Virus record (IMG/VR): IMGVR_UViG_2684622554_000006
Length of the DNA stretch: 52,579 nucleotides
Source: a virus
Taxonomy: Duplodnaviria; Heunggongvirae; Uroviricota; Caudoviricetes
Reading direction: 5' to 3' (one strand)
In this document: piece after piece, positions 1-52,579 of the stretch
How the letters are laid out: each line of letters opens with the position of its first letter
How positions within the stretch are numbered: position 1 is the first letter of the stretch
The notes under the pieces: generated by a model
What the model saw: the letters and a program-made list of their open reading frames with translations, nothing else
What the model was told of the DNA's origin: nothing
The model's database searches: none
Program-made: the position numbers and the translations under genes

Positions 1-1008
1 CTAATCGATGGACAGTTTATGGACACTTTCAGCCAGCGGATTAAAGTTGATCGCGTCCAGTAAAAAGTCCGGCGAAAAATGAGCGTACGTCATTGTTTGC
101 TGAATCGTTGCGTGCCCCAGGATTCGTTGCAACGTAACAATATTTCCGCCATTCATCATAAAGTGTGTGGCAAATGTATGACGCATGACATGCGTAGCCT
201 GCCCCTTCGGCAAATCCGGTTTCACCTCCTGAAGAATCTCCCGGAACTTCAGATAATCAACCTGATACAATAACCCCGTTCGACGGGTTTTAATCAGAGG
301 CACGACCGAATCCGCCACAGGAACCGAACGGGATTTTCCGTTTTTGGTGTTAAAGAACGTCACCCGGTTGCCAACGATATGCTCTCCACGTAGTTCCGAT
401 GCTTCACTCCATCGGGCACCAGTAGAAAGACACAGAATGGCAACACGACGCGCATCACCCTCCAGTCGCTCAAGAAGCCGTTCAATCTCATCATCAGAAA
501 GAAAGGCCATCTCTGTGTTCTGAACTTTCAGTTTTCGTATACCGCGTACAGGGTTCGCGTTGTGAAAGACCTCAGCTTCAATCAGCACCGTGAACATGGT
601 AGACAGTACGCATAAGTCACGATTAATACTGGACGGCATTAATCCGGCCTGTAATTTCTCTGACCGATATTCAAGCATAAATTTTCGCGTCATCTGACTG
701 GCGCGAGGATCTCCCATTTCACGAACAACCTTCCCTAGCCTAACCCTGTAGCTATCCCCGTAAGCCTGATTACGCCCATCAAGCATCCACCACGCATCAA
801 GCAGCTCTGATAATCGCCGCTGATCAGCTGGCTTAGCCTGCCATGGCTTGTCATGAAAGTTCTGTAACACATACTTCTCAAACTCCTGAGCCTTTGATTT
901 CAGGGCAAAGATTTTTCGAATCCGCTTTCCTTCCGCCCCCTGCGGTCTGACATCGACCTGATAACGTCCGTCTTTGAGTTGCTTAATCGACATGATTAGC
1001 CCCTCCAA
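1..1008 (-). CDS. int: P2-family tyrosine integrase (site-specific recombinase)
   Basis: 335-aa ORF with stop at window position 1-3; C-terminal catalytic region with H..R..H..Y arrangement (HTFATHF...LGHATIQQTMTYAHF); sits next to a divergent repressor/cox pair as in P2/186 prophages. The first ATG may be a few codons inside the ORF. Confidence 0.9.
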   Translation of the reverse strand: MEGLIMSIKQLKDGRYQVDVRPQGAEGKRIRKIFALKSKAQEFEKYVLQNFHDKPWQAKPADQRRLSELLDAWWMLDGRNQAYGDSYRVRLGKVVREMGDPRASQMTRKFMLEYRSEKLQAGLMPSSINRDLCVLSTMFTVLIEAEVFHNANPVRGIRKLKVQNTEMAFLSDDEIERLLERLEGDARRVAILCLSTGARWSEASELRGEHIVGNRVTFFNTKNGKSRSVPVADSVVPLIKTRRTGLLYQVDYLKFREILQEVKPDLPKGQATHVMRHTFATHFMMNGGNIVTLQRILGHATIQQTMTYAHFSPDFLLDAINFNPLAESVHKLSID

Positions 1009-1062
1009 CGGATAAATTAACTAAACACTCCTTGCGATATGTAATTCGCTCAATGTGTAGAG

Positions 1063-1404
1063 TCAGCCAACATTGCGGCCTGATCGGGGTGATTTTTGGG
1101 TAATACCGATTGAAACCTGATCGCCCTCCGACTGAATAGATCCATCAAGAGAGAGAGCCGGAGCAATCTGCCCGGCGACAGGTAGCGTCTTATCTTTTAT
1201 TAGCCACAGCATGTATTTTTCAAAGCGATCGACTTGCAGAACCGCCTCAACGATTTTTGCTCTAGCGTTCTTTTGCCCCGATTCGTAATTCCTTATGGTT
1301 GCCAAAGACAACCCAGTAATATCCGCAAACTGCTTTTGTGTTAACCCTTCCGCCTTACGTATCTGACGTAACTTTTTTGCGTAGTCTATTGACAAGATAA
1401 CCAT
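1063..1404 (-). CDS. C/CI-type immunity repressor, HTH_XRE family
   Basis: HTH segment LRQIRKAEGLTQKQFADITGLSLATIRNYESGQ; ATG at 1402-1404 gives 113 aa; the track ORF extends to a TTG at 1458. Divergent from the cox-like gene. Confidence 0.7.
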   Translation of the reverse strand: MVILSIDYAKKLRQIRKAEGLTQKQFADITGLSLATIRNYESGQKNARAKIVEAVLQVDRFEKYMLWLIKDKTLPVAGQIAPALSLDGSIQSEGDQVSIGITQKSPRSGRNVG

Positions 1405-1508
1405 TTGAGTATTAACCTCTCGCACAAAGATAACCTTTTGGTTATCTTTACAAGCCAAAACAAACCATCACAAGGCGCGACAAGCGCACCAACGCAAGAG
1501 GATAACAA
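1405..1508. promoter_or_regulatory. Divergent promoter/operator region of the lysis-lysogeny switch (Pc/Pe equivalent)
   Basis: 104-bp gap between the divergently oriented repressor and cox-like genes; strong RBS (AAGAGGA) ahead of the 1509 ATG. Promoter hexamers were not mapped. Confidence 0.5.
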
Positions 1509-2030
1509 ATGCGGGACTTCATTGCCGATAAAGAGTTATCTGACCACCAACCACTTCAGGAAAGTGACGCACTCAGCGGATCCATTGATGCCGCCAACGA
1601 CGACGAGCACGAAGAAAACAAGAAAAAGCGTTCCTACAAAAAAGGAGCGACTTTGCGGCTGGATGGTCCGATCGCCGGGCTTTGCTCTCTGGAAAAAGGC
1701 GCGGCATATATTGGGCTAACAAAATCTGCACTGCGCGTAGCCATTCATCGCGGTCAAATGCCGGGACACAAGACGCGCACAAACCCGGAAGATGAAAACT
1801 CAGACGGAGTATGGTGGTTTAACGCCAAAGAGTGGGACAAGTTGGCTGATGAGCTACCAGAGCACGAGCCCCCAGAATGGCACAACTGGAAAAGTTACTG
1901 GACGTATGACCGCCAGAAAAGGAAGTTCTCTCCAGCTAATAAAGAAGACTGCCAGACCATTAACGGTAAGCGAGTTTATACAGGCAGAAGCTCAAAACTG
2001 GACCAACTCAGAAACAACAGAGGCAACTAA
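1509..2030 (+). CDS. Putative Cox/Apl-like excision and switch regulator (HTH), unusually long at 173 aa
   Basis: First rightward gene opposite the repressor; acidic N-terminus followed by an HTH-like segment (AAYIGLTKSALRVAIHRGQMPG). Assignment is by position and HTH only. Confidence 0.4.
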   Translation: MRDFIADKELSDHQPLQESDALSGSIDAANDDEHEENKKKRSYKKGATLRLDGPIAGLCSLEKGAAYIGLTKSALRVAIHRGQMPGHKTRTNPEDENSDGVWWFNAKEWDKLADELPEHEPPEWHNWKSYWTYDRQKRKFSPANKEDCQTINGKRVYTGRSSKLDQLRNNRGN

Positions 2031-2034
2031 TCGT

Positions 2035-2457
2035 ATGAAAACAAACACGTCAGATTTCACAATAACTATTTCAAAAAATGACCAAGCATTAATTGATAAC
2101 CTGAAATACCTTGCGGAAAAACATAATAACGGACGAATTGCAATTAATTTACGACACATCACAGGAGTAACAATTGTAACCAGTTACTGGCATCTATATC
2201 TAATCGCTAAATCAGTACTTGAAAACAAAGATTCTGTTGTCAATGGAAGAGATATAGATACTCTTCCTGCACAAATCAAACCGATAGCCTATCAATTGCG
2301 TAATCGTTTTAAAAATGAAGGTGGGATTATATTTGACTTTCCCGCAGCTGTAGCCGTGAGCTTCTCTCGGGGGGATATACTTCACTCATTTCGTTTTGCT
2401 CTATCAGGTGACGAGACATTATGGCAGCTAGAAGATGCCGGGAGCAGCCCGGCATAA
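2035..2457 (+). CDS. Hypothetical protein (140 aa), AT-rich moron
   Basis: ATG at 2035 in frame with track ORF 1792-2457, starting 5 nt after the cox-like stop with a GAGG RBS; local composition visibly more AT-rich than neighbours; no recognisable motifs. Confidence 0.45.
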   Translation: MKTNTSDFTITISKNDQALIDNLKYLAEKHNNGRIAINLRHITGVTIVTSYWHLYLIAKSVLENKDSVVNGRDIDTLPAQIKPIAYQLRNRFKNEGGIIFDFPAAVAVSFSRGDILHSFRFALSGDETLWQLEDAGSSPA

Positions 2458-2463
2458 ATCAAA

Positions 2464-2655
2464 TTAAAAATCAACCAGTTGTGTGACAGGTGGGTATTTA
2501 CGCTGAATTTTGTCAGTTACTAACGCCAGTAATATATGAATCTCTGTGTTTAATGCGTCTTTATCACCCGTCGTTTTTACCCTGGGAGGGTTAATGTTAT
2601 CCAGAGCAGCACTAAGTTCACTCAACAAATTAACAACTTTTTTATCTTCTGACAT
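2464..2655 (-). CDS. Small hypothetical protein (63 aa), convergent with the 2035-2457 gene
   Basis: ORF with a good AAGAGG RBS 7 nt upstream of its ATG; AT-rich; no recognisable motifs. Confidence 0.35.
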   Translation of the reverse strand: MSEDKKVVNLLSELSAALDNINPPRVKTTGDKDALNTEIHILLALVTDKIQRKYPPVTQLVDF

Positions 2656-2792
2656 GAAAACCTCTTAACAATTTAATTAAACATAAGCCAGGACCTGAAC
2701 CGGCCAGTCCAAGTCCTAGACACACAAAAAAAATACCACAAATCAATACAAGGTGACACGAGTACACCTTACCGAAGGTACAGAGTTTTAAT

Positions 2793-3143
2793 ATGAAACT
2801 ACAGCGCAATTCTTCACAGCAGCGCTTCCGCAACGGTGCGGAACGCCATGCTAACCGTTTCGCTACCAGTGCATCACGTAGCAACTCTCGCTACAGCCTG
2901 AGCGAAACACACGCAACGCCGGATGGCTACCCAGTAAAACAAATTGGTGAACACACTTGGCTGATTGAAAAAGCAGGAATCGTGGTTCACAGATGCCAGC
3001 GCAACCCATTTACCGGAAACCGCATTTTTGCACTGAGCAACGGCGACAATCAGTTCGGGCAGGATTTCACATTATACGAAGCACTTCGCACGGTTGATCG
3101 TCTGCTTCACGGGCAAAGTTTTATTAAACAGGCTGATTTATAA
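2793..3143 (+). CDS. Hypothetical early-operon protein (116 aa)
   Basis: ORF co-directional with the early operon; no motif recognised. Confidence 0.5.
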   Translation: MKLQRNSSQQRFRNGAERHANRFATSASRSNSRYSLSETHATPDGYPVKQIGEHTWLIEKAGIVVHRCQRNPFTGNRIFALSNGDNQFGQDFTLYEALRTVDRLLHGQSFIKQADL

Positions 3144-3153
3144 CAGGTGCTTT

Positions 3154-3432
3154 ATGACCAAAGAGCATGCACAAGGTGTATTTATCCGTTTTATTGATTT
3201 TCGCGGTGAACTGTTATTACGCGCATCAGCCATTGACGGAGTTGTTCCATCCGAAAAAAATGCAGCTACTTACGTTTATCTGAACGGCACGCGCCTGACC
3301 GTAGAACTTCCGTACCAGACTGTACACGAAATCATTAGCGAAGCGGAAAAAGCACGTAAGACTAATGGCGATGAACCCTATATCGAAATTATTTGTATGG
3401 ATTCAGAAGCAGAAATTCAGAAAGCAGATTAA
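3154..3432 (+). CDS. Hypothetical early-operon protein (92 aa)
   Basis: ATG at 3154 within track ORF 3094-3432; tightly packed with neighbours. Confidence 0.5.
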   Translation: MTKEHAQGVFIRFIDFRGELLLRASAIDGVVPSEKNAATYVYLNGTRLTVELPYQTVHEIISEAEKARKTNGDEPYIEIICMDSEAEIQKAD

Positions 3433-3443
3433 AGGGCGTTGCG

Positions 3444-3686
3444 ATGGGCAAAGAATATAAAACTCTCATTAACAAAGCACTTGAGCGTTTTTATTTTCGC
3501 TTAAGTGCATCAGGCGCTCATGCTGAACGTGCAGCCCGTGACTCATTGACCAGGGCAATCCGGAGTCTGTATGACGTGGCTTTTTACGCTGATGATCTGG
3601 ATGCACTTAACGAACTTTCCGAGCTGATCTGTGCCGCAGAATGCGGGGAACATATTGAACCGTATAAGCTGGGGAATATCGCATGA
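3444..3686 (+). CDS. Hypothetical early-operon protein (80 aa)
   Basis: ATG at 3444 within track ORF 3393-3686. Confidence 0.5.
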   Translation: MGKEYKTLINKALERFYFRLSASGAHAERAARDSLTRAIRSLYDVAFYADDLDALNELSELICAAECGEHIEPYKLGNIA

Positions 3687-3796
3687 GTATATTTATGTCA
3701 TGGATTGTTCTGATTATTTCAGTGGTCTGCGCAATTGGCATTGTGCGAATTATTCATTCAGTAAAAAAGATTGAACGTTTTTTCACTGGTGAATAA
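3683..3796 (+). CDS. Small hydrophobic peptide (37 aa, MSIFMSWIVLIISVVCAIGIVRIIHSVKKIERFFTGE), candidate membrane micro-protein
   Basis: ATG overlaps the upstream stop (ATGA at 3683-3686), suggesting translational coupling; a single predicted TM helix. Below the ORF-track length cutoff; found by reading the sequence. Confidence 0.3.
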   Translation: MSIFMSWIVLIISVVCAIGIVRIIHSVKKIERFFTGE

Positions 3797-3889
3797 CGAT
3801 ACAAATAAAACATCAAATTAAATAAGAAAACGTGAAAACCATCCGTATTAACGGAGGTATTCGCACACGCAAATAACGGAGATACAAAA

Positions 3890-4300
3890 ATGCACGCAAA
3901 AGAAGAAGGTATCATCAGAGCACTGAAAGAAATTTCAAAGACAGAAAACGAAGTAGCGAAAAAAGCCATAGCAAATAATCATATGGACGTCGCAACCCAC
4001 ACACTGATAGTCGCAAGAGTCACGGCAGAAGCAGCCGAAATTATCGCAAAACAGGATGCTGAACTGGCGGTTCTCAGAACACAACCAGTCACCGGACTGG
4101 ATTTGTCTAACACCGGACGCCTTATTTACACAATTGGCTCGGAGCTACAGCGATACACCATTATCGCCGGGTTACAGGATAAATACCTGATCACTCCTCA
4201 CCCCATAAGGGAATCAGAAATTCTGACAAATCTCCGCCTGATAGAGCGCTCTCAAGTCGCATTCATTGATGACGCACAGTGCACCGTATTTAACGCATAG
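3890..4300 (+). CDS. Hypothetical protein (136 aa)
   Basis: ORF preceded by a 93-bp AT-rich spacer (possible internal promoter). Confidence 0.5.
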   Translation: MHAKEEGIIRALKEISKTENEVAKKAIANNHMDVATHTLIVARVTAEAAEIIAKQDAELAVLRTQPVTGLDLSNTGRLIYTIGSELQRYTIIAGLQDKYLITPHPIRESEILTNLRLIERSQVAFIDDAQCTVFNA

Positions 4301-4323
4301 AGTTACTGGACAAAGGGGGCGCA

Positions 4324-4527
4324 ATGGCAATTAAGCATTTTCCCGTCGTTCGCTTTACCTCCAGAGGGCGCGAATACGAGGTCGACGAACGCCTGATTAC
4401 CACTATCGACAAACATCGTTCGGAAAAGGATGCACACCACATCTACCTCACTGACGGCACTTACTTCTGCGCCACTAATGTGGCGCGGGTAAACCTTATC
4501 CGACAGGTACAGGAGCCACGCAGATGA
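4324..4527 (+). CDS. Hypothetical protein (67 aa)
   Basis: ORF; stop overlaps the next start (ATGA at 4524). Confidence 0.45.
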   Translation: MAIKHFPVVRFTSRGREYEVDERLITTIDKHRSEKDAHHIYLTDGTYFCATNVARVNLIRQVQEPRR

Positions 4528-4790
4528 CCATTCTGGACTACATCGCTACTCATCCGGGGTGTAGCGGCGGAGAGATCGCCGCAGCACTGAATACTCCAAC
4601 CACAGCCATTAATGCTGAGTTACGCCAACTTTGGCGCGGCGGCTTAGTCATCAGAACAAACCGCAGCACAGGTGGTCGCGCTCGCAAAACTGGAGGCCAG
4701 GCTTCTTACCACGTAAACCCGATGCCGTTCGGGTGTAGCAATCCACTTACTCACATGTTTAACCAGCTACTGAAGGAAGCCAGAACATGA
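4524..4790 (+). CDS. Hypothetical protein (88 aa), possible winged-helix DNA-binding protein
   Basis: ORF translationally coupled to flanking genes; sequence pattern (ILDYIATHPGCSGGEIAAALN...AINAELRQLWRGGLV) resembles a winged-helix fold. This is inference. Confidence 0.45.
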   Translation: MTILDYIATHPGCSGGEIAAALNTPTTAINAELRQLWRGGLVIRTNRSTGGRARKTGGQASYHVNPMPFGCSNPLTHMFNQLLKEART

Positions 4791-5086
4791 GCACCATCAA
4801 CCACCAGAAGCTACGCGAACTGGCATTTGCCCTGCAACGAATGGCAACACCTCAAAAATTACTGGCATTTCGCGCAATGCTCTCGCCGTCTGCTGCGCTG
4901 GCATTGCTGGATGAGCTGGAGCACGCCAGAACCACGGCTCCTGCCATTCGCCTGACGCTCCATCATGAAATCGCTGATTTCTGCGCGACATTGGAGGTGC
5001 CAGGCGAACCGGAAACGCCGGAAGCAATACAGCAAGAGCTGCTGCAACGTATTGACAAGGTTTTTGATTTTTTTCTGAACCAGTAA
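4787..5086 (+). CDS. Hypothetical protein (99 aa)
   Basis: ORF overlapping the upstream stop (ATGA). Confidence 0.5.
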   Translation: MSTINHQKLRELAFALQRMATPQKLLAFRAMLSPSAALALLDELEHARTTAPAIRLTLHHEIADFCATLEVPGEPETPEAIQQELLQRIDKVFDFFLNQ

Positions 5087-5408
5087 GAAACCAGAGCATG
5101 CACACACAAAAAAACCGCTTGCCATGCCGCAATCAGTCAGGTTACATTTCCGCTGCACCTCATAAAACGGGTGCCGGGTTTCGCAGCCTGCTGACTACAC
5201 AAGCGCACAACCGCGCCAGCGGTTTTTTTGTGCGTACTGTATTGCCACGTTTTTTTCGCGTCAGAATTATGGCGGGGCGTACGGGGCCGACTTCGGTCGG
5301 GCCGGGTTCTTGTGTAGCCGGTACTGCGAACCTCGTACGTCTCGCCACCCACAGTTTCGCAGCTCTGGATGGTGAGTTTTCACAACTTACTACACAAGGG
5401 GCCACACC

Positions 5409-5639
5409 ATGGCAAACCGCAAACAGCACCGCGCTATCGCGGAGCGTCGTCACATCCAGACTGAAATCAACCGCAGACTTTCCCGCGCATCACGCGTCGC
5501 GCAAATCATGCACATCAATATGCTGCATGAGCGCAGCCACGCACTATCAAACATTTATTCCGCCTCTGTTTTCAGCTATCTGGCGGATGATCTGCACGAG
5601 CTTCAACAGCTCATCCAGCAGCAAAACAAACTCCATTAA
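5409..5639 (+). CDS. Hypothetical protein (76 aa)
   Basis: ORF following a 320-bp structured non-coding stretch; start uncertain. Confidence 0.35.
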   Translation: MANRKQHRAIAERRHIQTEINRRLSRASRVAQIMHINMLHERSHALSNIYSASVFSYLADDLHELQQLIQQQNKLH

Positions 5640-5711
5640 TTCCTGTTCCGGGCCTTTCCTGCACCTTGCGGCGGGAGGCCTTCGCACATCTGTAACAAGA
5701 GGATTGCCGCA

Positions 5712-6077
5712 ATGATTCTCGCCAACGACTTTCTTGAATACCTGCTCAATACAGAACGTGATCTTGCCGCTCGCGTGCGTGATCGTTATGACATGTACCT
5801 GAAATCCCTGCCTGTACCGCAGCTCGCTGACGGAAAGATTGTTATTGATGGTCGCTACATGATTGACAGCCACGAGGGAAATTACAGGCTTTACCGCATT
5901 GAAGGTGGCACCCCGTCCGTTATTGGCATTTACCAGCGCCCATCCTCTGCAATCGTCGATGTGATTGCCGACAGCATCCGCATCACACATCGCCATGCCG
6001 ACACAGAAGACACCGTGCTGGAAATTCAGCGGCTGGCTACAGTCTGCCGCGACACCCTGAATGGCATGACGAAGTAA
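5712..6077 (+). CDS. Hypothetical protein (121 aa) immediately upstream of replication gene A
   Basis: ORF ending 6 nt before the A start. Confidence 0.5.
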   Translation: MILANDFLEYLLNTERDLAARVRDRYDMYLKSLPVPQLADGKIVIDGRYMIDSHEGNYRLYRIEGGTPSVIGIYQRPSSAIVDVIADSIRITHRHADTEDTVLEIQRLATVCRDTLNGMTK

Positions 6078-6083
6078 ATCACT

Positions 6084-8906
6084 ATGACGGCAGAGTACCT
6101 CAGGGACTGGCAACAACCGCGCCACGCAGTGGGGCGTGAAGGAACGGGGATCCCCGCTCCTGAATCCGCGCTTTCCTCCTGGCTGGATGCCTACCGGGCA
6201 GAGAACGAGCGCCGCCAGGAAATGGCTGATGCGGCGTTCTCAGCCACGCCGCTGGGCAACCTGATTAATAAAAGCCTGGACGCACAGGAAAAACAGGACA
6301 AAACCATCACACTGGCAGGAGACGCCAGAAAACAGGCACGTGGCGCGGTGGATGAAGCCATGGCCTCGCTGCGCCTGCTGCCGTCCTATCTGCGCGATCC
6401 GCTTATTCGCCACCTCTCCTTCCTGCGCAAAAAACAGGAAGCCGATCGCCGGAAAGGCAAAAAGAGCTGGCAGGCGGAACGCTATGCACGCGGAACCCTG
6501 CGCAAAATATTCGAACGTCTGGATAGCACTGACGGACGCTGGCTGACACCGGGTTATCGCTCCCTTGCCGGACGCGAACGCCTGGACGATTTGCTTTACC
6601 TGCCGCAGCTCAACAAACACCAGATACAGACGCTGGCCACCATGACGGCGGCGATGTTCAGCAGCACCTTCGAAAAACTCTGCGATGGCTTTGGCGCGAC
6701 CGATGGCGAGCTGACCATGGATGTAACCCTGAAGGCGTATCAGATGCTGGCCCGCATGGCGTTACACCTGCACGCCATGCCTCCACATTATGACGCACTG
6801 ACAACAGACAAAGACCGGAGGAACGAACCGGACACGGAGCTGCTGCCGGGCGCAATCCTTCGCCTGACCTGTGCGGAATGGTGGAAACGCAAACTGTGGC
6901 TGTTACGTTGCGAGTGGAGAGAAGAACAACTCCGCGCCGCCTGTCTGGTTTCCAGAAAAACATCACCCTATCTGAGCCAGGACGCGTTAAGCGAGTTTCG
7001 CGCACAGCGCGAGAAAACACGCGATTTCCTGAAAAGTTTCATGCTGGAAAATGAAGACGGGTTCACGATTGATCTCGAGACAGTGTATTACGCGGGAGTA
7101 AGTAACCCGGTTCACCGTAAGGCAGAAATGATGGCCACCATGAAGGGACTGGAACTTCTGGCCGAAGCCCGTGGCGACAAAGCGGTGTTTCTGACTGTCA
7201 CCTGCCCGTCAAAATACCACGCCACAACGGAGAACGGTCATCCGAATCCCAAATGGAACGGGGCCACAATGCGCGACTCCAGCGATTACCTGGTTAACAC
7301 GTTTTTTGCGGCGGTCCGCAAAAAACTGAACCGCGACGGCCTGCGCTGGTATGGCATCCGCACGGTGGAGCCTCATCATGACGGCACCGTGCACTGGCAT
7401 ATGATGGTCTTTGCACATCCGGAAGAAATCGACACCATTGTGTCCCATACCCGCGATATTGCCATTCAGGAAGACCGCCACGAGCTGGGCAATGATATTA
7501 CTCCGCGCTTTAAGGTGGAGTATGTCGACGGCTCAAAAGGCACGCCAACCAGCTACATCGCCACCTACATCGGAAAGAACCTGGACAGCCGCGCCGTGGA
7601 TGGCATCGACCCGAAAACGGGCAAGCCACGCGTGGACCACGAAACCGGAAAATCAATGGCCGAGAGCGTGGAGCGCGCCATCGGCTGGGCGCGCCTTCAC
7701 CGGGTCCGTCAGTTCCAGTTCTTTGGCATCCCCTCCCGTCAGGTGTGGCGTGAACTGCGCCGCCTTGCCAGCCAGATGGCACGCAATCCGGAAGGCCCGC
7801 AACGGCTGAAAGATGATGCAATGGATGCGGTACTCGCTGCCGCCGATGCCGGGTGTTTTGCCACCTACATTGAAAAACAGGGTGGCGTGCTTGTTCCACG
7901 CAAGGACTACCTGATTCGCACCGCCTACGACCTCGCAGATGAGCTGAACGATTACGGCGAACAGAGCGTACAGATTTACGGGATCTGGTCACCACTCATC
8001 GGGGAATCCTCCCGTGTGTGCACGCATCCGGATAACTGGAAGCTGGTAAGACGTAAACCGGAAGCGGAAGACAGCGCCCGCGAAAATGGTTTTGACCTTC
8101 AGGGCGGCCCTGCCGCCCCTTGGACTCGTGGCAATAACTGTCCCCGTGTACAGGAAACGGACAACAACGGGACAGAACAGCCGGAAGAACGGCCAGCACC
8201 GTGGCCGCAGCTCCCTGACGGCGTTGAAGTGAACGAATGGATGCGCTCACTGAAACGACACGAACGCCGGGCGCTGATGCGTTCGCTTCGTGACAAACAG
8301 GCAAAAAACAGCAGCGATGAAATGCAGAGCTGGACACAGAGCCGCAAACAGCAGCGGCCTTTGCCTGATAACCACGAATTACTCGCTAAAGAATGGCGGG
8401 AGTCTGCTGAATCTCTCGGCCTGCATATCGGTGAACAACAGATGCAGCACCTGTTACGGGGCGGCAGTCTGTACGTTGACGGCAGCATCATTGCACCGCA
8501 GGGATTTGAAATTGTACGCAAACCGGATACCCGCCCGGACAGCCGAATCACGCAGCTCTGGCAGCGCCTGAGCCGTAATCATGGCGTAAGCAGCACGGAG
8601 ATCCGCCATAACCCGGTCGCCAGCTATCTGGCACAGCTGGGGGCATCAGACCCTGAAGCCGCCGCACGCCTGGCATCCACACTTCAGCAGGGCCAGAACA
8701 CCATGAAAACACCCGTTACCGTGCTTTCTGACATGCTGCGCGCCATCCGCGACGCAGAGCACGCACAGAGAATCAGTGAAACCACTGAACGCGCCAGCCG
8801 CAAAGCAGACCTGCTGCGGGGTGGCCTGACCAGTGGAAACAAAAAACAGACAGAAACGGGACTTACGAATCCCGTAAATGAGCAAAAAACGCGCAGCGAT
8901 ATATGA
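6084..8906 (+). CDS. A: Replication initiation protein A (HUH rolling-circle endonuclease)
   Basis: 940-aa ORF with HUH motif (TVHWHMMVFAHPEE) and tyrosine/lysine active-site segment (YIATYIGKNL) typical of P2 gpA-family initiators; RBS and ATG at 6084. Confidence 0.9.
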   Translation: MTAEYLRDWQQPRHAVGREGTGIPAPESALSSWLDAYRAENERRQEMADAAFSATPLGNLINKSLDAQEKQDKTITLAGDARKQARGAVDEAMASLRLLPSYLRDPLIRHLSFLRKKQEADRRKGKKSWQAERYARGTLRKIFERLDSTDGRWLTPGYRSLAGRERLDDLLYLPQLNKHQIQTLATMTAAMFSSTFEKLCDGFGATDGELTMDVTLKAYQMLARMALHLHAMPPHYDALTTDKDRRNEPDTELLPGAILRLTCAEWWKRKLWLLRCEWREEQLRAACLVSRKTSPYLSQDALSEFRAQREKTRDFLKSFMLENEDGFTIDLETVYYAGVSNPVHRKAEMMATMKGLELLAEARGDKAVFLTVTCPSKYHATTENGHPNPKWNGATMRDSSDYLVNTFFAAVRKKLNRDGLRWYGIRTVEPHHDGTVHWHMMVFAHPEEIDTIVSHTRDIAIQEDRHELGNDITPRFKVEYVDGSKGTPTSYIATYIGKNLDSRAVDGIDPKTGKPRVDHETGKSMAESVERAIGWARLHRVRQFQFFGIPSRQVWRELRRLASQMARNPEGPQRLKDDAMDAVLAAADAGCFATYIEKQGGVLVPRKDYLIRTAYDLADELNDYGEQSVQIYGIWSPLIGESSRVCTHPDNWKLVRRKPEAEDSARENGFDLQGGPAAPWTRGNNCPRVQETDNNGTEQPEERPAPWPQLPDGVEVNEWMRSLKRHERRALMRSLRDKQAKNSSDEMQSWTQSRKQQRPLPDNHELLAKEWRESAESLGLHIGEQQMQHLLRGGSLYVDGSIIAPQGFEIVRKPDTRPDSRITQLWQRLSRNHGVSSTEIRHNPVASYLAQLGASDPEAAARLASTLQQGQNTMKTPVTVLSDMLRAIRDAEHAQRISETTERASRKADLLRGGLTSGNKKQTETGLTNPVNEQKTRSDI

Positions 8907-8948
8907 AGCGCGCACAAAACAGGCAAAAACGGGATTTCAGAATCCCGT
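8856..8948. repeat. Two direct copies of a ~25-bp element, each with a 20-bp palindrome (ACGGGACTTACGAATCCCGT at 8856-8875; ACGGGATTTCAGAATCCCGT at 8929-8948)
   Basis: Read directly: both are framed by AAACGGGA...TCCCGTAAA, 73 bp apart, straddling the A stop codon (8904-8906) and lying just upstream of parM. Confidence 0.6.
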
Positions 8949-8982
8949 AAACGATTAATTAATCAACATAAGGAAAAGCGAC

Positions 8983-9942
8983 ATGAAAATTTGTATCGAC
9001 GACGGCTCCACCAACATCAAGCTGGCATGGACTGAGAATGGCGAACGCCGCAACGCCATCAGCCCGAACAGCTTCAAGTCGGAATGGTCTGCGCCGTTCG
9101 GTGGCATGCAGCCCGCGAACTACATGCTTGATGGCGTGCGCTATGGTTTTGATCCGGTTAGCGATCGCTTTGTCCAGACGACCGACACGCAATACCAGTA
9201 CAGCGATGTGAATGTAATCGCCATTCATCACGCGCTGGTCAAATCAGGCATCACGCCACAGGAGGTGGATGTGGTTGTCACCCTGCCACTGAGCGAGTAT
9301 TTCGACACAAACGCACAGCCGGACATGGCCAACATCAACCGCAAAAAAGCGAACGTTATGCGCCCGGTGGAATACCAGAACGGCGAAGCATTCACTATCC
9401 GTAACGTGCGGGTTATGCCTGAATCCATTCCGGCTGGCTTTAAAGCACTGGCTGACATGAGTCCGTTTGAATCCCTGCTGATTGTGGATTTAGGCGGAAC
9501 CACGCTGGATGTGGCAAAGGTTCAAGGGCAACTGGCAGGTATCAGCCAGGTGTTTTGCGATCCACACGTAGGCGTTTCCCTGATGGCCGATGCCGTACTG
9601 TCGGTGATGGCCACTAACGGTATGCGCACCAGTCACCACATCGCCAATACCATTATCGAACATCGCCATGATGAAGCCTGGCTGCGCCAGCACATCCACA
9701 ATGACGCGCATTACGCCAGCCTGATGGCGGTTATTCGTGAAAAGGAAGAAACACTGAAACAACGCGTGATCCGCGCGCTGGCGGTTTTTTCGGGTTACGG
9801 GCGGGTGATGGTTGTCGGTGGAGGGGCGGAGATTGTGGCACCCGCTATCCGCGAAGTCTGCGGAGTTAATGCGACTTTCATCGCGGACGGGGTGCCACAG
9901 TTTGCTCTGGTTAATGGGCTGTACGCAATGGACAAGGAGTAA
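8983..9942 (+). CDS. parM: ParM/StbA-like actin-type plasmid-segregation ATPase
   Basis: N-terminus MKICIDDGSTNIKLAW, phosphate-2 motif LLIVDLGGTTLDVAKV and C-terminal VMVVGGGAE match ParM of plasmid R1 closely; RBS AAGGAAAA. Confidence 0.85.
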   Translation: MKICIDDGSTNIKLAWTENGERRNAISPNSFKSEWSAPFGGMQPANYMLDGVRYGFDPVSDRFVQTTDTQYQYSDVNVIAIHHALVKSGITPQEVDVVVTLPLSEYFDTNAQPDMANINRKKANVMRPVEYQNGEAFTIRNVRVMPESIPAGFKALADMSPFESLLIVDLGGTTLDVAKVQGQLAGISQVFCDPHVGVSLMADAVLSVMATNGMRTSHHIANTIIEHRHDEAWLRQHIHNDAHYASLMAVIREKEETLKQRVIRALAVFSGYGRVMVVGGGAEIVAPAIREVCGVNATFIADGVPQFALVNGLYAMDKE

Positions 9943-9946
9943 ACCA

Positions 9947-10261
9947 ATGACGACACCAACCAGACGGATAAGTTTCTATCTGAAGCCCGCCGCCGTCAAG
10001 AGTGAACAGGAGGCGTGCAATTACCTCGATAGCCTGCCAGCCTCCGAACGCAGCCGCGCGCAACGCGCGGCCTTTCTGGCTGGGCTAGCGCTCATAAAGC
10101 GCAACCCAGCATTTGCCTACTGGATGGCCGAATGGCCAGAGGACAACCTCCCCTTCAATACCGTTAGCATCAAGGAAACATACCAGGATAATCAGCCTAG
10201 CGGAGTTGAATGCAATTTTTATAAAATAAAAAAGAATATTCAGACCTTATTCCCAGAATAA
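9947..10261 (+). CDS. parR: ParR-like centromere-binding adaptor (104 aa)
   Basis: ATG at 9947 with AAGGAG RBS; RRISFYLKP...LDSLPASERSRAQRAAFLAGLAL resembles the R1 ParR N-terminal region; directly downstream of parM. Confidence 0.7.
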   Translation: MTTPTRRISFYLKPAAVKSEQEACNYLDSLPASERSRAQRAAFLAGLALIKRNPAFAYWMAEWPEDNLPFNTVSIKETYQDNQPSGVECNFYKIKKNIQTLFPE

Positions 10262-10310
10262 TCTGATAATTGTATGTGAACTAATAAAATACAGACCAAC
10301 ACATCATTCT

Positions 10311-10333
10311 GGCACCCTTGCTAACAGGGTGCC
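10311..10333. terminator. Stem-loop (GGCACCCT-7 nt-AGGGTGCC) between the parR stop and the 3' end of the minus-strand cassette; possible bidirectional terminator
   Basis: Perfect 8-bp stem read directly; only moderately U-rich flank. Confidence 0.35.
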
Positions 10334-10344
10334 AATGTTTCAAA

Positions 10345-11187
10345 TCATGATGAAATTGCCGAAGTTTTTTTATCGTGCTGAAGTACCGCAAATGCCATTA
10401 AAACCTCAAGAGAATAGCGGCGATAATACTTAACAAAACCATAATAAAATACTCGGGATGCAGCAATACAAAACAAGAGAAGAAAACAAAAAGGTAACAG
10501 TCTGATATTTATATCTATTAAAAAGGATAGAAGGAGCAGGAACATAAGCAACCAGACTGAAGCGAGAAAAACAAATGTAATGTTTCTACAAAAACCATAC
10601 AAAGCAACATAGTTTTGCATTTTCACCTGATGATTTTTAGAATGTTCATACACATAATGATAAGCAAGGCGAAAAAGATCGCCCCTCAAGCCCTTACGTC
10701 GATATAGCGTAGATACAGAAAAAACATTTATATAACCATCTCGTATTTGCGGCCAAAAGACTTTAATAAGTATAGAATGCAGTGTGGTTTTATGATGTTC
10801 TGCTTTATCAAAAGCTGATACAGGAAATAAAAAAACTCCACGAATAAAATTAACTATACTGAACTTAGTATTATGTCGTTTTATTTTCAGGGAGCTTCTT
10901 TTAGAAAACAGATAAATTGAAGGATACCCAAGTTTACTGTTCATGTATTTTTCAATTAAACAGGATGATAGAATAGATATGAAGTGACCTGAAATATATG
11001 ATAGAACGATTAATACCACATATATAAATACACTTATTATTTCTTTATATTTCAGGATATGGTTAAGAATACCTTCTATATAAACAGGGTTAATTTCAAT
11101 AGAAAACAAAAAAAGGATAAACAGGAATAACCCACCTGGAATTAGATAGCCCAAAAAGTCATAAAATGAAAACGGATTCTGTGTCAC
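10345..11187 (-). CDS. Hypothetical polytopic membrane protein (280 aa): two N-terminal and two C-terminal TM segments around a ~130-aa basic, aromatic-rich loop
   Basis: Intact ORF in a strongly AT-rich island; hydrophobic segments LGYLIPGGLFLFILFLFSI, IISVFIYVVLIVLSYISGHFISILSS, VFLASVWLLMFLLLLSFLI and LLPFCFLLLFCIAASRVFYYGFV; no family recognised. Confidence 0.6.
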   Translation of the reverse strand: MTQNPFSFYDFLGYLIPGGLFLFILFLFSIEINPVYIEGILNHILKYKEIISVFIYVVLIVLSYISGHFISILSSCLIEKYMNSKLGYPSIYLFSKRSSLKIKRHNTKFSIVNFIRGVFLFPVSAFDKAEHHKTTLHSILIKVFWPQIRDGYINVFSVSTLYRRKGLRGDLFRLAYHYVYEHSKNHQVKMQNYVALYGFCRNITFVFLASVWLLMFLLLLSFLIDINIRLLPFCFLLLFCIAASRVFYYGFVKYYRRYSLEVLMAFAVLQHDKKTSAISS

Positions 11188-11226
11188 ACTTCCCCCTGTG
11201 TTACTTGTAAATTAAAGGGTAAAACA

Positions 11227-11724
11227 TTATTTGTTTTTCCGTAAAGGATTAGCTTTCCATCTTCTTACTAACCATTCGAATTCTTGATATGTAGTATCCG
11301 AATTAATGCTTTCTCTGATTGCTTTAATTAATGGCTCGGCAATATCATATGTCTCTACAACTGTTGTGTAAGATGTTCTTTTTATCATTTTTTCATCATA
11401 AATACCTTCACGAATACTTACAGCAACTCGCTCGTAAAAATTTAAAATATATTGAAATTTTCGACGCTCGGCCATTTCTTCATCTGTTATTATGCAACCA
11501 TCACAAGGAAAAACATAAGAACGAAATGATTTGCCTGAACGATGCACTTGTTTCAGGGTATGCAATGACTCTATATATTGCATATCTTGCCGACTCTCAA
11601 AAAGAAAGTTGGCCGTTTGAGTTTTTTTTGCGGTACGCACATTGTAGATAATGGTTCCAATGGCAACCAAAACGCCAAGCAGAACAATAGCATTGCTGAT
11701 GATTTGTAGTGTTATTGGGTTCAT
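11227..11724 (-). CDS. Hypothetical protein (165 aa) with one N-terminal TM helix and a soluble C-terminal domain; first gene of the AT-rich cassette
   Basis: Intact ORF with ATG at 11722-11724, 39 bp upstream of the 280-aa membrane protein and co-directional with it; no family recognised. Confidence 0.6.
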   Translation of the reverse strand: MNPITLQIISNAIVLLGVLVAIGTIIYNVRTAKKTQTANFLFESRQDMQYIESLHTLKQVHRSGKSFRSYVFPCDGCIITDEEMAERRKFQYILNFYERVAVSIREGIYDEKMIKRTSYTTVVETYDIAEPLIKAIRESINSDTTYQEFEWLVRRWKANPLRKNK

Positions 11725-11738
11725 CCTATTTCATCCAT

Positions 11739-11765
11739 AAAAAAGGCGGGGAGCAAATCCCCGCC
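11739..11765 (-). terminator. Rho-independent terminator-like hairpin (GGCGGGGA-GCAAA-TCCCCGCC with a U-run on the minus strand)
   Basis: 8-bp GC-rich stem plus T-run on the minus strand, 15 nt upstream of the cassette start codon; it also contains a GGCGGGGA motif reminiscent of P2-family cos sequences. Confidence 0.4.
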
Positions 11766-11921
11766 TCATTAGAGGTCAACGTAGCTTAGAAACCATCAAA
11801 TTCATCATACATTTTTTTCATATCAACCCCCTCATAGAAATCATAACCACGTTTTGTGGTTTTTGTGACGTATAAACTACATCAAAGGCAAGCCACGGTC
11901 AAATATATAGGCATGCTTACC

Positions 11922-11948
11922 TGCACAAAAGTGCACAAATTTGCACAA
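11922..11948. repeat. Three phased direct repeats TGCACAA at 10-bp spacing (11922, 11932, 11942) followed by a T-run
   Basis: Read directly; helical phasing suggests a protein-binding or bent-DNA element in the non-coding stretch between the cassette and the next gene. Confidence 0.5.
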
Positions 11949-12320
11949 TTTTTTTGAACGACTTTTTACCCTTCCGGCCCGCATGGCGGCTGGATCCGTC
12001 AAGGATCCGTGCGTGCACAAAAAAACGCGCTTTTTCTGCGCGCAGGTGACGGGGGAACAGCCCGCGTTTCAGGGGGTAAATAGCATTCCCTGAACGATGT
12101 CGCAGAGACACAACAGAATGGCCATATTTCTCACGCTGAGCATGAAAAAGGCGTGAGGGCTTTTGATTTGATGGGGTGAAAGGTAAGGCCGTCAAAATCG
12201 CACTGAGGCAGCGAGAACATGCAGTCAACGCGGTGGAATTGCGTAAGAGTCTGACCGTCGATGGTGGCGATAAACTGGAAGGCGTCGTGAAATTATCTGA
12301 TTGATACAGGAGCTGGAGAG

Positions 12321-12347
12321 CCGGGGCATAAATTTTTTATGCCCCGG
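12321..12347. promoter_or_regulatory. Perfect 27-bp palindrome CCGGGGCATAAA-TTT-TTTATGCCCCGG, candidate operator
   Basis: 12-bp perfect arms read directly, about 100 bp upstream of the 12448 start codon. Confidence 0.45.
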
Positions 12348-12447
12348 CGAAGCAGCAGACAAGCGAAGCGCGTCAGCGATACGGCACCTTGCCGACCATA
12401 CTTCATAAGTGCAAAATACGAGCAAAGAAATCAATGGAGGCTGTCTT

Positions 12448-12972
12448 ATGGTCATTAATTACAAGCAGTTAAGAGAAAAACGGGAGCAGGTAAAGGAGAG
12501 CTTTCGCCGCAATGAAGATCTGACCCCGCTTGTACGCCTTGCCCAGGGCATTGTTGATGCTTATGAAATCTCGCTGGAGCTGCCATCACAGACCTGGACA
12601 GATAGCGACGGTAATCGCCAGCATTACGTTTCATGCGGACTGGAAGCAGCCGAAGGATTTCGCAGAATGCCTTTATCCCAGATCCCTGCCGCTACCCCCA
12701 AAGCACGGGGCAGCAATGATGAGCGAAAACTGACTTTTAGTATTGAAACGGTGGTTGACGACACACCTGGCGAAGTCGCGTTCGTGCACACTCCTGTTTC
12801 GATCGCAATGTATAACGATGAAATACAGGTTCGCGTTAATAATAATATCGTGCCACTTAAAGAAGGTAATTCACCCTACACCACCGTTTGTGAAGCCATT
12901 CAATATTACGTTCTCTCTGAAATTGATAATCTCAAGCCTGACGGCACCCAGAAAATGGTTCAACTCTGGTAA
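12448..12972 (+). CDS. Hypothetical protein (174 aa) convergent with the portal gene
   Basis: ATG at 12448 with GGAGG RBS, inside track ORF 12409-12972; no motif recognised. Confidence 0.5.
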   Translation: MVINYKQLREKREQVKESFRRNEDLTPLVRLAQGIVDAYEISLELPSQTWTDSDGNRQHYVSCGLEAAEGFRRMPLSQIPAATPKARGSNDERKLTFSIETVVDDTPGEVAFVHTPVSIAMYNDEIQVRVNNNIVPLKEGNSPYTTVCEAIQYYVLSEIDNLKPDGTQKMVQLW

Positions 12973-12976
12973 AAAG

Positions 12977-13006
12977 GACAGCCCCATCACGGGGCTGTTT
13001 TTTCAT
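12977..13006. terminator. Bidirectional terminator hairpin (CAGCCCC-ATCA-CGGGGCTG) with flanking A-run and T-run, overlapping the last codons of Q
   Basis: Stem-loop with AAAAAG upstream and TTTTTT downstream, between two convergent genes. Confidence 0.55.
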
Positions 13007-14033
13007 CAAGAAGAGCATAAGAGTTAAAACGGATCACCTCTTCGCCAAGCCAGTCATTGATGTGCTTCATAGCCTCCATAACGGGCATCAGCTCGTTAAT
13101 TGCGTAAACCCGCGCTGCCTTCTCCACATCGCCAAACGCACTTTTTTCGCCCGGCATCGCCCCCATCAGTTGCGGCGGAACGCGGTGCGCAGCCAGCACA
13201 TCATCACGGGATGCCGCCTTAACATTCATGAATTCATCTTTTGCGGTGATCTGCTGGAACGGCAAAATTTGCACCCCCTCTTTGCCCCCGTTGGGCGCAT
13301 GAATGAGCACGTTTTTAAACGCACCACCACCACGTGCCCCCTGTAGCGTTTCTTTCAGGGAGTCCATGCTTTCGCGGTTTACCTGCGCTGCACCGATGTA
13401 GATGATGCACCCGGCGTGGGATCCGTTGTCGTAGTACAGTTTTCTGAACATGTCCGCCGAATGAGAAAGGCTGGCCGAGAGTAATGCGCCAAGATATTCC
13501 GGCATGCCGTAGATTTCCTGGTTAATATCCGGATTCATCAGGTGGCACACTTTGCCAGGACGAAACTGAAACGCGTCCTTGCCATCCTGCACATACCACC
13601 ATGATTCAAGATCGCTTCCGCGTCGCATGTATTTCGCCAGGGCGTGCCGTAATTTAAGCGGTTCGCCGAGCATATTGCTTCGAAGCTCAAGGAATGCGTT
13701 ACCGAACACAAACCAGTCCAGCGCCAGCGCCGAGAAATCCTGCCGGGAAAGCAGCGGGTGCGGGATGTAGCAACCGAGTAATACATTGCGCTTAAAGTAA
13801 AGCGCAGACTGATGCCAGGACGTTTGCCGGGCTGCTCTTGCCAGACCGTACCAGTCCACCGGGGTTTCATACCACCGCCCGTTATCAGCACAGTACATAT
13901 TGTCCAGCAGGTCATGCCCGGTCAGGCGATAAGGACCATCAAATGTGAATGCACTGAGCGATGATTCTTTCCTGAGCGCATCAGCGAGATCAATGCGTGA
14001 ACTCATGCGCACTTTTTTATTTTTTCTGCTCAT
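12987..14033 (-). CDS. Q: Portal vertex protein (P2 gpQ family)
   Basis: 348-aa ORF, size and order as P2 Q (Q-P leftward pair); its start overlaps the P stop (ATGA). Confidence 0.9.
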   Translation of the reverse strand: MSRKNKKVRMSSRIDLADALRKESSLSAFTFDGPYRLTGHDLLDNMYCADNGRWYETPVDWYGLARAARQTSWHQSALYFKRNVLLGCYIPHPLLSRQDFSALALDWFVFGNAFLELRSNMLGEPLKLRHALAKYMRRGSDLESWWYVQDGKDAFQFRPGKVCHLMNPDINQEIYGMPEYLGALLSASLSHSADMFRKLYYDNGSHAGCIIYIGAAQVNRESMDSLKETLQGARGGGAFKNVLIHAPNGGKEGVQILPFQQITAKDEFMNVKAASRDDVLAAHRVPPQLMGAMPGEKSAFGDVEKAARVYAINELMPVMEAMKHINDWLGEEVIRFNSYALLDEKTAP

Positions 14034-15784
14034 CAGAACTCCATAACCATGAAACGCTCGTTTTCTCCTTCGCCGCCAATTGGTTCGTTAATGACAGCAA
14101 GCATGGTTGCCCACGCAAGGTCGCCGTGGCTGATCCCCCTCGCGCGGTCCGTTTCGTAAGTGATAAAGCCGCCCGGTGTTTTCACCTTACGCACGGCGTT
14201 AAAGGCCGCGACCAGCTCGCGTTCGGCGCGATCGTATTCCCACCGCCCGGCACGCATTATTTGCAGCATTTTCAGTACCAGCGACCGTTTTGATGACAGC
14301 GTGAAGGTGTACGGAATAGCAGCAGGGAAAAACCGCTTCACTATCTGATAAACAGCCTCCCCGTTCCCGCCCGTCACATCAATGCCGATGTGTTCCACGT
14401 TGTAGCGACACGTGAACTCTTCAATGACTCTGGCCTGTTCTTCAAACTCCAGCCCCTGAACGCGTCGCGTCTCCACCGTTCGAAAACGGCCGCCAGGAAC
14501 AGCCGGAGGAACCACCACGGACACAGCGCCGCTGTCGCCGTTGCCACTACTGCCGTTTGCGTCATACCCAATCCATACCGGACGATTCCCCATCGGGCGG
14601 GGAGCAAAAGGTTTCCAGTCTTTCCAGTCGTCGTATCCGTCAACACCGCAGCCAATCAGGATATTCAGGTTAAATGCCGATTCCCCTTCGCGGACAAACT
14701 CACACATATAGAGATTGAGGAACTCGTCTTCGGTGTTTTCATCACGAATTTCGTCGATATCGGTGTGTTTCCAGCCGTGATTAACCACATCTTCCAGCGT
14801 GACAATTTGCCGCCACGTCCGGTCAGGGCAGATAAGCCCATTATGCAGCGTTTTCCAGTCCACAGAAAAACGCTGGCGTTTATGCGAGGCCTTTTTCTCG
14901 TTCCAGCGGTCGCCGTTCCAGTAGGCGTATGCCTCGTGCGTTTCGGTGGATGGCGTGGAGAAGTAGGTGCGCCGCAGTCCGCTGAGGGTTGCCATAGCGC
15001 CAGCCACCTTGCGCAGTTCAGCAAAGCGACTGACCCAGAAAAATTCATCAAAATAAAAATTGCCCGTATAGGACTGTGCCGACGCAGCAGAAGTGCCGAG
15101 AAAATGCAGCTCTGCGCCGTTGGAGAGGATGATTTTATCGCCCCCTTTCAGCTCCACATCAACTTCAGCCGCGGCCTTCTGAATAATGCTTTTAAACTGG
15201 AACGCCTGACGACGCGACGCAGACAAAAAAATCTGGTTACGCTGGTAAGGTTGCGCCACATCGTCACGCAGCGCCATCAGCAGTGCTTCCTGTGCAAAAT
15301 ACCAGGTCGCCCCAATCTGTCGGGATTTCAGGATCATCCTGTTACGTATCCCGGCTTCCCTGCAAAGGGTCAGGGAGTCAAACCAGCCCCGCTGATGCCA
15401 CTCCAGCCTGCTGATGATTTTTTCCCGCAGTGCGGCAATCTGTTCCGGCGTGAAATGATTTTTGAGTTTTTTCGCCCGGCCTTTCTTTCCTGCGGCCATC
15501 ACATCCGGCTGGCCATCATGCAGCTTTTTAAGCTGCCGGGTCAGCAGGTCTATTTCCTTAAAGTCACCGCCTGTTTTATTCTGTTTTTCAGTAAGCTGGA
15601 TGAGGCGCGCATCGATGGACTGCGTGACACGCTGCACGGGTGGCGTTTCATCCCACTGGTCACGTTTTTTCCACGCATAAATCGTGTTCGGGTTTATTCC
15701 CATCAGACGTGATATTTCTGCGGGCGGATAACCCTGCCAGTAAAGTTGCCGCGCACGCTGGCGCACAAAAGCGTCCTGAATCAT
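14033..15784 (-). CDS. P: Terminase large (ATPase) subunit (P2 gpP family)
   Basis: 583-aa ORF upstream of Q on the same strand; GGGGGAG RBS. Confidence 0.9.
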   Translation of the reverse strand: MIQDAFVRQRARQLYWQGYPPAEISRLMGINPNTIYAWKKRDQWDETPPVQRVTQSIDARLIQLTEKQNKTGGDFKEIDLLTRQLKKLHDGQPDVMAAGKKGRAKKLKNHFTPEQIAALREKIISRLEWHQRGWFDSLTLCREAGIRNRMILKSRQIGATWYFAQEALLMALRDDVAQPYQRNQIFLSASRRQAFQFKSIIQKAAAEVDVELKGGDKIILSNGAELHFLGTSAASAQSYTGNFYFDEFFWVSRFAELRKVAGAMATLSGLRRTYFSTPSTETHEAYAYWNGDRWNEKKASHKRQRFSVDWKTLHNGLICPDRTWRQIVTLEDVVNHGWKHTDIDEIRDENTEDEFLNLYMCEFVREGESAFNLNILIGCGVDGYDDWKDWKPFAPRPMGNRPVWIGYDANGSSGNGDSGAVSVVVPPAVPGGRFRTVETRRVQGLEFEEQARVIEEFTCRYNVEHIGIDVTGGNGEAVYQIVKRFFPAAIPYTFTLSSKRSLVLKMLQIMRAGRWEYDRAERELVAAFNAVRKVKTPGGFITYETDRARGISHGDLAWATMLAVINEPIGGEGENERFMVMEF

Positions 15785-15938
15785 TGCTCCCCCTGAGTAA
15801 TTACAGGAAGATTACCCGCGCGCGAAACTGTTCTCCTTAACCCTCTGTTCTGACTGTTTTCTTACAACAAAAGCCCTTTGTATCAGCCTGTTACGCTTTG
15901 CCATCATGACTGAAGAACCAGTCAGAGGGGCAAAAACT
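15785..15938. promoter_or_regulatory. Divergent late-promoter region between P (leftward) and O (rightward)
   Basis: By synteny with the P2 P_P/P_O late promoters; several TGT...ACA half-site pairs are present but could not be matched with confidence to an Ogr site. Confidence 0.4.
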
Positions 15939-16775
15939 ATGGCTAATGAAAAAAAGACATCCCGCAAAAAGTTTCGCGTGGCTGTCTCCGGATCAACTGT
16001 TGATGGCCGTGAAATCAGTCCGGTGCATCTGCGTGAAGCCGCCGAGAACTTCAACCCGGATGTTTACGCTGCCCGCGTGAACGTTGAGCACTATCTCTCG
16101 CCATGTCCGTCAAGCGAATTTTCCGCAATGGGCGATGTCACCGCACTGAGTACGGAAGACATTACGGAAGGTCCGCTGGCCGGACGTACTGCGCTGTATG
16201 CAGAAATCGAACCGACCGAGCGCATGAAGCAGCTTGTCGCTGACGGCAAGAAAATCTATTCCAGTATCGAACTGCACCCGCAGTTCTCCGTTAACGGGCG
16301 CGCCTATCTGGTCGGGCTGGCGATGACCGACACCCCGGCAAGCCTGGGCACTGAGCGCCTGAAATTCACGGCACAGCAACGTCAGGCGGTGATGACGTTC
16401 AACAGTATCCAGGGTGAAGCACCGCTTATCTCCGAAGCCATCGAGTCTGAAATCATCGAAATGGCAGAACAACGCCAGGAAGAAGGCACCCAGTGGTTTA
16501 ACCGCGTAATGGGGATTATTGGTCGTGGCCGCAAAGCGGATGACGCCAGTTTCTCCCGAATTCAGGAAGCGGTGGAAGGCGTTGCAACGTCACAGGCCGA
16601 CATTATCGACCGTTTTAATGTGCTGGAAACCCGCCATCAGCAGGACCGCCAGAAAATCACGTCACTGACCACAGAGCTGACAGCATTGAAGGAAAAACTG
16701 CGCACGCAGGACGGCGATCCGCAGAACCGCTTCACCGCAACGGGCGCAGCCTCCGACCAGCTGGCTGACTTCTGA
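15939..16775 (+). CDS. O: Capsid scaffolding protein (P2 gpO family)
   Basis: ATG at 15939 within track ORF 15906-16775; N-terminal KKFRVAVSGSTVDGREISPVHLREAAENF matches the gpO pattern. Confidence 0.85.
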   Translation: MANEKKTSRKKFRVAVSGSTVDGREISPVHLREAAENFNPDVYAARVNVEHYLSPCPSSEFSAMGDVTALSTEDITEGPLAGRTALYAEIEPTERMKQLVADGKKIYSSIELHPQFSVNGRAYLVGLAMTDTPASLGTERLKFTAQQRQAVMTFNSIQGEAPLISEAIESEIIEMAEQRQEEGTQWFNRVMGIIGRGRKADDASFSRIQEAVEGVATSQADIIDRFNVLETRHQQDRQKITSLTTELTALKEKLRTQDGDPQNRFTATGAASDQLADF

Positions 16776-16798
16776 TAAGACAAAGGAGCAAATTTTTT

Positions 16799-17851
16799 AT
16801 GAATCTGGTGATGTCAGATATTACCCGCAACAAGCTGGGTTGCTATATGGCGCAGCAGGCGTCGCTTAACAATATCCCGGTATCTGCACTGGTATCGCGA
16901 TTTACCGTGGAACCCGCGGTGCAGCAGCGTTTTGAAAACGCCTCAAAGGAAAGTACCGAATTTACGAAAAGAATTAACGTGATCGGCGTGACCGACCAGA
17001 AAGGCGAAAAAATCCTCCTGGACACCACCGGGCCAATTGCGCGCACGAATAGCAGTTATGACGGCATCAAACGCCGTAACCCGAATAACGTGATCGATAT
17101 GAAGTCTCGTCAGTACCAGTGCGAACAGGTGAACTACGATACCTTTATTTCGTACCCACAGCTTGATACCTGGGCGGCCCACAGCGATTTTCAGTCCCGT
17201 ATCAGTACACAGATCGCCCGGCAGGTAGCGCTTGATCGCATCATGATTGGCTTTAACGGCACATCCCACGCCTACGAGTCTGATTTTCACACCAACAAGC
17301 TGCTTCAGGACGTTAACGTGGGCTGGCTGGAGCACATCAGAACCGATGCCAGCGAGCGCGTAATGAATGACGTGACGCTGACCTCCCGCAACATGGACAA
17401 CACTGTGGCGCACGCGGGTAAGTATGCGAATGCCGATGCTCTGGTACAGGATGCGCGCTCATCCCTGCTGGATGAATGGCACAAGGAAGCTGACGACCTC
17501 GCGGTGATTATGGGGCGCAACCTGTTTAACTCGCTGCGTCTGCCCGTGCTGAACAGCATCAGCGGCCAGAATCCCAATGCGGAATTACTTGCCGGGCAGC
17601 TCATCCTGTCATCGCGCACCATTGGCGGGCTGGGCGTGTTCCTTGCGCCGTTCTTCCCGGATGCAACGATGCTTATCACCTCGTTCAACAACCTGTCGAT
17701 TTACTGGCAGAAAGGTTCAATGCGTCGCCTGATGAAAGACGAGCCGGAATACAACCGCATCGCCACCTACCAGTCCATCAATGACGCTTATGTCGTTGAA
17801 GACTATGGCAAGTGCGCGATGGTCACTGGCCTGAAGTTCGCCGACAGCTAA
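16799..17851 (+). CDS. N: Major capsid protein (P2 gpN family)
   Basis: 350-aa ORF after O with AAAGGAG RBS; size and position match gpN. Confidence 0.9.
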   Translation: MNLVMSDITRNKLGCYMAQQASLNNIPVSALVSRFTVEPAVQQRFENASKESTEFTKRINVIGVTDQKGEKILLDTTGPIARTNSSYDGIKRRNPNNVIDMKSRQYQCEQVNYDTFISYPQLDTWAAHSDFQSRISTQIARQVALDRIMIGFNGTSHAYESDFHTNKLLQDVNVGWLEHIRTDASERVMNDVTLTSRNMDNTVAHAGKYANADALVQDARSSLLDEWHKEADDLAVIMGRNLFNSLRLPVLNSISGQNPNAELLAGQLILSSRTIGGLGVFLAPFFPDATMLITSFNNLSIYWQKGSMRRLMKDEPEYNRIATYQSINDAYVVEDYGKCAMVTGLKFADS

Positions 17852-17896
17852 TCAACTCACGGCGGGCATCATGCCCGCCTGTAACGGAGAGAAAAA

Positions 17897-18697
17897 ATGA
17901 TTACTCCTGCACAACAACACTGGCAGAACGTGATGGCACAGCGCGCAGGCCGGGCGAATGAAGGTGTGGACCACGCCGCGTGTACCGCGCATGAAGAGGT
18001 GCTGTATCGTCTGCGTCTGGCACAGGCCAGGCTAAAGGCCATACAGGCCAGAAGCGCGAAAGCCGCCATCAAAAAAGAGTTGTTGCCGGACTTTTCCGGC
18101 TGGATTGAGGGAACGCTGGAGGCTGACGGCGGGCAACAGGACGAAGTAATTGCCACGCTGATGGTGTGGGCGATTGACTGCGGCGATCTTCCGCTGGCGC
18201 TGCGTATTGGTGCATATGTGGTCCGTCACAACCTCATCATGCCGGATAACTTTGGCCGTACTGCTGCCACGGTACTGACCGAAGAAATCTGCAACCCGGT
18301 ACTGACGCAGGCTGGGACGGATGCCGACGCGGATTTATCCGCCTTTATCGAACCACTGGACACACTTTGGGAAATTATCGCCAACCAGGACATGCCGGAC
18401 GAAGTGCGCGCCAAATTATGCAAGGCGTGTGCCTTTGCCCGTCGTGGCCTGACCGATGCAGACAACATGGCCTCATCACTGAAGCTGCTGCGCGAAGCGA
18501 TGCACCTGAACCCGAACGCAGGTGTGAAACGCGAGATTGCAACCCTTTCCCGCGCCCTGAAAAAAGCCGATTCCGCAGCCGAACCAGAAGACGCCAGCGC
18601 ACAGCAGGCGCAGGACGAAAGCAGCAAAAGTAAAAAGACAACGCGGAAGCCTGCAACACGAAAAACCACCGCGACGCAGAAGGCAAAGCGCGGTTAA
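17897..18697 (+). CDS. M: Terminase small (endonuclease) subunit (P2 gpM family)
   Basis: 266-aa ORF following N, with a basic C-terminal tail. Confidence 0.8.
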   Translation: MITPAQQHWQNVMAQRAGRANEGVDHAACTAHEEVLYRLRLAQARLKAIQARSAKAAIKKELLPDFSGWIEGTLEADGGQQDEVIATLMVWAIDCGDLPLALRIGAYVVRHNLIMPDNFGRTAATVLTEEICNPVLTQAGTDADADLSAFIEPLDTLWEIIANQDMPDEVRAKLCKACAFARRGLTDADNMASSLKLLREAMHLNPNAGVKREIATLSRALKKADSAAEPEDASAQQAQDESSKSKKTTRKPATRKTTATQKAKRG

Positions 18698-18713
18698 CGA
18701 CTGACCCCGTCAG

Positions 18714-18784
18714 CGGGCGGCGTGCGCGGTGTTCCGGTTTGACTCCGTGACCGTTTACACCGCGCACCCACCGCCCGATTTTTT
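18714..18784 (+). terminator. Long imperfect hairpin followed by TTTTTT between M and L (terminator/attenuator candidate)
   Basis: CGGGCGGCGTGCGCGGTGT ... ACACCGCGCACCCACCGCCCG then ATTTTTT, read directly. Confidence 0.4.
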
Positions 18785-18798
18785 CAGGAGTGAACCCC

Positions 18799-19293
18799 AT
18801 GAGTATGGTTGCCAGAACTAACCCCGGCCCCGCAGAGGACGACATCACCGACACCGATGATGGCGATACCCGTATTTCAGCGGGTGCATTCTGGCCGGAT
18901 ATTGTGCTGCGCGAGCTGCGTCTGGCGGTACGACTGCCGGGCCGCGTGACCACCTCCCGCCTGCTGCATACCGCCACCGGGGCCATAGCACACGTTACCC
19001 GCGAGCTGGAAGCATGGCAGCAGGAACAACAGGCGGCTGGCTATCAGACGCTGGCCGATGTTCCGGCCCCTGTAATTAACGGAGAAAGCGTCAATCTCTG
19101 GCACTGGCGCAATGCTGTTTATACCGCCACACGCGCCCTGATTCTGGAGCGTTACCGCGATGCGGACACAACGGACAAGGGCGACCGCCGGGCGGACGCA
19201 CTGGATATACAGACATCGGATTTGTGGCGCGATGTGAGCTGGGCCATCTCTGACATTCTGGGACGACCGCGAATGTTTGCGGAGCTGTGCTGA
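18799..19293 (+). CDS. L: Head completion/stabilisation protein (P2 gpL family)
   Basis: ATG at 18799 with AGGAG RBS (track ORF starts at a GTG at 18790); WRDVSWAI...GRPR C-terminus resembles gpL. Confidence 0.85.
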   Translation: MSMVARTNPGPAEDDITDTDDGDTRISAGAFWPDIVLRELRLAVRLPGRVTTSRLLHTATGAIAHVTRELEAWQQEQQAAGYQTLADVPAPVINGESVNLWHWRNAVYTATRALILERYRDADTTDKGDRRADALDIQTSDLWRDVSWAISDILGRPRMFAELC

Positions 19294-19547
19294 TGAAAGT
19301 GAAGGCACTGGAAGGCGACACCGTGGATTCGCTCTGTTTCCGGTACTACGGCACGACACAGGGCGTCACCGAAAAGGTGCTGGATGCCAACCCCGGACTC
19401 TGTCAGCAGGTATTTCTGGACGCCGGGCAGGAAGTGGAGATGCCGGAGCCGGAGAAGAAGAAACGAGAAATGATTCAGTTGTGGGGGAGTAGCAGTGAGC
19501 ACCATTCAAACAGGGATCACAGAGCAGGTTATTGCGTGGCTCTTTGA
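19293..19547 (+). CDS. X: Tail protein X (LysM-like); 3' end uncertain
   Basis: MKVKALEGDTVDSLCFRYYG is a gpX-type N-terminus; ATG overlaps the L stop (TGATG). The ORF as given runs 53 nt into the holin gene, which a 1-bp change in the G-run at 19482-19486 would resolve. Confidence 0.65.
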   Translation: MKVKALEGDTVDSLCFRYYGTTQGVTEKVLDANPGLCQQVFLDAGQEVEMPEPEKKKREMIQLWGSSSEHHSNRDHRAGYCVAL

Positions 19548-19818
19548 CCACCTGCCAACGGTGTATGCAGTAGGCGCGGCGGTCAGCATTTCCGCGCTGA
19601 TGAGTCTTTATGACGGACGAACACTGGTTCAGACCGTAACGGGATCGCTGGCGTGCGGCGTTCTTGCCATGGCCGTGGCCGGGTCGCTGCGCTTCTTCGG
19701 GATCCCTGAGGATGCAGTGACGTTTTTTGGTGCCTCAATCGGTTTTATGGGCGCAGAGAAAGCACGCGACAAGGTTATTGCAATATTTGATCGCAGGGTG
19801 AAGGAGAGGAACGAATGA
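19495..19818 (+). CDS. Holin-like membrane protein (107 aa)
   Basis: GTG start; hydrophobic segments plus a charged C-terminus; sits immediately before the endolysin. Confidence 0.6.
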   Translation: MSTIQTGITEQVIAWLFDHLPTVYAVGAAVSISALMSLYDGRTLVQTVTGSLACGVLAMAVAGSLRFFGIPEDAVTFFGASIGFMGAEKARDKVIAIFDRRVKERNE

Positions 19819-20207
19819 GCAACACATTTAAATTCAGCAGCCGGAGCGAAAAGAATTTGCAGGGTGTAAATCCTGATCTGGTGAAAGTGACCCGACGGGC
19901 GCTGGAAATCTCGGAAGTGGATTTTGGTATCACCGAAGGATTGCGCAGTCGTTATCGTCAGAAGCAGCTCGTGACCACAGGCAAGAGCCAGACCATGAAC
20001 AGTCGCCATCTCACAGGGCATGCCGTGGATGTTGTGGCTTATGTCGGCAACCAGGTGTCATGGGAATGGCCGCTGTACGAAAAAATCGCAGCAGCATTCA
20101 GACAGGCCAGCCAGGAACTGAATATTCCGGTGGAATGGGGCGGCGACTGGAAGACCCTGAAAGACGGACCGCATTTTCAGTTACCACACGGAGCCTATCC
20201 GGCATGA
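19815..20207 (+). CDS. Endolysin, peptidase M15 family (L-alanyl-D-glutamate endopeptidase type)
   Basis: 130-aa ORF with an SRHLTGHAVD zinc-binding segment typical of M15/VanY-like phage endolysins; overlaps the holin stop. Confidence 0.8.
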   Translation: MSNTFKFSSRSEKNLQGVNPDLVKVTRRALEISEVDFGITEGLRSRYRQKQLVTTGKSQTMNSRHLTGHAVDVVAYVGNQVSWEWPLYEKIAAAFRQASQELNIPVEWGGDWKTLKDGPHFQLPHGAYPA

Positions 20208-20599
20208 AGCTCTGGCCCACGCTTGGCGTCGCTTTCCTTCTGATTACATCCATGCGTCTGTCGTGGTCGCTGGGCCGGGAGAACGCCAGAAACGAAGCGC
20301 AGGCCAGCACCCTGAAAAGTACCGTCGACACACTGAATATCATCAGCGCCGGGGTACAGGATATGCAGCAGGTGCTGGCTCAGCTCCGCGCGGAAAATCA
20401 GCAACGCAATCAGGACGGAGAGGTAAGACGTGAACAGCTACGCAACGATATTGCAAAAGATGAATGCGCCCACGCTTTGCCTGACGCTCGTTTTACTGAC
20501 AGGTTGCGCAGGCACGCAGAACGCGCCAGGGCCAGCGCCGTCAGTCCGGCTTATACCGCAGACGCTGACCATGCCGGTAACGCCTCCCCCCTTCCCTGA
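20204..20599 (+). CDS. Inner-membrane spanin (Rz/LysB-like)
   Basis: ATG overlaps the endolysin stop; N-terminal TM (MKLWPTLGVAFLLITSM) followed by a coiled-coil-like region. Confidence 0.6.
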   Translation: MKLWPTLGVAFLLITSMRLSWSLGRENARNEAQASTLKSTVDTLNIISAGVQDMQQVLAQLRAENQQRNQDGEVRREQLRNDIAKDECAHALPDARFTDRLRRHAERARASAVSPAYTADADHAGNASPLP

Positions 20600-20741
20600 C
20601 CCACCCACATGGGGAAACCTCGGAATATGGGGCGACCGCCTTCTGGATGCACTGGAAACCTGTAACGCGGATAAACGGGCCATTGCTGAACTGGATAAGA
20701 GAATAGCCGAACTGACACACCAGACGGGAGTAACACAATGA
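20460..20741 (+). CDS. Outer-membrane lipoprotein spanin (Rz1/LysC-like), embedded in the +1 frame of the i-spanin
   Basis: Lipobox LLTGC after a signal-like segment; proline-rich mature part; embedded architecture typical of Rz/Rz1. Confidence 0.6.
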   Translation: MNAPTLCLTLVLLTGCAGTQNAPGPAPSVRLIPQTLTMPVTPPPFPDPPTWGNLGIWGDRLLDALETCNADKRAIAELDKRIAELTHQTGVTQ

Positions 20742-22614
20742 CCAGTAAGAACTTTGCACTGATTACAGCCATGACACAGGCTGAACTGACTCAAAAGGTG
20801 AATGAACATCTTGCGAAAGGGTGGCATCTTCAGGGGAGACGCGGGTTGCCTACGAACCCGGCACCCCGTGGTATCTAATGCAGGCAATGGTGGCCGATGG
20901 CACTACAGACATCTCACCTGATTCCCCCCAGCACGGCAGCGTGCCGGAGTGGTATTACGTGGTGGTACTTGCTGGTCAATCCAATGCCATGTCATATGGT
21001 GAGGGAATGCCGCTGCCGGATTCTTACGATGCGCCCCACCCACGCATTAAGCAACTGGCCCGTCGCAACACAGTGACTCCCGGTGGTAAAGCATGCGCAT
21101 TTAACGACATCATTCCGGCAGACCACTGCCTGCATGATGTTCAGGATATGAGCGCACTGAATCACCCGAATGCAGACCTGAGCAAAGGGCAGTATGGCTG
21201 TGTCGGACAGGGCTTGCATATTGCCAAACGCCTGTTGCCTTACATTCCACAGAATGCCGGGATTTTACTGGTTCCATGCTGTCGTGGTGGTTCGGCATTC
21301 ACCCAGGGCGCGGAGGGGACATTCAGCGAGTCCACAGGAGCCAGTCAGGATTCGGCTCGCTGGGGTGTGGGTAAACCTTTATATCAGGACCTGATTTTGC
21401 GCACGAAGGCCGCATTGCAGAAAAACCCAAAAAACATGCTGCTGGCCGTATGCTGGATGCAGGGCGAATTTGACATGAGCGCCGCTACGTACTCACAGCA
21501 ACCTCCGCTGTTTACGGCCATGCTGAAACAGTTTCGTGCGGACATTACCGAGTTTAACACGCAGTGTCATGGAGGCAGAGCGGCAAGTGTGCCATGGATT
21601 TGTGGTGACACGACGTATTACTGGAAAAACACCTACGGCACGCAGTACGACACCATTTACGGGGCGTACAAAAACAGGGAGAGCGACAACGTTTTCTTTG
21701 TGCCGTTCCTGACCGATGGTAGTGGCAACAATACCTCCACCAACGCACCAACGGAAGATCCGGATGCTGCAAGTGAGGGATATTACGGTTCGGCATCCCG
21801 AACGAACAAAAACTGGGTATCATCAAATCGCCAGACGCATTTCAGCTCATGGGCGCGTCGTGGCATTATTCCCGATCGTATGGCAACCGCTATTCTGAAC
21901 GTAGCCGGTCGCACCTTAGCCTTCATCAGTGGTAAGGCACCGGAAATCAAACCCTCGCCCGGCGGCGACACGCCATCGGGGCCGTCTGAAGATGCATCCG
22001 TACGCACAATCTCCCTGTTGCCGACAGCCGGAGATGCTGCTGCGCAGGGCTGGAGCATTAAGAATGGCGGAATTCAGTTGTCAGAGGGTGTATTTAAGAT
22101 CACCAAGCAGAGCAATAAAGCCTGGTCCCTGACGCGCCCGGTGGATGACGCAGTCTCCCTGCTGACACGGGGTGGCAGACTGAGCTGTAAGTTTCGACTG
22201 TCAGGCGCACTGACCAACAATCAGTTCGGTCTGGGAATTTATCTGTATACCGATGTAGCGTTACCTGACGTCGTGGCGATGACCGGGACTGGTAACCCGT
22301 TCCTGATGTCGTTCTTCACCCAGACCACAGACGGCAAACTGAATCTGATGCATCACAAGAAAGCAGGAAACACAAAGTTGGGCGAGTTCGGGAATTACAG
22401 TAACGACTGGCAGACGCTGGAGCTGGTGTTCACCGCCGGCAGTGCCACGGTTACTCCGAAACTGAATGGAGTGGCTGGCCCGGCATTCCAGGTCATAAAA
22501 GACAGTCTGACACTGGGGCTGAATGCGCTGACGTTAACTGATATCACTAAAAATGCCGCGTACGGCGTCGATATCGGCAGCCTGGTGCTGGAAATCAATA
22601 ATCCCGCAGCATAA
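20741..22614 (+). CDS. DUF1737-SGNH/SASA esterase with C-terminal beta-rich domain (NanS-p-like 9-O-acetyl-sialate esterase candidate); domains separated by a frameshift as given
   Basis: N-terminal MTSKNFALITAMTQAELTQKVNEHLAKGWHLQG (20741-20887) is out of frame with the main ORF 20821-22614, which carries VVVLAGQSNAMSYGEG (GQSN serine block). Copy 2 (33506 onward) reads through this junction, so the break lies in the C-run at 20863-20869. Confidence 0.65.
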
Positions 22615-22637
22615 GGAAGAGCAGGAGAGCAAAACAG

Positions 22638-23104
22638 ATGCTTAAGACAAACAGTCTGCGAGAGTCCATGCTTCATGGGTGTCGGTGGTGCCAGGCTAAT
22701 CCCGAGAAATTCACCATTTTCGTGGAGAGCGGCAACATTGAAACGACCGGAGAAGCGCCCTCGTTTGTTTACCGCTATCAGATGGTGATGTTTGTCATGG
22801 ATTACGCCGGAGAGCTGGACGACCTCACGCTGCCGCTGCTGGCGTGGTTATCCGAAAATCAGCCACAGTTGTTGCTCAATCCGGAGCGTAATCAGGACAT
22901 CAAATTTTCTGCCGTTATCAATGACGATGACAGCGCCGATCTCCTGTTTACGCTCCCCTGCGGGAACGCGTTCGCATCACGCGCAACAGTCAGGGCACAC
23001 CGCAGGCAGAACACCTGCCGGAGCCAAAACCCCGTCTGCCTTCTTCCGAAGGCGACTGGTCGCATGTATTCCAGGATGTGACGTGGGGTGAAAGCGATGG
23101 ATAA
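22638..23104 (+). CDS. R: Tail completion protein (P2 gpR family), C-terminus frameshifted in this copy
   Basis: N-terminal 110 aa are identical to the copy-2 ORF (35468-35851) that continues to ...VTWGESDG; copy 1 has CCCC versus CCCCC at about 22966. Confidence 0.65.
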
Positions 23105-23732
23105 GGCATTCACCCGCGTGGATGAAACCTTTGAGGCTATCCGCGACAGCCTGAATCAGCAGGCCATCAATAACATCGCCAGAAAGCTGGCACAGGATTT
23201 ACGTCGCGCCCAGCAGGCACGTATCCGGTCACAAAAAGCGCCGGACGGGACCGAATGGACACCACGCAGACGCCGCGTAACCCGGATACAGGAGCGCATT
23301 CGCTTTATCTGGAATAACGAAGCACGCACGCTGAAAAACTGGCATCACGACACAGGGAAATACGGGCGAACCATTACCGGGTGGGATGAGGATAAAAACA
23401 ATATCCGCACGTTTTACCGGGATGACATCGACCGTTTTCTGGAAATACGCACCCGGCGCATCAACCAGGACAGCACAAAGCGCGTCCCCATGTTCGTAAA
23501 ACTGCGCACCGCCCGCTACCTGAAAGCCCGTGCAGATGCCTCCGGTGTGACGGTGGGTTACAGCGGCGTGGCCGCACGTATTGCACGCGTTCATCAGTTC
23601 GGTGAGCGCGATCAGGTTGCGCCGGGCATTTTCACCGATTACCCGGTACGTGAGCTGTTGGGTATCAGCCAGGCAGATGAGCGCCTGATTTATAACACGG
23701 TGCTGGGCCGGATTGCGGAGGCTGTACGGTGA
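23097..23732 (+). CDS. S: Tail completion / virion morphogenesis protein (P2 gpS family)
   Basis: ORF overlapping the R stop; position between R and V. Confidence 0.65.
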   Translation: MDKAFTRVDETFEAIRDSLNQQAINNIARKLAQDLRRAQQARIRSQKAPDGTEWTPRRRRVTRIQERIRFIWNNEARTLKNWHHDTGKYGRTITGWDEDKNNIRTFYRDDIDRFLEIRTRRINQDSTKRVPMFVKLRTARYLKARADASGVTVGYSGVAARIARVHQFGERDQVAPGIFTDYPVRELLGISQADERLIYNTVLGRIAEAVR

Positions 23733-24310
23733 GCGCAGAACTCATGCGACTGCTGAGCAACATCATCCGCACCGGGATCATCTCTGAAGTTGATGAGAAG
23801 TCCTGGCGCGTGCGCGTTCGCAGCGGCGAACTGGAAACAGGCTGGTTGCGCTGGAACACCACGCGCGCGGGAGCCTTCAATGTGTGGCTGCCGCCATCAC
23901 CAGGCGAACAGGTGGTAATTGCCTGCATTGGCGGCAACCCGGAAACCGCCATGATAATTGGCAGCCTGTGGAGTGATGCCAGTCCGGCCCCCGGCAAAAG
24001 CCTGAAAGAAATCGTGGTCAGCGCGCCGGATGGCGCGGTGTTCCGCTACGACGCAGACGCTGGCGCACTGAGCGCCAGCGGCATGAAAACAGCCACCCTG
24101 CAGGCATCCGTCAGCGTGACACTGGATACGCCCGTCGTGGAATGCACAAACCTTCTGAGAACGGCGACGCTTGACGTCACAAAAGAGGGAAAGATGAGCG
24201 GCAATATCACGCACAGCGGCGGCAATTTCACCTCAAACGGCATTACCGTGCATACGCATAAGCACGGTGGCGTTAAAGGTGGCAGCGATTCGACAGGAGG
24301 CCCGCAGTGA
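23729..24310 (+). CDS. V: Baseplate assembly/spike protein (P2 gpV family)
   Basis: 193-aa ORF in the gpV position of the V-W-J-I-H-G order. Confidence 0.8.
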   Translation: MSAELMRLLSNIIRTGIISEVDEKSWRVRVRSGELETGWLRWNTTRAGAFNVWLPPSPGEQVVIACIGGNPETAMIIGSLWSDASPAPGKSLKEIVVSAPDGAVFRYDADAGALSASGMKTATLQASVSVTLDTPVVECTNLLRTATLDVTKEGKMSGNITHSGGNFTSNGITVHTHKHGGVKGGSDSTGGPQ

Positions 24311-24657
24311 CAACCCGCTACACAGGAATGAACCCGGACGGGACGGGAAACCTGAACGATATGGAGCACCTGAAACAGTCAGTCAGGGACATCCTGATCA
24401 CCCCGCTGGCAAGCCGGGTTATGCGACGGGAATATGGCAGCCTTGTGCCTGATTTGATTGACGAACCCATGAATAACACCACGCGTCTGCAATGCATGAG
24501 TGCTGCCGTGATTGCGCTGACACGATGGGAACCCCGCATTGCCCTGGACGCCATCGACGTTGTCTGGAAGGCAGGAGGCCGCGCCGGGGTGACGCTGTCG
24601 GGCACTGTCATGCAGACCATGCAGAATGTTGAATTAACCATCACGCTGAGAGAGTAA
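24307..24657 (+). CDS. W: Baseplate wedge protein (P2 gpW, gp25-like)
   Basis: 116-aa ORF (GTG start) overlapping the V stop; size matches gpW. Confidence 0.8.
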   Translation: MTTRYTGMNPDGTGNLNDMEHLKQSVRDILITPLASRVMRREYGSLVPDLIDEPMNNTTRLQCMSAAVIALTRWEPRIALDAIDVVWKAGGRAGVTLSGTVMQTMQNVELTITLRE

Positions 24658-24660
24658 ATC

Positions 24661-25557
24661 ATGCCTGCTGTTGATCTTTCCCAGTTACCGGAACCCGCCA
24701 TCATCGCGGAGCCTGATTTTGAGGCAATTCTGGCTGACACAAAGGCCATGATGATTGCGTCCTATCCTGCCGAACAGCGTGAAGCCGTCTCCGCCGCGCT
24801 GGAGCTGGAATCAGAACCCCTGAACGTTATCGCTCAAACCATGTCGTTTCGTGAAATGCTGTTACGCCAGCGGGTTAACGAGGGCGCACGCGCCTGCATG
24901 TTAAGCCACGGTTCAGGGACAAACCTGGACAACCTCGCGGGCAATATGAACACAAAGCGCCTGGTTATCACTCCGGCAACGGATACCACCGACGCGGTGA
25001 TGGAGAGCGACACCTCGCTGAGACTGCGGGCGCAGCGGGCGTATGACGGCCTGAGTGTTGCTGGCCCGTCAGGTGCATACGAGTATTTTGCACGCAGCGC
25101 CAGCGGTCTGGTGCGTGATGCGCGGGCCATCAGCCCGTCTCCGGCCTGTGTGACGGTTTCCATTCTGTCCACTGAAGGCGACGGCACAGCAACGGAGGCG
25201 TTGCTTAATACCGTTCGCGCCGTTCTGAATGCAGAGGATACCCGCCCGGTGGCCGACCGACTGACCGTACAGAGCGCCAGCATCGTGACATGGCGGCTGA
25301 ATGCAAAACTGTACTTTTACCCCGGCCCGGAATCCGAACCTATTCTGGCTGCGGCTGAATCGTCGTTCAGGAAGTGGCTGGCTGAGCAGGGGCTTATTGG
25401 TCAGGACGTGGCGTTGTCAGCCATTGCTGCCGCACTTCATGTGCACGGCGTGCAACGCGTGGAGATAATCGAACCCACACAGAATATGGCCATCAGCGAC
25501 ATACAGGCGGCGCGCTGTGAGTCATTCACCATCAGCGAAGGTGGGCGTAATGAGTAA
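24661..25557 (+). CDS. J: Baseplate protein J (P2 gpJ family)
   Basis: 298-aa ORF; position and size match gpJ. Confidence 0.85.
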   Translation: MPAVDLSQLPEPAIIAEPDFEAILADTKAMMIASYPAEQREAVSAALELESEPLNVIAQTMSFREMLLRQRVNEGARACMLSHGSGTNLDNLAGNMNTKRLVITPATDTTDAVMESDTSLRLRAQRAYDGLSVAGPSGAYEYFARSASGLVRDARAISPSPACVTVSILSTEGDGTATEALLNTVRAVLNAEDTRPVADRLTVQSASIVTWRLNAKLYFYPGPESEPILAAAESSFRKWLAEQGLIGQDVALSAIAAALHVHGVQRVEIIEPTQNMAISDIQAARCESFTISEGGRNE

Positions 25558-26080
25558 TTCACTGTTACCGCCATCAGCCAGCAATTTCATGCGTTGCGCC
25601 GAAGCTGTCGGAGCGCGCATTACAGACATCCCGGTAGACCTCAACACGCTGTGGTCACCGGACACCTGCCCGGTGCATCTGCTGCCTTATCTCGCCTGGG
25701 CATTTTCCGTTGACCGCTGGGATCGCAACTGGCCGGAAGAGACAAAGCGACAGGTGATTCGTGATGCATGGCTGATACACCGACACAAAGGGACCATCAG
25801 CGCACTGCGCCGGGCCATTGAGCCGCTGGGATACCTCATTCGCGTGTCTGAGTGGTGGGAGTTCGGCGGAGAACCGGGAACATTTACCGTTGAAGTCGGC
25901 ACGCTGGACAGTGGCGTGACGGAGGAAATGTATCTGGAAATGGAGCGGTTGATTGCTGATGCCCGCCCGGTCAGCCGCCACATGACAGGGCTGAATATCA
26001 TTCAGGAGATTCAGGGAGATATTTTCGCGGCGGCAGCAACTTACGACGGCGAAGTCATTACCATTTATCCGGACGATTAA
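25550..26080 (+). CDS. I: Baseplate/tail protein I (P2 gpI family)
   Basis: ATG at 25550 gives 176 aa, matching gpI; overlaps the J stop. Confidence 0.8.
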   Translation: MSNSLLPPSASNFMRCAEAVGARITDIPVDLNTLWSPDTCPVHLLPYLAWAFSVDRWDRNWPEETKRQVIRDAWLIHRHKGTISALRRAIEPLGYLIRVSEWWEFGGEPGTFTVEVGTLDSGVTEEMYLEMERLIADARPVSRHMTGLNIIQEIQGDIFAAAATYDGEVITIYPDD

Positions 26081-26082
26081 GC

Positions 26083-28056
26083 ATGAGTACCACAACACGT
26101 AAATTTAAAACCGTTATCACCGATACGGGTGCCAAAAAATTAGCTCAGGCAGCCGCGCCAGATGGTAAGCCTGTCCGCCTGACTCATATGGCCGTGGGCG
26201 ACGGTGGCGGCACGTTGCCCACACCAGACAGTAAGCAGACCCGTCTGGTGCATGAGGTGTGGCGACATACTGTTAATCGCGTCATCCTGGACGCAACACA
26301 TCAGAACCGCATTATTGCGGAGCTGGTTATTCCTCCTGAAACGGGCGGATTCTGGATCCGGGAAATTGGTGTATTTGATGAGCACGGCGATTTAATCGCG
26401 GTGGGCAATACTGCCGAAAGTTACAAGCCAGCCGTTGCCGAAGGGTCCGGTCGTGCACAAACATTTCGCACCATTCTGACCGTATCCAGCACTGCCACCG
26501 TGGTGCTTACCGTGGATAACACCATGGTGATGGCCACAGTGGATTACGTGGATGACAAACTGAAAGAGCATGAACAGTCACGACGTCACCCGGACGCCTC
26601 GCTGACCGCAAAAGGCTTTGTTCAACTCAGTAGCGCCACTAACAGCGTGTCTGAAACGCAGGCTGCAACGCCGAAAGCAGTAAAGGCCGCGTATGACCTT
26701 GCTAACGGTAAATATACTGCGCAGGATGCCAGCACGACGCGAAAAGGCCTTGTCCAGCTCAGTAGCGCCACCAACAGCACGTCTGAAACGCAGGCTGCAA
26801 CGCCGAAAGCAGTAAAGGCCGCGTATGACCTTGCTAACGCAAAATATACCGCTCAGGACGCCACGACGGCACAAAAAGGGATAGTCCAGCTCAGTAGTGC
26901 CACCAACAGCACGTCTGAAACACTGGCCGCGACATCGAAAGCTGTTAAGGCGGTAATGGATGAAACGAACAAGAAAGCGCCCTTAAATAGTCCTGCACTG
27001 ACCGGAACGCCAACAACACCAACTGCGCGACAGGGAACGAATAATACCCAAATCGCAAGCACGGCTTTCGTTATGGCTGCGATTGCCGCCTTGTAGATTC
27101 GTCACCTGATGCACTGAACACGCTGAACGAGCTGGCTGCGGCGCTGGGCAACGACCCGAATTTTGCGACCACCATGACTAACGCGCTTGCGGGTAAGCAA
27201 CCGAAAGATGCCACCCTGACGGCGCTGGCCGGACTTACTACTGCGGCAGGCAAGTTTCCGTATTTTACGGGGAATGATGTCGCCAGCCTGCAACCCTGAC
27301 AAAAGTCGGGCGGGATATTCTTGCGAAATCGACCGTTGCTGCCGTTATCGAATACCTCGGTTTACGAGAACTCGGCACAAGCGGGGAGAAAATACCGTTA
27401 CTCAGTACAGCGAATACCTGGACCAATCGACAAACATTCAGCGGTGGCCTTTCTGGGGAACTGTCCGGCAATGCCGCTACTGCAACAAAGCTGAAAACAG
27501 CACGAAAATTGCTGGAGTGGTTTTGATGGTTCTAGCGATATTTCAATTAGTGCCAAAAATGTCAATGCATTTGCACTCCGACAAACAGGTAATACTGTTA
27601 ATGGTGATACATCCGTTGGATGGAATTGGGATAGTGGTGCATATAACGCATGATTGGTGGTGCATCTGCATTAATTCTTCACTTTAATATAATGCTGGTA
27701 GCTGTCCTGCGTACAATTCCGTGTGAATTATAAAAATGGTGGATTTCCTACAGGTCGGCTCGTGATGGTTATGGGTTTGAATTGGTTGGTCAGATTTCTA
27801 TACCACGACACGAAAACCTTCAGCGGGAGATGTTGGTGCATATACGCGGACAGAATGTAACTCAAGGTTTATTACAGGTATTCGCCTTGGCGGTCTGTAT
27901 CTGTTCAGACATGGAATGGTCCCGGCTGGTCTGACAGGTCAGGTTATGTCGTTACGGGTTCAGTTAACGGAAACCGTGATGAATTAATTGATACAACACA
28001 GGCAAGGCCAATTCAGTATTGCATTAATGGACGTGGTATAACGCGGGGAGTATTTA
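26083..28056 (+). CDS. H: Tail fibre protein H: conserved N-terminal part plus invertible C-terminal host-range part; interrupted by frameshifts as given
   Basis: N-terminal 337 aa intact (26083-27096) with three [25 protein letters not shown] repeats; a premature TAG at 27094 is caused by GCCGCCTTG versus GCCGCCCTTG in copy 2; the reading frame continues in other frames to the stop at 28054-28056. Confidence 0.7.
27345..27370. promoter_or_regulatory. Left crossover site of the invertible segment (gix/cix-like, inside H)
   Basis: TTATCGAATACCTCGGTTTACGAGAA is the inverted counterpart of the right site; 17 bp are shared, including the ACC-GA-GGT core. Confidence 0.65.
27355..27460. repeat. 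Left arm of a ~105-bp inverted repeat flanking the invertible tail-fibre segment
   Basis: The reverse complement of 29982-30088 matches 27355-27460 almost base for base (compared by eye). Confidence 0.7.
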
Positions 28057-28058
28057 AC

Positions 28059-28594
28059 GATGATGCACTTAAAAAACATTACTGCTGGCAACCCTAAAAC
28101 AAAAGAGCAATACCAGCTAACAAAGCAATTTAAACATCAAATGGCTTTATTCAGCTGATGGAAAAAACTGGTATGAGGAACAAAAAGAATTTCCAGCCAG
28201 ACACTTTGAAAATGGTCTATGACCATAACGGCGTTATTATTTGTATTGAAAAGGATGTTTCAGCAATTAATCCGGAAGGCGCAAGCGTCGTTGAATTACC
28301 TGATATTACAGCAAATCGCCGGCTGATATTTCGGGGAAATGGATGTTCAAAGATGGCGTAGTGGTAAAGCGAACTTATACCGAGGAAGAGCAGAGGCAAC
28401 AAGCGGAAAATGAAAAGCAGAGCCTGTTGCAACTTGTCAGGGATAAAACTCAGCTATGGGACTCACAGCTACGGCTGGGCATCATTTCCGACGAGAATAA
28501 ACAAAAATTAACCGAGTGGATGCTCTATGCGCAGAAAGTCGAATCCACAGACACCTCCAGCCTGCCAGTAACATTTCCCGAACAACCTGAATGA
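28059..28594 (+). CDS. G: Tail fibre assembly chaperone (gpG/Tfa), frameshifted in this copy
   Basis: [25 protein letters not shown]-terminus; copy 2 (40796-41305) reads as a 169-aa ORF; copy 1 has an extra A at about 28126. Confidence 0.65.
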
Positions 28595-28622
28595 GACAAG
28601 GCCCGATAACGGGCCTTAATTT

Positions 28623-29150
28623 TTATTCAGGCTTTTGTGGCCATTCAGGATTTGCCGTATCCACACGGTTGACCAGAACACTGTAGCGTTCCCATGCTTC
28701 CAGTCGTGTGCGTTCCTCGTCTGTTGCCATATTCAGCCTGACAGCGCGTTCCAGCGGCTGGATGACTGATTCAGCTTCGGAAAGCAATGCGGCCTTTTGT
28801 GATTCGGCCTGTTGTTGCTGTTCGTCAGCCGTATAAATCCGTTTAACCACAGCTCCGTCCTTAAACATCCACTTACCGGAATCATCGGTCCGACGATTGG
28901 CCGTTATATCGGGAACCTCGACGACGCTAAAACCTTCGGGATTAAGCGTGGAGGCATCTCTGGTGATGGCGACAATAATATTATTTTCATCGTAAACAAT
29001 CTTTATGGTGTCTGGCTGAAAGTTTTTCACTTCCTCATACCAGTTTTTTCCGTCCTCAGAGTAAAGCCAGATAACTCCGTGTTTCTTTGTTAACTCATAC
29101 TGTTCCAGTGTTTTAGCATTACCCGCTTTTATGTTCTTTAAGTGCATCAT
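28623..29150 (-). CDS. Alternative tail fibre assembly chaperone (Tfa') in the invertible segment
   Basis: 175-aa intact [26 protein letters not shown]..., paralogous to tfa and on the opposite strand. Confidence 0.8.
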
Positions 29151-29154
29151 ATTA

Positions 29155-30065
29155 AACGCTCGCTACATTATACCAGGTGCCATTTATATACTTTTGAACG
29201 GGTCTGTAATAAACACCCGCTATATTATCGGCAGAGTTAGACCCTGTATCCTGAACATTAATACCAGACAATACATGACCTGAAGGGCACTGGAAATTCA
29301 TGTTCGCCAGTTGTTCACTCCATAATATTGCTGTGAACCAAGTCGAACATCTTTCACATAACGGGAATCAAAGTTACCGTAATCCGAGGGATTAACACGC
29401 CCCGTAATATTTATGGTCTTATTACTTTGAATGCTTCCGGGAACAAAGCGCATAACATGGACGTAATTAGCATAAACATCCAGATTACCATCGCCATTTT
29501 GTTTAAAGCCCGTGTCATTATCACCCAATACAATCGAATTACGCAAGAGCACTGGATGTTCCGATACCCAGTGCACCATTCAGTTGACCACGCAGATAAC
29601 GGCAGTGCACCAACATCTCCTGCTGAAGGTTTTCTGGTGGTGGTGTAAAATTCGGACCAGTCGGCTTCAAACCATAACCATCACGGGCTGAACGATAAAA
29701 ATACCGCCATTTTTATAATTAATCCGAAACTGAGCTGCAGGACAACTTCCGTCTCCATATAAAAATGAATAATTAACGTTGATGCACCACCAATATTTGC
29801 GTTATAGGCTCCGCTACTCCAGTTCCATCCAACTGCTTTATCATTCGCAACGGTGCTTCCTGTTTTCCTAAGGCAAACGCACCAACATGACTTGCTTTTA
29901 ATGTGATATCGGAGGAACCATCAAAAGCCACATTGCTTATTTTCCTGGCAGTTTTTATTTTGCAGCTGTAGAAGCATTGCCGGATAGTTCACCAGAAAGG
30001 CCACCGCTGAATGTTTGTCGATTAGTCCAGGTATTCGCTGTACTGAGTAACGGTATTTTCTCCCC
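29155..30065 (-). CDS. Alternative tail-fibre C-terminal (receptor-binding) cassette H', promoterless until inversion; frameshifted as given
   Basis: Minus-strand coding potential from the right crossover site down to the tfa' start, in several frames (for example track ORF 29298-29579). Confidence 0.45.
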
Positions 30066-30088
30066 GCTTGTGCCGAGTTCTCGTAAAC
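29982..30088. repeat. Right arm of the ~105-bp inverted repeat
   Basis: Reverse complement matches 27355-27460. Confidence 0.7.
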
Positions 30089-30103
30089 CGAGGTTTTAAA
30101 TAA
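30078..30103. promoter_or_regulatory. Right crossover site (gix/cix-like)
   Basis: TTCTCGTAAACCGAGGTTTTAAATAA matches the gix consensus TTCCTGTAAACCGAGGTTTTGGATAA at about 22 of 26 positions (from memory). Confidence 0.7.
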
Positions 30104-30158
30104 TGGCCGTTTCTGGCCTGCATGGCATGATTTGCTGCTTTTGGACGGGAGATTCAGT

Positions 30159-30761
30159 GTGCTGATTGGCTATGTAAGGGTATCAACAAATGACCAGAAT
30201 ACAGACCTGCAACGAAACGCTCTTGTTTGTGCAGGATGTGAACAAATATTTGAAGATAAATTAAGCGGGACAAAGACAGACCGACCGGGATTTAAAACGC
30301 GCTTTAAAGCGCCTTCAAAAAGGTGACACGCTGGTTGTCTGGAAACTGGATCGCCTCGGGCGAAGCATGAAACATCTGATTTCTCTCGTCGGGGAACTAC
30401 GGGAGCGAGGGATTAATTTTCGCAGTCTGACCGACAGCATAGACACATCTTCTCCAATGGGGCGTTTTTTCTTCCACGTGATGGGTGCCTGGCTGAAATG
30501 GAACGTGAATTAATTGTTGAACGTACACTGGCCGGGCTGGCGGCAGCGCGCGCAAGGGGGCGCACAGGCGGACGTCGACCGAAGCTGACAAAAGAACAGC
30601 ATGAGCAAATAGCAAGGCTAATCAAAAACGGGCACGACAGAAAACAACTGGCAATAATTTACGGCATTGGCACATCGACGATTTATCGTTATCACCCTGT
30701 AGCGATATACAGACTGAAGAAACAACCGGGCAGACTCAGGAAAATGAAAACCGCTATCTGA
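30159..30761 (+). CDS. pin: Serine DNA invertase (Pin/Gin/Cin/Hin family); frameshifted at about 30290 and 30490 as given
   Basis: GTG start; [38 protein letters not shown] is near-identical to e14 PinE as I recall it, including the catalytic Ser in VRVSTNDQ; an intact frame can be reconstructed by combining both copies. Confidence 0.8.
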
Positions 30762-30777
30762 CCATTAGCGGTTTTTG
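30749..30777 (+). terminator. Rho-independent terminator after the invertase
   Basis: AACCGCTA-loop-TAGCGGTT followed by TTTTTG. Confidence 0.5.
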
Positions 30778-30831
30778 TGTTAAATCAGAACAGCCCTTTA
30801 ACTGAACTGGCCGCGCTGTTAAGAGATGATG

Positions 30832-31278
30832 TCACCTTATCTTTGAGCCGGACAGCATATCACTGAACGATGAGGATTGCAGGCGCTCCCGCAAATCCTC
30901 ATCACAGCGTTCAAGAGTCAGTGAAAATTCTATCTTTTTCGCCTTACCGTAGCGATCAAACTCGGAGCGGGTCGTATTCGTTTCAGTCAGGACATACATG
31001 CCGTAAATCTGCCCGACGCCATCAATCAAAGGCCAGGGTCGTCCTGTATACGCCTGCGTGGTCAGCAGCGACAGCGACACTTCGCCACCTGTAATTTCAG
31101 GATAAAGCACACCAGAAAGAACGATGCGATCATCACCTGCACCGATATACTGCCAGCTTGCTGAACGGTTAACGCGTTCATTTTTCACATGCCGCCAGCT
31201 TTTGTTTTGCTGTAACTGCTGATGCGGCAGCGTGCGCAGCTCAAAAACAAACATGCCGTAGATCATCATCATGGCCAT
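30832..31278 (-). CDS. U: Tail protein U (P2 gpU family), copy 1, C-terminus frameshifted
   Basis: 148 aa, identical to the copy-2 U (43500-43994, 164 aa) except for the last residues. Confidence 0.65.
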   Translation of the reverse strand: MAMMMIYGMFVFELRTLPHQQLQQNKSWRHVKNERVNRSASWQYIGAGDDRIVLSGVLYPEITGGEVSLSLLTTQAYTGRPWPLIDGVGQIYGMYVLTETNTTRSEFDRYGKAKKIEFSLTLERCDEDLRERLQSSSFSDMLSGSKIR

Positions 31279-31289
31279 GACTCCTCAAT

Positions 31290-32691
31290 CTTTATCGTAA
31301 AAACTGCACGCCCGGCACGGGCGCGCCGTTCCATTTCTGCCCTGACCATTTCACCGACCAGTTTCGCCAGTTCGCGGGATTCTGCGTAACAACGTTATGC
31401 AGATGAACATGAATTTCACCACCAAATCCGGAGGCAACAGGCTCCGGTTACGGGAAGTTACAGGAACTGATGCCACTGGAGATCGTATAGCCTCCGCCAC
31501 CGGCGGGAGCTGGCCGCAACAACAGGGACCAGCGCCGGAGGCAGCGGAGCCGGGACCACGGGTGTGATATTAATTGCGGGGGCAGGCTTACTGACCTGCG
31601 CAATCTTCCGCTCCTGCCACTCCCACGAACAGCAAGTGCTCGGGCAGGTTTTTAAAGACAATATCGCCGGGGCCAATGCGTTTTTTCGTCTCCTCAACCA
31701 GCTTACCTGTGTTATCAGCAATTTTGCTGAGTCTGCGCAGCGTACCGGTATTGCTGTCTGTGAGCGGTTATTGTCTTTGGGGTTATCACCTCGGTGCCAT
31801 TGCCATTTTCCACAGGCTTCGGCGGATTGATTTTCGCCAGGTCCCCCTGAAGCAAGGCAACCTTGTCCTGAAGAATGGCCGCACGCTGTGCGTCTTCGAT
31901 TTTCTTGCGCGCCCTTTCCGCTTCATCCGGAAGCACACCAAGCTTTTCAAGTATCCACGCCAGCGTATCCAGCAACATTTTTGCAGGTGTCAGAACAAGT
32001 TGTAACGCACCGCCAAGAACGTTACCGAATATCTCGCCAGCACTGGTACATTTATCCAGAGTTTCCTTGCTGGACTCCATCGGAGACAGCAGCGATTTAA
32101 ACCAGTTAAACACCTGGCTGATCCCACTCCCGATTGCGTCAAAAACAGGACCAAACCGTTCAAAGGTTTCGCGCAACGGGGTCAGCCTTTCCATAATCCC
32201 GCTGAACACCCCGGCAAAAAATGCCCTGATGGGATCCCAGTATTTCCAGATGAGAACGGCAGCTCCGGCAAGCGCAGCCACGATAAGGCCGACCGGACTG
32301 AACAACGCCCCGATAGCGCCCCCCAGTAACGAAACGGAACCCGTCACCATTCCCCATAGTGCTGGCAGGAGTCTGACAGCATTCATTGAACCGGTCAGGA
32401 GGGAAAAGCCAAGACGCAGTTTTGCCAGCGGGCCAGCAAGCACACCAATAGCCAGCGACAACGAGCCAACCGTTGCAGTCATTGCCAGCAACGCACCGCC
32501 TGCTATCAGTAGCTGGCGCGTCAGTACCGGATGGGCCTGCGCCAGCGAGGTGATTTTTTCAAGCACCGCGTGAGCCACTGCGTGACAGAACGCAGCGGAC
32601 CGTCAACCAGATCACTGATGCGAATACGAAGACCTTCCCATGCGCTGTCGAGATTTTTCAGGTCCCCATCAAGATTATCGGCCATTACTTT
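31290..32691 (-). pseudogene. C-terminal part of tape-measure gene T, copy 1, truncated at the duplication junction
   Basis: Track ORFs 31458-31721 and 31715-32578 match the copy-2 T C-terminal region; the sequence switches to mid-endolysin sequence at about 32692. Confidence 0.6.
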
Positions 32692-33540
32692 GAAATCTCG
32701 GAAGTGGATTTTGGTATCACCGAAGGATTGCGCAGTCGTTATCGTCAGAAGCAGCTCGTGACCACAGGCAAGAGCCAGACCATGAACAGTCGCCATCTCA
32801 CAGGGCATGCGTGGATGTTGTGGCTTATGTCGGCAACAGGTTCATGGAATGGCGCTGTACGAAAAAAATCGCAGCAGCATTCAGACAGGCAGCCAGGAAC
32901 TGAATATTCCGGTGGAATGGGGCGGCGACTGGAAGACCTGAAAGACGGACCGATTTTCAGTTACACACGGAGCCTATCCGGCATGAAGCTCTGGCCCAGC
33001 TTGGCGTCGCTTTCCTTCTGATTACATCCATGCGTCTGTCGTGGTCGCTGGGCCGGAGAACGCCAGAAACGAAGCGCAGGCCAGCACCTGAAAAGTACGT
33101 CGACACACTGAATATCATCAGCGCCGGGTACAGGATATGCACAGGTGCTGGCTCAGCTCCGCGCGGAAAATCAGCAACGCAATCAGGACGGAGAGGTAAG
33201 ACGTGAACAGCTACGCAACGATATTGCAAAAGATGAATGCGCCCACGCTTTGCCTGACGCTCGTTTTACTGACAGGTTGCGCAGGCACGCAGAACGCGCC
33301 AGGGCCAGCGCCGTCAGTCCGGCTTATACGCAGACGCTGACATGCCGGTAACGCCTCCCCCTTCCTGACCCACCCACATGGGGAAACTCGGAATATGGGG
33401 CGACCGCCTTCTGGATGCACTGGAAACCTGTAACGCGGATAAACGGGCCATTGCTGAACTGGATAAGAGAATAGCCGAACTGACACACCAGACGGGAGTA
33501 ACACAATGACCAGTAAGAACTTTGCACTGATTACAGCCAT
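32692..33540 (+). pseudogene. Copy-2 endolysin 3' fragment and spanin region, disrupted by indels
   Basis: Track ORFs 32704-33021 and 33145-33351 carry fragments of the endolysin and Rz-like sequences. Confidence 0.55.
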
Positions 33541-35361
33541 GACACAGGCTGAACTGACTCAAAAGGTGAATGAACATCTTGCGAAAGGGTGGCATCTTCA
33601 GGGGAGACGCGGGTTGCCTACGAACCCGGCACCGTGGTATCTAATGCAGGCAATGGTGGCCGATGGCACTACAGACATCTCACCTGATTCCCCCAGCACG
33701 GCAGGTGCCGGAGTGGTATTACGTGGTGGTACTTGCTGGTCAATCCAATGCCATGTCATATGGTGAGGGAATGCGCTGCCGGATTCTTACGATGCGCCCA
33801 CCACGCATTAAGCAACTGGCCGTCGCAACACAGTGATCTCCGGTGGTAAAGCATGCGCATTTAACGACATCATTCCGGCAGACCACTGCCTGCATGATGT
33901 TCAGGATATGAGCGCACTGAATCACCGAATGCAGACCTGAGCAAAGGGCAGTATGGCTGTGTCGGACAGGGCTTGCATATTGCCAAACGCCTGTTGCTTA
34001 CATTCCACAGAATGCCGGGATTTTACTGGTTCCATGCTGTCGTGGTGGTTCGGCATTCACCAGGGCGCGGAGGGGACATTCAGCGAGTCCACAGGAGCCA
34101 GTCAGGATTCGGCTCGCTGGGGTGTGGGTAAACCTTTATATCAGGACCTGATTTTGCGCACGAAGGCCGCATTGCAGAAAACCCAAAAAACATGCTGCTG
34201 GCCGTATGCTGGATGCAGGCGAATTTGACATGAGCGCCGCTACGTACTCACAGCAACCTCCGCTGTTTACGGCATGCTGAAACAGTTTCGTGCGGACATT
34301 ACCGAGTTTAACACGCAGTGTCATGGAGGCAGAGCGGCAAGTGTGCCATGGATTTGTGGTGACACGACGTATTACTGGAAAAAACACCTACGGCACGCAG
34401 TACGACACCATTTACGGGGCGTACAAAAACAGGGAGAGCGACAACGTTTTCTTTGTGCGTTCCTGACCGATGGTAGTGGCAACAATACCTCCACCAACGA
34501 CCAACGGAAGATCGGATGCTGCAAGTGAGGGATATTACGGTTCGGCATCCCGAACGAACAAAAACTGGGTATCATCAAATCGCCAGACGCATTTCAGCTC
34601 ATGGGCGCGTCGTGGCATTATTCCCGATCGTATGGCAACCGCTATTCTGAACGTAGCCGGTCGCACTTAGCCTTCATCAGTGGTAAGGCACCGGAAATCA
34701 AACCCTCGCCCGGCGGCGACACGCATCGGGGCCGTCTGAAGATGCATCCGTACGCACAATCTCCCTGTTGCGACAGCGGAGATGCTGCTGCGCAGGGCTG
34801 GAGCATTAAGAATGGCGGAATTCAGTTGTCAGAGGGTGTATTTAAGATCACCAAGCAGAGCAATAAAGCCTGGTCCTGACGCGCGCCGGTGGATGACGCA
34901 GTCTCCTGCTGACACGGGGTGGCAGACTGAGCTGTAAGTTTCGACTGTCAGGCGCACTGACCAACAATCAGTTCGGTCTGGGAATTTATCTGTATACCGA
35001 TGTAGCGTTACCTGACGTCGTGGCGATGACCGGGACTGGTAACCCGTTCCTGATGTCGTTCTTCACCCAGACCACAGACGGCAAACTGAATCTGATGCAT
35101 CACAAGAAAGCAGGAAACACAAAGTTGGGCGAGTTCGGGAATTACAGTAACGACTGGCAGACGCTGGAGCTGGTGTTCACCGCCGGCAGTGCCACGGTTA
35201 CTCCGAAACTGAATGGAGTGGCTGGCCCGGCATTCCAGGTCATAAAAGACAGTCTGACACTGGGGCTGAATGCGCTGACGTTAACTGATATCACTAAAAA
35301 TGCCGCGTACGGCGTCGATATCGGCAGCCTGGTGCTGGAAATCAATAATCCCGCAGCATAA
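33506..35361 (+). pseudogene. Copy-2 DUF1737-SGNH esterase, multiple frameshifts
   Basis: Fragments in track ORFs 33506-33766, 33953-34228, 34470-34670, 34601-34879 and 35020-35361 are collinear with the copy-1 esterase. Confidence 0.6.
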
Positions 35362-35384
35362 GGAAGAGCAGGAGAGCAAAACAG

Positions 35385-35851
35385 ATGCTTAAGACAAACA
35401 GTCTGCGAGAGTCCATGCTTCATGGGTGTCGGTGGTGCCAGGCTAATCCGAGAAATTCACCATTTTCGTGGAGAGCGGCAACATTGAAACGACCGGAGAA
35501 GCGCCCTCGTTTGTTTACCGCTATCAGATGGTGATGTTTGTCATGGATTACGCCGGAGAGCTGGACGACCTCACGCTGCCGCTGCTGGCGTGGTTATCCG
35601 AAAATCAGCCACAGTTGTTGCTCAATCCGGAGCGTAATCAGGACATCAAATTTTCTGCCGTTATCAATGACGATGACAGCGCCGATCTCCTGTTTACGCT
35701 CCCCCTGCGGGAACGCGTTCGCATCACGCGCAACAGTCAGGGCACACCGCAGGCAGAACACCTGCCGGAGCCAAAACCCCGTCTGCCTTCTTCCGAAGGC
35801 GACTGGTCGCATGTATTCCAGGATGTGACGTGGGGTGAAAGCGATGGATAA
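35385..35851 (+). pseudogene. Copy-2 tail completion protein R (frameshift near the 5' end; intact C-terminus)
   Basis: Track ORF 35468-35851 ends ...SEGDWSHVFQDVTWGESDG. Confidence 0.55.
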
Positions 35852-35854
35852 GGC

Positions 35855-38814
35855 ATTCACCCGCGTGGATGAAACCTTGAGGCTATCCGCGACAGCTGAA
35901 TCAGCAGGCCATCAATAACATCGCCAGAAAGCTGGCACAGGATTTACGTCGCGCCCAGCAGGCACGTATCCGGTCACAAAAAGCGCCGGACGGGACCGAA
36001 TGGACACCACGCAGACGCCGCGTAACCCGGATACAGGAGCGCATTCGCTTTATCTGGAATAACGAAGCACGCACGCTGAAAAACTGGCATCACGACACAG
36101 GGAAATACGGGCGAACCATTACCGGGTGGGATGAGGATAAAAACAATATCCGCACGTTTTACCGGGATGACATCGACCGTTTTCTGGAAATACGCACCCG
36201 GCGCATCAACCAGGACAGCACAAAGCGCGTCCCATGTTCGTAAAACTGCGCACCGCCCGCTACCTGAAAGCCCGTGCAGATGCCTCCGGTGTGACGGTGG
36301 GTTACAGCGGCGTGGCGCACGTATTGCACGCGTTCATCAGTTCGGTGAGCGCGATCAGGTTGCGCGGGCATTTTCACCGATTACCCGGTACGTGAGCTGT
36401 TGGGTATCAGCCAGGCAGATGAGCGCCTGATTTATAACACGGTGCTGGGCCGGATTGCGGAGGCTGTACGGTGAGCGCAGAACTCATGCGACTGCTGAGC
36501 AACATCATCCGCACCGGGATCATCTCTGAAGTTGATGAGAAGTCCTGGCGCGTGCGCGTTCGCAGCGGCGAACTGGAAACAGGCTGGTTGCGCTGGAACA
36601 CCACGCGCGCGGGAGCCTTCAATGTGTGGCTGCGCCATCACCAGGCGAACAGGTGGTAATTGCCTGCATTGGCGGCAACCCGGAAACCGCCATGATAATT
36701 GGCAGCCTGTGGAGTGATGCCAGTCCGGCCCCGGCAAAAGCCTGAAAGAAATCGTGGTCAGCGCGCCGGATGGCGCGGTGTTCCGCTACGACGCAGACGC
36801 TGGCGCACTGAGCGCCAGCGGCATGAAAACAGCCACCCTGCAGGCATCCGTCAGCGTGACACTGGATACGCCCGTCGTGGAATGCACAAACCTTCTGAGA
36901 ACGGCGACGCTTGACGTCACAAAAGAGGGAAAGATGAGCGGCAATATCACGCACAGCGGCGGCAATTTCACCTCAAACGGCATTACCGTGCATACGCATA
37001 AGCACGGTGGCGTTAAAGGTGGCAGCGATTCGACAGGAGGCCGCAGTGACAACCCGCTACACAGGAATGAACCCGGACGGGACGGGAAACCTGAACGATA
37101 TGGAGCACCTGAAACAGTCAGTCAGGGACATCCTGATCACCCCGCTGGCAAGCCGGGTTATGCGACGGGAATATGGCAGCCTTGTGCCTGATTTGATTGA
37201 CGAACCCATGAATAACACCACGCGTCTGCAATGCATGAGTGCTGCCGTGATTGCGCTGACACGATGGGAACCCCGCATTGCCCTGGACGCCATCGACGTT
37301 GTCTGGAAGGCAGGAGGCCGCGCCGGGGTGACGCTGTCGGGCACTGTCATGCAGACCATGCAGAATGTTGAATTAACCATCACGCTGAGAGAGTAAATCA
37401 TGCCTGCTGTTGATCTTTCCAGTTACCGGAACCGCCATCATCGCGGAGCCTGATTTTGAGGCAATTCTGGCTGACACAAAGGCCATGATGATTGCGTCCT
37501 ATCCTGCCGAACAGCGTGAAGCCGTCTCCGCGCGCTGGAGCTGGAATCAGAACCCCTGAACGTTATCGCTCAAACCATGTCGTTTTCGTGAAATGCTGTT
37601 ACGCCAGCGGGTTAACGAGGGCGCACGCGCCTGCATGTTAAGCACGGTTCAGGGACAAACCTGGACAACCTCGCGGCAATATGAACACAAAGCGCCTGGT
37701 TATCACTCCGGCAACGGATACCACCGACGCGGTGATGGAGAGCGACACCTCGCTGAGACTGCGGGCGCAGCGGGCGTATGACGGCCTGAGTGTTGCTGGC
37801 CCGTCAGGTGCATACGAGTATTTTGCACGCAGCGCCAGCGGTCTGGTGCGTGATGCGCGGGCCATCAGCCCGTCTCCGGCCTGTGTGACGGTTTCCATTC
37901 TGTCCACTGAAGGCGACGGCACAGCAACGGAGGCGTTGCTTAATACCGTTCGCGCCGTTCTGAATGCAGAGGATACCCGCCCGGTGGCCGACCGACTGAC
38001 CGTACAGAGCGCCAGCATCGTGACATGGCGGCTGAATGCAAAACTGTACTTTTACCCCGGCCCGGAATCCGAACCTATTCTGGCTGCGGCTGAATCGTCG
38101 TTCAGGAAGTGGCTGGCTGAGCAGGGGCTTATTGGTCAGGACGTGGCGTTGTCAGCCATTGCTGCCGCACTTCATGTGCACGGCGTGCAACGCGTGGAGA
38201 TAATCGAACCCACACAGAATATGGCCATCAGCGACATACAGGCGGCGCGCTGTGAGTCATTCACCATCAGCGAAGGTGGGCGTAATGAGTAATTCACTGT
38301 TACCGCCATCAGCCAGCAATTTCATGCGTTGCGCCGAAGCTGTCGGAGCGCGCATTACAGACATCCCGGTAGACCTCAACACGCTGTGGTCACCGGACAC
38401 CTGCCCGGTGCATCTGCTGCCTTATCTCGCCTGGGCATTTTCCGTTGACCGCTGGGATCGCAACTGGCCGGAAGAGACAAAGCGACAGGTGATTCGTGAT
38501 GCATGGCTGATACACCGACACAAAGGGACCATCAGCGCACTGCGCCGGGCCATTGAGCCGCTGGGATACCTCATTCGCGTGTCTGAGTGGTGGGAGTTCG
38601 GCGGAGAACCGGGAACATTTACCGTTGAAGTCGGCACGCTGGACAGTGGCGTGACGGAGGAAATGTATCTGGAAATGGAGCGGTTGATTGCTGATGCCCG
38701 CCCGGTCAGCCGCCACATGACAGGGCTGAATATCATTCAGGAGATTCAGGGAGATATTTCGCGGCGGCAGCAACTTACGACGGCGAAGTCATTACCATTT
38801 ATCCGGACGATTAA
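35855..38814 (+). pseudogene. Copy-2 S-V-W-J-I block, several frameshifts
   Basis: Track ORFs 36471-36659, 36754-37191, 37007-37396, 37681-38292 and 38252-38836 are collinear with the copy-1 S, V, W, J and I genes. Confidence 0.55.
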
Positions 38815-38816
38815 GC

Positions 38817-40793
38817 ATGAGTACCACAACACGTAAATTTAAAACCGTTATCACCGATACGGGTGCCAAAAAATTAGCTCAGGCAGCCGCGCCAGATGGT
38901 AAGCCTGTCCGCCTGACTCATATGGCCGTGGGCGACGGTGGCGGCACGTTGCCACACCAGACAGTAAGCAGACCCGTCTGGTGCATGAGGTGTGGCGACA
39001 TACTGTTAATCGCGTCATCCTGGACGCAACACATCAGAACCGCATTATTGCGGAGCTGGTTATTCCTCCTGAAACGGGCGGATTCTGGATCCGGGAAATT
39101 GGTGTATTTGATGAGCACGGCGATTTAATCGCGGTGGCAATACTGCCGAAAGTTACAAGCCAGCCGTTGCCGAAGGGTCCGGTCGTGCACAAACATTTCG
39201 CACCATTCTGACCGTATCCAGCACTGCCACCGTGGTGCTTACCGTGGATAACACCATGGTGATGGCCACAGTGGATTACGTGGATGACAAACTGAAAGAG
39301 CATGAACAGTCACGACGTCACCCGGACGCCTCGCTGACCGCAAAAGGCTTTGTTCAACTCAGTAGCGCCACTAACAGCGTGTCTGAAACGCAGGCTGCAA
39401 CGCCGAAAGCAGTAAAGGCCGCGTATGACCTTGCTAACGGTAAATATACTGCGCAGGATGCCAGCACGACGCGAAAAGGCCTTGTCCAGCTCAGTAGCGC
39501 CACCAACAGCACGTCTGAAACGCAGGCTGCAACGCCGAAAGCAGTAAAGGCCGCGTATGACCTTGCTAACGCAAAATATACCGCTCAGGACGCCACGACG
39601 GCACAAAAAGGGATAGTCCAGCTCAGTAGTGCCACCAACAGCACGTCTGAAACACTGGCCGCGACATCGAAAGCTGTTAAGGCGGTAATGGATGAAACGA
39701 ACAAGAAAGCGCCCTTAAATAGTCCTGCACTGACCGGAACGCCAACAACACCAACTGCGCGACAGGGAACGAATAATACCCAAATCGCAAGCACGGCTTT
39801 CGTTATGGCTGCGATTGCCGCCCTTGTAGATTCGTCACCTGATGCACTGAACACGCTGAACGAGCTGGCTGCGGCGCTGGGCAACGACCCGAATTTTGCG
39901 ACCACCATGACTAACGCGCTTGCGGGTAAGCAACCGAAAGATGCCACCCTGACGGCGCTGGCCGGACTTACTACTGCGGCAGGCAAGTTTCCGTATTTTA
40001 CGGGAATGATGTCGCCAGCCTGGCAACCCTGACAAAAGTCGGGCGGGATATTCTTGCGAAATCGACCGTTGCTGCCGTTATCGAATACCTCGGTTTACGA
40101 GAACTCGGCACAAGCGGGGAGAAAATACCGTTACTCAGTACAGCGAATACTGGACAATCGACAAACATTCAGCGGTGGCCTTTCTGGGGAACTGTCCGGC
40201 AATGCCGCTACTGCACAAAGCTGAAAACAGCACGAAAAATTGCTGAGTTGGTTTTGATGGTTCTAGCGATATTTCAATTAGTGCAAAAATGTCAATGCAT
40301 TTGCACTCCGACAAACAGGTAATACTGTTAATGGTGATACATCCGTTGGATGGAATTGGGATAGTGGTGCATATAACGCCATGATTGGTGGTGCATCTGC
40401 ATTAATTCTTCACTTTAATATAAATGCTGGTAGCTGTCCTGCCGTACAATTCCGTGTGAATTATAAAAATGGTGGCATTTCCTACAGGTCGGCTCGTGAT
40501 GGTTATGGTTTGAATTAGGTTGGTCAGATTTCTATACCACGACACGAAAACCTTCAGCGGGAGATGTTGGTGCATATACGCGGACAGAATGTAACTCAAG
40601 GTTTATTACAGGTATTCGCCTTGGCGGTCTGTCATCTGTTCAGACATGGAATGGTCCCGGCTGGTCTGACAGGTCAGGTTATGTCGTTACGGGTTCAGTT
40701 AACGGAAACCGTGATGAATTAATTGATACAACACAGGCAAGGCCAATTCAGTATTGCATTAATGGGACGTGGTATAACGCGGGGAGTATTTAA
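38817..40793 (+). pseudogene. Copy-2 tail fibre H (frameshifted), including left gix-like site at about 40078-40103
   Basis: Track ORFs 38817-39128 and 39232-40032; copy 2 reads through the position of the copy-1 premature stop ([25 protein letters not shown]...). Confidence 0.55.
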
Positions 40794-40795
40794 CG

Positions 40796-41327
40796 ATGAT
40801 GCACTTAAAAAACATTACTGCTGGCAACCCTAAAACAAAAGAGCAATACCAGCTAACAAAGCAATTTAACATCAAATGGCTTTATTCAGCTGATGGAAAA
40901 AACTGGTATGAGGAACAAAAGAATTTCCAGCCAGACACTTTGAAAATGGTCTATGACCATAACGGCGTTATTATTTGTATTGAAAAGGATGTTTCAGCAA
41001 TTAATCCGGAAGGCGCAAGCGTCGTTGAATTACCTGATATTACAGCAAATCGCCGGGCTGATATTTCGGGGAAATGGATGTTCAAAGATGGCGTAGTGGT
41101 AAAGCGAACTTATACCGAGGAAGAGCAGAGGCAACAAGCGGAAAATGAAAAGCAGAGCCTGTTGCAACTTGTCAGGGATAAAACTCAGCTATGGGACTCA
41201 CAGCTACGGCTGGGCATCATTTCCGACGAGAATAAACAAAAATTAACCGAGTGGATGCTCTATGCGCAGAAAGTCGAATCCACAGACACTCCAGCCTGCC
41301 AGTAACATTTCCCGAACAACCTGAATG
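40796..41327 (+). CDS. Copy-2 tail fibre assembly chaperone (Tfa); frame intact for 169 aa, C-terminal few residues shifted
   Basis: Track ORF 40796-41305. Confidence 0.6.
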
Positions 41328-41354
41328 AGACAAGGCCCGATAACGGCCTTAATT

Positions 41355-42793
41355 TTATTCAGGCTTTTGTGGCCATTCAGGATTTGCCGTATCCACACGG
41401 TTGACCAGAACACTGTAGCGTTCCATGCTTCAGTCGTGTGCGTTCTCGTCTGTTGCATATTCAGCCTGACAGCGCGTTCCAGCGGCTGGATGACTGATTC
41501 AGTTCGGAAAGCAATGCGGCCTTTTGTGATTCGGCCTGTTGTTGCTGTTCGTCAGCCGTATAAATCCGTTTAACCACAGCTCCGTCTTAAACATCCACTT
41601 ACCGGAATCATCGGTCCGACGATTGGCGTTATATCGGAACCTCGACGACGCTAAAACCTTCGGATTAAGCGTGGAGGCATCTCTGGTGATGGCGACAATA
41701 ATATTATTTTCATCGTAAACAATCTTTATGGTGTCTGGCTGAAAGTTTTTCACTTCCTCATACCAGTTTTTTCCGTCCTCAGAGTAAAGCCAGATAACTC
41801 CGTGTTTCTTTGTTAACTCATACTGTTCAGTGTTTTAGCATTACCCGCTTTTATGTTCTTTAAGTGCATCATATTAAACGCTCGCTACATTATACCAGGT
41901 GCATTTATATACTTTTGAACGGGTCTGTAATAAACACCCGCTATATTATCGGCAGAGTTAGACCTGTATCCTGAACATTAATACAGACAATACATGACCT
42001 GAAGGGCACTGGAAATTCCATGTTCGCCAGTTGTTCACTCCATAATATTGCTGTGAACCAAGTCGAACATCTTTCACATAACGGGAATCAAAGTTACCGT
42101 AATCCGAGGGATTAACACGCCCGTAATATTTATGGTCTTATTACTTTGAATGCTTCCGGGAACAAAGCGCATAACATGGACGTAATTAGCATAAACATCC
42201 AGATTACCATCGCCATTTTGTTTAAAGCCCGTGTCATTATCACCAATACAATCGAATTACGCCAAGAGCACTGGATGTTCGATACCAGTGCACCATTCAG
42301 TTGACCACCAGATAACGGCAGTGCACCAACATCTCCTGCTGAAGGTTTTCTGGTGGTGGTGTAAAATTCGGACAGTCGGCTTCAAAACCATAACCATCAC
42401 GGGCTGAACGATAAAAATACCGCCATTTTTATAATTAATCCGAAACTGAGCTGCAGGACAACTTCCGTCTCCATATAAAAATGAATAATTAACGTTGATG
42501 CACCACCAATATTTGCGTTATAGGCTCCGCTACTCCAGTTCCATCCAACTGCTTTATCATTCGCAACGGTGCTTCCTGTTTTCCTAAGGCAAACGCACAA
42601 CATGACTTGCTTTTAATGTGATATCGGAGGAACCATCAAAAGCCACATTGCTTATTTTCCTGCAGTTTTTAATTTTGCAGCTGTAGAAGCATTGCCGGAT
42701 AGTTCACCAGAAAGGCCACCGCTGAATGTTTGTCGATTAGTCCAGGTATTCGCTGTACTGAGTAACGGTATTTTCTCCCCGCTTGTGCCGAGT
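41355..42793 (-). pseudogene. Copy-2 Tfa' and alternative fibre cassette (frameshifted), up to the right gix-like site at about 42794-42819
   Basis: Collinear with 28623-30103 of copy 1; only short track ORFs remain. Confidence 0.5.
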
Positions 42794-42872
42794 TCTCGTA
42801 AACCGAGGTTTTAAATAATGGCCGTTTCTGGCCTGCATGGCATGATTTGCGCTTTTGGACGGGAGATTCAGT

Positions 42873-43471
42873 GTGCTGATTGGCTATGTAAGGGTATCAA
42901 CAAATGACCAGAATACAGACCTGCAACGAAACGCTCTTGTTTGTGCAGGATGTGAACAAATATTTGAAGATAAATTAAGCGGGACAAAGACAGACCGACC
43001 GGGATTAAAACGCGCTTTAAAGCGCCTTCAAAAAGGTGACACGCTGGTTGTCTGGAAACTGGATCGCCTCGGGCGAAGCATGAAACATCTGATTTCTCTC
43101 GTCGGGGAACTACGGGAGCGAGGGATTAATTTTCGCAGTCTGACCGACAGCATAGACACATCTTCTCCAATGGGGCGTTTTTTCTTCCACGTGATGGGTG
43201 CCCTGGCTGAAATGGAACGTGAATTAATTGTTGAACGTACACTGGCCGGCTGGCGGCAGCGCGCGCAAGGGGGCGCACAGGCGGACGTCGACCGAAGCTG
43301 ACAAAAGAACAGCATGAGCAAATAGCAAGGCTAATCAAAAACGGGCACGACAGAAAACAACTGGCAATAATTTACGGCATTGGCACATCGACGATTTATC
43401 GTTATCACCCTGTAGGCGATATACAGACTGAAGAAACAACCGGGCAGACTCAGGAAAATGAAAACCGCTAA
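42873..43471 (+). pseudogene. Copy-2 Pin-family invertase (frameshift at about 43250)
   Basis: Track ORF 42855-43301 carries the catalytic N-terminal 140 aa; C-terminal HTH is in another frame; stop at 43469-43471. Confidence 0.6.
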
Positions 43472-43499
43472 TCTGACCATTAGCGGTTTTTGTGTTAAA

Positions 43500-43994
43500 T
43501 CAGAACAGCCCTTTAACTGAACTGGCCGCGCTGTTAAGAGATGATGTCACCTTATCTTTGAAGCCGGACAGCATATCACTGAACGATGAGGATTGCAGGC
43601 GCTCCCGCAAATCCTCATCACAGCGTTCAAGAGTCAGTGAAAATTCTATCTTTTTCGCCTTACCGTAGCGATCAAACTCGGAGCGGGTCGTATTCGTTTC
43701 AGTCAGGACATACATGCCGTAAATCTGCCCGACGCCATCAATCAAAGGCCAGGGTCGTCCTGTATACGCCTGCGTGGTCAGCAGCGACAGCGACACTTCG
43801 CCACCTGTAATTTCAGGATAAAGCACACCAGAAAGAACGATGCGATCATCACCTGCACCGATATACTGCCAGCTTGCTGAACGGTTAACGCGTTCATTTT
43901 TCACATGCCGCCAGCTTTTGTTTTGCTGTAACTGCTGATGCGGCAGCGTGCGCAGCTCAAAAACAAACATGCCGTAGATCATCATCATGGCCAT
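43500..43994 (-). CDS. U: Tail protein U (P2 gpU family), copy 2, apparently intact (164 aa)
   Basis: ORF whose start overlaps the T stop. Confidence 0.75.
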   Translation of the reverse strand: MAMMMIYGMFVFELRTLPHQQLQQNKSWRHVKNERVNRSASWQYIGAGDDRIVLSGVLYPEITGGEVSLSLLTTQAYTGRPWPLIDGVGQIYGMYVLTETNTTRSEFDRYGKAKKIEFSLTLERCDEDLRERLQSSSFSDMLSGFKDKVTSSLNSAASSVKGLF

Positions 43995-46814
43995 GACTCC
44001 TCAATCTTTATCGTAAAAACTGCCACGCCCGGCACGGGCGCGCCGTTCCATTTCTGCCCTGACCATTTCACCGACCAGTTTCGCCAGTTCGCGGGATTCT
44101 GCGTAACAACGTTATGCAGATGAACATGAATTTCACCACCAAATCCGGAGGCAACAGGCTCCCGGTTACGGGAAGTTACAGGAACTGATGCCACTGGAGA
44201 TCGTATAGCCTCCGCCACCGGGCGGGAGCTGGCCGCAACAACAGGGACCAGCGCCGGAGGCAGCGGAGCCGGGACCACGGGTGTGATATTAATTGCGGGG
44301 GCAGGCTTACTGACCTGCGCAATCTTCCGCTCCTGCCACTCCCCACGAACAGCAAGTGCTCGGGGCAGGTTTTTAAAGACAATATCGCCGGGGCCAATGC
44401 GTTTTTTCGTCTCCTCAACCAGCTTACCTGTGTTATCAGCAATTTTGCTGAGTCTGCGCAGCGTACCGGTATTGCTGTCTGTGAGCGGTTTATTGTCTTT
44501 GGGGTTATCACCTCCGGTGCCATTGCCATTTTCCACAGGCTTCGGCGGATTGATTTTCGCCAGGTCCCCCTGAAGCAAGGCAACCTTGTCCTGAAGAATG
44601 GCCGCACGCTGTGCGTCTTCGATTTTCTTGCGCGCCCTTTCCGCTTCATCCGGAAGCACACCAAGCTTTTCAAGTATCCACGCCAGCGTATCCAGCAACA
44701 TTTTTGCAGGTGTCAGAACAAGTTGTAACGCACCGCCAAGAACGTTACCGAATATCTCGCCAGCACTGGTACATTTATCCAGAGTTTCCTTGCTGGACTC
44801 CATCGGAGACAGCAGCGATTTAAACCAGTTAAACACCTGGCTGATCCCACTCCCGATTGCGTCAAAAACAGGACCAAACCGTTCAAAGGTTTCGCGCAAC
44901 GGGGTCAGCCTTTCCATAATCCCGCTGAACACCCCGGCAAAAAATGCCCTGATGGGATCCCAGTATTTCCAGATGAGAACGGCAGCTCCGGCAAGCGCAG
45001 CCACGATAAGGCCGACCGGACTGAACAACGCCCCGATAGCGCCCCCAGTAACGAAACGGAACCCGTCACCATTCCCCATAGTGCTGGCAGGAGTCTGACA
45101 GCATTCATTGAACCGGTCAGGAGGGAAAAGCCAAGACGCAGTTTTGCCAGCGGGCCAGCAAGCACACCAATAGCCAGCGACAACGAGCCAACCGTTGCAG
45201 TCATTGCCAGCAACGCACCGCCTGCTATCAGTAGCTGGCGCGTCAGTACCGGATGGGCCTGCGCCAGCGAGGTGATTTTTTCAAGCACCCGCGTGAGCCA
45301 CTGCGTGACAGAACGCAGCGGACCGTCAACCAGATCACTGATGCGAATACGAAGACCTTCCCATGCGCTGTCGAGATTTTTCAGGTCCCCATCAAGATTA
45401 TCGGCCATTACTTTTGCAACGCGATCGGCCTCTCCCTTGCCCCCTGCAATTCTCTGGTCAGTTTTTGCAGCTCTCCTGAACCAGCCGCCGCAACAAGCGT
45501 CTGCAAACCAACGAACGCCTCTTCTCCGGCGATGTCCTTGAAGAAGGAAACCTGGTCCACCTGTCCGTATTTTTGTGTCGCCTTATAGAGATCAAGCAGC
45601 ACATCCTCCATCGGGCGCATTTTGCCTCTGGCGTCAGCAACTGACACCCCCAGCTCTTTCAGCGCATCAGCCGCAGCTTTTGGCGGTGATGCAAGGCGGG
45701 ACAGACTTGCGCGCATGGCCGTACCAGCATCGCTTCCACGAAGACCATTATTGGCAAGCATCCCGGCCATGGCTGCCGCTTCTTCAAGACTGATACCAAG
45801 TTTTGCGGCAACCGGACCGGTATACTTCATGGTTTCGCCCAGCGCGCGTAAATCAGTATTGGTCCGGGTGAATGCCGCTGTCAGCGTATCGCCAACCCGG
45901 TCCATTTGATCGGCTGTCAGGTTGAACTGTGTGAGGATATTGGAGCCTATATCAGCCGTCTCGCCGAGTTCGACGCCACCTGCCAGCGCCATATTAAGAA
46001 CACCGGGCAATGCGGCCTGAATGGCCTGCGGAGTAAAACCAGCCATTGCCAGAAAGCTCTGCCCACTGGCGGCATCACTCGCAGTAAACTGTGTTTCAGA
46101 GCCAAGTTTTAACGCCTGCTCACGCAGCGCCTTAAACTGCGGGCTGTTTTTGTCGATTCGCGTCAGCGCCTGAACGCGGGACATCTCTTTGCCGAACCCG
46201 ATCGCGGGCTGCAAAAAACGCCCGGCAGCATAGCCGCCCGCCGCTGCCGCACCAATTGCCAGCGCACCACCTGTTTTCAGTTTTCCCGCGGTTTCCTGCG
46301 CGCGCGAATACCGCTCACGAGCCTGCGTTACACGCGCAAGCGCCTGCCGTTCGCGTTCAAGCTGGTTGTTGTATTGTTCGGTGCGTCTGATGGCCTGCTG
46401 GATGGTGTTATCGCTGCCTGTCAGGGAAATGCCGTGGCGTTTCAGTTCTCCGCCAAGCTCCCGCATTTTCTGAATTTCCCGTGTGCGCGATTCATTCAGG
46501 CGTTCAAGCCGGGTGCTTAACTGCTGCATCAGCTTTTGTTGTTTTTCGCTGAGCACTGTACCCGTGCGTTGTAACTGATTAAGGGCGTTAAGCTGGCGTC
46601 GTGCTTTCACGATACCCGCATCCGCTTTACTGACAGCGTCGCGGGCGCGCTCAAATGAACGCGCCTGACGCTCGAGATTTTTGATCGCCCCCTGCGTTCG
46701 CTGAATGGAGTCACCAAACTGCCCCATCAGGCGGCGGGCGTTTTCGGCAGGCCGGGTCAGCCTGTCAACGGCGCTGAAAGCGACCCGGATGTCAAGAGTC
46801 TTCATTATCTGCAT
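43985..46814 (-). CDS. T: Tail tape-measure protein T; split as given by an in-frame TAA at 45408-45410 and a frameshift near 45075
   Basis: N-terminal tape-measure core (...GETMKYTGPVAAKLGISLEEAAAMAGMLANNGLRG...) in 45408-46841; continues as MADNLDGDLKNLDSAWEG...; one extra A in the A4 run at 45411-45414 would restore a continuous ...QKVMADNLDG... frame. Start codon uncertain (46805, 46814 or a GTG at 46841). Confidence 0.75.
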
Positions 46815-47330
46815 TCCCGCTGCGAAGTGCCGCCCGCTCACGCCAGCTAACCACTTCGCCGGGCGTCATCATGAAGATTTCGGCGGGCGACCAGTTGAAA
46901 ATGGCGGCAATATCCGCCACCAGATCTTCGATGTGCTCAAAGCACACCAGGGTGATTACGCTGCCGTCTCCTGCACGCTCTTCGCGCCAGAGTCTGGCTC
47001 GCTCATAAAATTTACAGCCACAGCGCACAACTGAATAAAATCGCGTGACGACATTTTTTTAATCATCACTTCATCCAGTCGTGGCGAGGTCACGCGAGGC
47101 AACAGCGTGAACATGGTATCCGCTTTCAGATTCAGCACATCAGACAGCGACAGACCACGCAGGGATCCCGCCTGCTCAATAGCCCCGGTGATCTCCACAT
47201 ATGTGATTTTTTCGGCACCACGCTCAATTGGCCGGGAAAGTTTTACACCACGTTCGACAGCCATATCCTCACCTGACGTCACATCATCCGCTACGGTGTT
47301 ATTCCGGGTTTCAGTATCGATATCTTTCAT
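46792..47330 (-). CDS. E: Tail assembly chaperone pair E / E+E' (programmed-frameshift gene upstream of the tape measure)
   Basis: E ORF 46956-47330 (AAGGAG RBS; LSRPIERG...LRGLSLSDVLNL...LLPRVTSP pattern) and overlapping frame 46792-47028, linked at an A7 slippery run at about 47042-47048; exact frame relationship cannot be resolved given the homopolymer uncertainty. Confidence 0.65.
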
Positions 47331-47385
47331 CAGTTGTCTCCTTTTCAGTCAGAGGCGACGCACTGCGCCGCCTGCATATTACTTA

Positions 47386-47897
47386 TCAGCCAAGCCCAAG
47401 CGCGGAACGAATGCGGTCAGGCACAATGTCCTTGCCGTCCTTCCGGTAGATGTGGTTCAACAGGTCGATTTCCCACAGCGGGCGATCGTTAACGCTCAGC
47501 TTGTAGTAGGTGTTTTTGACAGCGTAAGTGTGTGATGTGGCTTCGCCCTGTTTGGCCTCCCCCATATCAATTTCCGTCACACGCCCGCGCATCTCGATTT
47601 CATACAGATCGCTTTCTGCATCGGTGTAATATTCACCCGCAAAACGCAGCAGCGTGCCGTCAATCGTGCCGCCATACTTAAGGAACAGTGCACGAACAGC
47701 TCCCCCATGACAAAGCTCGCATCAAGCGCGGAGTCGTCCAGACCGAGATCAATACTTACTGCTCCCATCATGCCACCACCACGATAGCTGTCGGTTTTGC
47801 GCGTCAGTTTGGGCGGCGTGACGGATGTCACTTTACCCACTTCGTTTTCACCATCCACAAACAACGTAAAAAAGCGAAGATGTTTTGGTACAGCCAT
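47386..47897 (-). CDS. FII: Tail tube protein (P2 gpFII family), frameshifted as given (about 47600-47700)
   Basis: N-terminal 106 aa (track ORF 47577-47897, ...VTSVTPPKLTRKTDSYRGGGMMGAVSIDLGLDD...) and C-terminal 68 aa (47386-47592, MRGRVTEIDMGEAKQGE...) both match gpFII but lie in different frames. Confidence 0.7.
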
Positions 47898-49081
47898 CAG
47901 GCACCTCCCAGCACCGCAAATGCGGGACCAAAGAATTCATCAGTAAACGTCTGGTAAAGCTCCATGTCTTCCAGCGGGGGAACGGGCGTATATTTGTAGC
48001 GAATACGCACACGCCCCTGACGTAAATCCGTGGTGCCGTTATCCACCACGTCATACCAGCACTCCGCGCCAATCAGTTTCCCGGCAGTAACCAGCGAATC
48101 CAATTTTGCCCTGATGGCACTGATAACATCCTTCACGTTCGCAGGCGTCAGTGGACTGTCGATGGTTTCAAACTGCGCTTCCGCAATTGAATCAGCCAGC
48201 ACCTGTGCGGTTCGGGTATACACCTCAAAGATGTAGGCGTTCGTTTCCGGTGTGCGGTTGCCCCAGAAGCGGAACCCGTTACGACGAATAATGGTCGTGA
48301 TTTCTTTGTTGTTGAGGCTGTTGGCATCACTGTCTTCGGCCTGTAACGACCAGAACACATGCCTCGACATCCCCAGCACATTTTTAACCGGAACGTTGGA
48401 CAGCGATTTGTGCCAGCCCTGCTCATGGTCAATGTACGCACGAAGGCCGCACGCATAAGCAGGCGCGGGGAACGTTTCGTTTTTGCCACTTTTCGGGTTG
48501 TAGGCGATGAAGTCAGGCCATAAGAGCATCACCTCACGTTCGTTGAATTTCTGGCGGTAGGTAATCGCCTCAGCCATCGTGTTACAACCATGACATGTGG
48601 CATACACAAACGCGCGCAGTTTACCCGCAATCACGCACAGGGATTTTGTCACCGCCTCCGTGTCCAGCTCCGGCGCGGCCAGAATACGCGGACGGTATCC
48701 GATGCTTTCATCCTGCTCTGCAACAAGCAGCGCATACATCCCCGTATAGCTGCCGTCAGATTCAGAACCACCGATAACCAGTTGATCCTGCGTCCTACCG
48801 CCTTCTTCTTTGTGTTCAGCCACGCGAACGACGATCACTTTTGTGCTCACCTGGTCTGCGATAGCCTTAAGCGCACGATAAAGCGTCCCCGTAGTCCCGC
48901 ATTTTCCCAGCACGTCATTGACGCGGGTCAGCAGTGTGGGCTTGTTCAGCGGGAACAGCTCCGCATCCGCATCATCCGCCGTTGCCACGATACCGATAAC
49001 GCTGGAATCAACATCATTAATCGCTGTTACCAGGTCGGTACTTTCCGTGACACGGGCACCATGAAAACGAGTTTCACTCAT
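47897..49081 (-). CDS. FI: Contractile tail sheath protein (P2 gpFI family)
   Basis: 394-aa intact ORF; stop overlaps the FII start (ATGA). Confidence 0.9.
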   Translation of the reverse strand: MSETRFHGARVTESTDLVTAINDVDSSVIGIVATADDADAELFPLNKPTLLTRVNDVLGKCGTTGTLYRALKAIADQVSTKVIVVRVAEHKEEGGRTQDQLVIGGSESDGSYTGMYALLVAEQDESIGYRPRILAAPELDTEAVTKSLCVIAGKLRAFVYATCHGCNTMAEAITYRQKFNEREVMLLWPDFIAYNPKSGKNETFPAPAYACGLRAYIDHEQGWHKSLSNVPVKNVLGMSRHVFWSLQAEDSDANSLNNKEITTIIRRNGFRFWGNRTPETNAYIFEVYTRTAQVLADSIAEAQFETIDSPLTPANVKDVISAIRAKLDSLVTAGKLIGAECWYDVVDNGTTDLRQGRVRIRYKYTPVPPLEDMELYQTFTDEFFGPAFAVLGGA

Positions 49082-49238
49082 AGCTTCAGCCCCTTGTATC
49101 CGTTAAATGATTCGGCAACAATCATCACCCACCACGCGCGTAATCTCACCCCTGCGCCGTTCTCCCGCCACGGCGACAACAAAAAGCAGTAACCCCCTCC
49201 GCACGCACATGCGACCATGCCGCACAGGGAGGGAGCAG

Positions 49239-50348
49239 ATGACCGACACCACCATGCAATTGCTCAGTCAGGGCACAGACCCCGTGAAAATGCCGGATTT
49301 TGATATTCTCGCGGAGGGTAAAACGCTGTCAGGCGTGGCAGAGCGCCTGATGAGCCTGTCACTGACCGACAACCGGGGATTTGAGGCGGACCAGCTCACC
49401 ATCACGCTGGATGATGCGGATGGTCAGTTGCAGCTACCGCCACGGGGCGCGCGCCTGACGGTTCTCATTGGCTGGAAAGGAGAACCGCTGACAGAAAAAG
49501 GCACTTACATTGTTGATGAAATCGCTCACGAAGGACCGCCGGACAGGCTGACTGTTTCAGCCAGAAGCGCAGATTTTCGGGATGAATTTAACGTTAAACG
49601 TGAGGTGTCCTGGCATGATGTGACCGTTGAGCGTGTGGTATCCGCCATCGCTCATCGGTATGGTCTGAAACCGCAAATCAGCGAAATGCTGATGGATATC
49701 GAAATCGACCACGCCGACCAGACCGAAGAAAGCGACATGTCCTTCCTTACGCGCATGGCGGAAATGCTGGGCGCAATCACCACGGTAAAAAGCGGTAATC
49801 TGTTATTCATCATGCCCGGCGGTGGCGTGAACGCACAGGGCCAGCCGTTGCCATCGTTTGCCATCACACGCAGCAGCGGCGATCGCCATCAGTTCCGCAT
49901 TGCTGACCGCGAAGCGTATACGGGGGTACGCGCTTACTGGCTTGATCTTAATTACGGGAAAAAGAAAAAAGTCAGCGTGAAACGCCGTAAACCGCCAAAA
50001 CCCAAAAAGGAGAAAAGCAGCAGCCGCGAAGGTGATTATATGGAAGGCGCGGAAGGCAATGTGTTTGTGTTACGCAAGACTTATCAGAACGAGCAGGCAG
50101 CAAGACGCGCAGCGGCGGCAAAGTGGCAGCAACTACAACGCGGAGCCGCATCATTCTCCATCACGCTGGCGCGTGGACGTGCAGAACTCTACCCCGAAAT
50201 GCATGGCACGGTAACAGGATTTAAAAGCGAGATTGATAATCAGGACTGGATCATTGCAAAAGCCGAGCACACCATTGATAACAGCGGTTTTACCACGCAG
50301 CTTGAGCTTGAGGCAAAAATCCCGGAATGGATAGCGGAAACAGAGTGA
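49239..50348 (+). CDS. D: Tail protein D (late control gene D family)
   Basis: ATG at 49239 with AGGGAGGG RBS, inside track ORF 49107-50348; N-terminal LSLTDNRGFEADQLTITLDDADGQLQLP matches the gpD family pattern. Confidence 0.85.
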   Translation: MTDTTMQLLSQGTDPVKMPDFDILAEGKTLSGVAERLMSLSLTDNRGFEADQLTITLDDADGQLQLPPRGARLTVLIGWKGEPLTEKGTYIVDEIAHEGPPDRLTVSARSADFRDEFNVKREVSWHDVTVERVVSAIAHRYGLKPQISEMLMDIEIDHADQTEESDMSFLTRMAEMLGAITTVKSGNLLFIMPGGGVNAQGQPLPSFAITRSSGDRHQFRIADREAYTGVRAYWLDLNYGKKKKVSVKRRKPPKPKKEKSSSREGDYMEGAEGNVFVLRKTYQNEQAARRAAAAKWQQLQRGAASFSITLARGRAELYPEMHGTVTGFKSEIDNQDWIIAKAEHTIDNSGFTTQLELEAKIPEWIAETE

Positions 50349-50388
50349 GCAACTTAGAATAGGCAGCACCACGTTAAGGGAGGTCGCT

Positions 50389-50649
50389 ATGTTCCGTTGT
50401 CCGCTTTGTGGCGCATCTGCCCGTATCCGCACCAGTCGTCCGGAAAATGATTCAAACACCGTGCGGCAAAAGTATTACCAGTGTAACAATCTGGAATGCG
50501 GCGTATGCTTCTCAACACTGGAAGCTTTCCATAAATTCACATCAAAACACGCCTCCGGCGTTCACTCTTCAGAAGGTATCCCGTGGCATGATCTGCCAGC
50601 TTCACACAGGGGAAACAATCAGATGAGTTTGCCTTTATCTCAGAATTAA
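50389..50649 (+). CDS. ogr: Ogr/Delta-family zinc-finger late-gene transcription activator
   Basis: MFRCPLCGASARIRTSR...YYQCNNLECGVCFSTLE shows the Cys4 C-x2-C...C-x4-C arrangement and N-terminus of Ogr; AAGGGAGG RBS. Confidence 0.85.
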   Translation: MFRCPLCGASARIRTSRPENDSNTVRQKYYQCNNLECGVCFSTLEAFHKFTSKHASGVHSSEGIPWHDLPASHRGNNQMSLPLSQN

Positions 50650-50737
50650 CAGGCAGAATTGCCGGAGTAACAAAAAAGCGATAGATTACGTGCGGGTGCC
50701 TTTCGGCTGATGGTCGGAGGGAATACCCGAAGGCCAG

Positions 50738-50923
50738 ATGTGGAAAGGCCCCGAGTCAACTTTAACGTTAACCCGAGGCCCTAACCATCTACCCTCAGCA
50801 AGTGATAGGTTAGCGCCTCCCCGAAAAAGGAGCAAGCGCTATGTCGCAAAAATCGCTTACGGCCATCACATTCTGCGTGACGGCAATCCTCATCATCTGG
50901 ATGCTGCACGGTTCGCTGTGTGA
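50738..50923 (+). CDS. Mok-like overlapping reading frame of the hok-type toxin locus
   Basis: 61-aa ORF starting upstream of the hok-like ORF and overlapping it in another frame, as in hok/mok/sok loci. Confidence 0.4.
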   Translation: MWKGPESTLTLTRGPNHLPSASDRLAPPRKRSKRYVAKIAYGHHILRDGNPHHLDAARFAV

Positions 50924-50981
50924 AATACGGATGAGTTTCTGGGGAGCGGAGTTTGCGGCGTTCTTACAGTGTAAGCAGTAA
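50841..50981 (+). CDS. hok: Hok/Gef-family type I toxin (46 aa)
   Basis: MSQKSLTAITFCVTAILIIWMLHGSLCEIRMSFWGAEFAAFLQCKQ: N-terminal TM helix plus SLCEIR and E-x-AAF motifs shared with Hok/Gef/RelF; AGGAG RBS 8 nt upstream. Below the ORF-track cutoff; found by reading the sequence. Confidence 0.7.
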   Translation: MSQKSLTAITFCVTAILIIWMLHGSLCEIRMSFWGAEFAAFLQCKQ

Positions 50982-51075
50982 GGAAACCGCGACGGGGAAG
51001 GCAACTTCCCCGTCAATCGGTTGCCAGGGTAAAGGTCGAAAAGGCACCCTATTTCCAGTTGACGTGAACAACAAG

Positions 51076-51107
51076 CCCGCAGCGTAAAAACTGCGGGTTT
51101 TCTTTTT
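51076..51107 (+). terminator. Rho-independent terminator (CCCGCAG-loop-CTGCGGG + TTTTCTTTTT)
   Basis: Read directly downstream of the hok-like ORF. Confidence 0.6.
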
Positions 51108-51140
51108 GGTTCCCTCACTCATGAGGACACCAAAAAACAA

Positions 51141-51171
51141 AGCCCACAGCATAGAAGCTGTGGGCTTTTTG
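51141..51171. terminator. Rho-independent terminator (AGCCCACAGC-ATAGAA-GCTGTGGGCT + TTTTT), possibly bidirectional (A-run upstream)
   Basis: Perfect 10-bp stem read directly. Confidence 0.6.
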
Positions 51172-51245
51172 CATTCAAAGATGGACGTTATATGGACACT
51201 TAAAAATAAAATCCATTTATTTTCAAATGATTAAACCTCTACTTA

Positions 51246-51266
51246 AAGCGCCCGCAGGCGCTTTTT
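51246..51266. terminator. Hairpin AAGCGCC-CGCA-GGCGCTT + TTT, 20 nt beyond the serS stop
   Basis: Stem-loop with T-run on the plus strand; on the minus strand it lies directly 3' of serS. Confidence 0.45.
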
Positions 51267-51286
51267 AGATTCAGAAAAATTGGGTA

Positions 51287-52579
<1,293 letters not shown>

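Follow-up and report, generated by a model that had tools for sequence, protein, structure and literature searches.

A tail-to-tail gene pair behind cox in a P2-family prophage of Escherichia coli ST131: a mobile accessory cassette that may be wired as a noncontiguous operon

What is a convergent pair of small genes doing inside the early operon of a P2-like prophage? The question is raised by the window, the whole stretch of 52,579 nucleotides analysed here, in which the prophage is Phi2 of E. coli ST131 strain EC958, a P88-like member of the P2 family. Behind the cox-like gene, which is the first gene of the rightward early operon, lie a rightward gene for a 140-residue protein (ORF140) and a leftward gene for a 63-residue protein (ORF63) that converges on it (Table 1). 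The coordinates confirm the original prediction of this arrangement, with a stop-to-stop spacer of 6 bp (2458–2463). They also bear out its remark that the segment is more AT-rich than its surroundings: GC content is 0.35–0.42 from approximately 1900 to 2800 and about 0.50 to either side, and is 0.378 for the module against 0.482 for its 3-kb flanks. The Phi2 cassette is found in 272 of 5,426 complete E. coli genomes.

Table 1. Features of the cox–DUF4761 interval (window coordinates)
Feature	Coordinates	Strand	Remarks
cox-like regulator/excisionase gene	1509..2030	+	173 aa; Pfam Phage_Cox 1.9e-7, phrog_23196 1.3e-116
Accessory cassette	2031..2718		~688 bp, AT-rich; bounded against related prophages
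ORF140	2035..2457	+	ATG 2035 to TAA ending 2457; 140 aa
GC-rich inverted repeat GCCGGGAGCAGCCCGGC	2436..2452		Within last ORF140 codons
ORF63	2464..2655	-	ATG at 2655, stop at 2464; 63 aa; EC958_1050
ORF63 Shine-Dalgarno AAGAGG	2661..2666	-	5 nt upstream of ATG
Hairpin in ORF63 leader	2688..2719	-	14-bp stem; right-hand cassette end; MFE -21.9 kcal/mol, z=-1.7
Relic 5′ end of 68-aa membrane-protein gene	2719..2775		UMNK88 ACACACAAAAATGACCAGCAAT, window ACACACAAAAAAAATACCACAAAT
Extended -10-like motif TGGTATTTT	2730..2738	-	Candidate leftward ORF63 promoter; consensus match only
DUF4761 gene	2793..3143	+	Next conserved early-operon gene; Pfam DUF4761 2.2e-68

Comparison with related prophages sets the cassette at approximately 2031–2718, slightly larger than the segment 2035–2655 that was first described. 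On its left side it abuts the TAA stop of the cox-like gene (2028–2030), and the junctions read ggcaacTAA/ACACACAAAAA in UMNK88 and ggcaacTAA/tcgtATG...gtcCTAG/ACACACAAAAA in the window. The slot is variable. UMNK88 and phiSM have a gene for a 68-aa membrane protein there, of which a relic persists in the window, and similarity to the wider P88 group returns at 2776–2786. In P88 the slot is empty and the DUF4761 gene follows cox after 37 bp, and neighbouring loci hold several other orphan genes in the cox-proximal position. One further E. coli prophage (L037) has a natural 687-bp deletion of 2028–2714 that removes both genes, and its Cox is 12 aa longer because the cox stop was lost in the deletion. 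An interpretation of L037 as the ancestral empty site was rejected, since it keeps the terminal CTAG and is thus a deletion derivative. The proposal that this segment is a moron holds insofar as it is a compositionally distinct accessory cassette, inserted between genes that are adjacent in related phages and with indel boundaries that can be mapped. However, ORF140 does not look like an independent moron; it lies within the early operon and is apparently coupled to cox.

ORF140 and ORF63 are genuine protein-coding genes that form a single mobile accessory cassette; they are inherited, diverge, and are lost together, and they remain tail-to-tail with abutting or overlapping stops throughout. 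Diverged versions of both proteins (22–40% identity) occur together in four other P2-like prophage loci (L004, L006, L018 and L030), two of which are close relatives, and in each of these the ORF63 homologue is convergent on the ORF140 homologue directly downstream of the cox region. The stop codons overlap by 4 nt in the four loci and are 6 nt apart in the window, and the AT-richness of the cassette recurs in all five. Searches started from either protein returned five diverged loci, every one of which holds both genes. The family is tiny, with about four lineages, so that co-occurrence in all five loci gives modest statistical support. Judged by pN below pS in every pairwise comparison, both genes are under purifying selection, with synonymous change saturated in both ORFs. 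The cassette adjoins unrelated immunity modules and its divergence does not track immunity type: L030 has the Cox type of the window yet its cassette proteins are just 22% and 37% identical. Asymmetric gene loss was examined as a test of antidote dependence and was uninformative, since most truncated alleles come from indel-ridden assemblies. In one 18.6-kb contig ORF63 is shortened by 10 residues and the ORF140 beside it is intact, so the two genes do not evidently depend strictly on each other. No relative turned up in two scans of GTDB species representatives, a metagenome scan gave nothing beyond E. coli-identical copies, re-seeded viral scans added nothing, and complete E. coli genomes contain none of the diverged alleles.

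The ORF140 product is soluble and near-neutral, and its homologues in the four loci are 22–35% identical to it. Among 1.84 billion representatives there is a lone distant relative, a 138-aa Salmonella protein (E=2.7e-7; pairwise 7e-17), and ORF63 matches the Salmonella partner at 40% identity (E=7e-16). A 1,073-aa protein (P0015, E=6.7e-5) was discarded, the match being a repeat-motif artefact. Alignment of the N-terminal half of ORF140 with its C-terminal half using hhalign (P=5e-4) is suggestive of an internal duplication of a strand-strand-helix unit. The single-sequence AF2 model of ORF140 was unusable for a fold search (pLDDT 41.9). The ORF63 product is soluble and mildly acidic, and AF2 predicts a two-helix hairpin with helices at 3–21 and 31–53 (pLDDT 68). 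Its conserved motifs are M-x-E-D-x-K...L-L...A-L near the N-terminus and K-Y-P near the C-terminus; a NINPPR motif is present in just some family members.

Neither protein could be placed in a known family. Searches of Pfam, PHROGs, PADLOC, and NCBIfam with the window proteins and every diverged member gave just inconsistent sub-threshold matches, including one to DUF1408 (E=0.022) that was rejected because it appears in one member alone. Neither protein matched any PADLOC-DB v2 defence model at E≤10, and no toxin or antitoxin superfamily in Pfam, NCBIfam, or PADLOC matched any family member. The PDB held no match for ORF140 or ORF63, searched either as single sequences or as profiles, and Foldseek found no fold match for the ORF63 model. 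By tblastn, 50,697 phage records contain only identical prophage copies and chance matches at E≥0.9. Neither this tblastn search nor PHROGs, which gave no significant family, revealed similarity to P2 orf78-type proteins or to other described P2/186 early proteins, in agreement with the original remark that neither protein resembles a recognised P2 early protein. On the evidence of these searches both proteins represent undescribed families, and nothing in the analysis assigns an anti-defence, exclusion, or toxin function to them.

The two genes differ in their expression signals. The ATG of ORF140 is 4 nt past the cox stop and the gene runs in the direction of the early operon; from this spacing it looks coupled to cox in both translation and transcription rather than independent. 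In L006 the start of the homologue overlaps the stop of the upstream gene. A ribosome binding site had been proposed for each gene, and that of ORF63 is indeed strong, but the sole RBS-like sequence of ORF140 is a GAGG 11 nt upstream. No promoter-like or terminator-like site is predicted on the + strand in 2035–2792, and there is no terminator-like site between ORF140 and ORF63. The GC-rich inverted repeat at the end of ORF140 was weighed as a possible bidirectional terminator, a reading that fails since the T-run comes ahead of the repeat (- strand) and the A-run behind it (+ strand), the wrong sides in both cases; the repeat is not reported by the terminator scan and has no counterpart at the junction in the other loci. 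ORF140 abuts cox and has no predicted promoter of its own; ORF63 is preceded by an extended -10-like motif and a leader hairpin and has no predicted terminator downstream.

The ORF63 leader hairpin has equivalents that are strong in L004 (z=-2.0) and L030 (z=-4.3), and weak in L006 and L018. It is terminator-like on the ORF63 strand and could block rather than aid ORF63 expression. Upstream of it, TGGTATTTT is the single TGnTAnnnT motif of the leader, 83 nt from the ATG, and has the best promoter score there. Five other leaders have one extended -10 motif each, at -75 to -80, and the order of motif then hairpin is kept in six leaders with the motif 75–83 nt from the ATG. The motif alone is weak evidence, as 42% of shuffled leaders carry one somewhere. 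In the window it sits just outside the cassette in the relic DNA, and a TGTGnTAT motif was rejected as a cassette-borne promoter for this reason. In L004 a 117-nt copy of the leader is also present ahead of an unrelated leftward ORF. Nothing in the phage collection matches the 163-nt Salmonella leader, and Rfam identifies no RNA family over 1000–4000.

The overall geometry is that of an opposite-strand gene nested in an operon, with cox and ORF140 reading rightwards, ORF63 facing them, and the operon continuing with DUF4761. Rightward transcription must cross ORF63 in antisense if DUF4761 is expressed from the early operon, and because the stops are close or overlapping and no terminator lies between them, the transcripts must overlap if both genes are transcribed. 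An early suggestion of antisense regulation gains weight from the retention of this tail-to-tail geometry across deep divergence with no separating terminator-like site. We propose, with a probability of about 0.4, that ORF140 and ORF63 constitute a noncontiguous operon encoding cognate antagonists that are expressed according to whether the phage is in lysogeny or lysis; we infer the function from architecture and analogy. ORF140 would share with cox a transcript from the repressor-controlled early promoter, and probably be coupled to cox in translation, so that it is made only on entry into lytic growth. ORF63 would be transcribed leftwards from a weak constitutive extended -10 promoter, with a hairpin leader and a strong RBS, and would therefore be made in the lysogen. 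With no terminator between them the two transcription units would collide and overlap, such that strong early transcription following induction would shut ORF63 down, and in the lysogen the leaky expression of ORF140 and cox would be dampened by leftward transcription of ORF63. The two proteins would be cognate antagonists that interact directly.

As to which protein does what, we tentatively prefer ORF63 as a lysogen-expressed effector acting against incoming or competing phages, with ORF140 as the early antidote that protects the lytic cycle of the resident phage, on the model of phi80 Tai/Ati. A counterpoint is that a soluble two-helix protein of 63 aa is small for a defence effector. Published TraDIS data for EC958 report 19 insertion sites in EC958_1050 (insertion index 0.11) and call it non-essential, consistent with ORF63 not being needed for viability of the lysogen; ORF140, at 985988–986410 of the finished EC958 genome, is not annotated in that table, and the result therefore concerns the polarity with ORF63 as antitoxin. 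A more specific version of the preferred reading, which we put forward as conjecture, is an undescribed prophage immunity system with cognate self-immunity, in which lysogen-made ORF63 blocks a step that P2-like (or other) phages have in common, a co-evolving ORF140 neutralises it at induction, and convergent overlapping transcription acts as the switch. The reverse polarity, with ORF140 a harmful early effector and ORF63 its lysogen-phase brake, seems unlikely.

Two characterised systems, both with experimental support, are similar in design. In phi80 the Tai/Ati pair provides tail-assembly inhibition and its antidote, and the antidote binds its cognate effector; the lysogen expresses the opposite-strand gene, expression of the operon gene has to await induction, and homologous pairs are ~40–47% identical (PMC11364771). 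As is proposed for ORF140 and ORF63, these are a prophage accessory pair with one opposite-strand gene nested in a lytic-cycle operon that carries its adjacent partner. However, Tai is ~204 aa and Ati 76 aa, whereas the antisense gene of the window pair is the small one, and tai and ati are head-to-head with a 5′ overlap in a Q-dependent late operon, rather than tail-to-tail in an early one. The proteins themselves appear unrelated, as hhalign of profiles A3 and A4 with TaiEcA (orf63) and AtiEcA (orf64) gave probabilities of ≤0.9%, and tblastn gave no phi80 match at E≤10. The second system is Tha/Ith of Staphylococcus aureus phage 80alpha, where Tha is a HEPN RNase and the inhibitor is encoded by a small antisense gene that has a weak constitutive promoter to itself; the lysogenic cI operon serves as the main operon, and RNA-polymerase collisions make expression mutually exclusive (PMC11087260). 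The window pair likewise appears to have a small antisense gene nested in a life-cycle-specific operon, and in both cases the small protein had been overlooked or wrongly annotated. In the window, by contrast, the main operon is a lytic one, and neither ORF140 nor ORF63 has a recognisable catalytic domain. The noncontiguous-operon concept itself is that of Saenz-Lahoya 2019 (PMC6358700). Accessory cargo is also well described in the P2 family, with old, tin, and Z/fun as morons or hotspot genes, and hotspots at gpA-portal, Z/fun, and tail-CI (PMC9122126, 10.1101/2024.10.15.618418). The cassette resembles these as AT-rich accessory DNA in a variable slot between conserved neighbours, with alternative cargo in relatives, but the cox-DUF4761 slot is outside the three described hotspots and inside the early operon, one cassette gene appears to depend on the operon promoter and not to be self-contained, and no defence model was matched. 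Among small, non-essential early-operon ORFs downstream of cox or apl are P2 orf78 and 186 cII, fil, and dhr, and ORF140 likewise comes immediately after cox/apl in the early transcript. No convergent protein-coding partner is known for any of these genes.

Other explanations have to be weighed against an antagonistic pair. ORF140 and ORF63 could be partners, acting as a complex or one after the other in a shared accessory role (for example host takeover, early counter-defence, or lysogenic conversion), with convergence a regulatory or packing convenience. Strict co-occurrence, similar divergence of the two proteins, and loss of the cassette as a unit all fit this, as do their soluble, mildly acidic products, and the early-operon slot is where counter-defence genes are expected on general principle (10.1101/2024.10.15.618418). 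Cooperating genes are normally co-directional and co-transcribed, though, and the retention of opposite strands and overlapping stops through >60% divergence implies that opposed expression is itself selected; moreover, characterised pairs with such nesting are antagonistic, and we regard a partnership as doubtful. A classical toxin-antitoxin or addiction module, with a continuous growth-arresting toxin and a labile antitoxin needed for survival of the lysogen, is the least probable of the explanations considered. A small, AT-rich, horizontally mobile two-gene cassette would suit such a module, and the small, acidic, helical ORF63 protein is antitoxin-like in general character. But ORF63 accepts 19 independent transposon insertions and the lysogen can do without it, evidence against an essential antitoxin; no toxin, antitoxin, or defence model is matched, the whole cassette has been cleanly deleted in nature (L037), and the genes are convergent in five of five loci and do not form a co-directional autoregulated operon.

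Regulation at the level of RNA or transcription is improbable as the main role. Here a leftward promoter downstream of cox would supply antisense RNA, interfere with transcription of the early operon and possibly add to that of C/int, stabilising lysogeny or helping to establish it as with 186 pE or lambda pRE/oop, and the ORFs would be secondary. The conserved leader with its promoter-like motif is in keeping with this, and no - strand terminator is predicted between ORF63 and the C gene, so that a leftward transcript could run through ORF140 and cox into C-int; interference between convergent promoters is well established in the 186 switch. Yet conservation of both ORFs is at the protein level, with synonymous change saturated, which a pure RNA role would not require, the neighbouring immunity modules are unrelated, and P88 and others manage without the cassette. 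It is similarly improbable that the genes are independent hitch-hiking orphans without a joint function, or decaying selfish DNA. No function or family is detectable, the taxonomic range is very narrow, truncated alleles occur sporadically, and the cassette is dispensable, as the natural deletion and the TraDIS result for ORF63 indicate; however, four or five diverged lineages, set in different prophage backgrounds, share the pairing and its geometry, both genes bear the mark of purifying selection, and most of the "truncated" alleles are from error-ridden assemblies.

Should the cassette prove to have no phenotype, it would amount to little more than a clean instance of a conserved orphan cassette. 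If the proposed antagonism is correct, ORF140 and ORF63 would add two new families to the few prophage effector/antidote pairs wired as noncontiguous operons. The design, known from lambdoid and staphylococcal phages and from late or lysogenic operons, would then reach the P2 family and an early lytic operon as well. The cox-proximal slot would then be a place to seek more accessory and defence cargo, and under the immunity reading it would be a fourth accessory/defence hotspot of P2-like phages, carried by pandemic ST131. Because the cassette is fixed in ST131 Phi2, any effect on phage susceptibility or induction would matter for phage therapy and for the ecology of a major clinical clone.

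A P2-family prophage has its left end at the start of the window, where the convergent genes ORF140 (140 aa) and ORF63 (63 aa) separate the Cox-like gene from the conserved early genes. Three phage records induced or predicted from Escherichia coli ST131 (vB_EcoM-569R5, vB_EcoM-705R2 and PV468777) are 100% identical over the first 4.3 kb of the window, and P88 and other Xuanwuvirus members (Peduoviridae) match it at 86–94% identity from ~2776–2786 onward. The same DNA is present in EC958 (NZ_HG941718.1) as prophage Phi2, whose integration site adjoins dmsA, and the genes are EC958_RS04815 and EC958_RS04810. A 762-bp segment of the region is found in 272 of 5,426 complete E. coli genomes, as a single chromosomal copy in each, and at ≥99% identity in 255 of the 272.

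Features at the left end of the prophage (window coordinates)
Feature	Coordinates	Strand	Remarks
Integrase	1-1008	-	
HTH immunity repressor, P2 C type	1063-1398	-	
Cox-like protein, 173 aa	1509-2030	+	Pfam Phage_Cox 1.9e-7; phrog_23196 1e-116
ORF140	2035-2457	+	After Cox-like gene
ORF63	2464-2655	-	
DUF4761, conserved early gene	2793-3143		Then phrog_3800, DUF4754 and onwards

An identical phage record is annotated with a Tum/CP76-type derepression gene (window 5409–5639 (+)) and an ash-family pseudogene (about 5098–5360), implying that the prophage is 186-like and SOS-inducible. PV468777.1 is itself a mis-delimited prophage prediction that includes host dmsABC, pflAB, focA, serC and aroA and is missing some of the phage. 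Two PLSDB entries classified as plasmids, 228 kb and 542 kb in size (NZ_MK439959.1, 63834–64521; CP054248.1, 512973–513659), also carry the cassette at 99.9–100% identity; these may be mis-assigned chromosomal pieces, or the prophage may be integrated on a large replicon.

The original prediction described an AT-rich segment holding two convergent ORFs with ends 6 bp apart, each with its own ribosome binding site and neither resembling a recognised P2 early protein. This description is accurate, with GC at 0.35–0.42 across the segment versus ~0.5 on both sides (module 0.378, flanks 0.482) and 6 bp between the two stop codons. ORF63 has a Shine-Dalgarno sequence (AAGAGG) 5 nt from the ATG; ORF140 has only a distant GAGG and an ATG 4 nt past the cox stop. 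Neither protein matches Pfam, PHROGs, PADLOC or NCBIfam models or PDB sequences, and a word-indexed search of 5.8 billion proteins returned only near-identical E. coli copies.

Exhaustive HMMER searching of 1.84 billion representatives gave ORF140 a single genuine distant relative, a protein from Salmonella enterica that is 138 aa long (E=2.7e-7; 33% identity, pairwise E=7e-17); a 1,073-aa match was rejected as a repeat artefact. The Salmonella gene lies in another P2-like prophage (locus L004), downstream of int, C and cox, and next to it is a convergent 62-aa ORF whose product is 40% identical to ORF63 (E=7e-16) and whose stop overlaps that of the large gene by 4 nt. The pair is present in three further loci: L006 (closely related to the Salmonella locus), L018 (retrieved with the large protein) and L030 (retrieved with the small one). 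Both genes occur in all five diverged loci, the large gene oriented with the early operon and the small gene convergent to it, with a 4 nt stop overlap in four and the 6-nt gap in the window. By Nei-Gojobori counts pN<pS in every pairwise comparison for both genes, and dN/dS is 0.18–0.58 where computable, synonymous sites being saturated between lineages. ORF140 and ORF63 are therefore real protein-coding genes evolving as one unit. Their products are soluble and range from mildly acidic to neutral. ORF63 is predicted to form a two-helix hairpin (pLDDT 68), and the single-sequence model of ORF140 is unusable (pLDDT 41.9). Comparison of ORF140 with itself suggests that a strand-strand-helix unit is duplicated within the protein (hhalign P=5e-4).

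The position between cox and DUF4761 is variable. In P88, DUF4761 is 37 bp after cox; in UMNK88 and Citrobacter phage phiSM the slot holds a gene for a 68-aa two-TM protein, and in strain S19-651 a 64-aa ORF. The E. coli prophage L037 (NZ_CM136152.1) has the same attachment site as the window and a 99.75% identical int-C-cox region, and is missing exactly window 2028–2714, a natural 687-bp deletion joining 2027 to 2715 (L037 2490–2540). The UMNK88 junction reads ggcaacTAA followed by ACACACAAAAA; the window has ggcaacTAA, then tcgtATG...gtcCTAG, then ACACACAAAAA; and L037 has ggcaac, CTAG and ACACACAAAAA. The final four cassette bases survive in L037, which therefore arose by a deletion that took out both genes at once, and since the cox stop codon was also removed its Cox has a 12-residue C-terminal extension. 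The three junctions therefore place the cassette at ~2031–2718, with 2719–2775 being what is left of the 5′ end of the two-TM gene known from UMNK88 and phiSM, in which an ATG-to-ATA change yields a TGGTATTTT -10-like motif on the opposite strand.

Salmonella-type loci have a 36-nt direct repeat flanking the cassette (L004 5986–6021 and 6751–6786, and equivalent sites in L006) that takes in the RBS and opening seven codons (MKITTED / MKLTIED) of each of two successive rightward genes, which hints at cassette exchange via recombination at gene starts. L030 has the same Cox type as the window, yet its cassette proteins are just 22% and 37% identical, and L018 has a different repressor/Cro/Cox set; cassette divergence does not track immunity type, which makes it unlikely that the cassette acts within the immunity switch. 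Three hotspots have been described in P2-like phages, gpA-portal, Z/fun and tail-CI, and this slot is none of them (PMC9122126; 10.1101/2024.10.15.618418). Genes for small hydrophobic peptides of ~37 aa recur in these early regions (window 3683–3796 (+); L004 about 5876–5989 (+), read by eye), and in L004, L018 and L030 the large cassette gene is directly preceded by the 3′ end of one such gene. Immediately upstream of the large gene in L030 and L006 there is also a 131–134-aa ORF (5685–6080 (-) and 229–633 (+), respectively) with similarity confined to the N-terminal region of GpO, the P2 capsid scaffold/protease (phrog_73 1.9e-5; Pfam Phage_GPO sub-threshold); the ORF product could be a decoy or interference protein.

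ORF140 is always in the rightward early operon, adjoining cox in the window and overlapping the upstream gene's stop in L006. Between ORF140 and DUF4761 the plus strand shows no site resembling a promoter or a terminator, and early transcripts must therefore cross ORF63 antisense before they get to the early and replication genes farther downstream. On the opposite strand, six leaders (those of the five small genes and of an unrelated 103-aa leftward ORF in L004) each contain exactly one extended -10 motif (TGnTAnnnT), 75–83 nt from the ATG, a motif that occurs somewhere in 11–42% of shuffled sequences; in the window it sits just outside the cassette, in the relic DNA. Every motif is followed by a hairpin, a strong one in the window, L004 and L030, a weak one in L006 and L018. 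On the ORF63 strand this hairpin resembles a terminator, and no Rfam family matched the region. In L004 a 117-nt direct repeat (6627–6743 and 7833–7949, 91% identical) lies 25–30 nt upstream of both the 62-aa gene and the 103-aa ORF, and looks like a reusable leftward promoter/leader element. The antisense regulation proposed earlier as a possibility gains some substance, as nothing at the ORF140–ORF63 junction is able to stop transcription in either direction, and the transcripts would therefore overlap if both promoters fire.

Published EC958 TraDIS data report 19 independent insertion sites in the 174 nt of EC958_1050 (insertion index 0.11), which was called non-essential and without a serum phenotype (PMC3789825, Tables S1 and S4). 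We equated this gene with ORF63 by strand, length and spacing from DUF4761 and int, all CDS in the table being trimmed by 18 nt; independent confirmation comes from position 985718, which the EC958 genome paper lists as "intergenic EC958_1049 and EC958_1050" and which falls between DUF4761 and ORF63. ORF140, cox and C were unannotated in that draft and are outside these results. In the same data set EC958_1039, a 280-aa orphan ORF in the gpA-portal hotspot (window 10345–11187 (-)) with a weak Csx27-like PADLOC match (1e-5), was called essential (6 insertions in 824 nt, insertion index 0.007; PMC3789825). Its neighbours are a DUF4760 gene and a parM/parR-like pair (11227–11724 (-), 8983–10261 (+)), and that an accessory prophage gene should be called "essential" suggests an antitoxin-like or immunity-like function.

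We favour, at a probability of about 0.4, the interpretation that the cassette encodes a cognate antagonistic pair in which convergent transcription would tie expression to lysogeny versus lysis. Tentatively, ORF63 would be an effector made in the lysogen and ORF140 its early antidote; the reverse polarity is still less likely, and the TraDIS result favours neither, since a lysogen keeps its early promoter repressed. The other explanations fit less of the evidence. One is a TA module, and with 19 insertion sites ORF63 is dispensable in the lysogen, which argues against a classical antitoxin role. The same ranking applies to cooperating partners, to an RNA-level brake on the early operon, and to functionless hitch-hikers, the last to be set beside the pN<pS found throughout.

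Such an antagonistic pair would have counterparts in other phages. In phi80 the defence gene taiEcA is antisense within the Q-dependent late operon, is constitutive in the lysogen and is down-regulated once Q switches on operon transcription; its antidote is the product of the neighbouring operon gene atiEcA, and Tai and Ati of a cognate pair interact (PMC11364771). In Staphylococcus aureus 80alpha the cI operon carries the HEPN defence gene tha, and ith, a small antisense gene with a weak constitutive promoter, is nested in it (PMC11087260). Like them, the window pair has one gene nested, combines a small with a larger protein encoded by adjacent genes, and has co-diverged rapidly. However, its sequence is unrelated (hhalign probability ≤0.9%), it is tail-to-tail whereas tai/ati is head-to-head, and its host operon is, unlike theirs, the early lytic operon. 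It is outside the Tai/Ati and Tha/Ith families, and by analogy may work like either of them.

The pair is a real, conserved and mobile two-gene cassette of two previously undescribed protein families, lying inside the early operon of a P2-like prophage common in ST131. Its predicted layout is that of a noncontiguous operon.

Follow-up and report, generated by a model that had tools for sequence, protein, structure and literature searches.

Type II Segregation Loci and Their Cis Sites

In characterised type II segregation loci, the centromere is located directly upstream of parM (PMC2241845; PMC4489591). The parC site of plasmid R1 consists of two sets of five direct 11-bp iterons placed around the promoter of the locus itself, which is repressed by ParR (PMC2241845). 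The prophage locus described here encodes members of the same ParM and ParR (StbB) families, and its candidate cis site likewise lies directly upstream of parM. Two repeat clusters are present in both, separated by a central segment of 31 bp here and 39 bp in R1 (PMC2241845), and both sites contain A-rich AAAAC-type boxes in helical phase. Unlike R1 parC, however, the prophage site is built from two 42-nt units that each contain a 20-bp palindrome, it has no recognisable promoter, its distal unit overlaps the end of the upstream gene, and the element that carries it is an integrating phage.

A type II module in a normally chromosome-integrated element has also been described in the SXT/R391 ICEs, where srpMRC works on the circular form that arises transiently (PMC4489591). 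Similarity between SrpR and ParR is not recognisable (PMC4489591); the ParR of the prophage, by contrast, is a clear StbB-family member. Binding to srpC and stabilisation of plasmids have been shown experimentally (PMC4489591), whereas the prophage parMR site is a candidate proposed from sequence comparison. In the Corynebacterium glutamicum prophage CGP3, the AlpAC system combines an actin-like protein with a DNA adaptor that binds repeated sites (alpS) upstream of the operon encoding it; the system is switched on soon after the prophage is induced, and efficient replication and transport of the phage DNA depend on it (PMC5539076; PMC4446434). By analogy, AlpAC offers a plausible model for the role of parMR in a P2-like prophage, although its adaptor and actin-like families are unrelated to those considered here, alpS is a many-copy short TTAAnnG repeat, and the host is Gram-positive.

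Plasmid ParMR relatives with 47-62% ParM identity share the gene order, the ParR family, and the presence of two repeat clusters upstream of parM. Unlike in the prophage, their TTCTC-type or other 11-bp iterons flank a good sigma-70 promoter (27 of 35 loci with a match of at least 9/12), and the beta-strands of their ParR proteins differ, as in RRKITFYLNP. Palindromic units, TCTCAATTTGAGA, occur in some of these same-family plasmid relatives (L007, L011, L012, and L016), so the view of the sequence-only reading that a palindromic site would be atypical was overstated. Literature searches for a described ParMRC or parC of P88 or Xuanwuvirus found none. The palindromes are most likely the docking sites of the prophage ParR, an expected component of a familiar type of system that had not yet been described.

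The parMR Module of a P88-Like Prophage

The window, which is the whole 52.6-kb stretch of DNA analysed, carries a P88-like (Xuanwuvirus, P2-like) prophage in which gene A, parM, and parR follow one another in that order. Gene A (6084-8906, + strand) encodes a replication endonuclease of 940 aa (Pfam Phage_GPA, E = 5e-131), to which other P2-like A proteins align only up to about residue 800, and its last ~22 codons read through the first repeat unit. Phages with the P88-type C-terminal extension of A but lacking parMR were sought in the phage collection, since they would show if loss of the module takes the repeats with it, and none was found.

The parM gene (8983-9942, + strand) encodes an actin-like segregation ATPase of 319 aa with matches to Pfam StbA_N (2.7e-82) and the ParM C-terminal domain (1.1e-68), and residues 2-316 match the R1 ParM structures with an E value of 1e-92. 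Starting 4 nt past the parM stop codon, parR (9947-10261, + strand) encodes a ribbon-helix-helix adaptor of 104 aa (Pfam PF10784 Plasmid_stab_B, 7.7e-29), which aligns to pB171 StbB/ParR (2JD3; N-terminal domain, residues 8-58) with an E value of 0.012. The two proteins are thus members of the R1 StbA/StbB families, and the locus has the ParM ATPase, the downstream ribbon-helix-helix ParR, and the repeated cis sites directly upstream of parM that are features of type II (ParMRC) loci.

The beta-strand of ParR, RRISFYLKP, is near-invariant among 62 P88-group alleles, with two single-residue singletons, while these alleles otherwise diverge to ~51-74% identity. The pattern R[RK][IV]SFYL[KN]P is common to the phage clade, and plasmid relatives with other iterons have a different one. 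At the other end of the protein, the C-terminus KKNIQTLFPE resembles KKNAMKLIN of R1 and the xRxNAxxLF tails of relatives, which suggests that ParR keeps a tail resembling the ParM-binding type.

Anatomy of the Palindromes and Direct Repeats

The two 20-bp palindromes that drew attention to this region are both present as described. Palindrome 1, ACGGGACTTACGAATCCCGT, occupies 8856-8875 and contains the cores CGGGA and TCCCG, and palindrome 2, ACGGGATTTCAGAATCCCGT, occupies 8929-8948 as a perfect 8+8 inverted repeat with a 4-nt centre; neither is assigned to a strand. In the window, palindrome 1 carries a single C·A mismatch at position 7/14, and in most relatives it is perfect, with T at position 7. 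Each palindrome is embedded in a direct repeat of 42 nt, also without strand, and these units are 83% identical with a start-to-start spacing of 73 bp; the sequence-only reading had this spacing right and took the repeat to be ~25 bp, shorter than it is. Unit 1 (8840-8881) has AAAC boxes at 8844 and 8854 and falls within the last codons of A, the stop codon TGA of which lies at 8904-8906. Unit 2 (8913-8954) has AAAC boxes at 8917 and 8927 and falls within the 76-bp A-parM spacer, so that the placement of one palindrome in the gene and the other beyond it agrees with the original description. Unit 1 is proposed to be the distal ParR-binding cluster as well as the left edge of the par module, and unit 2 the proximal cluster.

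The 31-bp central segment between the units (8882-8912, no strand) contains the A stop codon and a fifth box, AAAAC, at 8887, and is without a recognisable promoter. The five boxes are positioned at -0.95, 0, 3.14, 6.0, and 6.95 helical turns, where ~0.14 boxes would be expected, and their pattern resembles the A-rich 11-bp iterons of R1 parC. When up to two mismatches were allowed, the only motif sites in the 52.6-kb window were the two palindromes, against 0.02 expected by chance, and this count was reached in 0 of 100 shuffles; the statistics on the motif were computed post hoc, with related sequences among those counted.

Beyond unit 2, a conserved proximal leader (8955-8982, + strand) comprises a TTAATCAA element and, as read from the sequence, the parM ribosome-binding site AAGGA (8970-8974). 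The combination of TTAATCAA with AAGGA is also present in the relatives from Hafnia (L044) and Plesiomonas (L047), and the leader has a pi of 0.030. Repeats that might serve as other centromere candidates were sought downstream of parR and none was found, leaving the two units as the only repeats of the module. That the repeat encodes a repeated peptide was considered and rejected, since a spacing of 73 is not a multiple of three, the second copy lies past the stop codon, and variants with a frameshift occur often.

Linkage of the Repeats to parM

The 42-nt unit is present in 1301 of 5426 complete E. coli genomes (~24%), with a median of one place per carrier genome, and in one weaker match whose annotation was examined (E2348/69) the unit again lies in the context of A, parM, and parR. 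In IMG/VR, each paired occurrence is found at -126/-53 from a P88-type parM, and the remaining matches are unrelated singles in a number close to a rough chance estimate. A dispersed REP-like element was rejected on the basis of the two copies in the window, the median of one place per genome, and the restriction of paired copies in IMG/VR to the region upstream of parM. In 73 of 75 haplotypes the pair keeps its 73-bp spacing and lies at -126 and -53 relative to the parM ATG, and paired copies are kept across Escherichia, Salmonella, and Citrobacter phages.

It had been suggested that the A protein might bind the palindromes. Sequences able to form hairpins are frequent targets of HUH-type initiators, the P2 origin is located within gene A, and copy 1 overlaps the end of A, all of which would suit an origin or terminus element bound by A. 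However, the repeats or their boxes stay with parM where A is replaced or set apart (L149, L120, L044, and L049). At two independent mosaic junctions (L120/L183 and L149), homology begins exactly at the left edge of repeat 1, which argues that the repeats belong to the par module and not to A. Frameshift variants of the A tail are common, yet the nucleotides of repeat 1 persist. In L044 and L049, other genes separate parM from A, and CGGG/GGGA boxes still adjoin parM at matching positions. A different phage or host regulator would be another candidate, but no further motif copies were found in the prophage, for example in the early promoter/operator region, and the motif is unlike the TGT-N12-ACA dyad of Ogr/Delta late promoters. 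Binding by A or by such a regulator is therefore disfavoured, and we regard it as unlikely.

The linkage also bears on whether the pair arose as a 73-bp tandem duplication without function, at a site between modules where recombination is frequent. The units overall are no more conserved than the flanking genes, mosaic junctions cluster at the repeats, and a natural variant that has lost one whole unit exists (L072). A neutral duplication would nevertheless have to account for two copies at a fixed 73-bp spacing in nearly all haplotypes and in phages of three host genera, for cores whose diversity is 2-5 times lower than that at third codon positions, and for a ~-120/~-55 layout that recurs in relatives with ParM proteins only 54-62% identical. 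This origin is accordingly considered highly improbable.

Constraint on the Palindrome Cores

In the cleaned alignment from which the diversity figures were taken, the cores have a pi of 0.013 in palindrome 1 and 0.034 in palindrome 2, and the A-runs 0.027, compared with 0.053-0.066 at third codon positions. The palindrome centres reach 0.10-0.26, with 0.26 at the central 4 nt of palindrome 2, and the outer pair has 0.15. The overall pi of the units, 0.032 and 0.080, is not below that of the flanking genes, and constraint is confined to the cores. One core is altered by C18 to T, a common variant found in 14 haplotypes.

This pattern is relevant to the possibility that the palindromes work in the A-parM mRNA, as RNA hairpins of the + strand, with a part in processing, stability, or translational coupling. 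Local + strand hairpins are predicted to be stable (-9.0 and -10.7 kcal/mol; z of -3.0 and -3.6) and are flanked by A-rich single-stranded stretches, and the common variants A1 to G and C18 to T would leave G·U wobble pairs on this strand. However, a covariation test on the 75 haplotypes found one-sided arm changes and no compensatory double changes, so that an RNA stem is without support, although the closeness of the sequences limits the power of the test. The frequent C7 allele creates a C·A mismatch, and constraint is limited to the 5-bp cores, the outer and inner stem pairs varying like neutral sites. The Plesiomonas and Hafnia relatives keep the boxes and lack the hairpin, and an Rfam scan of 8700-9100 returned no match with E up to 1. 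Copy 1 moreover lies in translated sequence, where ribosomes would unwind a hairpin. A function as RNA hairpins in the mRNA thus appears improbable.

The sequence-only reading had set terminators aside because U-runs do not follow the palindromes, which is correct for the + strand and fails on the minus strand, where T-runs follow both. On that strand each palindrome forms an 8-pair stem (four G-C pairs, 4-nt loop) followed by the T-runs TTTTTGCCTGT and TTCTGTCTGT, both were called by a terminator scan, and the hairpin energies are about -10 kcal/mol with z near -2.7. T-runs follow some group S palindromes on the minus strand too. The palindromes could therefore be Rho-independent terminators of minus-strand transcripts running back through parM into A. 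No plausible minus-strand gene ends at them, however; the nearest plausible one (10345-11187) ends 1.4 kb off, beyond parMR, and no credible minus-strand promoter was found in 8950-9120. Copy 1 would be a terminator inside the coding region of A, and the frequent variants A1 to G and C18 to T leave A·C mismatches on this strand. In the Plesiomonas and Hafnia relatives and at the -120 site of group S, conservation extends to the CGGGA box and the A-run but not to the hairpin. Minus-strand termination was rejected on two grounds, the lack of a plausible minus-strand gene ending at the palindromes and the absence of a conserved hairpin in relatives, and we hold it to be very unlikely. The earlier preference for protein-binding sites stands as the reading best supported by comparison, while its argument against terminators was incomplete given the minus-strand T-runs.

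Comparison with distant phage relatives also points to the boxes rather than to a hairpin. CGGG(A/T) boxes are found in these relatives at ~-120 and ~-55 without a conserved hairpin, and across the phage clade 20 GGGA boxes were observed at these positions against 7.6 expected. Plesiomonas L047 has two direct repeats, the first CGGGA-N8-ACCCG, with the spacing seen in the window and an interior unable to form a stable hairpin, and the second with a degenerate right half (CCCA). Group S, comprising Serratia and Enterobacter phage relatives (L006, L048, L049, and L133-L135), keeps AAAAACGGGAAC at ~-120; its arrangement differs, being a long inverted repeat, and the box in common could therefore be a coincidence. 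An IMG/VR search with the Hafnia and Plesiomonas ParM proteins yielded nothing new (P0014 had no confirmed relative, and P0016 only L131, a duplicate of L135), and a ParM of 81% identity (P0018) is at a contig end and has no upstream DNA; the 60-90% identity range is thus thinly sampled.

Promoter and Expression

A sigma-70 search on both strands of 8780-9120 gave no candidate above 8/12, and the best promoter match upstream of parM scores 7/12. A sigma-70-like promoter was found upstream of parM in none of the 11 phage-clade loci checked, as against the 27 of 35 plasmid relatives noted above. An R1-style operator between the repeats could therefore not be supported. Of the two roles that had been offered for the palindromes alongside sites for A, the parC-like centromere is the one best supported by the comparative evidence, and an autoregulatory operator is uncertain. 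There is no + strand terminator between A and parMR, and parMR is probably read from the phage early operon. Given the lack of both a recognisable promoter and a + strand terminator after A, transcription would probably come only from that early lytic operon.

A Candidate Minimal Centromere

We consider it probable that the 115-bp segment 8840-8954 is the parC-like cis site of a type II ParMR module in a P88-like, P2-type prophage. In the mechanism proposed here, the N-terminal beta-ribbon of ParR dimers, RRISFYLKP, would enter the major groove at the inverted CGGGA and TCCCG cores, each palindrome receiving a pair of dimers. The weaker A-tract boxes (AAAAC-R-S-R; 8844, 8854, 8887, 8917, and 8927), which lie on one helix face, may aid binding. 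With the two clusters 73 bp apart (~7 helical turns), a single ParR-DNA complex could form, which would then capture the ends of ParM filaments through the conserved C-terminal tail of ParR. Since parMR is probably transcribed only from the early lytic operon, the target would be circular phage DNA that has been excised or is replicating, or a plasmid-like state, and not the integrated prophage.

A fuller account can be offered only tentatively. It is possible that a complete R1-type ParMR with a minimal two-palindrome centromere and no promoter of its own has been placed in a P2-like early operon, is silent in the lysogen, and after induction or infection moves or separates replicating circles, or alternatively allows stable plasmid-like carriage, as a 34.5-kb circular 'plasmid' record suggests.

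Should ParR bind here, the P88-type prophages would possess a complete ParMRC in compact form, ~1.4 kb long and with a 115-bp centromere. This would be a natural minimal centromere of an R1-family ParR, with four core half-sites in place of ten iterons, and would be useful for dissecting the number of ParR dimers needed to capture a ParM filament. It also raises the question of why an integrating P2-like phage keeps a plasmid-segregation machine that is apparently expressed only with the lytic genes, for which CGP3 AlpAC and SXT/R391 srpMRC are among the few precedents. The finding would bear on the boundaries between phages and plasmids and on possible incompatibility between prophages and plasmids through a common ParR specificity. 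With about one in four complete E. coli genomes carrying the element, the system would, if the proposed function is true, be among the commonest actin-like segregation systems of the species.

Structure and Distribution of the Repeats

The two 20-bp palindromes upstream of parM occur at 8856-8875 and 8929-8948, as first read from the sequence, and are the only sites for the motif in 52.6 kb of window, against 0.02 expected by chance. The enclosing direct repeat had been put at ~25 bp with a 73-bp spacing; the spacing holds, whereas the repeat proves to be a 42-nt unit, present at 8840-8881 in the last codons of A and, 83% identical, at 8913-8954 in the 76-bp A-parM spacer. The sequence-only reading had also found no U-runs after the palindromes, which fails on the minus strand: there a T-run comes after each palindrome, and a terminator scan picks up both as terminator-like. 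Since each also folds as RNA on either strand (about -9 to -11 kcal/mol), three readings must be told apart: protein-binding sites on DNA, + strand RNA hairpins and minus-strand terminators. The comparisons below favor the first, in that the element is probably a parC-like, ParR-binding centromere of a phage-borne R1-family ParMR system. The architecture of such a centromere is unusual but not without precedent. Five top-strand AAAC[GA][GC][GA] boxes (8844, 8854, 8887, 8917, and 8927) fall, in helical turns counted from the first core, at -0.95, 0, 3.14, 6.0, and 6.95, where ~0.14 would be expected in 115 bp, although the pattern was picked post hoc. These boxes recall the A-rich 11-bp iterons and curvature of R1 parC (PMC2241845).

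The 42-nt unit is found in 1301 of 5426 complete Escherichia coli genomes, almost always on the chromosome. A weaker match in E2348/69, the one checked by annotation, has the same context as the window. In IMG/VR, 79 loci with the core pattern were examined: 53 carry it at -126 and/or -53 relative to a parM of P88 type, another three are ends of P88-like contigs, and the other 23 are unrelated singletons, by a rough estimate about the chance number for a 14-base pattern. A generic repetitive element was considered and rejected, given the median of one place per genome, the parM linkage in IMG/VR, and a remainder close to chance.

Genomic Context and Linkage to the par Module

The prophage in the window is P88-like (Xuanwuvirus, Peduoviridae, P2-type), with 6000-10400 sharing 100% identity with three phage records and 93-98% with P88, Citrobacter phiSM, and others. 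On the + strand, A (6084-8906, stop at 8904-8906; Phage_GPA, E 5e-131) is followed by parM (8983-9942; StbA_N and ParM C-terminal domains, matching R1 ParM structures at E 1e-92) and parR (9947-10261; PF10784 Plasmid_stab_B, StbB/ParR family), whose product can be aligned with pB171 StbB (2JD3) over the ribbon-helix-helix domain. All ParM relatives at 54-62% identity with recovered context likewise belong to P2-like prophages, where A is followed by 0-2 extra ORFs and then by parM and parR.

Several further features of this prophage were observed. Compared with the A proteins of other P2-like phages, whose alignment to it reaches only ~residue 800, the P88-type A protein has ~140-180 extra aa; related phages have a separate 155-167-aa ORF in place of residues ~800-940, which suggests gene fusion or split. 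Just before the A operon genes, and adjoining a "derepression protein" homologue, lie Rfam matches to isrK (5155-5229, +, 65 bits) and C4 antisense RNA (5265-5352, +, 83 bits); this P2-like phage thus contains an immunity element of the P1/P7 type, c4/ant-like. The late/tail region is directly duplicated over ~12.7 kb (20369-32567 and 33142-45289, ~100% identical), whether through genuine tandem duplication or through an error of assembly; the distance between copy starts shifts from 12713 to 12773, implying many small indels, and long ORFs are few at 27-47 kb. The circular 34,461-bp entry NZ_CP148288.1, filed as E. coli plasmid pZ1323PEC0009-2, has A, parM, and parR arranged as in the window (3.3 kb inspected) and the length of a P88-like phage genome, hinting at an episomal or excised state.

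The repeats are linked to the par module and not to A. Close relatives yield 77 distinct haplotypes of the upstream region; both copies are present in 75, and 73 of these 75 have the 73-bp spacing. In two independent mosaics (L120/L183 and L149) the upstream sequence is unrelated, and homology to the window sets in precisely with the opening bases of repeat 1 (~8841); in L149, a separate 159-aa ORF stops 40 nt before repeat 1, leaving both repeats intergenic. In Hafnia L044 and Enterobacter L049, where extra genes intervene, related CGGG/GGGA boxes adjoin parM at matching positions (CGGGTTCATTAAATCCCA in L044). Many haplotypes have A-tail frameshifts through changes in A-run length, giving differing C-terminal peptides, yet retain the repeat-1 nucleotides; thus, coding constraint is not the reason for conservation. 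One natural variant (L072, IMGVR_UViG_2657245439_000011) lacks exactly one unit, apparently through recombination between the two, and this 73-bp deletion upstream of parM leaves a single palindrome and an altered A tail. Repeat 1 is also read through by a 31-codon ORF in L149 (~3325-3424) with a good Shine-Dalgarno sequence (MKRINANTKAKKQTETGFTNPVNEQKTRRDI) and by a 155-aa ORF in L120, both in the frame and with the stop of the window's A tail (8840-8906). A small peptide may overlap the site, though the frameshift variants argue against it.

Sequence Constraint and Distant Relatives

Diversity (pi), computed on 77 gap-free haplotypes, is 0.066 and 0.053 at third codon positions of A and parM, 0.013 and 0.034 in the CGGGA/TCCCG cores, 0.027 in the A-runs, 0.10 and 0.26 in the central 4 nt, and 0.15 at the outer A/T pair. 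Selection for + strand mRNA hairpins would agree with the folding energies, but changes in the arms are one-sided, mismatch-creating alleles are frequent (e.g., C7 in copy 1), and no compensatory pairs were seen among the haplotypes, leaving this explanation little weight. The pattern is better fitted by half-site recognition by a dimeric protein. That the palindromes serve a protein other than ParR is considered improbable, as is a neutral duplication as the origin of the repeat pair.

In Plesiomonas L047, two direct repeats, GCGGGACAACA(AA/CT)AACCC(G/A), straddle the A stop; the first is CGGG-N10-CCCG, with the core spacing of the window and an interior forming no stable hairpin, and the other is degenerate, with CCCA. 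At about -120, Serratia/Enterobacter phage relatives (L006, L048, L049, and L133-L135) retain AAAAACGGGAAC, which pairs with a second arm at ~-55 in a longer inverted repeat. Within AAAAACGGGAAC is a 13-mer, GGCAAAAACGGGA, that the window also has, there in the proximal copy rather than at ~-120. Their layout at about -125 to -50 differs from that of the window, an 18-bp inverted repeat (GGGAACGAAATAGAAAAAT ... ATTTTTCTATTTCGTTCCC) enclosing a short G+C hairpin before a CCGTTTAAACGG palindrome; L048 has one apparently compensated change at an outer arm position. Across the clade, 20 GGGA boxes were observed at ~-120 and ~-55 against 7.6 expected, a post hoc count over partly related sequences. 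Conservation thus extends to the box with its A-tract and to the two-site layout, but neither to the hairpin nor to the T-run of the minus strand, and minus-strand termination, despite the T-runs after both palindromes, is accordingly an unlikely function.

ParR and ParM

P88-group ParR is strikingly variable: its 62 distinct sequences form two families of alleles and have a hypervariable linker at residues ~60-95 (window 9947-10261; loci L051-L201). Among database alleles, identity drops to about 51-74%, beside ParM proteins that are 98-99% identical, and diversifying selection or recombination may act on this adaptor. The beta-strand PTRRISFYLKP is almost invariant in the group (two single-residue singletons), and the C-terminal tail is likewise kept. 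R[RK][IV]SFYL[KN]P is common to the whole phage clade, compared with RRKITFYLNP in plasmid relatives with TTCTC iterons, RRKLTYYVHP in those with TCTCAATTTGAGA palindromes, and RRTIAFKLNP in R1. The C-terminal tail of R1 ParR contacts ParM, and the window's ParR ends in a similar KKNIQTLFPE.

Expression and Function

No description of a P88-type ParMRC or its cis site was found in the literature. An analogous system is AlpAC/alpS of the CGP3 prophage, which serves phage DNA replication and transport (PMC5539076). No sigma-70-like promoter is recognizable on either strand at 8780-9120, and within the 200 bp before parM each of the 11 phage-clade loci checked gives a top score of 7-8 of 12. Of 35 plasmid relatives, by contrast, 27 score at least 9 of 12, with the match lying between the iteron clusters. 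Since a + strand terminator after A is also absent, parMR is likely read from the early lytic operon and, by inference, silent in the lysogen, which would keep any such centromere from acting on the host chromosome.

Follow-up and report, generated by a model that had tools for sequence, protein, structure and literature searches.

A parM-parR cassette behind replication gene A

The window, by which we mean the whole 52,579-nucleotide stretch of DNA that was analyzed, carries two adjacent genes of a type II partition system directly downstream of a phage replication gene, together with a pair of palindromic repeats and a hairpin. These features are listed below.

6084..8906, plus strand: replication gene A, HUH rolling-circle endonuclease, 940 aa (PF05840, E 4.9e-131; PHROG 91, "nicking at origin of replication")
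8840..8881, no strand: distal block of the candidate parC, 42-nt repeat; core 20-bp palindrome ACGGGACT-TACG-AATCCCGT at 8856-8875, GGG-N10-CCC
8913..8954, no strand: proximal block of the candidate parC, 42-nt repeat; perfect palindrome ACGGGATT-TCAG-AATCCCGT at 8929-8948
8971-8975: Shine-Dalgarno sequence of parM, AAGGA
8983..9942, plus strand: parM, actin-like ATPase of a type II partition system, 319 aa (PF06406, PF21523 and R1 ParM 1mwk matches)
9947..10261, plus strand: parR, predicted ribbon-helix-helix-type centromere-binding adaptor, 104 aa (PF10784, PHROG 2515)
10310..10334, no strand: GC-rich hairpin with a 9-bp stem (inverted repeat I16), between parR and a convergent cargo gene

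Residues 1-157 of ParM match the Pfam StbA_N family (PF06406, E 2.7e-82) and residues 159-316 the ParM C-terminal domain (PF21523, E 1.1e-68), and the protein also matches the PHROG 691 "partition protein" family (E 6e-90). The solved R1 ParM (1mwk) aligned with it from end to end (E 1.1e-92, about 47-52% identity), the nucleotide-binding motifs IDDGSTNIK, MPESIPAG, DLGGTTLD and GGGAE being kept, and the phosphate-1, phosphate-2 and adenosine motifs of an actin-fold ATPase are all present. The NCBIfam ParM models scored far under their cut-offs. PADLOC returned no match for ParM or ParR, and a reading of the two proteins as a defence system was rejected on that ground. At the population level, parM is under strong purifying selection, with a dN/dS of 0.08 across 79 alleles and an intact ORF in 92 of 94 loci, an observation newly reported here. 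The protein database also holds truncated ParM clusters (188-261 aa, hundreds of member sequences), suggesting that parM is dispensable in some lysogens.

The true start of parR is the ATG at 9947, 4 nt past the parM stop. Residues 6-75 of its product match PF10784 (Plasmid_stab_B, the StbB/ParR family; E 7.7e-29), and the protein matches PHROG 2515, "partition protein" (E 1e-54); the match to the pB171 ParR/StbB structure (2jd3) was weak (E 0.012). With a predicted N-terminal DNA-binding domain of the ribbon-helix-helix type and a gene immediately 3′ of parM, ParR is the probable adaptor of the system. The N-terminal strand TRRISFYLKP is conserved, its R(R/K)xxFYxxP form being common to phage and plasmid ParRs. 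ParR ends in an N-x3-LFP(E) motif, and the form N-x3-(L/M)F(P) is invariant at the extreme C-terminus of 10/10 aligned phage and plasmid ParRs, both E. coli alleles carrying it. By comparison with the R1 ParM-ParR peptide structure, this motif is the putative ParM-binding peptide. The two E. coli parR alleles diverge past about nt 10001 (56% amino acid identity) and share identical N-termini and the same palindromes, and the dN/dS of the gene is 0.25-0.34. No pairing was seen between particular ParR alleles and palindrome variants, which is consistent with the identical N-termini.

The first-pass annotation had read the 319-aa protein as an R1-type ParM and the next gene as ParR within an integrated P2-family prophage, directly after gene A. 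The motifs that it quoted lie in the ORF, both proteins match the families proposed for them (PF06406 and the ParR families), and the setting was confirmed by comparison with the E. coli ST131 chromosomes EC958 and JJ1886, which are 100% identical to window positions 1-12000 and place the prophage between dmsA and serS. Their annotation of the element lists an integrase, Cox, a replication endonuclease (gene A in EC958), ParM, a portal protein, a terminase and a P2-family capsid, and the identical EC958 locus follows the P2-type gene order (int, C, cox, A, then Q P O N M L and tail genes). The region from A to parM is 96-100% identical to 14 P88-like phage records, identifying the host element as an integrated P2-like prophage of the P88 type (Peduoviridae, Xuanwuvirus in the INPHARED taxonomy). 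The cassette sits at the gene-A edge of the variable cargo region between A and the portal gene, adjoined by low-GC cargo genes. The ST131 prophage itself appears rearranged, and the cassette may consequently be idle in this host.

A terminator scan found no plus-strand terminator between A and parM. The promoter scan likewise found no sigma-70 promoter there, and a relaxed search gave a single 7/12 site, a weak promoter-like pair (AAAACA at 8916-8921, 16 nt, CAGAAT at 8938-8943) that overlaps the proximal palindrome. Its -10 element would fall in the palindrome spacer, where the spacer variant TAAA would create TAAAAT. No Ogr-type TGT-N12-ACA late-promoter dyad was found near parM. Downstream of parR, the early or par transcript probably ends at the hairpin at 10310..10334, whose DNA fold has an energy of -10.6 kcal/mol (z -4.1); this hairpin lacks a T-run, and the terminator scan accordingly made no call there. 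parM and parR appear to be the last genes of the early (cox...A) operon, and they may in addition have a weak promoter under the control of ParR.

Paired palindromes upstream of parM

The two blocks of the candidate parC are spaced 73 bp apart (direct repeat D1), and the final ~65 nt of gene A hold the distal half. The proximal palindrome ends 35 nt before the parM ATG, and the distal one lies 108 nt upstream of it. Within the window, the palindrome pattern occurs only at 8856 and 8929, a count reached in 0/100 shuffles. Of 120 IMG/VR contigs with the palindrome, 109 carry parM, and in the 107 of these whose contig includes the parM start, palindromes precede the ATG at fixed offsets of 35 nt, 107-108 nt or both. 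Among 94 loci, the outermost base and the 4-nt spacer account for most of the variation. The relatives in Plesiomonas and Hafnia, at 62% ParM identity, also have a GGG-N10-CCC pair at this distance from parM, its members 72-73 bp apart, with different surrounding sequence and the hairpin stem not kept. The palindromes were not found 5′ of clade II or plasmid parM genes. Together, their position and the geometry conserved in Plesiomonas and Hafnia define a candidate centromere, newly reported here, that may serve mainly as an operator.

R1 parC consists of ten 11-bp iterons, and iterons of that style were also sought. CANAAAC-type motifs were not enriched in the window (48 versus 39 ± 7 expected), and an iteron-type centromere was dropped in favor of the palindromes. 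Plasmid relatives carry two repeat blocks ~72-73 bp apart 5′ of parM, and their iterons are A/T-rich and 11 bp long. The GGG-N10-CCC palindromes are unlike these iterons, which makes cross-incompatibility with plasmids unlikely.

The same palindromes could instead be RNA or DNA hairpins (minus-strand terminators, mRNA-stabilizing stem-loops or elements of the gpA origin) and not ParR sites. Both fold as stable hairpins, the scan calls both terminator-like on the minus strand, and in a plus-strand RNA the most frequent arm changes, A to G at the 5′ end and C to T in the 3′ arm, would still allow G-U pairs. However, no gene on the minus strand runs into them, the convergent genes ending at 10345, past the separate hairpin; with the stem also lost in relatives, the minus-strand terminator reading was rejected. 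Retention of only GGG and CCC at N10 in Plesiomonas and Hafnia points to half-site geometry rather than a stem, no compensatory double changes were seen, and the fixed offsets in P88-like contigs tie the palindromes to parM and gpA. We therefore regard hairpins of any of these kinds as an unlikely explanation.

Distribution and chromosomal state

The cassette is standard in the P88-like lineage and already annotated in databases: 14/14 P88-like phage records carry parMR, named as ParM or partition protein. By tblastn, ParM was found in 16 of 50,697 phage records, those named being the 14 P88-like records and the P1-like phage D6. Homologues of gpA occur in 382 phage records, and the same search found no ParM in the other ~368 of them, P2 included. 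These data agree with the earlier view that type II partition lies outside the canonical P2 gene set. The objection that the module might simply be routine in P2-like phages holds for Xuanwuvirus, where it is both routine and annotated, but not for the remaining gpA-bearing records. In E. coli, parMR occurs in 1303 of 5426 complete genomes (24%), almost always on the chromosome. We found no functional study of P88-type parMR in the searchable literature, only passing mentions.

A related-locus search with a single protein retrieved near-identical loci only (E. albertii, Salmonella and a contig labelled "Vagococcus"), and diverged relatives were reached by protein search and contig look-ups. 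The order gpA-parM-parR-cargo-portal recurs in Hafnia, Plesiomonas, Serratia and Enterobacter with ParM identities of 54-62%, and the ParMs of these relatives form phage-specific clades with 60/60 bootstrap support and no plasmid sequence inside. That other genera keep this gene order even where ParM identity falls to 54% is newly reported here from sequence comparison. The cassette itself stays the same in position and content while the adjoining cargo varies. Synteny across genera, phage-specific clades and purifying selection suggest an old module of the lineage and not a recent capture from a plasmid. The proposal that a plasmid stability module had been captured is thus contradicted as far as recent capture is concerned, since ParMs of 54-62% identity stand at the same position.

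A capture by recombination could nevertheless have left a passenger or relic that brings the phage no gain, with ParR possibly kept as a local repressor only. Truncated forms of ParM are not uncommon in databases, the host ST131 prophage is seemingly rearranged, and a deletion in one IMG/VR phage (L086) has removed parMR but left the remainder in place. In this deletion variant, however, the proximal palindrome carries four changes, two of them in the arms, albeit in a single case, and elsewhere the cis-sites are kept across lineages. With the low dN/dS and the intact ORFs described above, and synteny across five genera, we consider a relic very unlikely. Also weighed was an accessory ("moron") role at the level of the lysogen, in which the prophage would express the cassette to the host's benefit or to manipulate it; examples would be action on the chromosome, or interference with the way in which competing plasmids or superinfecting relatives segregate. 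Its site beside low-GC cargo genes and the weak promoter-like site overlapping the proximal palindrome are in keeping with such a role. Against it stand the constant position and content amid variable cargo, the lack of a convincing sigma-70 promoter or a PADLOC match, and a candidate centromere so unlike plasmid iterons that cross-incompatibility is unlikely; we hold this role to be rather unlikely.

The first-pass annotation had also raised a phage-plasmid lifestyle, in which the prophage would be a stable, low-copy extrachromosomal element of the P1 or D6 type with parMRC as its partition system. Three observations lean this way: a circular "plasmid" record (NZ_CP148288.1, 34,461 bp) that is a whole P88-like phage with parMR, the single such record in PLSDB; a Plesiomonas relative on a 32-kb contig, about phage size; and D6, the sole other phage with a tblastn-detectable ParM (47.8% identity, 99% coverage, in a StbA-type partition gene), whose 91-kb record we take to be a P1-like plasmid prophage. 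The D6 protein is as far from P88-type ParM in identity as plasmid ParMs are, and the ParM tree was taken without it. By contrast, 1441 of the 1443 parMR places in the 5426 complete E. coli genomes, a collection that excludes NZ_CP148288.1, are chromosomal. The attP junction of that record was contiguous in 0/5426 of these genomes and split at the att core in 442, so that an autonomous replicon in lysogens was not found. Integrase, repressor and Cox are annotated both in the EC958 prophage and in pZ1323PEC0009-2, and in each the sole annotated replication protein is the rolling-circle enzyme gpA, with no plasmid-type initiator. Both odd records break ~150-200 bp past the integrase stop, where attP is expected, a pattern in keeping with a prophage that was excising and that the assembler resolved as such. 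These results lend no support to a stable phage-plasmid lifestyle, which we judge highly improbable.

Known actin-type systems and the proposed role

The closest well-known system is ParMRC (parA/stb) of plasmids R1 and NR1. Gene order (parM, then parR, with cis-repeats 5′) is the same, ParM aligns over its full length with the same ATP-binding motifs, both ParRs belong to the PF10784 family and share the N-terminal strand and the C-terminal N..LF motif, and plasmid relatives have the same spacing of two repeat blocks as the P88-type cassette. The differences lie in the replicon and the centromere. R1/NR1 is a theta-replicating low-copy plasmid, whereas the P88-type cassette belongs to an integrating P2-like phage with gpA rolling-circle replication; its ParR, at 104 aa, is the shorter of the two and lacks some of the middle region; a clear promoter of its own was not found; and its candidate centromere offers two 20-bp palindromes, only four half-sites in all, in place of the ten 11-bp direct iterons of the textbook R1 system.

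Two further systems act on integrated elements and are the nearest precedents for the role proposed below. The srpMRC cassette of SXT/R391 ICEs, which has four 13-bp repeats and is expressed only on activation, stabilizes the excised form of the ICE, which replicates by rolling circle (Carraro et al. 2015, PMC4489591). It resembles the P88-type cassette in being an actin-type system on a normally chromosomal element with a transient circle and a rolling-circle enzyme. SrpM and SrpR are distant from R1 ParM and ParR, with no recognizable ParR domain in SrpR, whereas the P88-type proteins are clear ParM and StbB-family members; moreover, the host of srpMRC is an ICE and its function was shown by experiment, while the P88-type host is a tailed phage and the function is predicted. 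In Corynebacterium glutamicum, circular DNA of prophage CGP3 is attached to actin-like filaments by AlpAC, without which the phage DNA does not replicate efficiently (Donovan et al. 2015, PMC4446434). The system is induced early after excision, and its co-transcribed, DNA-binding adaptor has sites 5′ of its own operon (PMC4446434; PMC5539076). AlpAC/alpS likewise combines the actin-like ATPase of an integrated prophage with a DNA-binding adaptor. AlpC, however, is a distant actin-like protein from a Gram-positive host, and for the P88-type cassette a comparable function is a prediction only.

On balance, we lean toward a functional type II (ParMRC-like) cassette that has long been part of the core of P88-like phages and of some other temperate P2-like phages and that segregates extrachromosomal phage circles, with no stable plasmid prophage. 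Its most likely role, a predicted one, is the separation of the phage genome circles that gpA produces once the phage has infected a cell or excised; among the three ideas offered beforehand, an actin-like filament positioning phage DNA is thus the one favored. In the proposed mechanism, ParR dimers would bind both palindromes, which are spaced 73 bp apart on either side of the end of gene A, and the C-terminal N-x3-LFP tail would couple this ParR-DNA complex to ATP-dependent ParM filaments. The substrate would be monomeric phage circles from gpA rolling-circle replication, after infection or excision, and the filaments would push sister circles apart. Genomes would thereby spread through the cell for replication and packaging, and/or both daughter cells would inherit a copy before integration. 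Counting against this role, it is not obvious why a lytic burst, with its many genome copies, would require partition.

A broader and more tentative form of this proposal is that P88-like and related P2-like phages regularly use an actin-like spindle with a minimal, two-palindrome centromere during development, distributing circles for replication and packaging. Before it integrates or once it has excised, the phage might also pass through a facultative, transient carrier state resembling that of a plasmid, which would raise lysogenization and lower prophage loss. If the proposed role is correct, actin-type segregation would extend from plasmids, ICEs and one Gram-positive prophage to common integrating phages of E. 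coli and other Enterobacterales, transient circular phage genomes would be actively positioned, and the cassette would be the first type II segregation machine shown to be integral to an integrating tailed phage of Gram-negative bacteria. The two-palindrome candidate centromere would also offer a compact minimal system in which to ask how few ParR sites can capture ParM filaments. For the annotation of contigs, the presence of parM/stbB is no sign of a plasmid or phage-plasmid, as about one in four E. coli carry these genes in a chromosomal P2-like prophage.

The partition module, its host prophage and its relatives

The first-pass annotation had placed a ParM/ParR pair directly after replication gene A of an integrated P2-family prophage, and each element of this description was borne out. 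Over positions 1-12000 the window matches E. coli ST131 chromosomes, e.g., EC958 and JJ1886, at 100% identity, and the prophage is flanked by dmsA and serS. Its annotated locus comprises integrase, repressor, Cox, small early genes, replication endonuclease, ParM, and a "plasmid partitioning/stability family protein," followed by two minus-strand cargo genes, portal, terminase, P2-family capsid, lysis genes, and tail genes. The closest phages are P88, phiSM, 520873, P884B11, and vB_EcoM-569R5 (all Peduoviridae, genus Xuanwuvirus), and we class the element as an integrated P88-type prophage within the P2 family. The genes concerned are as follows:

6084-8906, gene A (PF05840, E 5e-131), immediately 5' of parM
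8983-9942, plus strand, parM, an intact 319-aa ORF matching PF06406, PF21523, and PHROG 691 ("partition protein")
9947-10261, plus strand, parR, 104 aa, matching PF10784 (StbB/ParR) and PHROG 2515

HMM searches were positive for both families, with the two Pfam ParM domains matched at full length (E 2.7e-82 and 1.1e-68, respectively) and PF10784 matched at E 7.7e-29. The parM ORF holds the motifs originally quoted for it, and its product aligns end to end with the R1 ParM structure 1mwk (E 1.1e-92; ~47% identity over gap-filtered columns), keeping the nucleotide-binding motifs IDDGSTNIK, MPESIPAG, DLGGTTLD, and GGGAE. ParR, whose ATG at 9947 lies four bases past the parM stop, weakly matches the pB171 ParR structure 2jd3. 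The two proteins had thus been correctly identified.

Capture of a plasmid stability module had been suggested as one origin of the pair. A ParM protein search returned a near-identical E. coli set and, after a gap, diverged relatives at 62% (Hafnia, Plesiomonas), 57-59% (Serratia), and 54% (Enterobacter) identity, followed by a great many sequences at around 50%. All four loci examined among the 54-62% relatives share the gpA-parM-parR-variable cargo-portal-terminase order of a P2-like element, with one or two small genes sometimes sitting between gpA and parM. The four ParMs examined near 50% adjoin Rep3, ParA, Tra, or other mobile-element genes, and a gpA neighbor was found for none of them (0/4). 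In a neighbor-joining tree of 105 ParMs (60 bootstrap replicates), the phage-linked sequences formed two clades, each recovered in 60/60 replicates and uniting in 38/60. The shared gene position and these clades contradict a recent capture, and the comparisons indicate that parM-parR is an old phage module.

Among complete E. coli genomes, 1303 of 5426 carry parM-parR DNA, at 1443 places, and in RefSeq the products already bear the names ParM and partitioning/stability protein. A tblastn search detected ParM in just 16 of the 50,697 phage records (14 P88-like, and phage D6, which we take to be P1-like, at 48% identity), against 382 records with gpA homologues. By this search the module was not detected in P2 or in most phages bearing a gene A homologue, but it is standard in one genus, Xuanwuvirus. 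The view that it lies outside the canonical P2 gene set therefore holds for P2 and most gene A phages but not for Xuanwuvirus, where it is routine and annotated. One contig labeled Vagococcus sp., a Gram-positive genus (NZ_JBQPOM010000071.1), encodes a ParM that shares 97% identity with the E. coli phage version and is most likely a contaminating or mislabeled enterobacterial contig. In the searchable literature we found passing mentions only, such as the listing of phiSM ORF35 as a putative fitness factor (PMC6456863), and no functional study of the cassette.

Paired palindromes upstream of parM

Two direct repeats, spaced 73 bp, precede parM:

8840-8881, distal 42-nt repeat, palindrome core 8856-8875, within the last codons of gene A
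8913-8954, proximal 42-nt repeat, palindrome core 8929-8948, ending 35 nt before the parM ATG

Both contain a 20-bp palindrome with the consensus ACGGGAyT-N4-AATCCCGT; the pattern occurs at no further site in the window, and its observed count was reached by 0/100 shuffles. Among 120 palindrome-bearing IMG/VR contigs, 109 carry parM, and in the 107 holding the parM start the distance from palindrome to ATG is constant, at 35 and/or 107-108 nt. Six others are unrelated single hairpins, and the remaining five have P88-type gene A; four of these stop before parM could show. The fifth (IMGVR_UViG_2778261421_000003) is a natural parMR deletion in which unrelated DNA takes over ~50 nt into parM; its distal palindrome is intact, and its proximal one carries four changes, two falling within the arms (GCGGGATTTAAAAATCCTGT).

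Such palindromes might instead act as hairpins. However, the Plesiomonas and Hafnia relatives have two GGG-N10-CCC sites, 72-73 bp apart and at the same distance from parM, in otherwise different sequence. Because half-sites and spacing survive there while the stem is lost, we read the paired palindromes as candidate protein-binding sites. GGG-N10-CCC is otherwise rare (4 sites in the 52.6-kb window), and across 94 loci the palindromes vary mostly at their outermost base and within the 4-nt spacer. The plasmid relatives differ in having A/T-rich iterons of 11 bp, which frequently form two blocks, likewise 72-73 bp apart, and the Serratia/Enterobacter phage clade has a single long inverted repeat in place of the pair.

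ParR conservation agrees with this putative palindrome binding: both the N-terminal strand TRRISFYLKP and, at the C-terminus, an N-x3-LFP motif are conserved. Two old parR alleles, window type and P88 type, occur among the E. coli phages; their proteins are only 56% identical, have residues 1-17 and the C-terminal motif in common, and face the same palindromes. The alleles part at a recombination break ~54 nt into the gene, with divergence over the 3' five-sixths (~10001-10261), and the window type (match ≥80% of query) occurs in 679 of the 1303 parM-bearing genomes, roughly half.

Between gene A and parM there is neither a plus-strand terminator nor a convincing sigma-70 promoter, no Ogr-type dyad lies near parM, and a GC-rich hairpin follows parR; parMR would thus be the last part of the early operon. 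A weak promoter whose -10 (CAGAAT; TAAAAT in some variants) falls in the proximal palindrome spacer is possible, and would allow autoregulation by ParR.

Lifestyle and predicted role

A phage-plasmid lifestyle had also been proposed; read as a stable plasmid state of the prophage, it fares badly. Nearly all parM-parR places (1441/1443) are chromosomal, and the element has an integrase and, among its annotated genes, no plasmid-type initiator. One full P88-like phage with integrase and parMR was deposited as the circular E. coli plasmid pZ1323PEC0009-2 (NZ_CP148288.1, 34,461 bp). None of the 5426 genomes has its attP junction in contiguous form, and 442 have it split; the record breaks ~200 bp past the integrase stop, at the expected attP site, the assembly pattern of an excising prophage. 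The Plesiomonas relative sits on a 32-kb contig ending ~144 bp past its integrase, and both records probably reflect excising prophages.

We lean slightly toward a working ParMRC-type machine, predicted from sequence, whose substrate would be the transient phage genome circles that gpA generates by rolling-circle replication upon infection or following excision. The closest precedents are both experimental. In SXT/R391 ICEs, srpMRC, with four 13-bp repeats and expression only upon activation, stabilizes the excised, rolling-circle-replicating form (PMC4489591). In prophage CGP3, the AlpAC adaptor binds upstream of its own operon and the system links circular phage DNA to actin-like filaments, on which efficient replication depends (PMC4446434). 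Rival readings would make parMR a lysogen-level accessory function or a relic. In the E. coli group, parM is intact at 92/94 loci, with a dN/dS of 0.08 (parR, 0.25-0.34), and purifying selection on it is strong.

The genes themselves were already annotated and routine for Xuanwuvirus; this analysis adds the two-palindrome parC as a candidate centromere, a deep phage-specific ancestry, strong purifying selection, and evidence against a plasmid lifestyle. About every fourth complete E. coli genome carries this cassette of predicted function.

Other features of the prophage

Additional features were located as follows:

5155-5229, plus strand, isrK Hfq-binding sRNA (Rfam, above gathering score, 65 bits)
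5265-5352, plus strand, C4 antisense RNA (Rfam, above gathering score, 83 bits)
10345-11187 and 11227-11724, both minus strand, low-GC (0.36) cargo genes, convergent with parR in the variable gene A-portal region
20821-22614, plus strand, DUF6645 gene, 597 aa, inserted between the lysis cassette and tail-completion genes
50389-50649, plus strand, ogr/Delta zinc-finger late activator, at the prophage right end
50841-50981, plus strand, Hok/Gef-family toxin ORF, 46 aa, after the ogr/Delta gene and right before serS
51287-52579, minus strand, serS, right flank

The adjacent isrK and C4 matches lie in the early region 5' of gene A, and the 205-aa ORF listed there (5098-5715) is probably spurious. 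The cargo genes, which differ at this position in other P88-like phages, encode a 280-aa multi-pass membrane protein (PHROG 12528; weak PADLOC match to Csx27, E 1e-5) and a DUF4760 protein (PF15956, E 2e-34), and may be an accessory or defense pair. The DUF6645 gene is missing from NZ_CP148288.1, and its product had no PADLOC match.

A 12.8-kb tandem direct duplication (19905-32691 and 32692-45414; 98.97% identity, with indels) spans lysis, baseplate, and tail-fiber genes, many of its ORFs being broken. The region is single-copy in EC958, where integrase to serS measures 39.9 kb versus 52.6 kb in the window; the duplication is either a long-read assembly artifact or real. The tail sheath-tube-E-T-U block lies in inverted orientation with respect to the baseplate genes (window ~45400-50350; EC958 record 950787-958267), and a truncated gpD (266 aa) lies beside Cin/Hin-like invertase genes. 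The prophage may be defective in its ST131 host. A P2-related region of ST131, possibly the same locus, has been read as an ST131-specific tailocin (PMC9205054), and a preprint (10.1101/2022.05.07.487787) reports that in ST131 invertases drive switching between "Entero_P88" and other prophages.

What the first reader, a model, noticed from the sequence alone, without database searches (positions are those of the whole stretch)
10262..11880. AT-rich two-gene membrane-protein cassette in the prophage cargo hotspot: candidate undescribed defence or superinfection-exclusion system
Two intact co-directional minus-strand genes, 39 bp apart, sit in a sharply AT-rich island between parR and the portal-proximal region. 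The first (11227-11724) encodes a 165-aa protein with one N-terminal TM helix and a soluble domain; the second (10345-11187) a 280-aa protein with 2+2 TM segments around a ~130-aa basic loop. I recognise neither as a structural, replication, lysis or known defence family. In P2 this position (after gene A, before cos/Q) holds old and tin, and P2-like phages are known to swap diverse anti-phage systems there. The island is bracketed by hairpins at 10311-10333 and 11739-11765, consistent with an insulated moron. A single-TM protein plus a polytopic membrane protein fits an abortive-infection or injection-blocking effector pair, but that is inference.
Basis: partly seen in the sequence, partly recalled or inferred. 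Interest (0 to 1): 0.85.

Follow-up and report, generated by a model that had tools for sequence, protein, structure and literature searches.

The report
Two stacked prophage membrane-protein accessory genes
The AT-rich island is real and sits in a known phage-defence hotspot, but it is already catalogued and is two independent single-gene membrane-protein modules, not an obligate pair; the first always travels with a tiny conserved upstream gene and its predicted fold resembles a plant immune-receptor domain.

Summary
In detail: two intact minus-strand genes lie 39 nt apart, in a GC 0.27-0.39 island between parR and the cos/portal side of a P88-like (P2-family) E. coli prophage.

The cassette is not undescribed. 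Rousset et al. 2022 list this exact pair as P2-hotspot "System #3" (1,102 occurrences), but it is absent from their tables of tested systems.

It is not an obligate pair. DUF4760 (gene 1) occurs without gene 2 in 50 of 50 diverged loci checked by tblastn. The gene 2 family (4 TM helices, Csx27-like) occurs without DUF4760 in 67 of 69 viral loci. The two genes also differ about 7-fold in synonymous divergence.

New leads:
- Nearly every DUF4760 gene checked, down to 26% identity, has an upstream acidic-aromatic micro-ORF (here MKKMYDEFDGF), usually followed by a terminator. The same micro-ORF recurs in unrelated phages.

Function is untested. The most likely role is lysogen-expressed membrane exclusion or abortive-infection modules.

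The parts
11922..11948 (-). Three direct TTGTGCA repeats at the edge of the conserved cos-proximal backbone block of P2-like phages. They mark the boundary between backbone and variable cargo.
   Evidence: Read from the sequence. Conserved in the P2-like loci and absent in non-P2 DUF4760 loci. In E. coli prophages with other cargo, backbone conservation covers window 11922-12380.
11874..11902 (-). Sigma-70-like promoter candidate: TTGACC, 17 nt, TAGTTT. In orthologous loci it overlaps a palindrome ATTACC-N5-GGTAAT, which is degenerate here (CTTGCC...TGTAGT).
   Evidence: Upstream alignment of 20 loci and the sequence itself. The consensus scan found a different weak candidate at 11869-11840, and promoter-like hits overall were not above chance. 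Function was not tested.
11786..11821 (-). 11-codon micro-ORF MKKMYDEFDGF* with a strong Shine-Dalgarno sequence (GAGGGGG).
   Evidence: Present once per locus, just upstream of DUF4760, in loci that were found by DUF4760 homology. Across the DEFDGF codons, only synonymous third positions vary. Variants appear in diverged loci: DEYDWF, DEYDGL, DEYEGV, DEFEWV, EEYEGI, NEGWDF, DGWDDI.
11737..11767 (-). Intrinsic terminator (GAGGCGGGG-loop-CCCCGCCTT plus T6) between the micro-ORF and the gene 1 start codon. Candidate attenuator.
   Evidence: Terminator scan. RNAfold gives -13 to -19 kcal/mol in all 26 variants folded. RNAalifold finds a 9-bp stem with one compensatory change in L033. Stem sequences in diverged loci are entirely different.
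11227..11724 (-). Gene 1: DUF4760 protein, 165 aa (WP_001068329). One N-terminal TM helix followed by a helical domain whose fold resembles the EDS1-family EP domain. The helical domain is probably cytoplasmic.
11188..11226 (-). 39-nt spacer carrying the gene 2 Shine-Dalgarno sequence (GGGGGA). No terminator was found here, so the two genes are probably co-transcribed.
   Evidence: Sequence. The terminator scan finds nothing here. The spacer length is the same in the diverged allele L147.
10345..11187 (-). Gene 2: 280-aa inner-membrane protein with 4 TM helices, of a Csx27-like family (WP_000193205).
   Evidence: phrog_12528. PADLOC Csx27 model: E=1.1e-5 for this protein, and 57 of 74 family members match (best 2.2e-10). 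676 family representatives. AlphaFold2 pLDDT 89.2, pTM 0.87. No specific PDB fold match. dN/dS 0.28 against L147.
10310..10334 (.). Perfect 9-bp hairpin between the convergent gene 2 and parR. Possible bidirectional terminator, but there is no clear T-run.
   Evidence: Inverted-repeat search. Not called by the terminator scan. Conserved in L147.

Best explanation
The island is a composite accessory-gene cassette in the cos-proximal cargo hotspot of a P88-like, P2-family prophage. It is built from two modules that are independent elsewhere.

Module 1 is a self-contained DUF4760 unit. It has a promoter, an 11-codon acidic-aromatic micro-ORF (MKKMYDEFDGF), an intrinsic terminator, and then a membrane protein with a single TM helix. 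The helical domain of that protein, probably cytoplasmic, has the fold of the plant EDS1-family EP domain.

Module 2 is a Csx27-family membrane protein with 4 TM helices. Here it is appended 39 nt downstream and is probably co-transcribed.

Most likely mechanism (inferred, not shown):
- In the lysogen, most transcripts stop at the terminator after the micro-ORF. Read-through then sets or gates the level of the two membrane proteins.
- Each protein acts on its own at the inner membrane to exclude or abort infection by other phages.
- DUF4760 would act as a membrane-tethered sensor that binds a ligand, a peptide or a phage protein through its EP-like domain.
- The Csx27-like protein would act as a pore or channel-type effector or modulator.

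Shown here: the anatomy, the independence of the two families, purifying selection, the predicted fold, the conservation of the micro-ORF and terminator, and positions typical of lysogen-expressed genes. Inferred: every functional step.
For: - Hotspot identity and variability.
- The exact pair is catalogued as abundant P2 cargo.
- Independence. 30 viral and 20 genomic DUF4760 loci have no gene 2 relative. By gene listings, contexts in Xenorhabdus, a metagenomic P2-like phage, Klebsiella and Photorhabdus also show DUF4760 alone. 67 of 69 gene 2-family viral loci lack DUF4760, and about 30 of 67 sit beside an ORF pair I read as excisionase and integrase, with no conserved partner. dS is 0.039 for gene 1 and 0.276 for gene 2 between the window and L147.
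- Lysogeny-type positions of distant DUF4760 genes: right after cI in a Pseudomonas phage, and beside the integrase in Acinetobacter and Alteromonas phages.
- Purifying selection: dN/dS 0.07 for gene 1 and 0.28 for gene 2. DUF4760 has 13 invariant and 44 near-invariant columns.
- Csx27 relationship.
- Micro-ORF and terminator.
- Prior odds from the literature: 3 of 8 untested P2-hotspot systems and 6 of 8 unknown P4-hotspot loci protected against phages.
Against: - No experiment exists for this cassette. It is absent from the tested systems of Rousset et al..
- There is no match to any validated defence family in PADLOC v2 apart from the Csx27 accessory model.
- The hotspot also carries non-defence cargo, such as ParMR and the cytolethal distending toxin.
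- Only 15-32% of unknown P2-hotspot proteins are predicted to be defensive by machine-learning tools.
- The EP-domain similarity is structural only. Foldseek E-values are 0.2-0.7, Pfam PF18117 gives no hit, and hhalign probability is 0.2.
- No antiterminator structure could be found, so regulated read-through is unproven.
- The same micro-ORF occurs in front of other genes and at operon ends in unrelated phages, so it may not be a DUF4760-specific regulator.
Confidence: 0.45

Rival explanations
1. Obligate two-gene defence or exclusion system. The single-TM DUF4760 protein senses infection and the 4-TM protein is its dedicated membrane effector.
For: The genes are co-directional, 39 nt apart, with no terminator between them. 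The same spacing is kept in a diverged allele (L147). Both genes have similarly low GC, which suggests joint acquisition. Rousset et al. listed them together as one 'system'.
Against: There is no co-occurrence outside this cassette lineage: 0 of 50 diverged DUF4760 loci and 67 of 69 gene 2-family loci. A P88-like phage (L033/L034) has DUF4760 directly against parR with no gene 2. Synonymous divergence differs 7-fold between the neighbours.
Confidence: 0.12
2. Counter-defence. The EP-like domain of DUF4760 binds and sequesters nucleotide-derived immune signals (as EDS1 heterodimers bind TIR products), protecting the phage from host signalling-based immunity.
For: The only structural relatives are EDS1/PAD4/SAG101, whose EP domains bind pRib-AMP/ADP and ADPr-ATP. 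The gene is phage-borne and widespread.
Against: The protein is membrane-anchored, unlike the known soluble sponges (my recollection of the Tad proteins, not checked here). It sits in positions typical of lysogen-expressed genes, next to cI or int. No TIR or other signalling gene was listed near it in the contexts inspected. There is no sequence similarity to EP domains.
Confidence: 0.08
3. Micropeptide-protein pair, in the style of an addiction or toxin-antidote module. The acidic micro-ORF peptide is made in excess, because the terminator follows it, and it neutralises or serves as the ligand of DUF4760. Loss of the peptide, or peptide supplied by another phage, would switch the membrane protein.
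For: The micro-ORF is under selection at the peptide level, since only synonymous changes occur in DEFDGF. Its C-terminal motif drifts along with DUF4760 divergence. The terminator placement would give more peptide than protein. Similar peptides are encoded by many other phages.
Against: No binding data exist and no multimer model could be run. The same micro-ORF occurs without DUF4760 in many phages. Peptides of 8-11 residues are much shorter than the antitoxins I know of (my recollection).
Confidence: 0.1
4. Lysogenic-conversion cargo unrelated to phages, such as envelope, stress or colonisation functions, or neutral hitch-hiking genes.
For: The hotspot also carries non-defence cargo. The cassette is common in ST131-type clinical E. 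coli. Neither protein matches a validated defence family.
Against: Both genes are under purifying selection. Both families are found almost entirely in prophage accessory-gene slots across many genera. The Csx27 family is linked to CRISPR type VI-B immunity.
Confidence: 0.2

Closest known systems
Rousset et al. 2022 (PMC9122126) P2-hotspot 'System #3: DUF4760'
   Same: The two protein sequences are identical, as are the hotspot and the TM counts (1 and 4). It has 1,102 occurrences and is the third system listed.
   Different: It is only a catalogue entry, absent from the tables of tested systems. The paper does not report the independence of the two genes, the micro-ORF and terminator, or the fold.
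Csx27, accessory membrane protein of type VI-B1 CRISPR-Cas13b
   Same: Gene 2 and 57 of 74 members of its family match the Csx27 model. Both are predicted to have four TM helices.
   Different: The genes next to it are DUF4760 and parR, not cas13b or a CRISPR array. Gene 2 is longer than the Csx27 model (280 aa against 206 positions), and its own match is weak (E=1.1e-5). The function of Csx27 itself is only partly known: it dampens Cas13b and is predicted to be a channel.
EP domain of the plant EDS1/PAD4/SAG101 family (Pfam PF18117)
   Different: There is no sequence similarity. DUF4760 has an N-terminal TM helix in place of a lipase-like domain. No heterodimer partner or ligand is known. The EP domain is described as plant-specific and as defining the EDS1 family. 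That the match falls on the EP half of EDS1 is my inference, because the tools gave no target residue ranges.
Rst_2TM_1TM_TIR (phage AC1) and other TM-effector systems of the P2/P4 hotspots
   Same: Same hotspot, with small membrane proteins presumed to be effectors.
   Different: That system includes a TIR enzyme, and this cassette has none. Neither gene here matched any model of that system in PADLOC v2, which I recall includes the Rst models.
Leader-peptide transcription attenuators and regulatory nascent peptides (TnaC, SpeFL, MsrDL, the amino-acid operon leaders; recalled from my own knowledge)
   Same: A short ORF with a strong ribosome-binding site, a peptide sequence under selection, and an intrinsic terminator directly before the regulated gene.
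   Different: No alternative antiterminator fold was found. No Rfam family matches. The same micro-ORF also occurs at operon ends and before unrelated genes. No inducing signal is known.
Prophage membrane exclusion proteins (lambda RexB, P22 SieA/SieB, T4 Imm/Sp; recalled from my own knowledge)
   Same: Small inner-membrane proteins encoded in accessory slots expressed in the lysogen.
   Different: No sequence relationship was detected to any annotated family. No exclusion phenotype has been shown.

Membership tests
Pfam DUF4760 (PF15956) | Profile match above the gathering score | tested here: met
   Gene 1 scores 119.3 bits against a cut-off of 25, E=1.8e-34, covering the full profile.
EDS1-family EP domain (PF18117) | Sequence or profile similarity to PF18117 or EDS1 | tested here: not met
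   No Pfam hit at E<=1. hhalign of the DUF4760 alignment against the verified AtEDS1 EP sequence gives probability 0.2. Caveat: the DUF4760 profile is narrow (Neff 2.4) and the template was a single sequence.
EDS1-family EP domain (PF18117) | Helical-bundle fold that superposes on solved EP domains | tested here: met
EDS1-family EP domain (PF18117) | [quoted passage not shown] | tested here: not met
   Gene 1 has only a TM helix N-terminal to the bundle.
EDS1-family EP domain (PF18117) | Heterodimer pocket that binds TIR-derived nucleotides | not testable with these tools
   This needs binding assays or multimer modelling.
Csx27 (CRISPR type VI-B1 accessory) | Match to the Csx27 profile | tested here: met
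   Gene 2 scores E=1.1e-5. 57 of 74 family members match, best 2.2e-10, and 21 of 74 also match the tm_4 model.
Csx27 (CRISPR type VI-B1 accessory) | Four TM helices | tested here: met
   Phobius result in Rousset Table S5B. The AlphaFold model shows long helices at 8-32, 50-86, 184-224 and 230-279.
Csx27 (CRISPR type VI-B1 accessory) | Encoded next to cas13b and a CRISPR array | tested here: not met
   Its neighbours are DUF4760 and parR in a P2-like prophage. Homologues sit in lambdoid prophages next to int/xis-like ORFs.
Obligate two-gene system | The two families co-occur across diverged genomes | tested here: not met
   0 of 30 viral and 0 of 20 genomic diverged DUF4760 loci have a gene 2 relative. 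67 of 69 gene 2-family loci lack DUF4760. Only the near-identical cassette and one allele (L147) keep the pair.
Validated anti-phage defence families (PADLOC-DB v2) | Significant match to a model of a validated system | tested here: not met
   Gene 1 gives only PDC-S35 at E=0.014, and only 3 of 49 family members match it. Gene 2 gives only the Csx27 accessory model.
Leader-peptide transcription attenuator | Short translated ORF followed by an intrinsic terminator before the gene | tested here: met
   A strong Shine-Dalgarno sequence, an 11-codon ORF with only synonymous variation in DEFDGF, and a terminator of -13 to -19 kcal/mol in all variants.
Leader-peptide transcription attenuator | Mutually exclusive antiterminator structure | tested here: not met
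   MFE folding, with and without masking the 12 nt after the stop codon, always gives the terminator. Kinetic or ribosome-mediated mechanisms were not tested.
P2-family cargo hotspot (gpA-cos-gpQ) | Located between the replication gene A and the portal gene Q, with variable content among relatives | tested here: met
   Gene order is A, parM, parR, cassette, conserved cos-proximal block, ORF, portal. Alternative cargo occupies the site in other E. coli genomes. The hotspot is defined.

The most novel reading that the evidence does not exclude
DUF4760 proteins are phage and bacterial relatives, or at least functional analogues, of the plant EDS1-family EP domain. On this reading they are membrane-tethered receptors for a nucleotide-derived or peptide immune signal. 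Their synthesis would be gated by a previously undescribed regulatory micro-ORF ending in DE[FY][DE][GW][FLVI], which phages of many families also carry. That would link plant TIR-EDS1 signalling to a prokaryotic module and would define a new phage micropeptide or attenuator element.
Probability: 0.12. Interest if true: 0.9.

Novelty: new variant of a known kind. Interest (0 to 1): 0.62.

Why it matters
This is the third system listed among cargo of the P2-family defence hotspot in E. coli (1,102 occurrences), and it is carried by pandemic ST131-type strains, yet nobody has reported what it does.

- **Experimental design.** If the two genes are independent single-gene exclusion modules, they should be tested separately.
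- **The EP-like fold.** If it reflects common ancestry or function, it would be the first non-plant counterpart of the receptor half of TIR-EDS1 immunity.
- **The DEFDGF-type micro-ORF.** It is conserved at the peptide level, sits next to hairpins, and occurs across P2-like, lambdoid and large virulent phages. It is a cheap target for reporter, toeprint or peptide-binding assays, and it may be a general phage regulatory or host-manipulating element.

Tried and rejected
- **Antiterminator model.** I proposed that the conserved ACCUCU box pairs with the GAGG base of the terminator, and that a ribosome at the leader stop codon blocks this. MFE folding of 26 variants, with and without masking, always gave the full terminator, so the model has no support.
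- **PD-lambda-6 link.** The DefensePredictor supplement ties some 332-339-aa DUF4760-annotated proteins to PD-lambda-6 at low coverage. Gene 1 and its family gave no PD-lambda-6 hit in PADLOC, so I dropped this.
- **Sequence-level EP homology.** A Pfam scan and hhalign against the verified EDS1 sequence were both negative. A profile search of PDB sequences gave only noise.
- **Insertion scar for gene 2.** Comparison with the gene 2-less P88-like phage L033 showed that the downstream hairpins are unrelated, so no boundaries could be defined.
- **Search for a conserved partner of the gene 2 family.** Only phage backbone genes recur beside it.
- **Distant DUF4760 members with informative fusions or neighbours.** The last large search returned only single-domain Enterobacterales proteins.
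- **Long proteins ending in DEFDGF.** These proved to be spurious upstream extensions of micro-ORFs. The apparent ParR-DEFDGF tail is a 5'-truncated micro-ORF.
- **Rfam.** No family reaches its threshold anywhere in 10200-12450.
- **Makarova et al. 2019 on Csx27.** The paper could not be read, as it is not held. I cite its content second-hand.
Full report
**What is there.** The window carries a P2-family prophage. The 1.75-kb query is 100% identical to Escherichia phages vB_EcoM-705R2 and Entero_P88. Gene order around the finding is: replication endonuclease A (6084-8906), parM, parR, the two minus-strand genes, a conserved non-coding block, a 187-aa ORF, the portal gene, then the terminase gene. 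GC falls to 0.27-0.39 across the island, against about 0.55 in the flanks. The site is a true variable hotspot. 289 of 5,426 complete E. coli genomes hold the whole cassette. Related prophages hold PIN+HTH, DUF3800, Ea22-like, ClpX-zinc-finger or XF1762 genes between the same flanks.

**Already catalogued, never tested.** Rousset et al. 2022 surveyed exactly this gpA-gpQ locus. Their Table S5A lists WP_001068329 and WP_000193205. Table S5B lists the two identical protein sequences as [quoted passage not shown]. Neither sequence appears in their tables of tested systems. A full-text search found no paper naming either accession, and the only paper that mentions DUF4760 is unrelated. A 2026 survey of P2/P4 hotspots tested only P4 loci.

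**Not an obligate pair.** Gene 1 is Pfam DUF4760 (E=1.8e-34). Gene 2 has no Pfam family.
- I collected loci by homology to each protein and cross-searched them with tblastn. All 30 viral loci whose DUF4760 is 74-90% identical lack any gene 2 relative within 5 kb. So do all 20 genomic loci.
- ORF maps show DUF4760 standing alone between the portal gene and a convergent methylase, gpA or parR in other P2-like phages. One of these is a P88-like phage (L033/L034) where it abuts parR directly. It also stands alone next to tail genes in other phage types.
- Conversely, 67 of 69 viral loci with a gene 2 relative lack DUF4760, and the two exceptions are fragments of this same cassette.
- About 30 of 67 of those loci place the gene alone beside an ORF pair that I read as excisionase and integrase in lambdoid prophages. 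Only phage backbone genes recur next to it.
- One diverged allele of the pair exists (L147), with the same 39-nt spacer. There gene 1 differs by 5 nt (dS 0.039, dN/dS 0.07) and gene 2 by 91 nt (dS 0.276, dN/dS 0.28).

The neighbours therefore have different histories, although both are under purifying selection. Their similarly low GC (0.35 and 0.32, below the 0.38-0.47 of other DUF4760 orthologues) suggests that this particular pair spread as a unit.

**Gene 1.**
- *Which domain is matched.* EDS1-family proteins consist of a lipase-like domain and an all-helical EP domain. I recall the lipase-like domain to be an α/β-hydrolase fold, so an all-helical query must be matching the EP domain. The tools gave no target ranges, so this is an inference.
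- *What the literature says.* The EP domain (PF18117) is described as defining a plant-specific family. It forms the pocket that binds the TIR-derived signals pRib-AMP/ADP and ADPr-ATP. I found no report of a prokaryotic or phage counterpart.
- *No sequence support.* There is no PF18117 hit. hhalign of the DUF4760 alignment against the verified AtEDS1 EP sequence gave probability 0.2.
- *No signalling neighbours.* No TIR or other signalling enzyme was listed among the genes near DUF4760 in the contexts inspected.

The resemblance is therefore a structural lead, not a family assignment.

**An unexpected conserved leader.**
- *What it looks like.* The "upstream hairpin" is an intrinsic terminator lying about 18 nt before the gene 1 ATG. 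Just upstream of it is an 11-codon ORF with a strong Shine-Dalgarno sequence, MKKMYDEFDGF (11821-11786).
- *Conservation.* Among 16 distinct loci chosen by DUF4760 homology, the N-terminal residues vary (MKKL, MRKM, MKRA, MCNL, MTQR, MKKW). The DEFDGF codons change only at synonymous third positions, and all six third positions vary. The terminator stem is kept, with one compensatory change (L033).
- *Diverged and distant loci.* More diverged DUF4760 genes keep the arrangement with variant peptides: MEAMFDEYDWF, MNSIQDEYDWF, MKKFDEYDGL, MQLDEYDGF, MKRMDEFEGC, MRYSDEYEGL, MKKFDEYEGV and ...CDEFEWV. Their hairpin sequences are unrelated. The arrangement persists in distant phages: Pseudomonas at 37% identity (...REEYEGI* plus terminator), Acinetobacter at 26% (...NEGWDF* plus terminator) and Alteromonas at 28% (MNLRDGWDDI*, no clear terminator).
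- *Not previously described.* No Rfam family matches, and the peptide motif is absent from the searchable literature.
- *Mechanism unresolved.* I could not find an antiterminator, so how read-through is controlled, or whether it is, remains open.

**The micro-ORF is not unique to DUF4760.** By my rough estimate, chance would give only a handful of hits for 15 fixed and 5 two-fold-degenerate positions; the size of the collection is my own approximation. Of the 118 matches I scored, 34 precede DUF4760. The rest are 8-21-codon ORFs in other settings, and the examples I inspected mostly have a hairpin within 0-20 nt of the stop codon:
- MYDEFDGF and MLDEFDGF lie after a hairpin downstream of a 167-aa ORF that I read as a lambdoid Q antiterminator, and before ORFs that look like holin and endolysin.
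- MKDEFDGF lies at an operon end, before a palindrome and a terminator.
- MKKKRMNDEFDGF lies before a different 174-aa cargo gene next to TTGTGCA-type sequence, which suggests the same P2 hotspot.
- Tandem forms occur, such as MKDEFEWCDEFDGF.
- A 21-aa form lies before ORFs that look like the T4 gp47/gp46 nuclease pair in a 102-kb phage.

The gene 2 family has no such element.

**Interpretation.** The anatomy is secure. The function is inferred from position: lysogen-type accessory slots, right after cI in a Pseudomonas phage and beside the integrase in others. It also rests on membrane localisation, purifying selection, the Csx27 relationship, and the track record of this hotspot, where 3 of 8 and 6 of 8 previously unknown loci protected against phages. 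I therefore favour two stacked single-gene membrane exclusion or abortive-infection modules, with DUF4760 output set by the micro-ORF and terminator (confidence about 0.45). The rivals are an obligate pair (0.12), counter-defence by signal sequestration (0.08), a micropeptide-protein switch (0.10), and non-phage lysogenic conversion or neutral cargo (0.20).

**Verdict.**
- The cassette itself is not new.
- The claim of a two-gene system is weakened.
- Two findings from this work justify a moderately high interest score. One is the EP-domain-like predicted fold. The other is a widely conserved, undescribed micro-ORF and terminator element.

Noticed in passing
window 11786-11821 (-); loci L148-L264: Micro-ORFs ending in DEFDGF-stop occur in at least 120 viral contigs, in P2-like, lambdoid and 100-170-kb phages. 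Most of the examples inspected sit next to a hairpin, and many are not associated with DUF4760. Tandem forms exist, such as MKDEFEWCDEFDGF. The motif has no literature or Rfam record.
   Followed up: partly
window about 11748 (inside the terminator loop); L014, L051; genomes H4-H8: In several E. coli genomes, including an ST131 strain, an IS421 (IS4-family) element is inserted inside the terminator hairpin between the micro-ORF and DUF4760. This separates the genes from their leader.
   Followed up: no
window 11874-11902 (-) and the orthologous loci: In most DUF4760 loci, including non-P2 phages and Klebsiella, a palindrome ATTACC-N5-GGTAAT overlaps the putative -10 region and looks like an operator. 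In this window and in L147 it is degenerate (CTTGCC...TGTAGT), which could mean the cassette has lost that regulation.
   Followed up: no
window 11922-11948 (-): Three TTGTGCA direct repeats, 10 nt apart start to start, are conserved in P2-like phages at the edge of the cos-proximal backbone block. Their function is unknown.
   Followed up: no
window 12409-12972 (+): The 187-aa ORF (WP_000236495, phrog_5091, no Pfam family, GC 0.47) between the conserved block and the portal gene is itself variable cargo. Many related prophages join the conserved block directly to the portal gene.
   Followed up: partly
window 12320-12348: A perfect 13-bp inverted repeat (GCCGGGGCATAAA / TTTATGCCCCGGC, 3-nt loop) lies within the conserved cos-proximal block.
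   Followed up: no
window 8983-10261 (+): ParM/ParR plasmid-partition genes lie inside the P2-like prophage (Pfam StbA_N, ParM_N and Plasmid_stab_B). Rousset et al. report these in about a quarter of E. coli P2-like phages.
   Followed up: partly
L164, L156, L177, L187, L216 (also L151, L155, L174): A different 174-aa cargo gene (MKKYEYMLMKEALRAGLAPCPV...) follows TTGTGCA-type sequence, which suggests the P2 hotspot. It is preceded by MKKKRMNDEFDGF plus a hairpin. In some loci the micro-ORF is 5'-truncated, which suggests recombination breakpoints inside it.
   Followed up: partly
DefensePredictor supplement (PMC13092281, file 3): Longer proteins (332-339 aa) annotated as DUF4760-containing are scored there as predicted novel defence genes, with weak, low-coverage similarity to PD-lambda-6. 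The stored file is truncated, so the absence of WP_001068329 from it is not informative.
   Followed up: partly

Follow-up and report, generated by a model that had tools for sequence, protein, structure and literature searches.

The 12.8-kb tandem duplication in a P2-like Escherichia coli prophage record is almost certainly an assembly artefact

Introduction

The stretch of DNA analysed here (the window, 52,579 nucleotides) holds a P2-like E. coli prophage in which 12.8 kb is present twice in tandem. Such an arrangement could be a genuine duplication, which would leave the prophage with two sets of tail genes and two invertible segments, or it could have been created during assembly. A preliminary description of the window had taken it to be a probable artefact of assembly or sequencing, with errors like those of an unpolished long-read consensus. 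In the present analysis that proposal was supported by three features of the sequence, namely 0 substitutions between the copies, deletions that depend on homopolymers, and a blunt join that is unique to this window.

Results

Extent and gene content of the duplicated unit

Aligned with itself by blastn, the window gave a match of copy 2 to copy 1 that spanned 12,821 columns at 98.97% identity and contained no mismatches, but 131 gap openings (132 gap columns). The tandem copies described earlier (19905-32691 and 32692-45416) were therefore recovered, with the end of copy 2 corrected to 45414. In the clean reference, the unit is 12,817 nt long. The main features are as follows.

19905 to 32691, unstranded: copy 1, 12,787 nt, from the middle of the M15 endolysin gene to the middle of the tape-measure gene T; equals 18501-31317 of the reference locus L001
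32692 to 45414, unstranded: copy 2, 12,723 nt, with 0 mismatches to copy 1 and to the reference
19815 to 20207, plus strand: intact M15 endolysin gene, inside which the duplication begins at 19905
44001 to 46805, minus strand: full-length T, formed by copy 2 and the right flank, with 3 homopolymer deletions
32691 to 32692, unstranded: novel join, at which the interior of T (L001 31317) abuts the interior of the endolysin gene (L001 18501)

The second endolysin copy is 5'-truncated and starts at the join (32692), while copy 1 is closed there by a T fragment that has the 3' part only (about 31285-32691). A 203-aa fragment of J begins at an internal ATG, and for this reason it is not specific to the assembly.

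Single-copy relatives of the prophage

The window matches a P2/P88-like prophage that ST131-type genomes of E. coli carry as a single copy next to serS; strain AR_0086 (NZ_CP032201.1 4142038-4180328) was used as the reference. Over the 38.5 kb compared, the AR_0086 prophage is identical to the window base for base apart from indels, and it has the same gene order, insertion site and orientation of the invertible segment. The unit was found in one piece in 173 of 5,426 complete E. coli genomes (AR_0086 and 172 others), none of which carries the join. In an independent NCBI assembly, the same prophage forms a stand-alone contig of 16.5 kb with 38 indels and 3 mismatches, and this contig ends inside the invertible segment. 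The records of two sister assemblies, Ecol_AZ153 and Ecol_AZ162, start inside the prophage exactly on gene starts, which probably reflects a start-fixing convention rather than contig breaks.

The invertible tail-fibre segment

Each copy of the unit contains an invertible segment with a recombinase gene beside it.

27345 to 30103, unstranded: invertible segment of copy 1, with the variable C-terminal end of H, G, G' and H'
27345 to 27370 (plus) and 30078 to 30103 (minus): 26-bp crossover sites of copy 1, inverted
40078 to 42818, unstranded: invertible segment of copy 2, with sites at 40078-40103 (plus) and 42793-42818 (minus)
30159 to 30756, plus strand: serine recombinase (DNA invertase) gene of copy 1, broken by 4 indels
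42873 to 43471, plus strand: serine recombinase (DNA invertase) gene of copy 2, broken by 1 indel

The crossover sites, TTATCGAATACCTCGGTTTACGAGAA and TTATTTAAAACCTCGGTTTACGAGAA, are inverted relative to each other, and the two segments have the same orientation. In the reference, the segment is annotated with a recombinase, two genes for tail-fibre assembly and a partial second fibre gene; the recombinase CDS is WP_000905061.1 ('recombinase family protein'), and its homologue in locus L009 has Resolvase and HTH_7 domains. When the segment was flipped in silico, the resulting junction matched complete genomes with 100% identity over 1,500 nt (e.g., NZ_CP023844.1 and NZ_CP013835.1), and the assembled orientation was found with 100% identity in other complete genomes. 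The occurrence of both orientations indicated that the switch is active in this lineage. A recombinase beside inverted sites of about 26 bp, alternative fibre ends with chaperones, and both orientations in nature are the marks of a Gin/Cin/Pin/Hin-type system. The layout is the same as in the Mu G, P1 C and e14 P segments, in which the recombinase likewise adjoins a segment bounded by inverted 26-bp sites, with alternative C-terminal fibre parts and chaperones in opposite orientations. The difference is that here the switch is a bystander and not the mechanism of the duplication, and the apparent second switch in the window belongs to the artefact.

The two copies differ by indels only

All 131 differences between the copies were indels, 130 of them 1 nt and one 2 nt long, with no substitution among them, which confirmed by pairwise alignment what the preliminary description had stated. 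An old duplication diverged by evolution was rejected on these figures. Copy 2 lacked the base in 97 events and copy 1 in 34; most indels lay within runs of 2-3 identical bases, and C was the affected base in 85. Against AR_0086, the window showed 147 indels (137 deletions) and 0 substitutions over the wide stretch of 38.5 kb, and a separate comparison of its first 1.4 kb with the reference gave 1 mismatch. Copy 1 differed from the reference by 40 indels, 36 of them in 27341-32691, and copy 2 by 104, of which 101 fell in 32692-42822; mismatches were absent from both. The indel-ridden contig L010 has a balanced spectrum of insertions and deletions, whereas that of the window is deletion-dominant and C-biased.

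Six deletions relative to the reference are common to both copies, including the T-gene deletion at reference position 29994. The T-gene deletions at reference positions 31337 and 30944 recur in independent sequencing-run assemblies, and a 465-aa T fragment had matches in three unrelated assemblies of this kind with the same homopolymer deletions, which is evidence for systematic error.

Two defects reported earlier for copy 1 were both found. The premature stop in H (27094-27096) is caused by the deletion of a C at 27089; as far as the stop, the frameshift leaves the protein unchanged, since CTT and TTG are both Leu codons. The extra T in pin (about 30291) is a true insertion relative to the reference, and a second extra T lies at 30136. 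The 337-aa truncated H matched only a contig from a short-read metagenome, which by chance stops at the same codon, and a broken G of 169 aa is not on record.

The join is blunt and was found in no other genome

The sequence runs ...GGCCATTACTTT up to the join and GAAATCTCGG... from it; copy 1 is preceded by G and copy 2 is followed by T. Since the boundary sequences share no base, the microhomology, previously put at 1 bp or less, is exactly 0 bp and the join is blunt. As one piece, the join occurred in 0 of 5,426 complete E. coli genomes and had 0 matches in three collections of viral, genome and metagenome contigs, and two ORFs that span it are not on record. The boundaries of the unit are free of internal repeats, with the 132-nt repeats in H and the inverted repeats of the switch sitting elsewhere. 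A genuine duplication is expected to show repeats or microhomology at its end points, copies of normal quality and a join that is also present in relatives; here the end points had 0 bases in common, the sequence around the join was the poorest in the window, and relatives lacked the join.

Homologous recombination between internal repeats was rejected, as no repeat is present at the unit boundaries. An invertase-made duplication was also rejected, because the nearest crossover sites are 2.6 kb and 7.4 kb away from the join and because this family of invertases inverts between inverted sites without duplicating.

Errors cluster in a block around the join

For the distribution of errors, A1 denotes the first 7.4 kb of copy 1, B2 the last 2.6 kb of copy 2, inv1 and inv2 the invertible segments of copies 1 and 2, and A2 and B1 the counterparts of A1 and B2 in the other copy. 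Left of the join, there were 0.05 errors/kb in the left flank, 0.54 in A1, 7.6 in inv1 and 5.8 in B1; right of it, there were 9.2 in A2, 12.0 in inv2, 1.2 in B2 and 0.28 in the right flank. The flanks, A1 and B2 were near-perfect (0.05-1.2 errors/kb), and most errors fell in one block.

27089 to 43248, unstranded: error-laden (low-support) block, about 6-12 errors/kb, with 135 of the 147 indels relative to the reference

On the left, the block reaches 256 nt beyond the left crossover site of copy 1, and on the right it extends 430 nt past the right crossover site of copy 2. Since the sequence outside this 16-kb block centred on the join is clean, the low read support would be located at the join itself. 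The earlier picture of an unpolished long-read consensus thus applies within the block, while the rest of the window is essentially perfect. Likewise, a divergence of about 3% in copy 2 holds near the join (16 errors in 32692-33191), compared with a mean of 1.0% for the unit. The claim that neither copy is clean held for the invertible segment, which is damaged in both; otherwise, the clean parts are copy 1 as far as about 27.0 kb and copy 2 beyond about 43.3 kb.

Within the copy-2 block, the deletion rate at C runs was 0.3% at length 1, 8.5% at length 2, 26% at length 3, 50% at length 4 and 75% at length 5 or more. The deletions were biased by strand, with C:G ratios of 50:10 in A2 and 24:6 in inv2, suggesting few reads, mostly of one strand. 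Such C-biased homopolymer deletions on one strand point to very low read depth. Most of the C-deletion contexts, inspected by eye, were not CCWGG (the Dcm methylation site).

A real clonal tandem duplication would give an oversized defective prophage with two switches, in which the indels were polishing failures from ambiguous mapping. Polishing is indeed harder in repeats, and but for the indels the copies are identical, as they would be after a very recent event. Ambiguous mapping, however, should leave all 25.5 kb equally unpolished, whereas A1 and A2, which are equivalent in sequence, had 4 and 68 errors (binomial p = 5e-16), and B2 and B1 had 3 and 15. A uniform 'unpolished repeat' was rejected, given that A1 and B2 are clean. 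Reads across a real clonal join would also map uniquely and at full depth, whereas sequence quality in this window is at its lowest around the join. In addition, homologous recombination would make a repeat of such length unstable, and the prophage would measure about 51 kb instead of about 38 kb, above the related P2/P88-like phage genomes (31-37 kb). We therefore regard a clonal duplication as extremely unlikely.

Tandem duplications arise spontaneously in bacterial cultures, and a real sub-clonal duplication, made by illegitimate joining, captured by a few reads and kept as a path by the assembler, would also produce an error peak through low support for the join. Spontaneous duplications normally use repeats or microhomologies, but this join has neither, and it is present in no related genome or public contig. 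An assembler would normally take the majority single-copy path, and a sub-clonal duplication does not predict that the edges of the dirty block lie at the inversion sites instead of the duplication boundaries. This explanation is very unlikely in our view.

The shape of the error profile bears on another alternative. Rightward from the join, the errors per 500 nt were 16, 8, 12, 7, 6, 1, 2, 4, 2 and so on, down to 0-2 (Spearman -0.81, p = 4e-4); on the left, from 27.2 to 32.7 kb, the rate was raised but flat at about 0.6%, without a rise towards the join. Two fragments of this locus could have been fused, in library preparation or in silico, into a single chimeric long read; had the assembly been led through that read, its layout would cross the region twice, and the sequence flanking the join would in essence be a one-read consensus. 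This would account for the blunt join without homology, for the strand-biased C deletions that suggest very few reads of one strand, and for the flat rate on the left, and the dirty extensions beside the join (5.6 kb and 10.6 kb) are typical read lengths. A single read should nevertheless carry uniform errors, while the rate right of the join decays about 10-fold over 3 kb. The spectra of inv1 (7 A/T and 11 C/G deletions, 3 insertions) and inv2 (3 A/T and 30 C/G deletions, 0 insertions) also differ despite the same underlying sequence. Moreover, 0 substitutions in about 16 kb is unlike a raw or lightly corrected single read, and assemblers usually discard chimeric reads or break at them. We consider a chimeric read an unlikely, though not far-fetched, source of the join.

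Discussion

Our analysis suggested that the duplication is very probably an artefact of some kind. A real duplication, clonal or sub-clonal, is decidedly unlikely; it would combine blunt illegitimate joining, a defective oversized prophage, two active switches and low read support. As to the mechanism, we think it reasonably likely that overlapping contig ends of low depth were concatenated untrimmed, after a break that resulted from inversion heterogeneity. The true genome would then have the 12.8-kb stretch once, as in the relatives. A long-read assembler would have yielded two contig ends, both running through this region, which may have belonged to a single circular chromosome contig or to two neighbouring contigs. 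One contig would stop at 32691 and the other begin at 32692, and joining them head to tail with the 12.8-kb overlap left untrimmed would generate a tandem repeat whose blunt join has no biological meaning. At the ends of a contig, where reads are few, homopolymer deletions would persist in the consensus, while the parts of each copy contiguous with the unique flanks would be well covered and thus clean. Flipping of the tail-fibre segment in culture is the probable reason for a break at this place: with reads of two conflicting orientations, well-supported sequence would stop at the crossover sites, beyond which each contig end would be carried through the invertible segment by a few reads only.

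Copies that differ only by consensus errors (0 substitutions, 131 indels) and a homology-free join absent from other genomes are what untrimmed contig-end overlap predicts, and the decay of errors rightward from the join is as expected at a contig start. On the other hand, the flat error rate left of the join speaks against such an overlap; the internal position needs a rotation of the record or the merging of two contigs, and errors in both copies of the segment need the further assumption that reads of the assembled orientation were scarce. Given its place in the prophage, inclusion of the invertible segment in the duplication is unsurprising (about 40% by chance), and the one argument for a causal link to the switch is that the edges of the dirty block coincide with crossover sites.

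The closest known case is that of untrimmed start/end overlaps in circular long-read assemblies (Hunt et al. 2015, Circlator, PMC4699355; Wick & Holt, PMC6966772). There, as here, kilobase-long near-identical copies differ only by consensus errors, the sequence beside the join is poor, the join bears no biological signature, and the length of the overlap is within the range of long reads. The copies in those assemblies normally lie at the two ends of a record, whereas here they are contiguous inside the window, and only to the right of the join do the errors show a clear gradient.

The duplication is almost certainly not a real feature of this prophage but a product of assembly, and the value of the finding lies in quality control only. 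If it were real after all, a prophage made defective and carrying two switches would be no more than a modest curiosity. The source assembly overstates the prophage by 12.8 kb, and about 25 tail and lysis genes appear in it as frameshifted or duplicated pseudogenes, which would mislead surveys of prophage size, gene copy number, pseudogenes and invertible elements. The spatial pattern of indel errors can by itself locate a false join without the reads. The window also offers a worked example of how assemblies of long reads can break at phase-variable (invertible) segments and be left there with redundant ends of low quality.

Structure of the duplication and uniqueness of its join

When the window was compared with itself, copy 2 (32692-45414; 12,723 nt) aligned to copy 1 (19905-32691; 12,787 nt) over 12,821 columns with 0 mismatches and with 131 gap openings that take up 132 columns. 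Such result confirmed the tandem duplication reported in the preliminary description, although its second copy ends at 45414 and not at 45416. Single-base events made up 130 of the 131 indels, and most were found in runs of 2-3 identical bases; copy 2 lacked the base in 97 and copy 1 in 34, and it was a C in 85. The mean divergence of the copies was 1.0%, so that the 3% proposed earlier holds locally, within a few hundred bases to the right of the join, but not for the whole unit. The sequence at the join (32691/32692) reads ...GGCCATTACTTT on its left and GAAATCTCGG... on its right. Since G precedes copy 1 and T follows copy 2, microhomology is zero, within the earlier limit of 1 bp. The premature stop in H at 27094, caused by a C deletion at 27089, was found as described, as was the additional T of copy 1 near 30290.

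Among 5,426 complete E. coli genomes, none matched in one piece a 1-kb query with the join at its centre, and 1,382 records matched one or both halves separately. The exact 40-mer across the join was absent from viral, genome and metagenome contig collections, and no join-spanning ORFs were on record. The duplicated unit was matched in one piece at 99.7% in 173 of the 5,426 genomes, and more distantly by P2/P88-like phages.

The unit in a single-copy P2-like prophage

In E. coli AR_0086 (NZ_CP032201.1), whose locus L001 served as single-copy reference, the unit is part of a P2-like prophage of ~38 kb, which runs from integrase to ogr and hok and adjoins serS.

Features of the duplicated unit
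L001 18501 to 31317: unit boundaries, inside the M15 endolysin gene and inside the tape-measure gene T
Between these boundaries: lysis genes, DUF6645 gene, R, S, V, W, J, I (tail and baseplate), tail fibre H, invertible segment with alternative fibre ends and chaperones, serine recombinase, U
Window 27345-30103 and 40078-42818, L001 25945-28718: invertible segment, a Gin/Pin-type tail-fibre inversion switch with 26-bp crossover sites

Window 1406-32691 aligned to L001 1-31317 with 0 mismatches and 41 gaps, and window 32692-52579 to L001 18501-38484 with 0 mismatches and 106 gaps, while window 1-1600 showed 1 mismatch and no gap. Over ~40 kb of unique sequence, one substitution was thus found against 147 indels, namely 137 deletions (94 C, 27 G) and 10 insertions; this is not the pattern of real divergence.

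Several other features of the prophage were observed. Rfam matches above the gathering score to isrK (5155-5229, +, 65 bits) and C4 antisense RNA (5265-5352, +, 83 bits) lie in its early region. Genes annotated as ParM, a plasmid segregation protein (8983-9942), and as a partitioning/stability protein (about 9947-10261; together L001 7578-8856) directly follow the replication endonuclease gene. Tail gene R and the lysis cassette are separated by a 625-aa gene (20738-22614; L001 19334-21211), which combines SASA (sialate O-acetylesterase-like) with DUF6645 domains and looks like cargo and not a core P2 gene. The constant part of H holds 2.6 tandem copies, 86% alike, of a 132-nt (44-codon) unit (26610-26951 and 39342-39683), and the right end, between ogr and serS, has a Hok/Gef family toxin gene (about 50841-50981; L001 36746-36886). 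Two sister complete genomes, left out of the argument on the join, have their record origin inside the same prophage, NZ_CP019000.1 (Ecol_AZ153; positions 1 and 4998584) exactly at the sheath gene start and NZ_CP019015.1 (Ecol_AZ162), by arithmetic, at about the major capsid gene start, which probably reflects a start-fixing convention.

Errors are concentrated around the join

The placement of the errors is the most informative result of the analysis.

Error rates along the window (A, inv and B: left part, invertible segment and right part of copy 1 or 2)
Left flank: 0.05 errors/kb
A1, 19905-27340: 0.54 errors/kb
inv1, 27341-30107: 7.6 errors/kb
B1, 30108-32691: 5.8 errors/kb
A2, 32692-40073: 9.2 errors/kb
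inv2, 40074-42822: 12.0 errors/kb
B2, 42823-45414: 1.2 errors/kb
Right flank: 0.28 errors/kb

Over the same 7.4 kb, copy 2 had 68 errors where copy 1 had 4 (binomial p = 5e-16). Because errors are confined mainly to a block at 27089-43248, the path from the left flank through A1 and from B2 into the right flank matches the rest of the assembly in quality, and it is the added sequence around the join that is poor. This contradicts a real duplication carried clonally: a real join would be spanned by uniquely mapping reads and so have been polished, but the join is the worst place, and an effect of ambiguous mapping would not have left A1 and B2 clean.

Rightward from the join, errors per 500 nt were 16, 8, 12, 7, 6, 1, 2, 4, 2, 6, 0, 0... 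(Spearman -0.81), with a second bump further on inside the invertible segment; leftward, the rate was flat at ~0.6% back to 27.2 kb. A chimeric read threaded into the assembly is a possible source of the join and agrees with the flat left side, but it fits neither the gradient on the right nor the differing error spectra of inv1 and inv2.

Errors are of long-read type, with probable low depth superimposed

In the copy-2 block, base loss from C runs rose with run length from 0.3% (1) through 8.5% (2), 26% (3) and 50% (4) to 75% (5 or more), while G runs were several-fold less affected and those of A and T almost spared. Deletions of C and G numbered 50:10 in A2 (p = 2e-7) and 24:6 in inv2 (p = 1e-3); on the + strand of 32692-42822, 74 C and 16 G deletions were counted, even 2-nt C runs being hit (8.5%). 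A consensus of many reads from both strands is expected to be symmetric in C and G errors, so this asymmetry points to a block built from very few reads, mostly of a single strand.

Outside the block, six of seven errors fell within 5-6-nt G/C homopolymers and the remaining one within a four-G run. Single-base deletions in such 5-6-nt homopolymers at window 19483, 45042, 45434 and 47702 (L001 18078, 30944, 31337, 33606) disrupt gpX, tape measure T and tube FII. Reference positions 31337, 30944 and 33606 were also deleted in unrelated assemblies from three independent sequencing runs (L006-L008), and are therefore recurrent long-read miscalls, not mutations; L006 had further homopolymer deletions on the host side, beyond the prophage. 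Over 11 kb, no indel was present in L005, a metagenome contig of this prophage assembled from short reads. Together, this recurrence and the indel-free contig show that the background errors are systematic long-read homopolymer miscalls, upon which errors of probable low depth are superimposed within the block.

The invertible segment and the origin of the join

The block extends beyond the outermost crossover sites (27345-27370 and 42793-42818) by 256 and 430 nt, respectively. The inverted repeats of the segment span about 500 nt and are 78% identical, rising to 95% over the outer 77 nt; they terminate in the 26-bp sites TTATCGAATACCTCGGTTTACGAGAA and TTATTTAAAACCTCGGTTTACGAGAA, which we take to resemble crossover sites of the Hin/Gin/Cin/Pin family. 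The junction flipped in silico matched complete genomes, e.g. NZ_CP023844.1 and NZ_CP013835.1, at 100% identity over 1,500 nt, and the assembled orientation was found, likewise at 100% identity, in other complete E. coli genomes. The presence of both orientations indicates, from genome comparison, that the switch is active in this lineage, and cultures are likely mixed for it.

An independent NCBI assembly, GCA_900448955.1, shows that long-read assemblies stumble at this locus: the same prophage lies on a stand-alone contig of 16,518 nt (UGCD01000001.1; 3 mismatches and 38 indels over 14.5 kb), which terminates inside the invertible segment at reference 28031. The short-read gut-metagenome contig L005 (ENA ERZ921960, k127_9647) has its end at H codon 337, ~250 nt short of the crossover site; the frameshift in the window truncates H at the same codon, which seems a coincidence.

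The most economical account would be that two contig ends with a 12.8-kb overlap were joined untrimmed. A few reads may have carried each end through the invertible segment, which would fit the read-like length of the error-laden extensions, 5.6 kb to the left of the join and 10.6 kb to the right. The stop of well-supported sequence at the crossover sites may be due to reads of the opposite orientation, which cannot align past them. A rare sub-clonal duplication taken up by the assembler is conceivable; that some or all cells carry the duplication is quite improbable. The artefact proposed in the preliminary description is supported and sharpened, and the duplication is not a real biological feature.

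Copy 1 has intact genes from the endolysin through I, save DUF6645 and R, which have single homopolymer deletions; copy 2 retains only W and U intact. Neither copy has an unbroken H, G, H' or invertase gene. The significance of the finding is limited to assembly quality control, and the broken genes in the window are not evidence of prophage decay.

Follow-up and report, generated by a model that had tools for sequence, protein, structure and literature searches.

Chromosomal NanS (YjhS; PDB 3PT5), a product of the nanCMS operon, has one domain and a signal peptide. Mutagenesis has established that its serine and its histidine are catalytic (PMC10017367). Among its prophage-encoded relatives, the NanS-p proteins, esterase activity is on record for the alleles of EDL933 and O104:H4, and NanS-p alleles act on Neu5,9Ac2 and on mucin glycans (PMC8065619). 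These esterases have been discussed almost only for Shiga-toxin and other lambdoid prophages of EHEC. For one of them, gp84 of phi24B, a preprint (10.64898/2026.04.10.717836) reports that the protein is abundant in the virion, that its DUF1737 domain is seated on the capsid hexons, binding at the hexon centre with a Tyr42 "tooth" as anchor, and that its esterase part is cleaved from the capsid-bound domain.

Here we analyse a gene of this type in the late operon of a P2-family prophage, contained in a stretch of 52,579 nucleotides (IMG/VR record IMGVR_UViG_2684622554_000006, hereafter the window). Judging by sequence comparison, the locus is in all likelihood a nanS-p allele, a prophage-borne sialate O-acetylesterase gene which is intact in nature and whose frameshifts are errors of the record. 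The carriers of the P2-type gene include the pandemic ST131 lineage, and its N-terminal junction is found in 367 of the 5426 complete E. coli genomes. Since the RefSeq name is only "DUF6645 domain-containing protein", a likely role in the use of O-acetylated mucin sialic acids is easily missed.

Domain architecture and catalytic residues

In the window as given the open reading frame is not continuous, one G being missing, and the DUF1737/SASA-SGNH/DUF6645 protein is split over two ORFs (20738-20878 and 20821-22614, on the + strand, as are all the features described below). If the G4 run at 20833-20836 is lengthened by one G, the product has 625 aa and is identical to WP_000202148.1. The 5' ORF (20738-20878) encodes 46 aa, of which residues 1-33 are authentic DUF1737 and the remainder is out of frame, and the authentic frame for residues 34-625 and the stop codon (20836-22614) lies inside the 597-aa ORF 20821-22614, matching WP_000202148.1 from E34 onwards. 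The gene begins at 20738, with an ATG that overlaps the lysC stop, and not at 20741, where the initial annotation had placed its start.

The three-domain architecture proposed in that annotation (DUF1737, SASA esterase and a C-terminal domain) is supported by both Pfam and PDB matches. Searched separately, the 5' ORF matches DUF1737 (E=1.6e-6) and the 3' ORF matches SASA (E=1.8e-11) and DUF6645 (E=2e-19); all three are recovered on the repaired 625-aa protein, and the two families that had been suggested as a check score above their cutoffs (PF03629 with 44.3 bits against 24.8, and PF08410 with 28.8 bits against 24, over residues 4-53). The DUF1737 domain (20738-20901, residues 1-55) spans the frameshift and belongs to a subtype specific to the P2 chassis, with the signature EPG(T/V)PWYLMQAM. 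The NanS-homologous SGNH/SASA domain follows at 20941-21906 (residues 69-390), and the protein ends with a lectin-like jelly-roll, the DUF6645 domain (22024-22611, residues 430-625), which matches PF20350 (E=2e-19) and the C-terminal domain of a NanS-p protein (6YP6, E=1.7e-29). In this C-terminal domain, three of the four proposed sugar-binding aromatic positions are still aromatic.

The esterase domain matches the NanS structure 3PT5 over residues 69-388 (E=1.7e-125), and all four SGNH blocks are present. Block I is the esterase block VVVLAGQSNAMSYGEG, found in the window with its GQSN at 20974-20985 and the nucleophile S82 at 20980-20982; the next blocks are CCRGGSAF (residues 181-188) and QGEFD (residues 242-246), and block IV, located by the alignment with NanS, is RQTH (residues 365-368, with H368 at 21838-21840). 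S82 aligns with the catalytic serine of NanS and H368 with its catalytic histidine, which we take to be Ser19 and His301; the 11-residue offset of the 3PT5 alignment agrees with this numbering. Block IV reads RSSH or RASH in NanS and in the Stx2a alleles, with the arginine and the histidine retained here, and an RPTH version occurs in other NanS-p alleles. The block is of the RxxH form, and not the DxxH of classical SGNH enzymes. The assignment as a NanS-p-type esterase, made initially from motifs, is borne out by the 3PT5 and 6YP6 matches and by an identity of 84-86%, in the esterase and C-terminal domains, to the NanS-p protein of a Stx1a phage. A Ser-His-Asp triad, on the other hand, is not the defining feature that it had been thought to be, given that only the serine and the histidine are established in NanS itself (PMC10017367). 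Homology suggests O-acetyl sialic acid as the likely substrate.

The frameshift and the second copy

The frameshift had been placed at a domain junction, but it falls inside the DUF1737 domain, at codon 33/34, where the run at 20833-20836 is one G short of G5. Over positions 20700-22650 (1951 nt), this single-G gap is the sole difference from the reference, with no mismatch. The junction is present in 367 complete E. coli genomes, every one of which reads G5 and none G4. The nine complete P2-type alleles in IMG/VR are all intact, encoding 625-627 aa in one continuous ORF each, and at least 999 contigs encode the exact repaired protein. In a word-index search for homologues, the 70-aa N-terminus retrieved only 10 short proteins, with no distant relatives among these 10 matches; the eight that were examined are all truncated, and most of them are frameshifted fragments of nanS-p from other assemblies.

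The same type of difference pervades the window: in a comparison with the ST131-type reference prophage, it shows a handful of substitutions but more than 150 single-base indels. Copy 1 of the region differs from strain 4/1-1, over 27.3 kb, by three substitutions and five one-base deletions, all five in G/C runs, with genes X and R also broken; of the 23 G/C runs of at least 5 bases, three are shortened in this copy. Other stretches of the window have about 5 indels per kb and at most one substitution. The second nanS-p copy (33506-35361), which also reads G4, lies in a 12.8-kb repeat (32692-45414) that differs from its first copy by 132 gaps and no mismatches. At the 32691/32692 junction a tape-measure gene runs into an endolysin gene. 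The observation that this second gene is fragmented holds, insofar as it has 27 one-base gaps relative to copy 1, but with no substitution at all it is not evidence of inactivation. Because indels so far outnumber substitutions, and copy 2 combines 27 gaps with no mismatch, we read the frameshift in copy 1 and the fragmentation of copy 2 as almost certainly sequencing or assembly errors; the second copy itself looks like a poorly polished and possibly spurious duplication.

The main alternative is a genuine G5>G4 deletion in this strain, which would make the gene a pseudogene, producing a 46-aa DUF1737 fragment and, at best, a truncated esterase from an internal start. Both copies share G4 (they do not differ from 20618 to 20864), slippage in homopolymers is a genuine mutational mechanism, and prophage decay is seen in 4/1-1, where gpM is interrupted by an internal stop and gpD is cut short. 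Yet G4 occurs in none of the other 367 genomes, the same one-base losses from G/C runs affect the structural genes X and R, and the copies disagree at R, where a C5>C4 deletion near 22954 truncates gpR in copy 1 and copy 2 has the correct C5; moreover, the window-wide excess of indels over substitutions is unlike real divergence. We consider a real deletion unlikely, and the initial concern that the frameshift is genuine and the gene inactive is not borne out, the G run carrying the signature of a homopolymer error. Programmed slippage on G4 (a -1 ribosomal shift on G_GGG, or transcriptional slippage, giving little full-length protein and mainly a free DUF1737 peptide) is extremely improbable and was rejected: a -1 shift of tRNA-Gly from GGG to the overlapping GGG would restore the wild-type ...LQG-ETRV exactly, but all the genomes compared have G5, each intact allele is one continuous ORF, the canonical X_XXY_YYZ heptamer is absent, a stimulatory structure is not evident, and the assembly error profile fully accounts for the site. 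The practical warning is that an error-rich assembly can give rise to both a seeming pseudogene and a "fragmented second copy".

The P2-family host prophage and the position of the gene

The gene was described initially as lying between a lysis cassette and tail-completion genes of a P2-family prophage, and both parts of this description stand. Upstream are genes for an M15 endolysin, a LysB-like protein and LysC, and downstream come the P2 proteins gpR and gpS; Pfam identifies LysC, P2 GpR and Phage_tail_S. The immediate neighbours are lysC (20430-20741), an Rz1-like o-spanin gene (PF23793) whose stop overlaps the nanS-p ATG (ATGA), and the tail-completion gene gpR (22638-23081), which starts 23 nt past the nanS-p stop. 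RefSeq annotates in the same prophage a P2-family major capsid protein, GPO, gpM, X, V, W, J and I, and the DNA on both flanks of nanS-p is about 96-97% identical to that of Xuanwuvirus P88. The host is assigned as a P88-like prophage (Xuanwuvirus, Peduoviridae, P2-family) located at serS-dmsA, of a kind that is typical of ST131 and also of other E. coli lineages.

Phage P88 (NC_026014) has the same chassis, but without a gene between lysC and R. The segment missing or replaced there, the cargo cassette (20686-22679), takes in the final 18 codons of lysC, then nanS-p and the spacer, and reaches as far as codon 14 of gpR. The window is essentially the same as the ST131 prophage at serS-dmsA (EC958, 4/1-1), in which nanS-p is intact. 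This arrangement recurs in the P2-type loci: lysC abuts nanS-p with a 0-nt gap in 11 of 11, and gpR lies 27-30 nt beyond the nanS-p coding sequence. In the lambdoid phages the gene is found between stx/Q and the holin gene S, with the holin downstream in 68 of 68 loci; the post-lysC position is confined to the P2-type alleles (11 of 11). The post-lysis position is therefore not a feature of lambdoid NanS-p, as had been supposed, and the placement between Q/stx and holin is a contextual feature of NanS-p, not a biochemical one.

A scan of the locus for promoters and terminators returned nothing above the shuffled-sequence control, and with a start codon overlapping the lysC stop and 23 nt to gpR, the gene does not have the promoter and terminator of its own that characterise a moron. 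Upon prophage induction, nanS-p would be transcribed with the P2 late O-operon, and its translation may be coupled to that of lysC, whose stop overlaps the ATG. PADLOC gave only a weak Csx27-like match in the low-GC cargo region.

Regarding distribution, an insensitive scan of species-representative genomes detected only 5 loci, none of the P2 type, and no spread outside Escherichia was seen in it. When the first 64 aa of the protein were compared by tblastn with 50,697 phage records, only three matched, all near-identical and derived from prophages. Two "vB_EcoM" records are partial contigs that include host genes, and are no proof of a virion.

The DUF1737 domain and the relation to known NanS-type proteins

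The modest new point of this analysis is that, as far as sequences can tell, the DUF1737 domain follows the phage chassis and the esterase and C-terminal domains do not. In the six sequences compared, DUF1737 identity is 55-64% among the P2-type alleles and 20-39% to the lambdoid ones, with no such chassis link for the other two domains. This pattern fits the capsid-docking role reported for phi24B, and the Ser/Pro-rich linkers of the protein coincide with the reported processing positions of gp84. AlphaFold2, run on the 96-aa N-terminal fragment without an alignment, was uninformative (pLDDT 44.5). The docking role is carried over by analogy from one preprint on a T=9 podovirus, whose Tyr42 corresponds to Thr43 here.

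A tentative proposal, which we regard as possible but short of probable, is that DUF1737 acts as a chassis-matched capsid adaptor, with which P2-family phages display, or at least load, a mucin-directed sialate O-acetylesterase on a T=7 capsid, and that they exchange its esterase and lectin modules freely with lambdoid prophages. If this were true, NanS-p would be a portable "enzyme-on-capsid" module of unrelated virions (P2-type myoviruses and lambdoid phages such as phi24B), and nanS-p would be a homology patch driving recombination between P2-like and lambdoid prophages. In any case, a chassis-bound N-terminal domain next to exchanged catalytic and lectin domains offers a simple comparative test of the docking claim for DUF1737. 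In the reading that we prefer overall, DUF1737 would dock the enzyme on the capsid, by analogy with gp84, and lysis would also release the enzyme into the medium. Targeting to glycans would fall to the C-terminal domain, and, from homology to NanS and to assayed NanS-p enzymes, the esterase would strip free and mucin-bound sialic acids of their 9-O-acetyl (and 7/8-O-acetyl) groups, so that E. coli could use them or sialidases could cleave them.

The suggestion of a virion-associated polysaccharide deacetylase, raised in the initial annotation, survives in part: the capsid-bound DUF1737 of phi24B favours the virion association, but homology points to O-acetyl sialic acid as the substrate. A stronger form of this idea would have a virion-borne, depolymerase-like enzyme de-O-acetylating the O-antigen or a K1-type polysialic acid capsule, and so aiding adsorption instead of acting on host mucin. 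It can draw on the abundance of gp84 in the phi24B virion, with its DUF1737 on the hexons (preprint 10.64898/2026.04.10.717836), on LPS de-O-acetylation having been raised as a possible role in a review of Stx phages (PMC8065619), on the location of the gene amid structural late genes without signals of its own, and on an N-terminal domain that tracks the chassis. However, in the catalytic domain the protein shares 58% identity with NanS, a sialate-specific enzyme, and 84% with a NanS-p from a Stx1a phage, other NanS-p alleles (although not of this subtype) act on Neu5,9Ac2 and mucin glycans, the capsid is ill placed for receptor processing, normally a task of tail fibres or tail spikes, and the esterase part of the phi24B protein is separated by cleavage from the domain bound to the capsid. 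We consider this depolymerase-like role quite improbable, and retain a sialate O-acetylesterase of the NanS-p type as the preferred reading.

Compared with the known systems, the closest relative is the NanS-p of Stx1a phages and 434-type phages (BCI49065.1, "yjhS", 616 aa), with the same three domains, the same SGNH blocks and an RxTH block IV; identity reaches 84% in the esterase domain, 90% in the linker and 86% in the C-terminal domain, but only 35% in DUF1737. The lambdoid ST131 paralogue (617 aa, probably EC958_1546) is 81% identical overall. Both reside on a lambdoid chassis with the gene between stx/Q and holin, in contrast to the P2-family chassis and the lysC-R position found here. 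EC958_1029, the probable equivalent of the present gene, gave no motility phenotype on overexpression, unlike the lambdoid paralogue (PMC5425062), a result that says nothing about esterase activity. The 933W protein L0105 and gp84 of phi24B (vb_24B_21), for which NanS-p structure and enzymology have been studied, share the DUF1737-SASA-jelly-roll layout and the catalytic serine and histidine, with identities of 22%, 67% and 38% in the three domains from N to C; phi24B is a T=9 lambdoid podovirus, whereas the host phage here is a P2-type myovirus, and the capsid-anchoring Tyr42 is not conserved. Chromosomal NanS retains 58% identity over 316 residues of the SGNH domain, with the serine and histidine kept, and the present protein differs from it in being phage-encoded, in having no signal peptide and in adding DUF1737 and DUF6645. 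The gene is an ordinary member of the NanS-p family, a common E. coli prophage gene, carried here on a P2-family instead of the usual lambda-like prophage.

The interrupted reading frame and the 12.8-kb repeat

The interval flagged in the initial annotation is filled by two mutually overlapping ORFs: a 46-aa ORF (20738-20878) matching Pfam DUF1737 (E=1.6e-6) and a 597-aa ORF (20821-22614), in a frame one base behind that of the short ORF, matching SASA (PF03629, 1.8e-11) and DUF6645 (PF20350, 2e-19). An M15 endolysin, a LysB-like protein and LysC lie 5' of the gene (nanS-p), and P2 gpR and gpS lie 3' (Pfam); its ATG at 20738 shares bases with the stop codon of lysC (ATGA), and 23 nt separate its own stop at 22614 from gpR. 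Given these ORFs, domains and neighbours, the initial description of a DUF1737-SASA esterase gene placed after the lysis genes and before the tail genes was correct, except that the frameshift is located within the DUF1737 domain (codon 33/34), and not at the domain junction. The window is a complete serS-dmsA P2-family prophage, as in the ST131 strains EC958 and 4/1-1.

The frameshift corresponds to a run of four Gs (20833-20836) where 4/1-1 has five, the sole difference over 1951 nt, and putting one G back yields the 625-aa protein WP_000202148.1. Over 27.3 kb, copy 1 differs from the ST131-type reference prophage by three substitutions and five one-base deletions, all five in G/C runs; those further to the nanS-p site are found, relative to 4/1-1, at ~19478-19482 (gene X), ~22950-22954 (gpR), 27088 and 27289. 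Two of them disrupt genes: X, a tail gene, becomes longer (86 aa) and gpR shorter (147 aa). Of the two copies, only copy 2 reads C5 correctly at the gpR site. In total, 3 of the 23 G/C runs of at least five bases are shortened, and no A/T run is affected.

A second copy of nanS-p (33506-35361) lies in a head-to-tail direct repeat of 12.8 kb (19905-32691 and 32692-45414), which extends from mid-endolysin to mid-tape-measure; the repeat junction falls within these two genes. The repeat units differ by 132 one-base gaps, with no mismatch. Indels are unevenly spread (~0.2/kb before 27 kb, ~5/kb at 27.8-32.7 kb and ~10/kb at 32.7-38.7 kb), with at most one substitution accompanying the ~5 indels/kb in the 27.8-32.7 kb stretches. 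Misassembly or a lack of polishing probably accounts for this repeat, and the fragmentation of copy 2 is not biological.

Taken together, these differences bear the signature of homopolymer miscalls, and both the frameshift of copy 1 and the fragmentation of copy 2 most likely reflect a poorly polished long-read assembly. Public error-prone assemblies commonly hold fragments of this same gene, frameshifted in different places. A real G deletion, private to this strain, would also produce the observed frame, but we consider it improbable: four Gs occur in none of the 367 complete E. coli genomes having the 86-nt junction, from all of which the window differs by exactly one gap. Programmed slippage on G_GGG is mechanistically conceivable, with nothing in its support. 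Five Gs are present in 367/367 genomes, and copy 2 of nanS-p differs from copy 1 by 27 gaps and no substitution.

Identity and proposed function of the protein

Residues 69-388 of the repaired protein match NanS/YjhS (PDB 3PT5, E=1.7e-125) and residues 430-622 match the crystallised NanS-p C-terminal domain (6YP6, E=1.7e-29). Ser82 (GQSN) and His368 (RQTH) align with the catalytic Ser and His of NanS (Ser19 and His301), and the remaining SGNH blocks (CCRGGSAF and QGEFD) were also found. The Ser-His-Asp triad proposed earlier as a check is not valid as a test, because mutagenesis of NanS established a catalytic role for Ser and His only (PMC10017367). Of the four aromatic residues proposed as carbohydrate-binding in the phi24B C-terminal domain (PMC10462455), three remain aromatic here. 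All the sequence-level features of the NanS-p family are present, and the contextual one (the lambdoid Q-S placement) is absent; judged by its sequence, the protein is an uncharacterised member of this family.

The protein is already abundant in databases and has been cloned once before. Its exact sequence occurs in at least 999 public contigs, named ‘DUF6645 domain-containing protein’ or ‘DUF1737 domain-containing protein’, and within its sequence cluster other members go by ‘SASA family carbohydrate esterase’ or ‘9-O-acetyl-N-acetylneuraminic acid deacetylase’. It is 81% identical to a 617-aa paralogue, which we take to be EC958_1546. This value resembles the 82.7% identity reported between EC958_1546 and the NanS homologue EC958_1029 (PMC5425062) and, together with the locus-tag spacing, makes it very probable that the nanS-p of the window is EC958_1029.

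Beyond the architecture, catalytic residues and operon position, which can be read directly, the function is predicted from the family: the enzyme would de-O-acetylate Neu5,9Ac2 and mono-, di- and tri-O-acetylated mucin sialic acids, and its C-terminal jelly-roll domain would target glycans. De-O-acetylation of Neu5,9Ac2 and of mucin sialic acids has been measured for other NanS-p alleles (PMC8065619; PMC8319020).

Other features of the window and related records

The tail-fibre/tail-fibre-assembly segment at 27341-30107 (copy 2: 40074-42822) is inverted relative to E. coli 4/1-1, is bounded by ~500-bp inverted repeats (78% identity) and lies beside a recombinase gene (~30163-30762) which itself carries indels; we read this segment as a Cin/Gin-type invertible host-range switch. 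Adjacent isrK (5155-5229, 65 bits) and C4 antisense RNA (5265-5352, 83 bits) matches (Rfam) overlap an ORF at 5098-5715, which precedes the replication gene (6084-8906). ParM (8983-9942) and a plasmid partition/stability protein (9947-10261), named by RefSeq in the identical ST131 prophage, hint at a possible plasmid-like maintenance of this P2-family prophage. Between these genes and the portal gene, a low-GC island (10345-12972, 36-38%) encodes a DUF4760 protein and hypothetical proteins, and may be P2 defence-hotspot cargo; the only PADLOC match there is weak and Csx27-like (E=1.1e-5).

Four PLSDB ‘plasmid’ records (CP054242, CP054244, CP054248 and CP054252) each contain nanS-p at 98.3-100% identity. 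They belong to a single E. coli assembly (from a bone infection of the foot), have odd sizes (9 kb to 542 kb) and seem to be chromosomal contigs, fragmentary and error-prone, that were filed as plasmids; the window may stem from an assembly of this type. The phage partial genome ON470599.1 (‘Escherichia phage vB_EcoM-569R5’) was rejected as evidence of a packaged genome, since it contains host genes (ycaO to dmsA, 11 kb) and then the prophage left half, ending within nanS-p.

Genomic position and the association of DUF1737 with the chassis

The post-lysis position had been described as the one reported for NanS-p in lambdoid prophages, which is incorrect, since the holin lies downstream of nanS-p in 68 of 68 lambdoid loci from IMG/VR and Escherichia (median distance 157 nt); in 933W and a Stx1a phage, the gene is 3' of stx and 5' of the holin. 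P2-type alleles abut lysC in 11/11 cases, with gpR 27-30 nt beyond the coding sequence. Phage P88 is ~96% identical to the window on both flanks but lacks nanS-p; the segment 20686-22679 takes the place of lysC's 3' end and of 14 codons at the start of R. A promoter/terminator scan at nanS-p gave no signal above the shuffled control, and nanS-p therefore seems to belong to the late operon as an integral part, rather than being a self-expressed moron. The searchable literature holds no mention of NanS-p on a P2-family chassis.

A second, more remote P2-family lineage (L094-L100, e.g. L094 8001-9968; 14 complete E. coli genomes) has, in the same lysB/lysC-R slot, a DUF1737-SASA protein of 642-656 aa. 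Its N-domain is 55-64% identical to the window type, and the capsid (gene and protein) is 62% identical between the two lineages, in the loci that include it. In matching E. coli genomes, RefSeq annotates DUF6645 and DUF1378 proteins in this slot, the DUF1378 gene being typical of the lambdoid nanS-p/holin interval. Additionally, four IMG/VR contigs are reciprocal-looking chimeras: in L018 and L019 (junction ~11880) a P2-like left arm continues, via nanS-p, onto a lambdoid lysis cassette (holin/endolysin), and in L026 (~2948) and L039 (~10180) a lambdoid tRNA region and N-domain are joined to a P2-type nanS-p body and gpR/S. Because these junctions fall in or at nanS-p, the gene may serve as a patch at which unrelated prophages recombine; the contigs may instead be assembly chimeras.

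Six alleles were compared domain by domain: three from the two P2-family lineages, the P2-type L099 (whose locus stops short of the capsid gene) and two lambdoid ones. The N-terminal domain groups by chassis, with identities of 55-96% within the P2 type and 62% within the lambdoid type, and only 20-39% between groups. The esterase domain (63-84%) is not partitioned in this way, the nearest match of the window allele being a Stx1a phage (84%) and that of L099 being 933W (74%), and the C-terminal domain (28-86%) also cuts across chassis. Both terminal domains adjoin chassis-specific genes and exchange is seen only for the C-terminal one, so that linkage alone does not explain why the N-domain stays put. 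This DUF1737-chassis link, a new but modest observation, is the point worth following: it fits a chassis-specific (capsid-docking) role, without being proof of it. In the phi24B homologue gp84, whose esterase undergoes proteolytic processing, DUF1737 hexamers are plugged into the capsid hexon centres (2026 preprint, 10.64898/2026.04.10.717836) and, by analogy, the DUF1737 domain of the window protein would have a role in the capsid.
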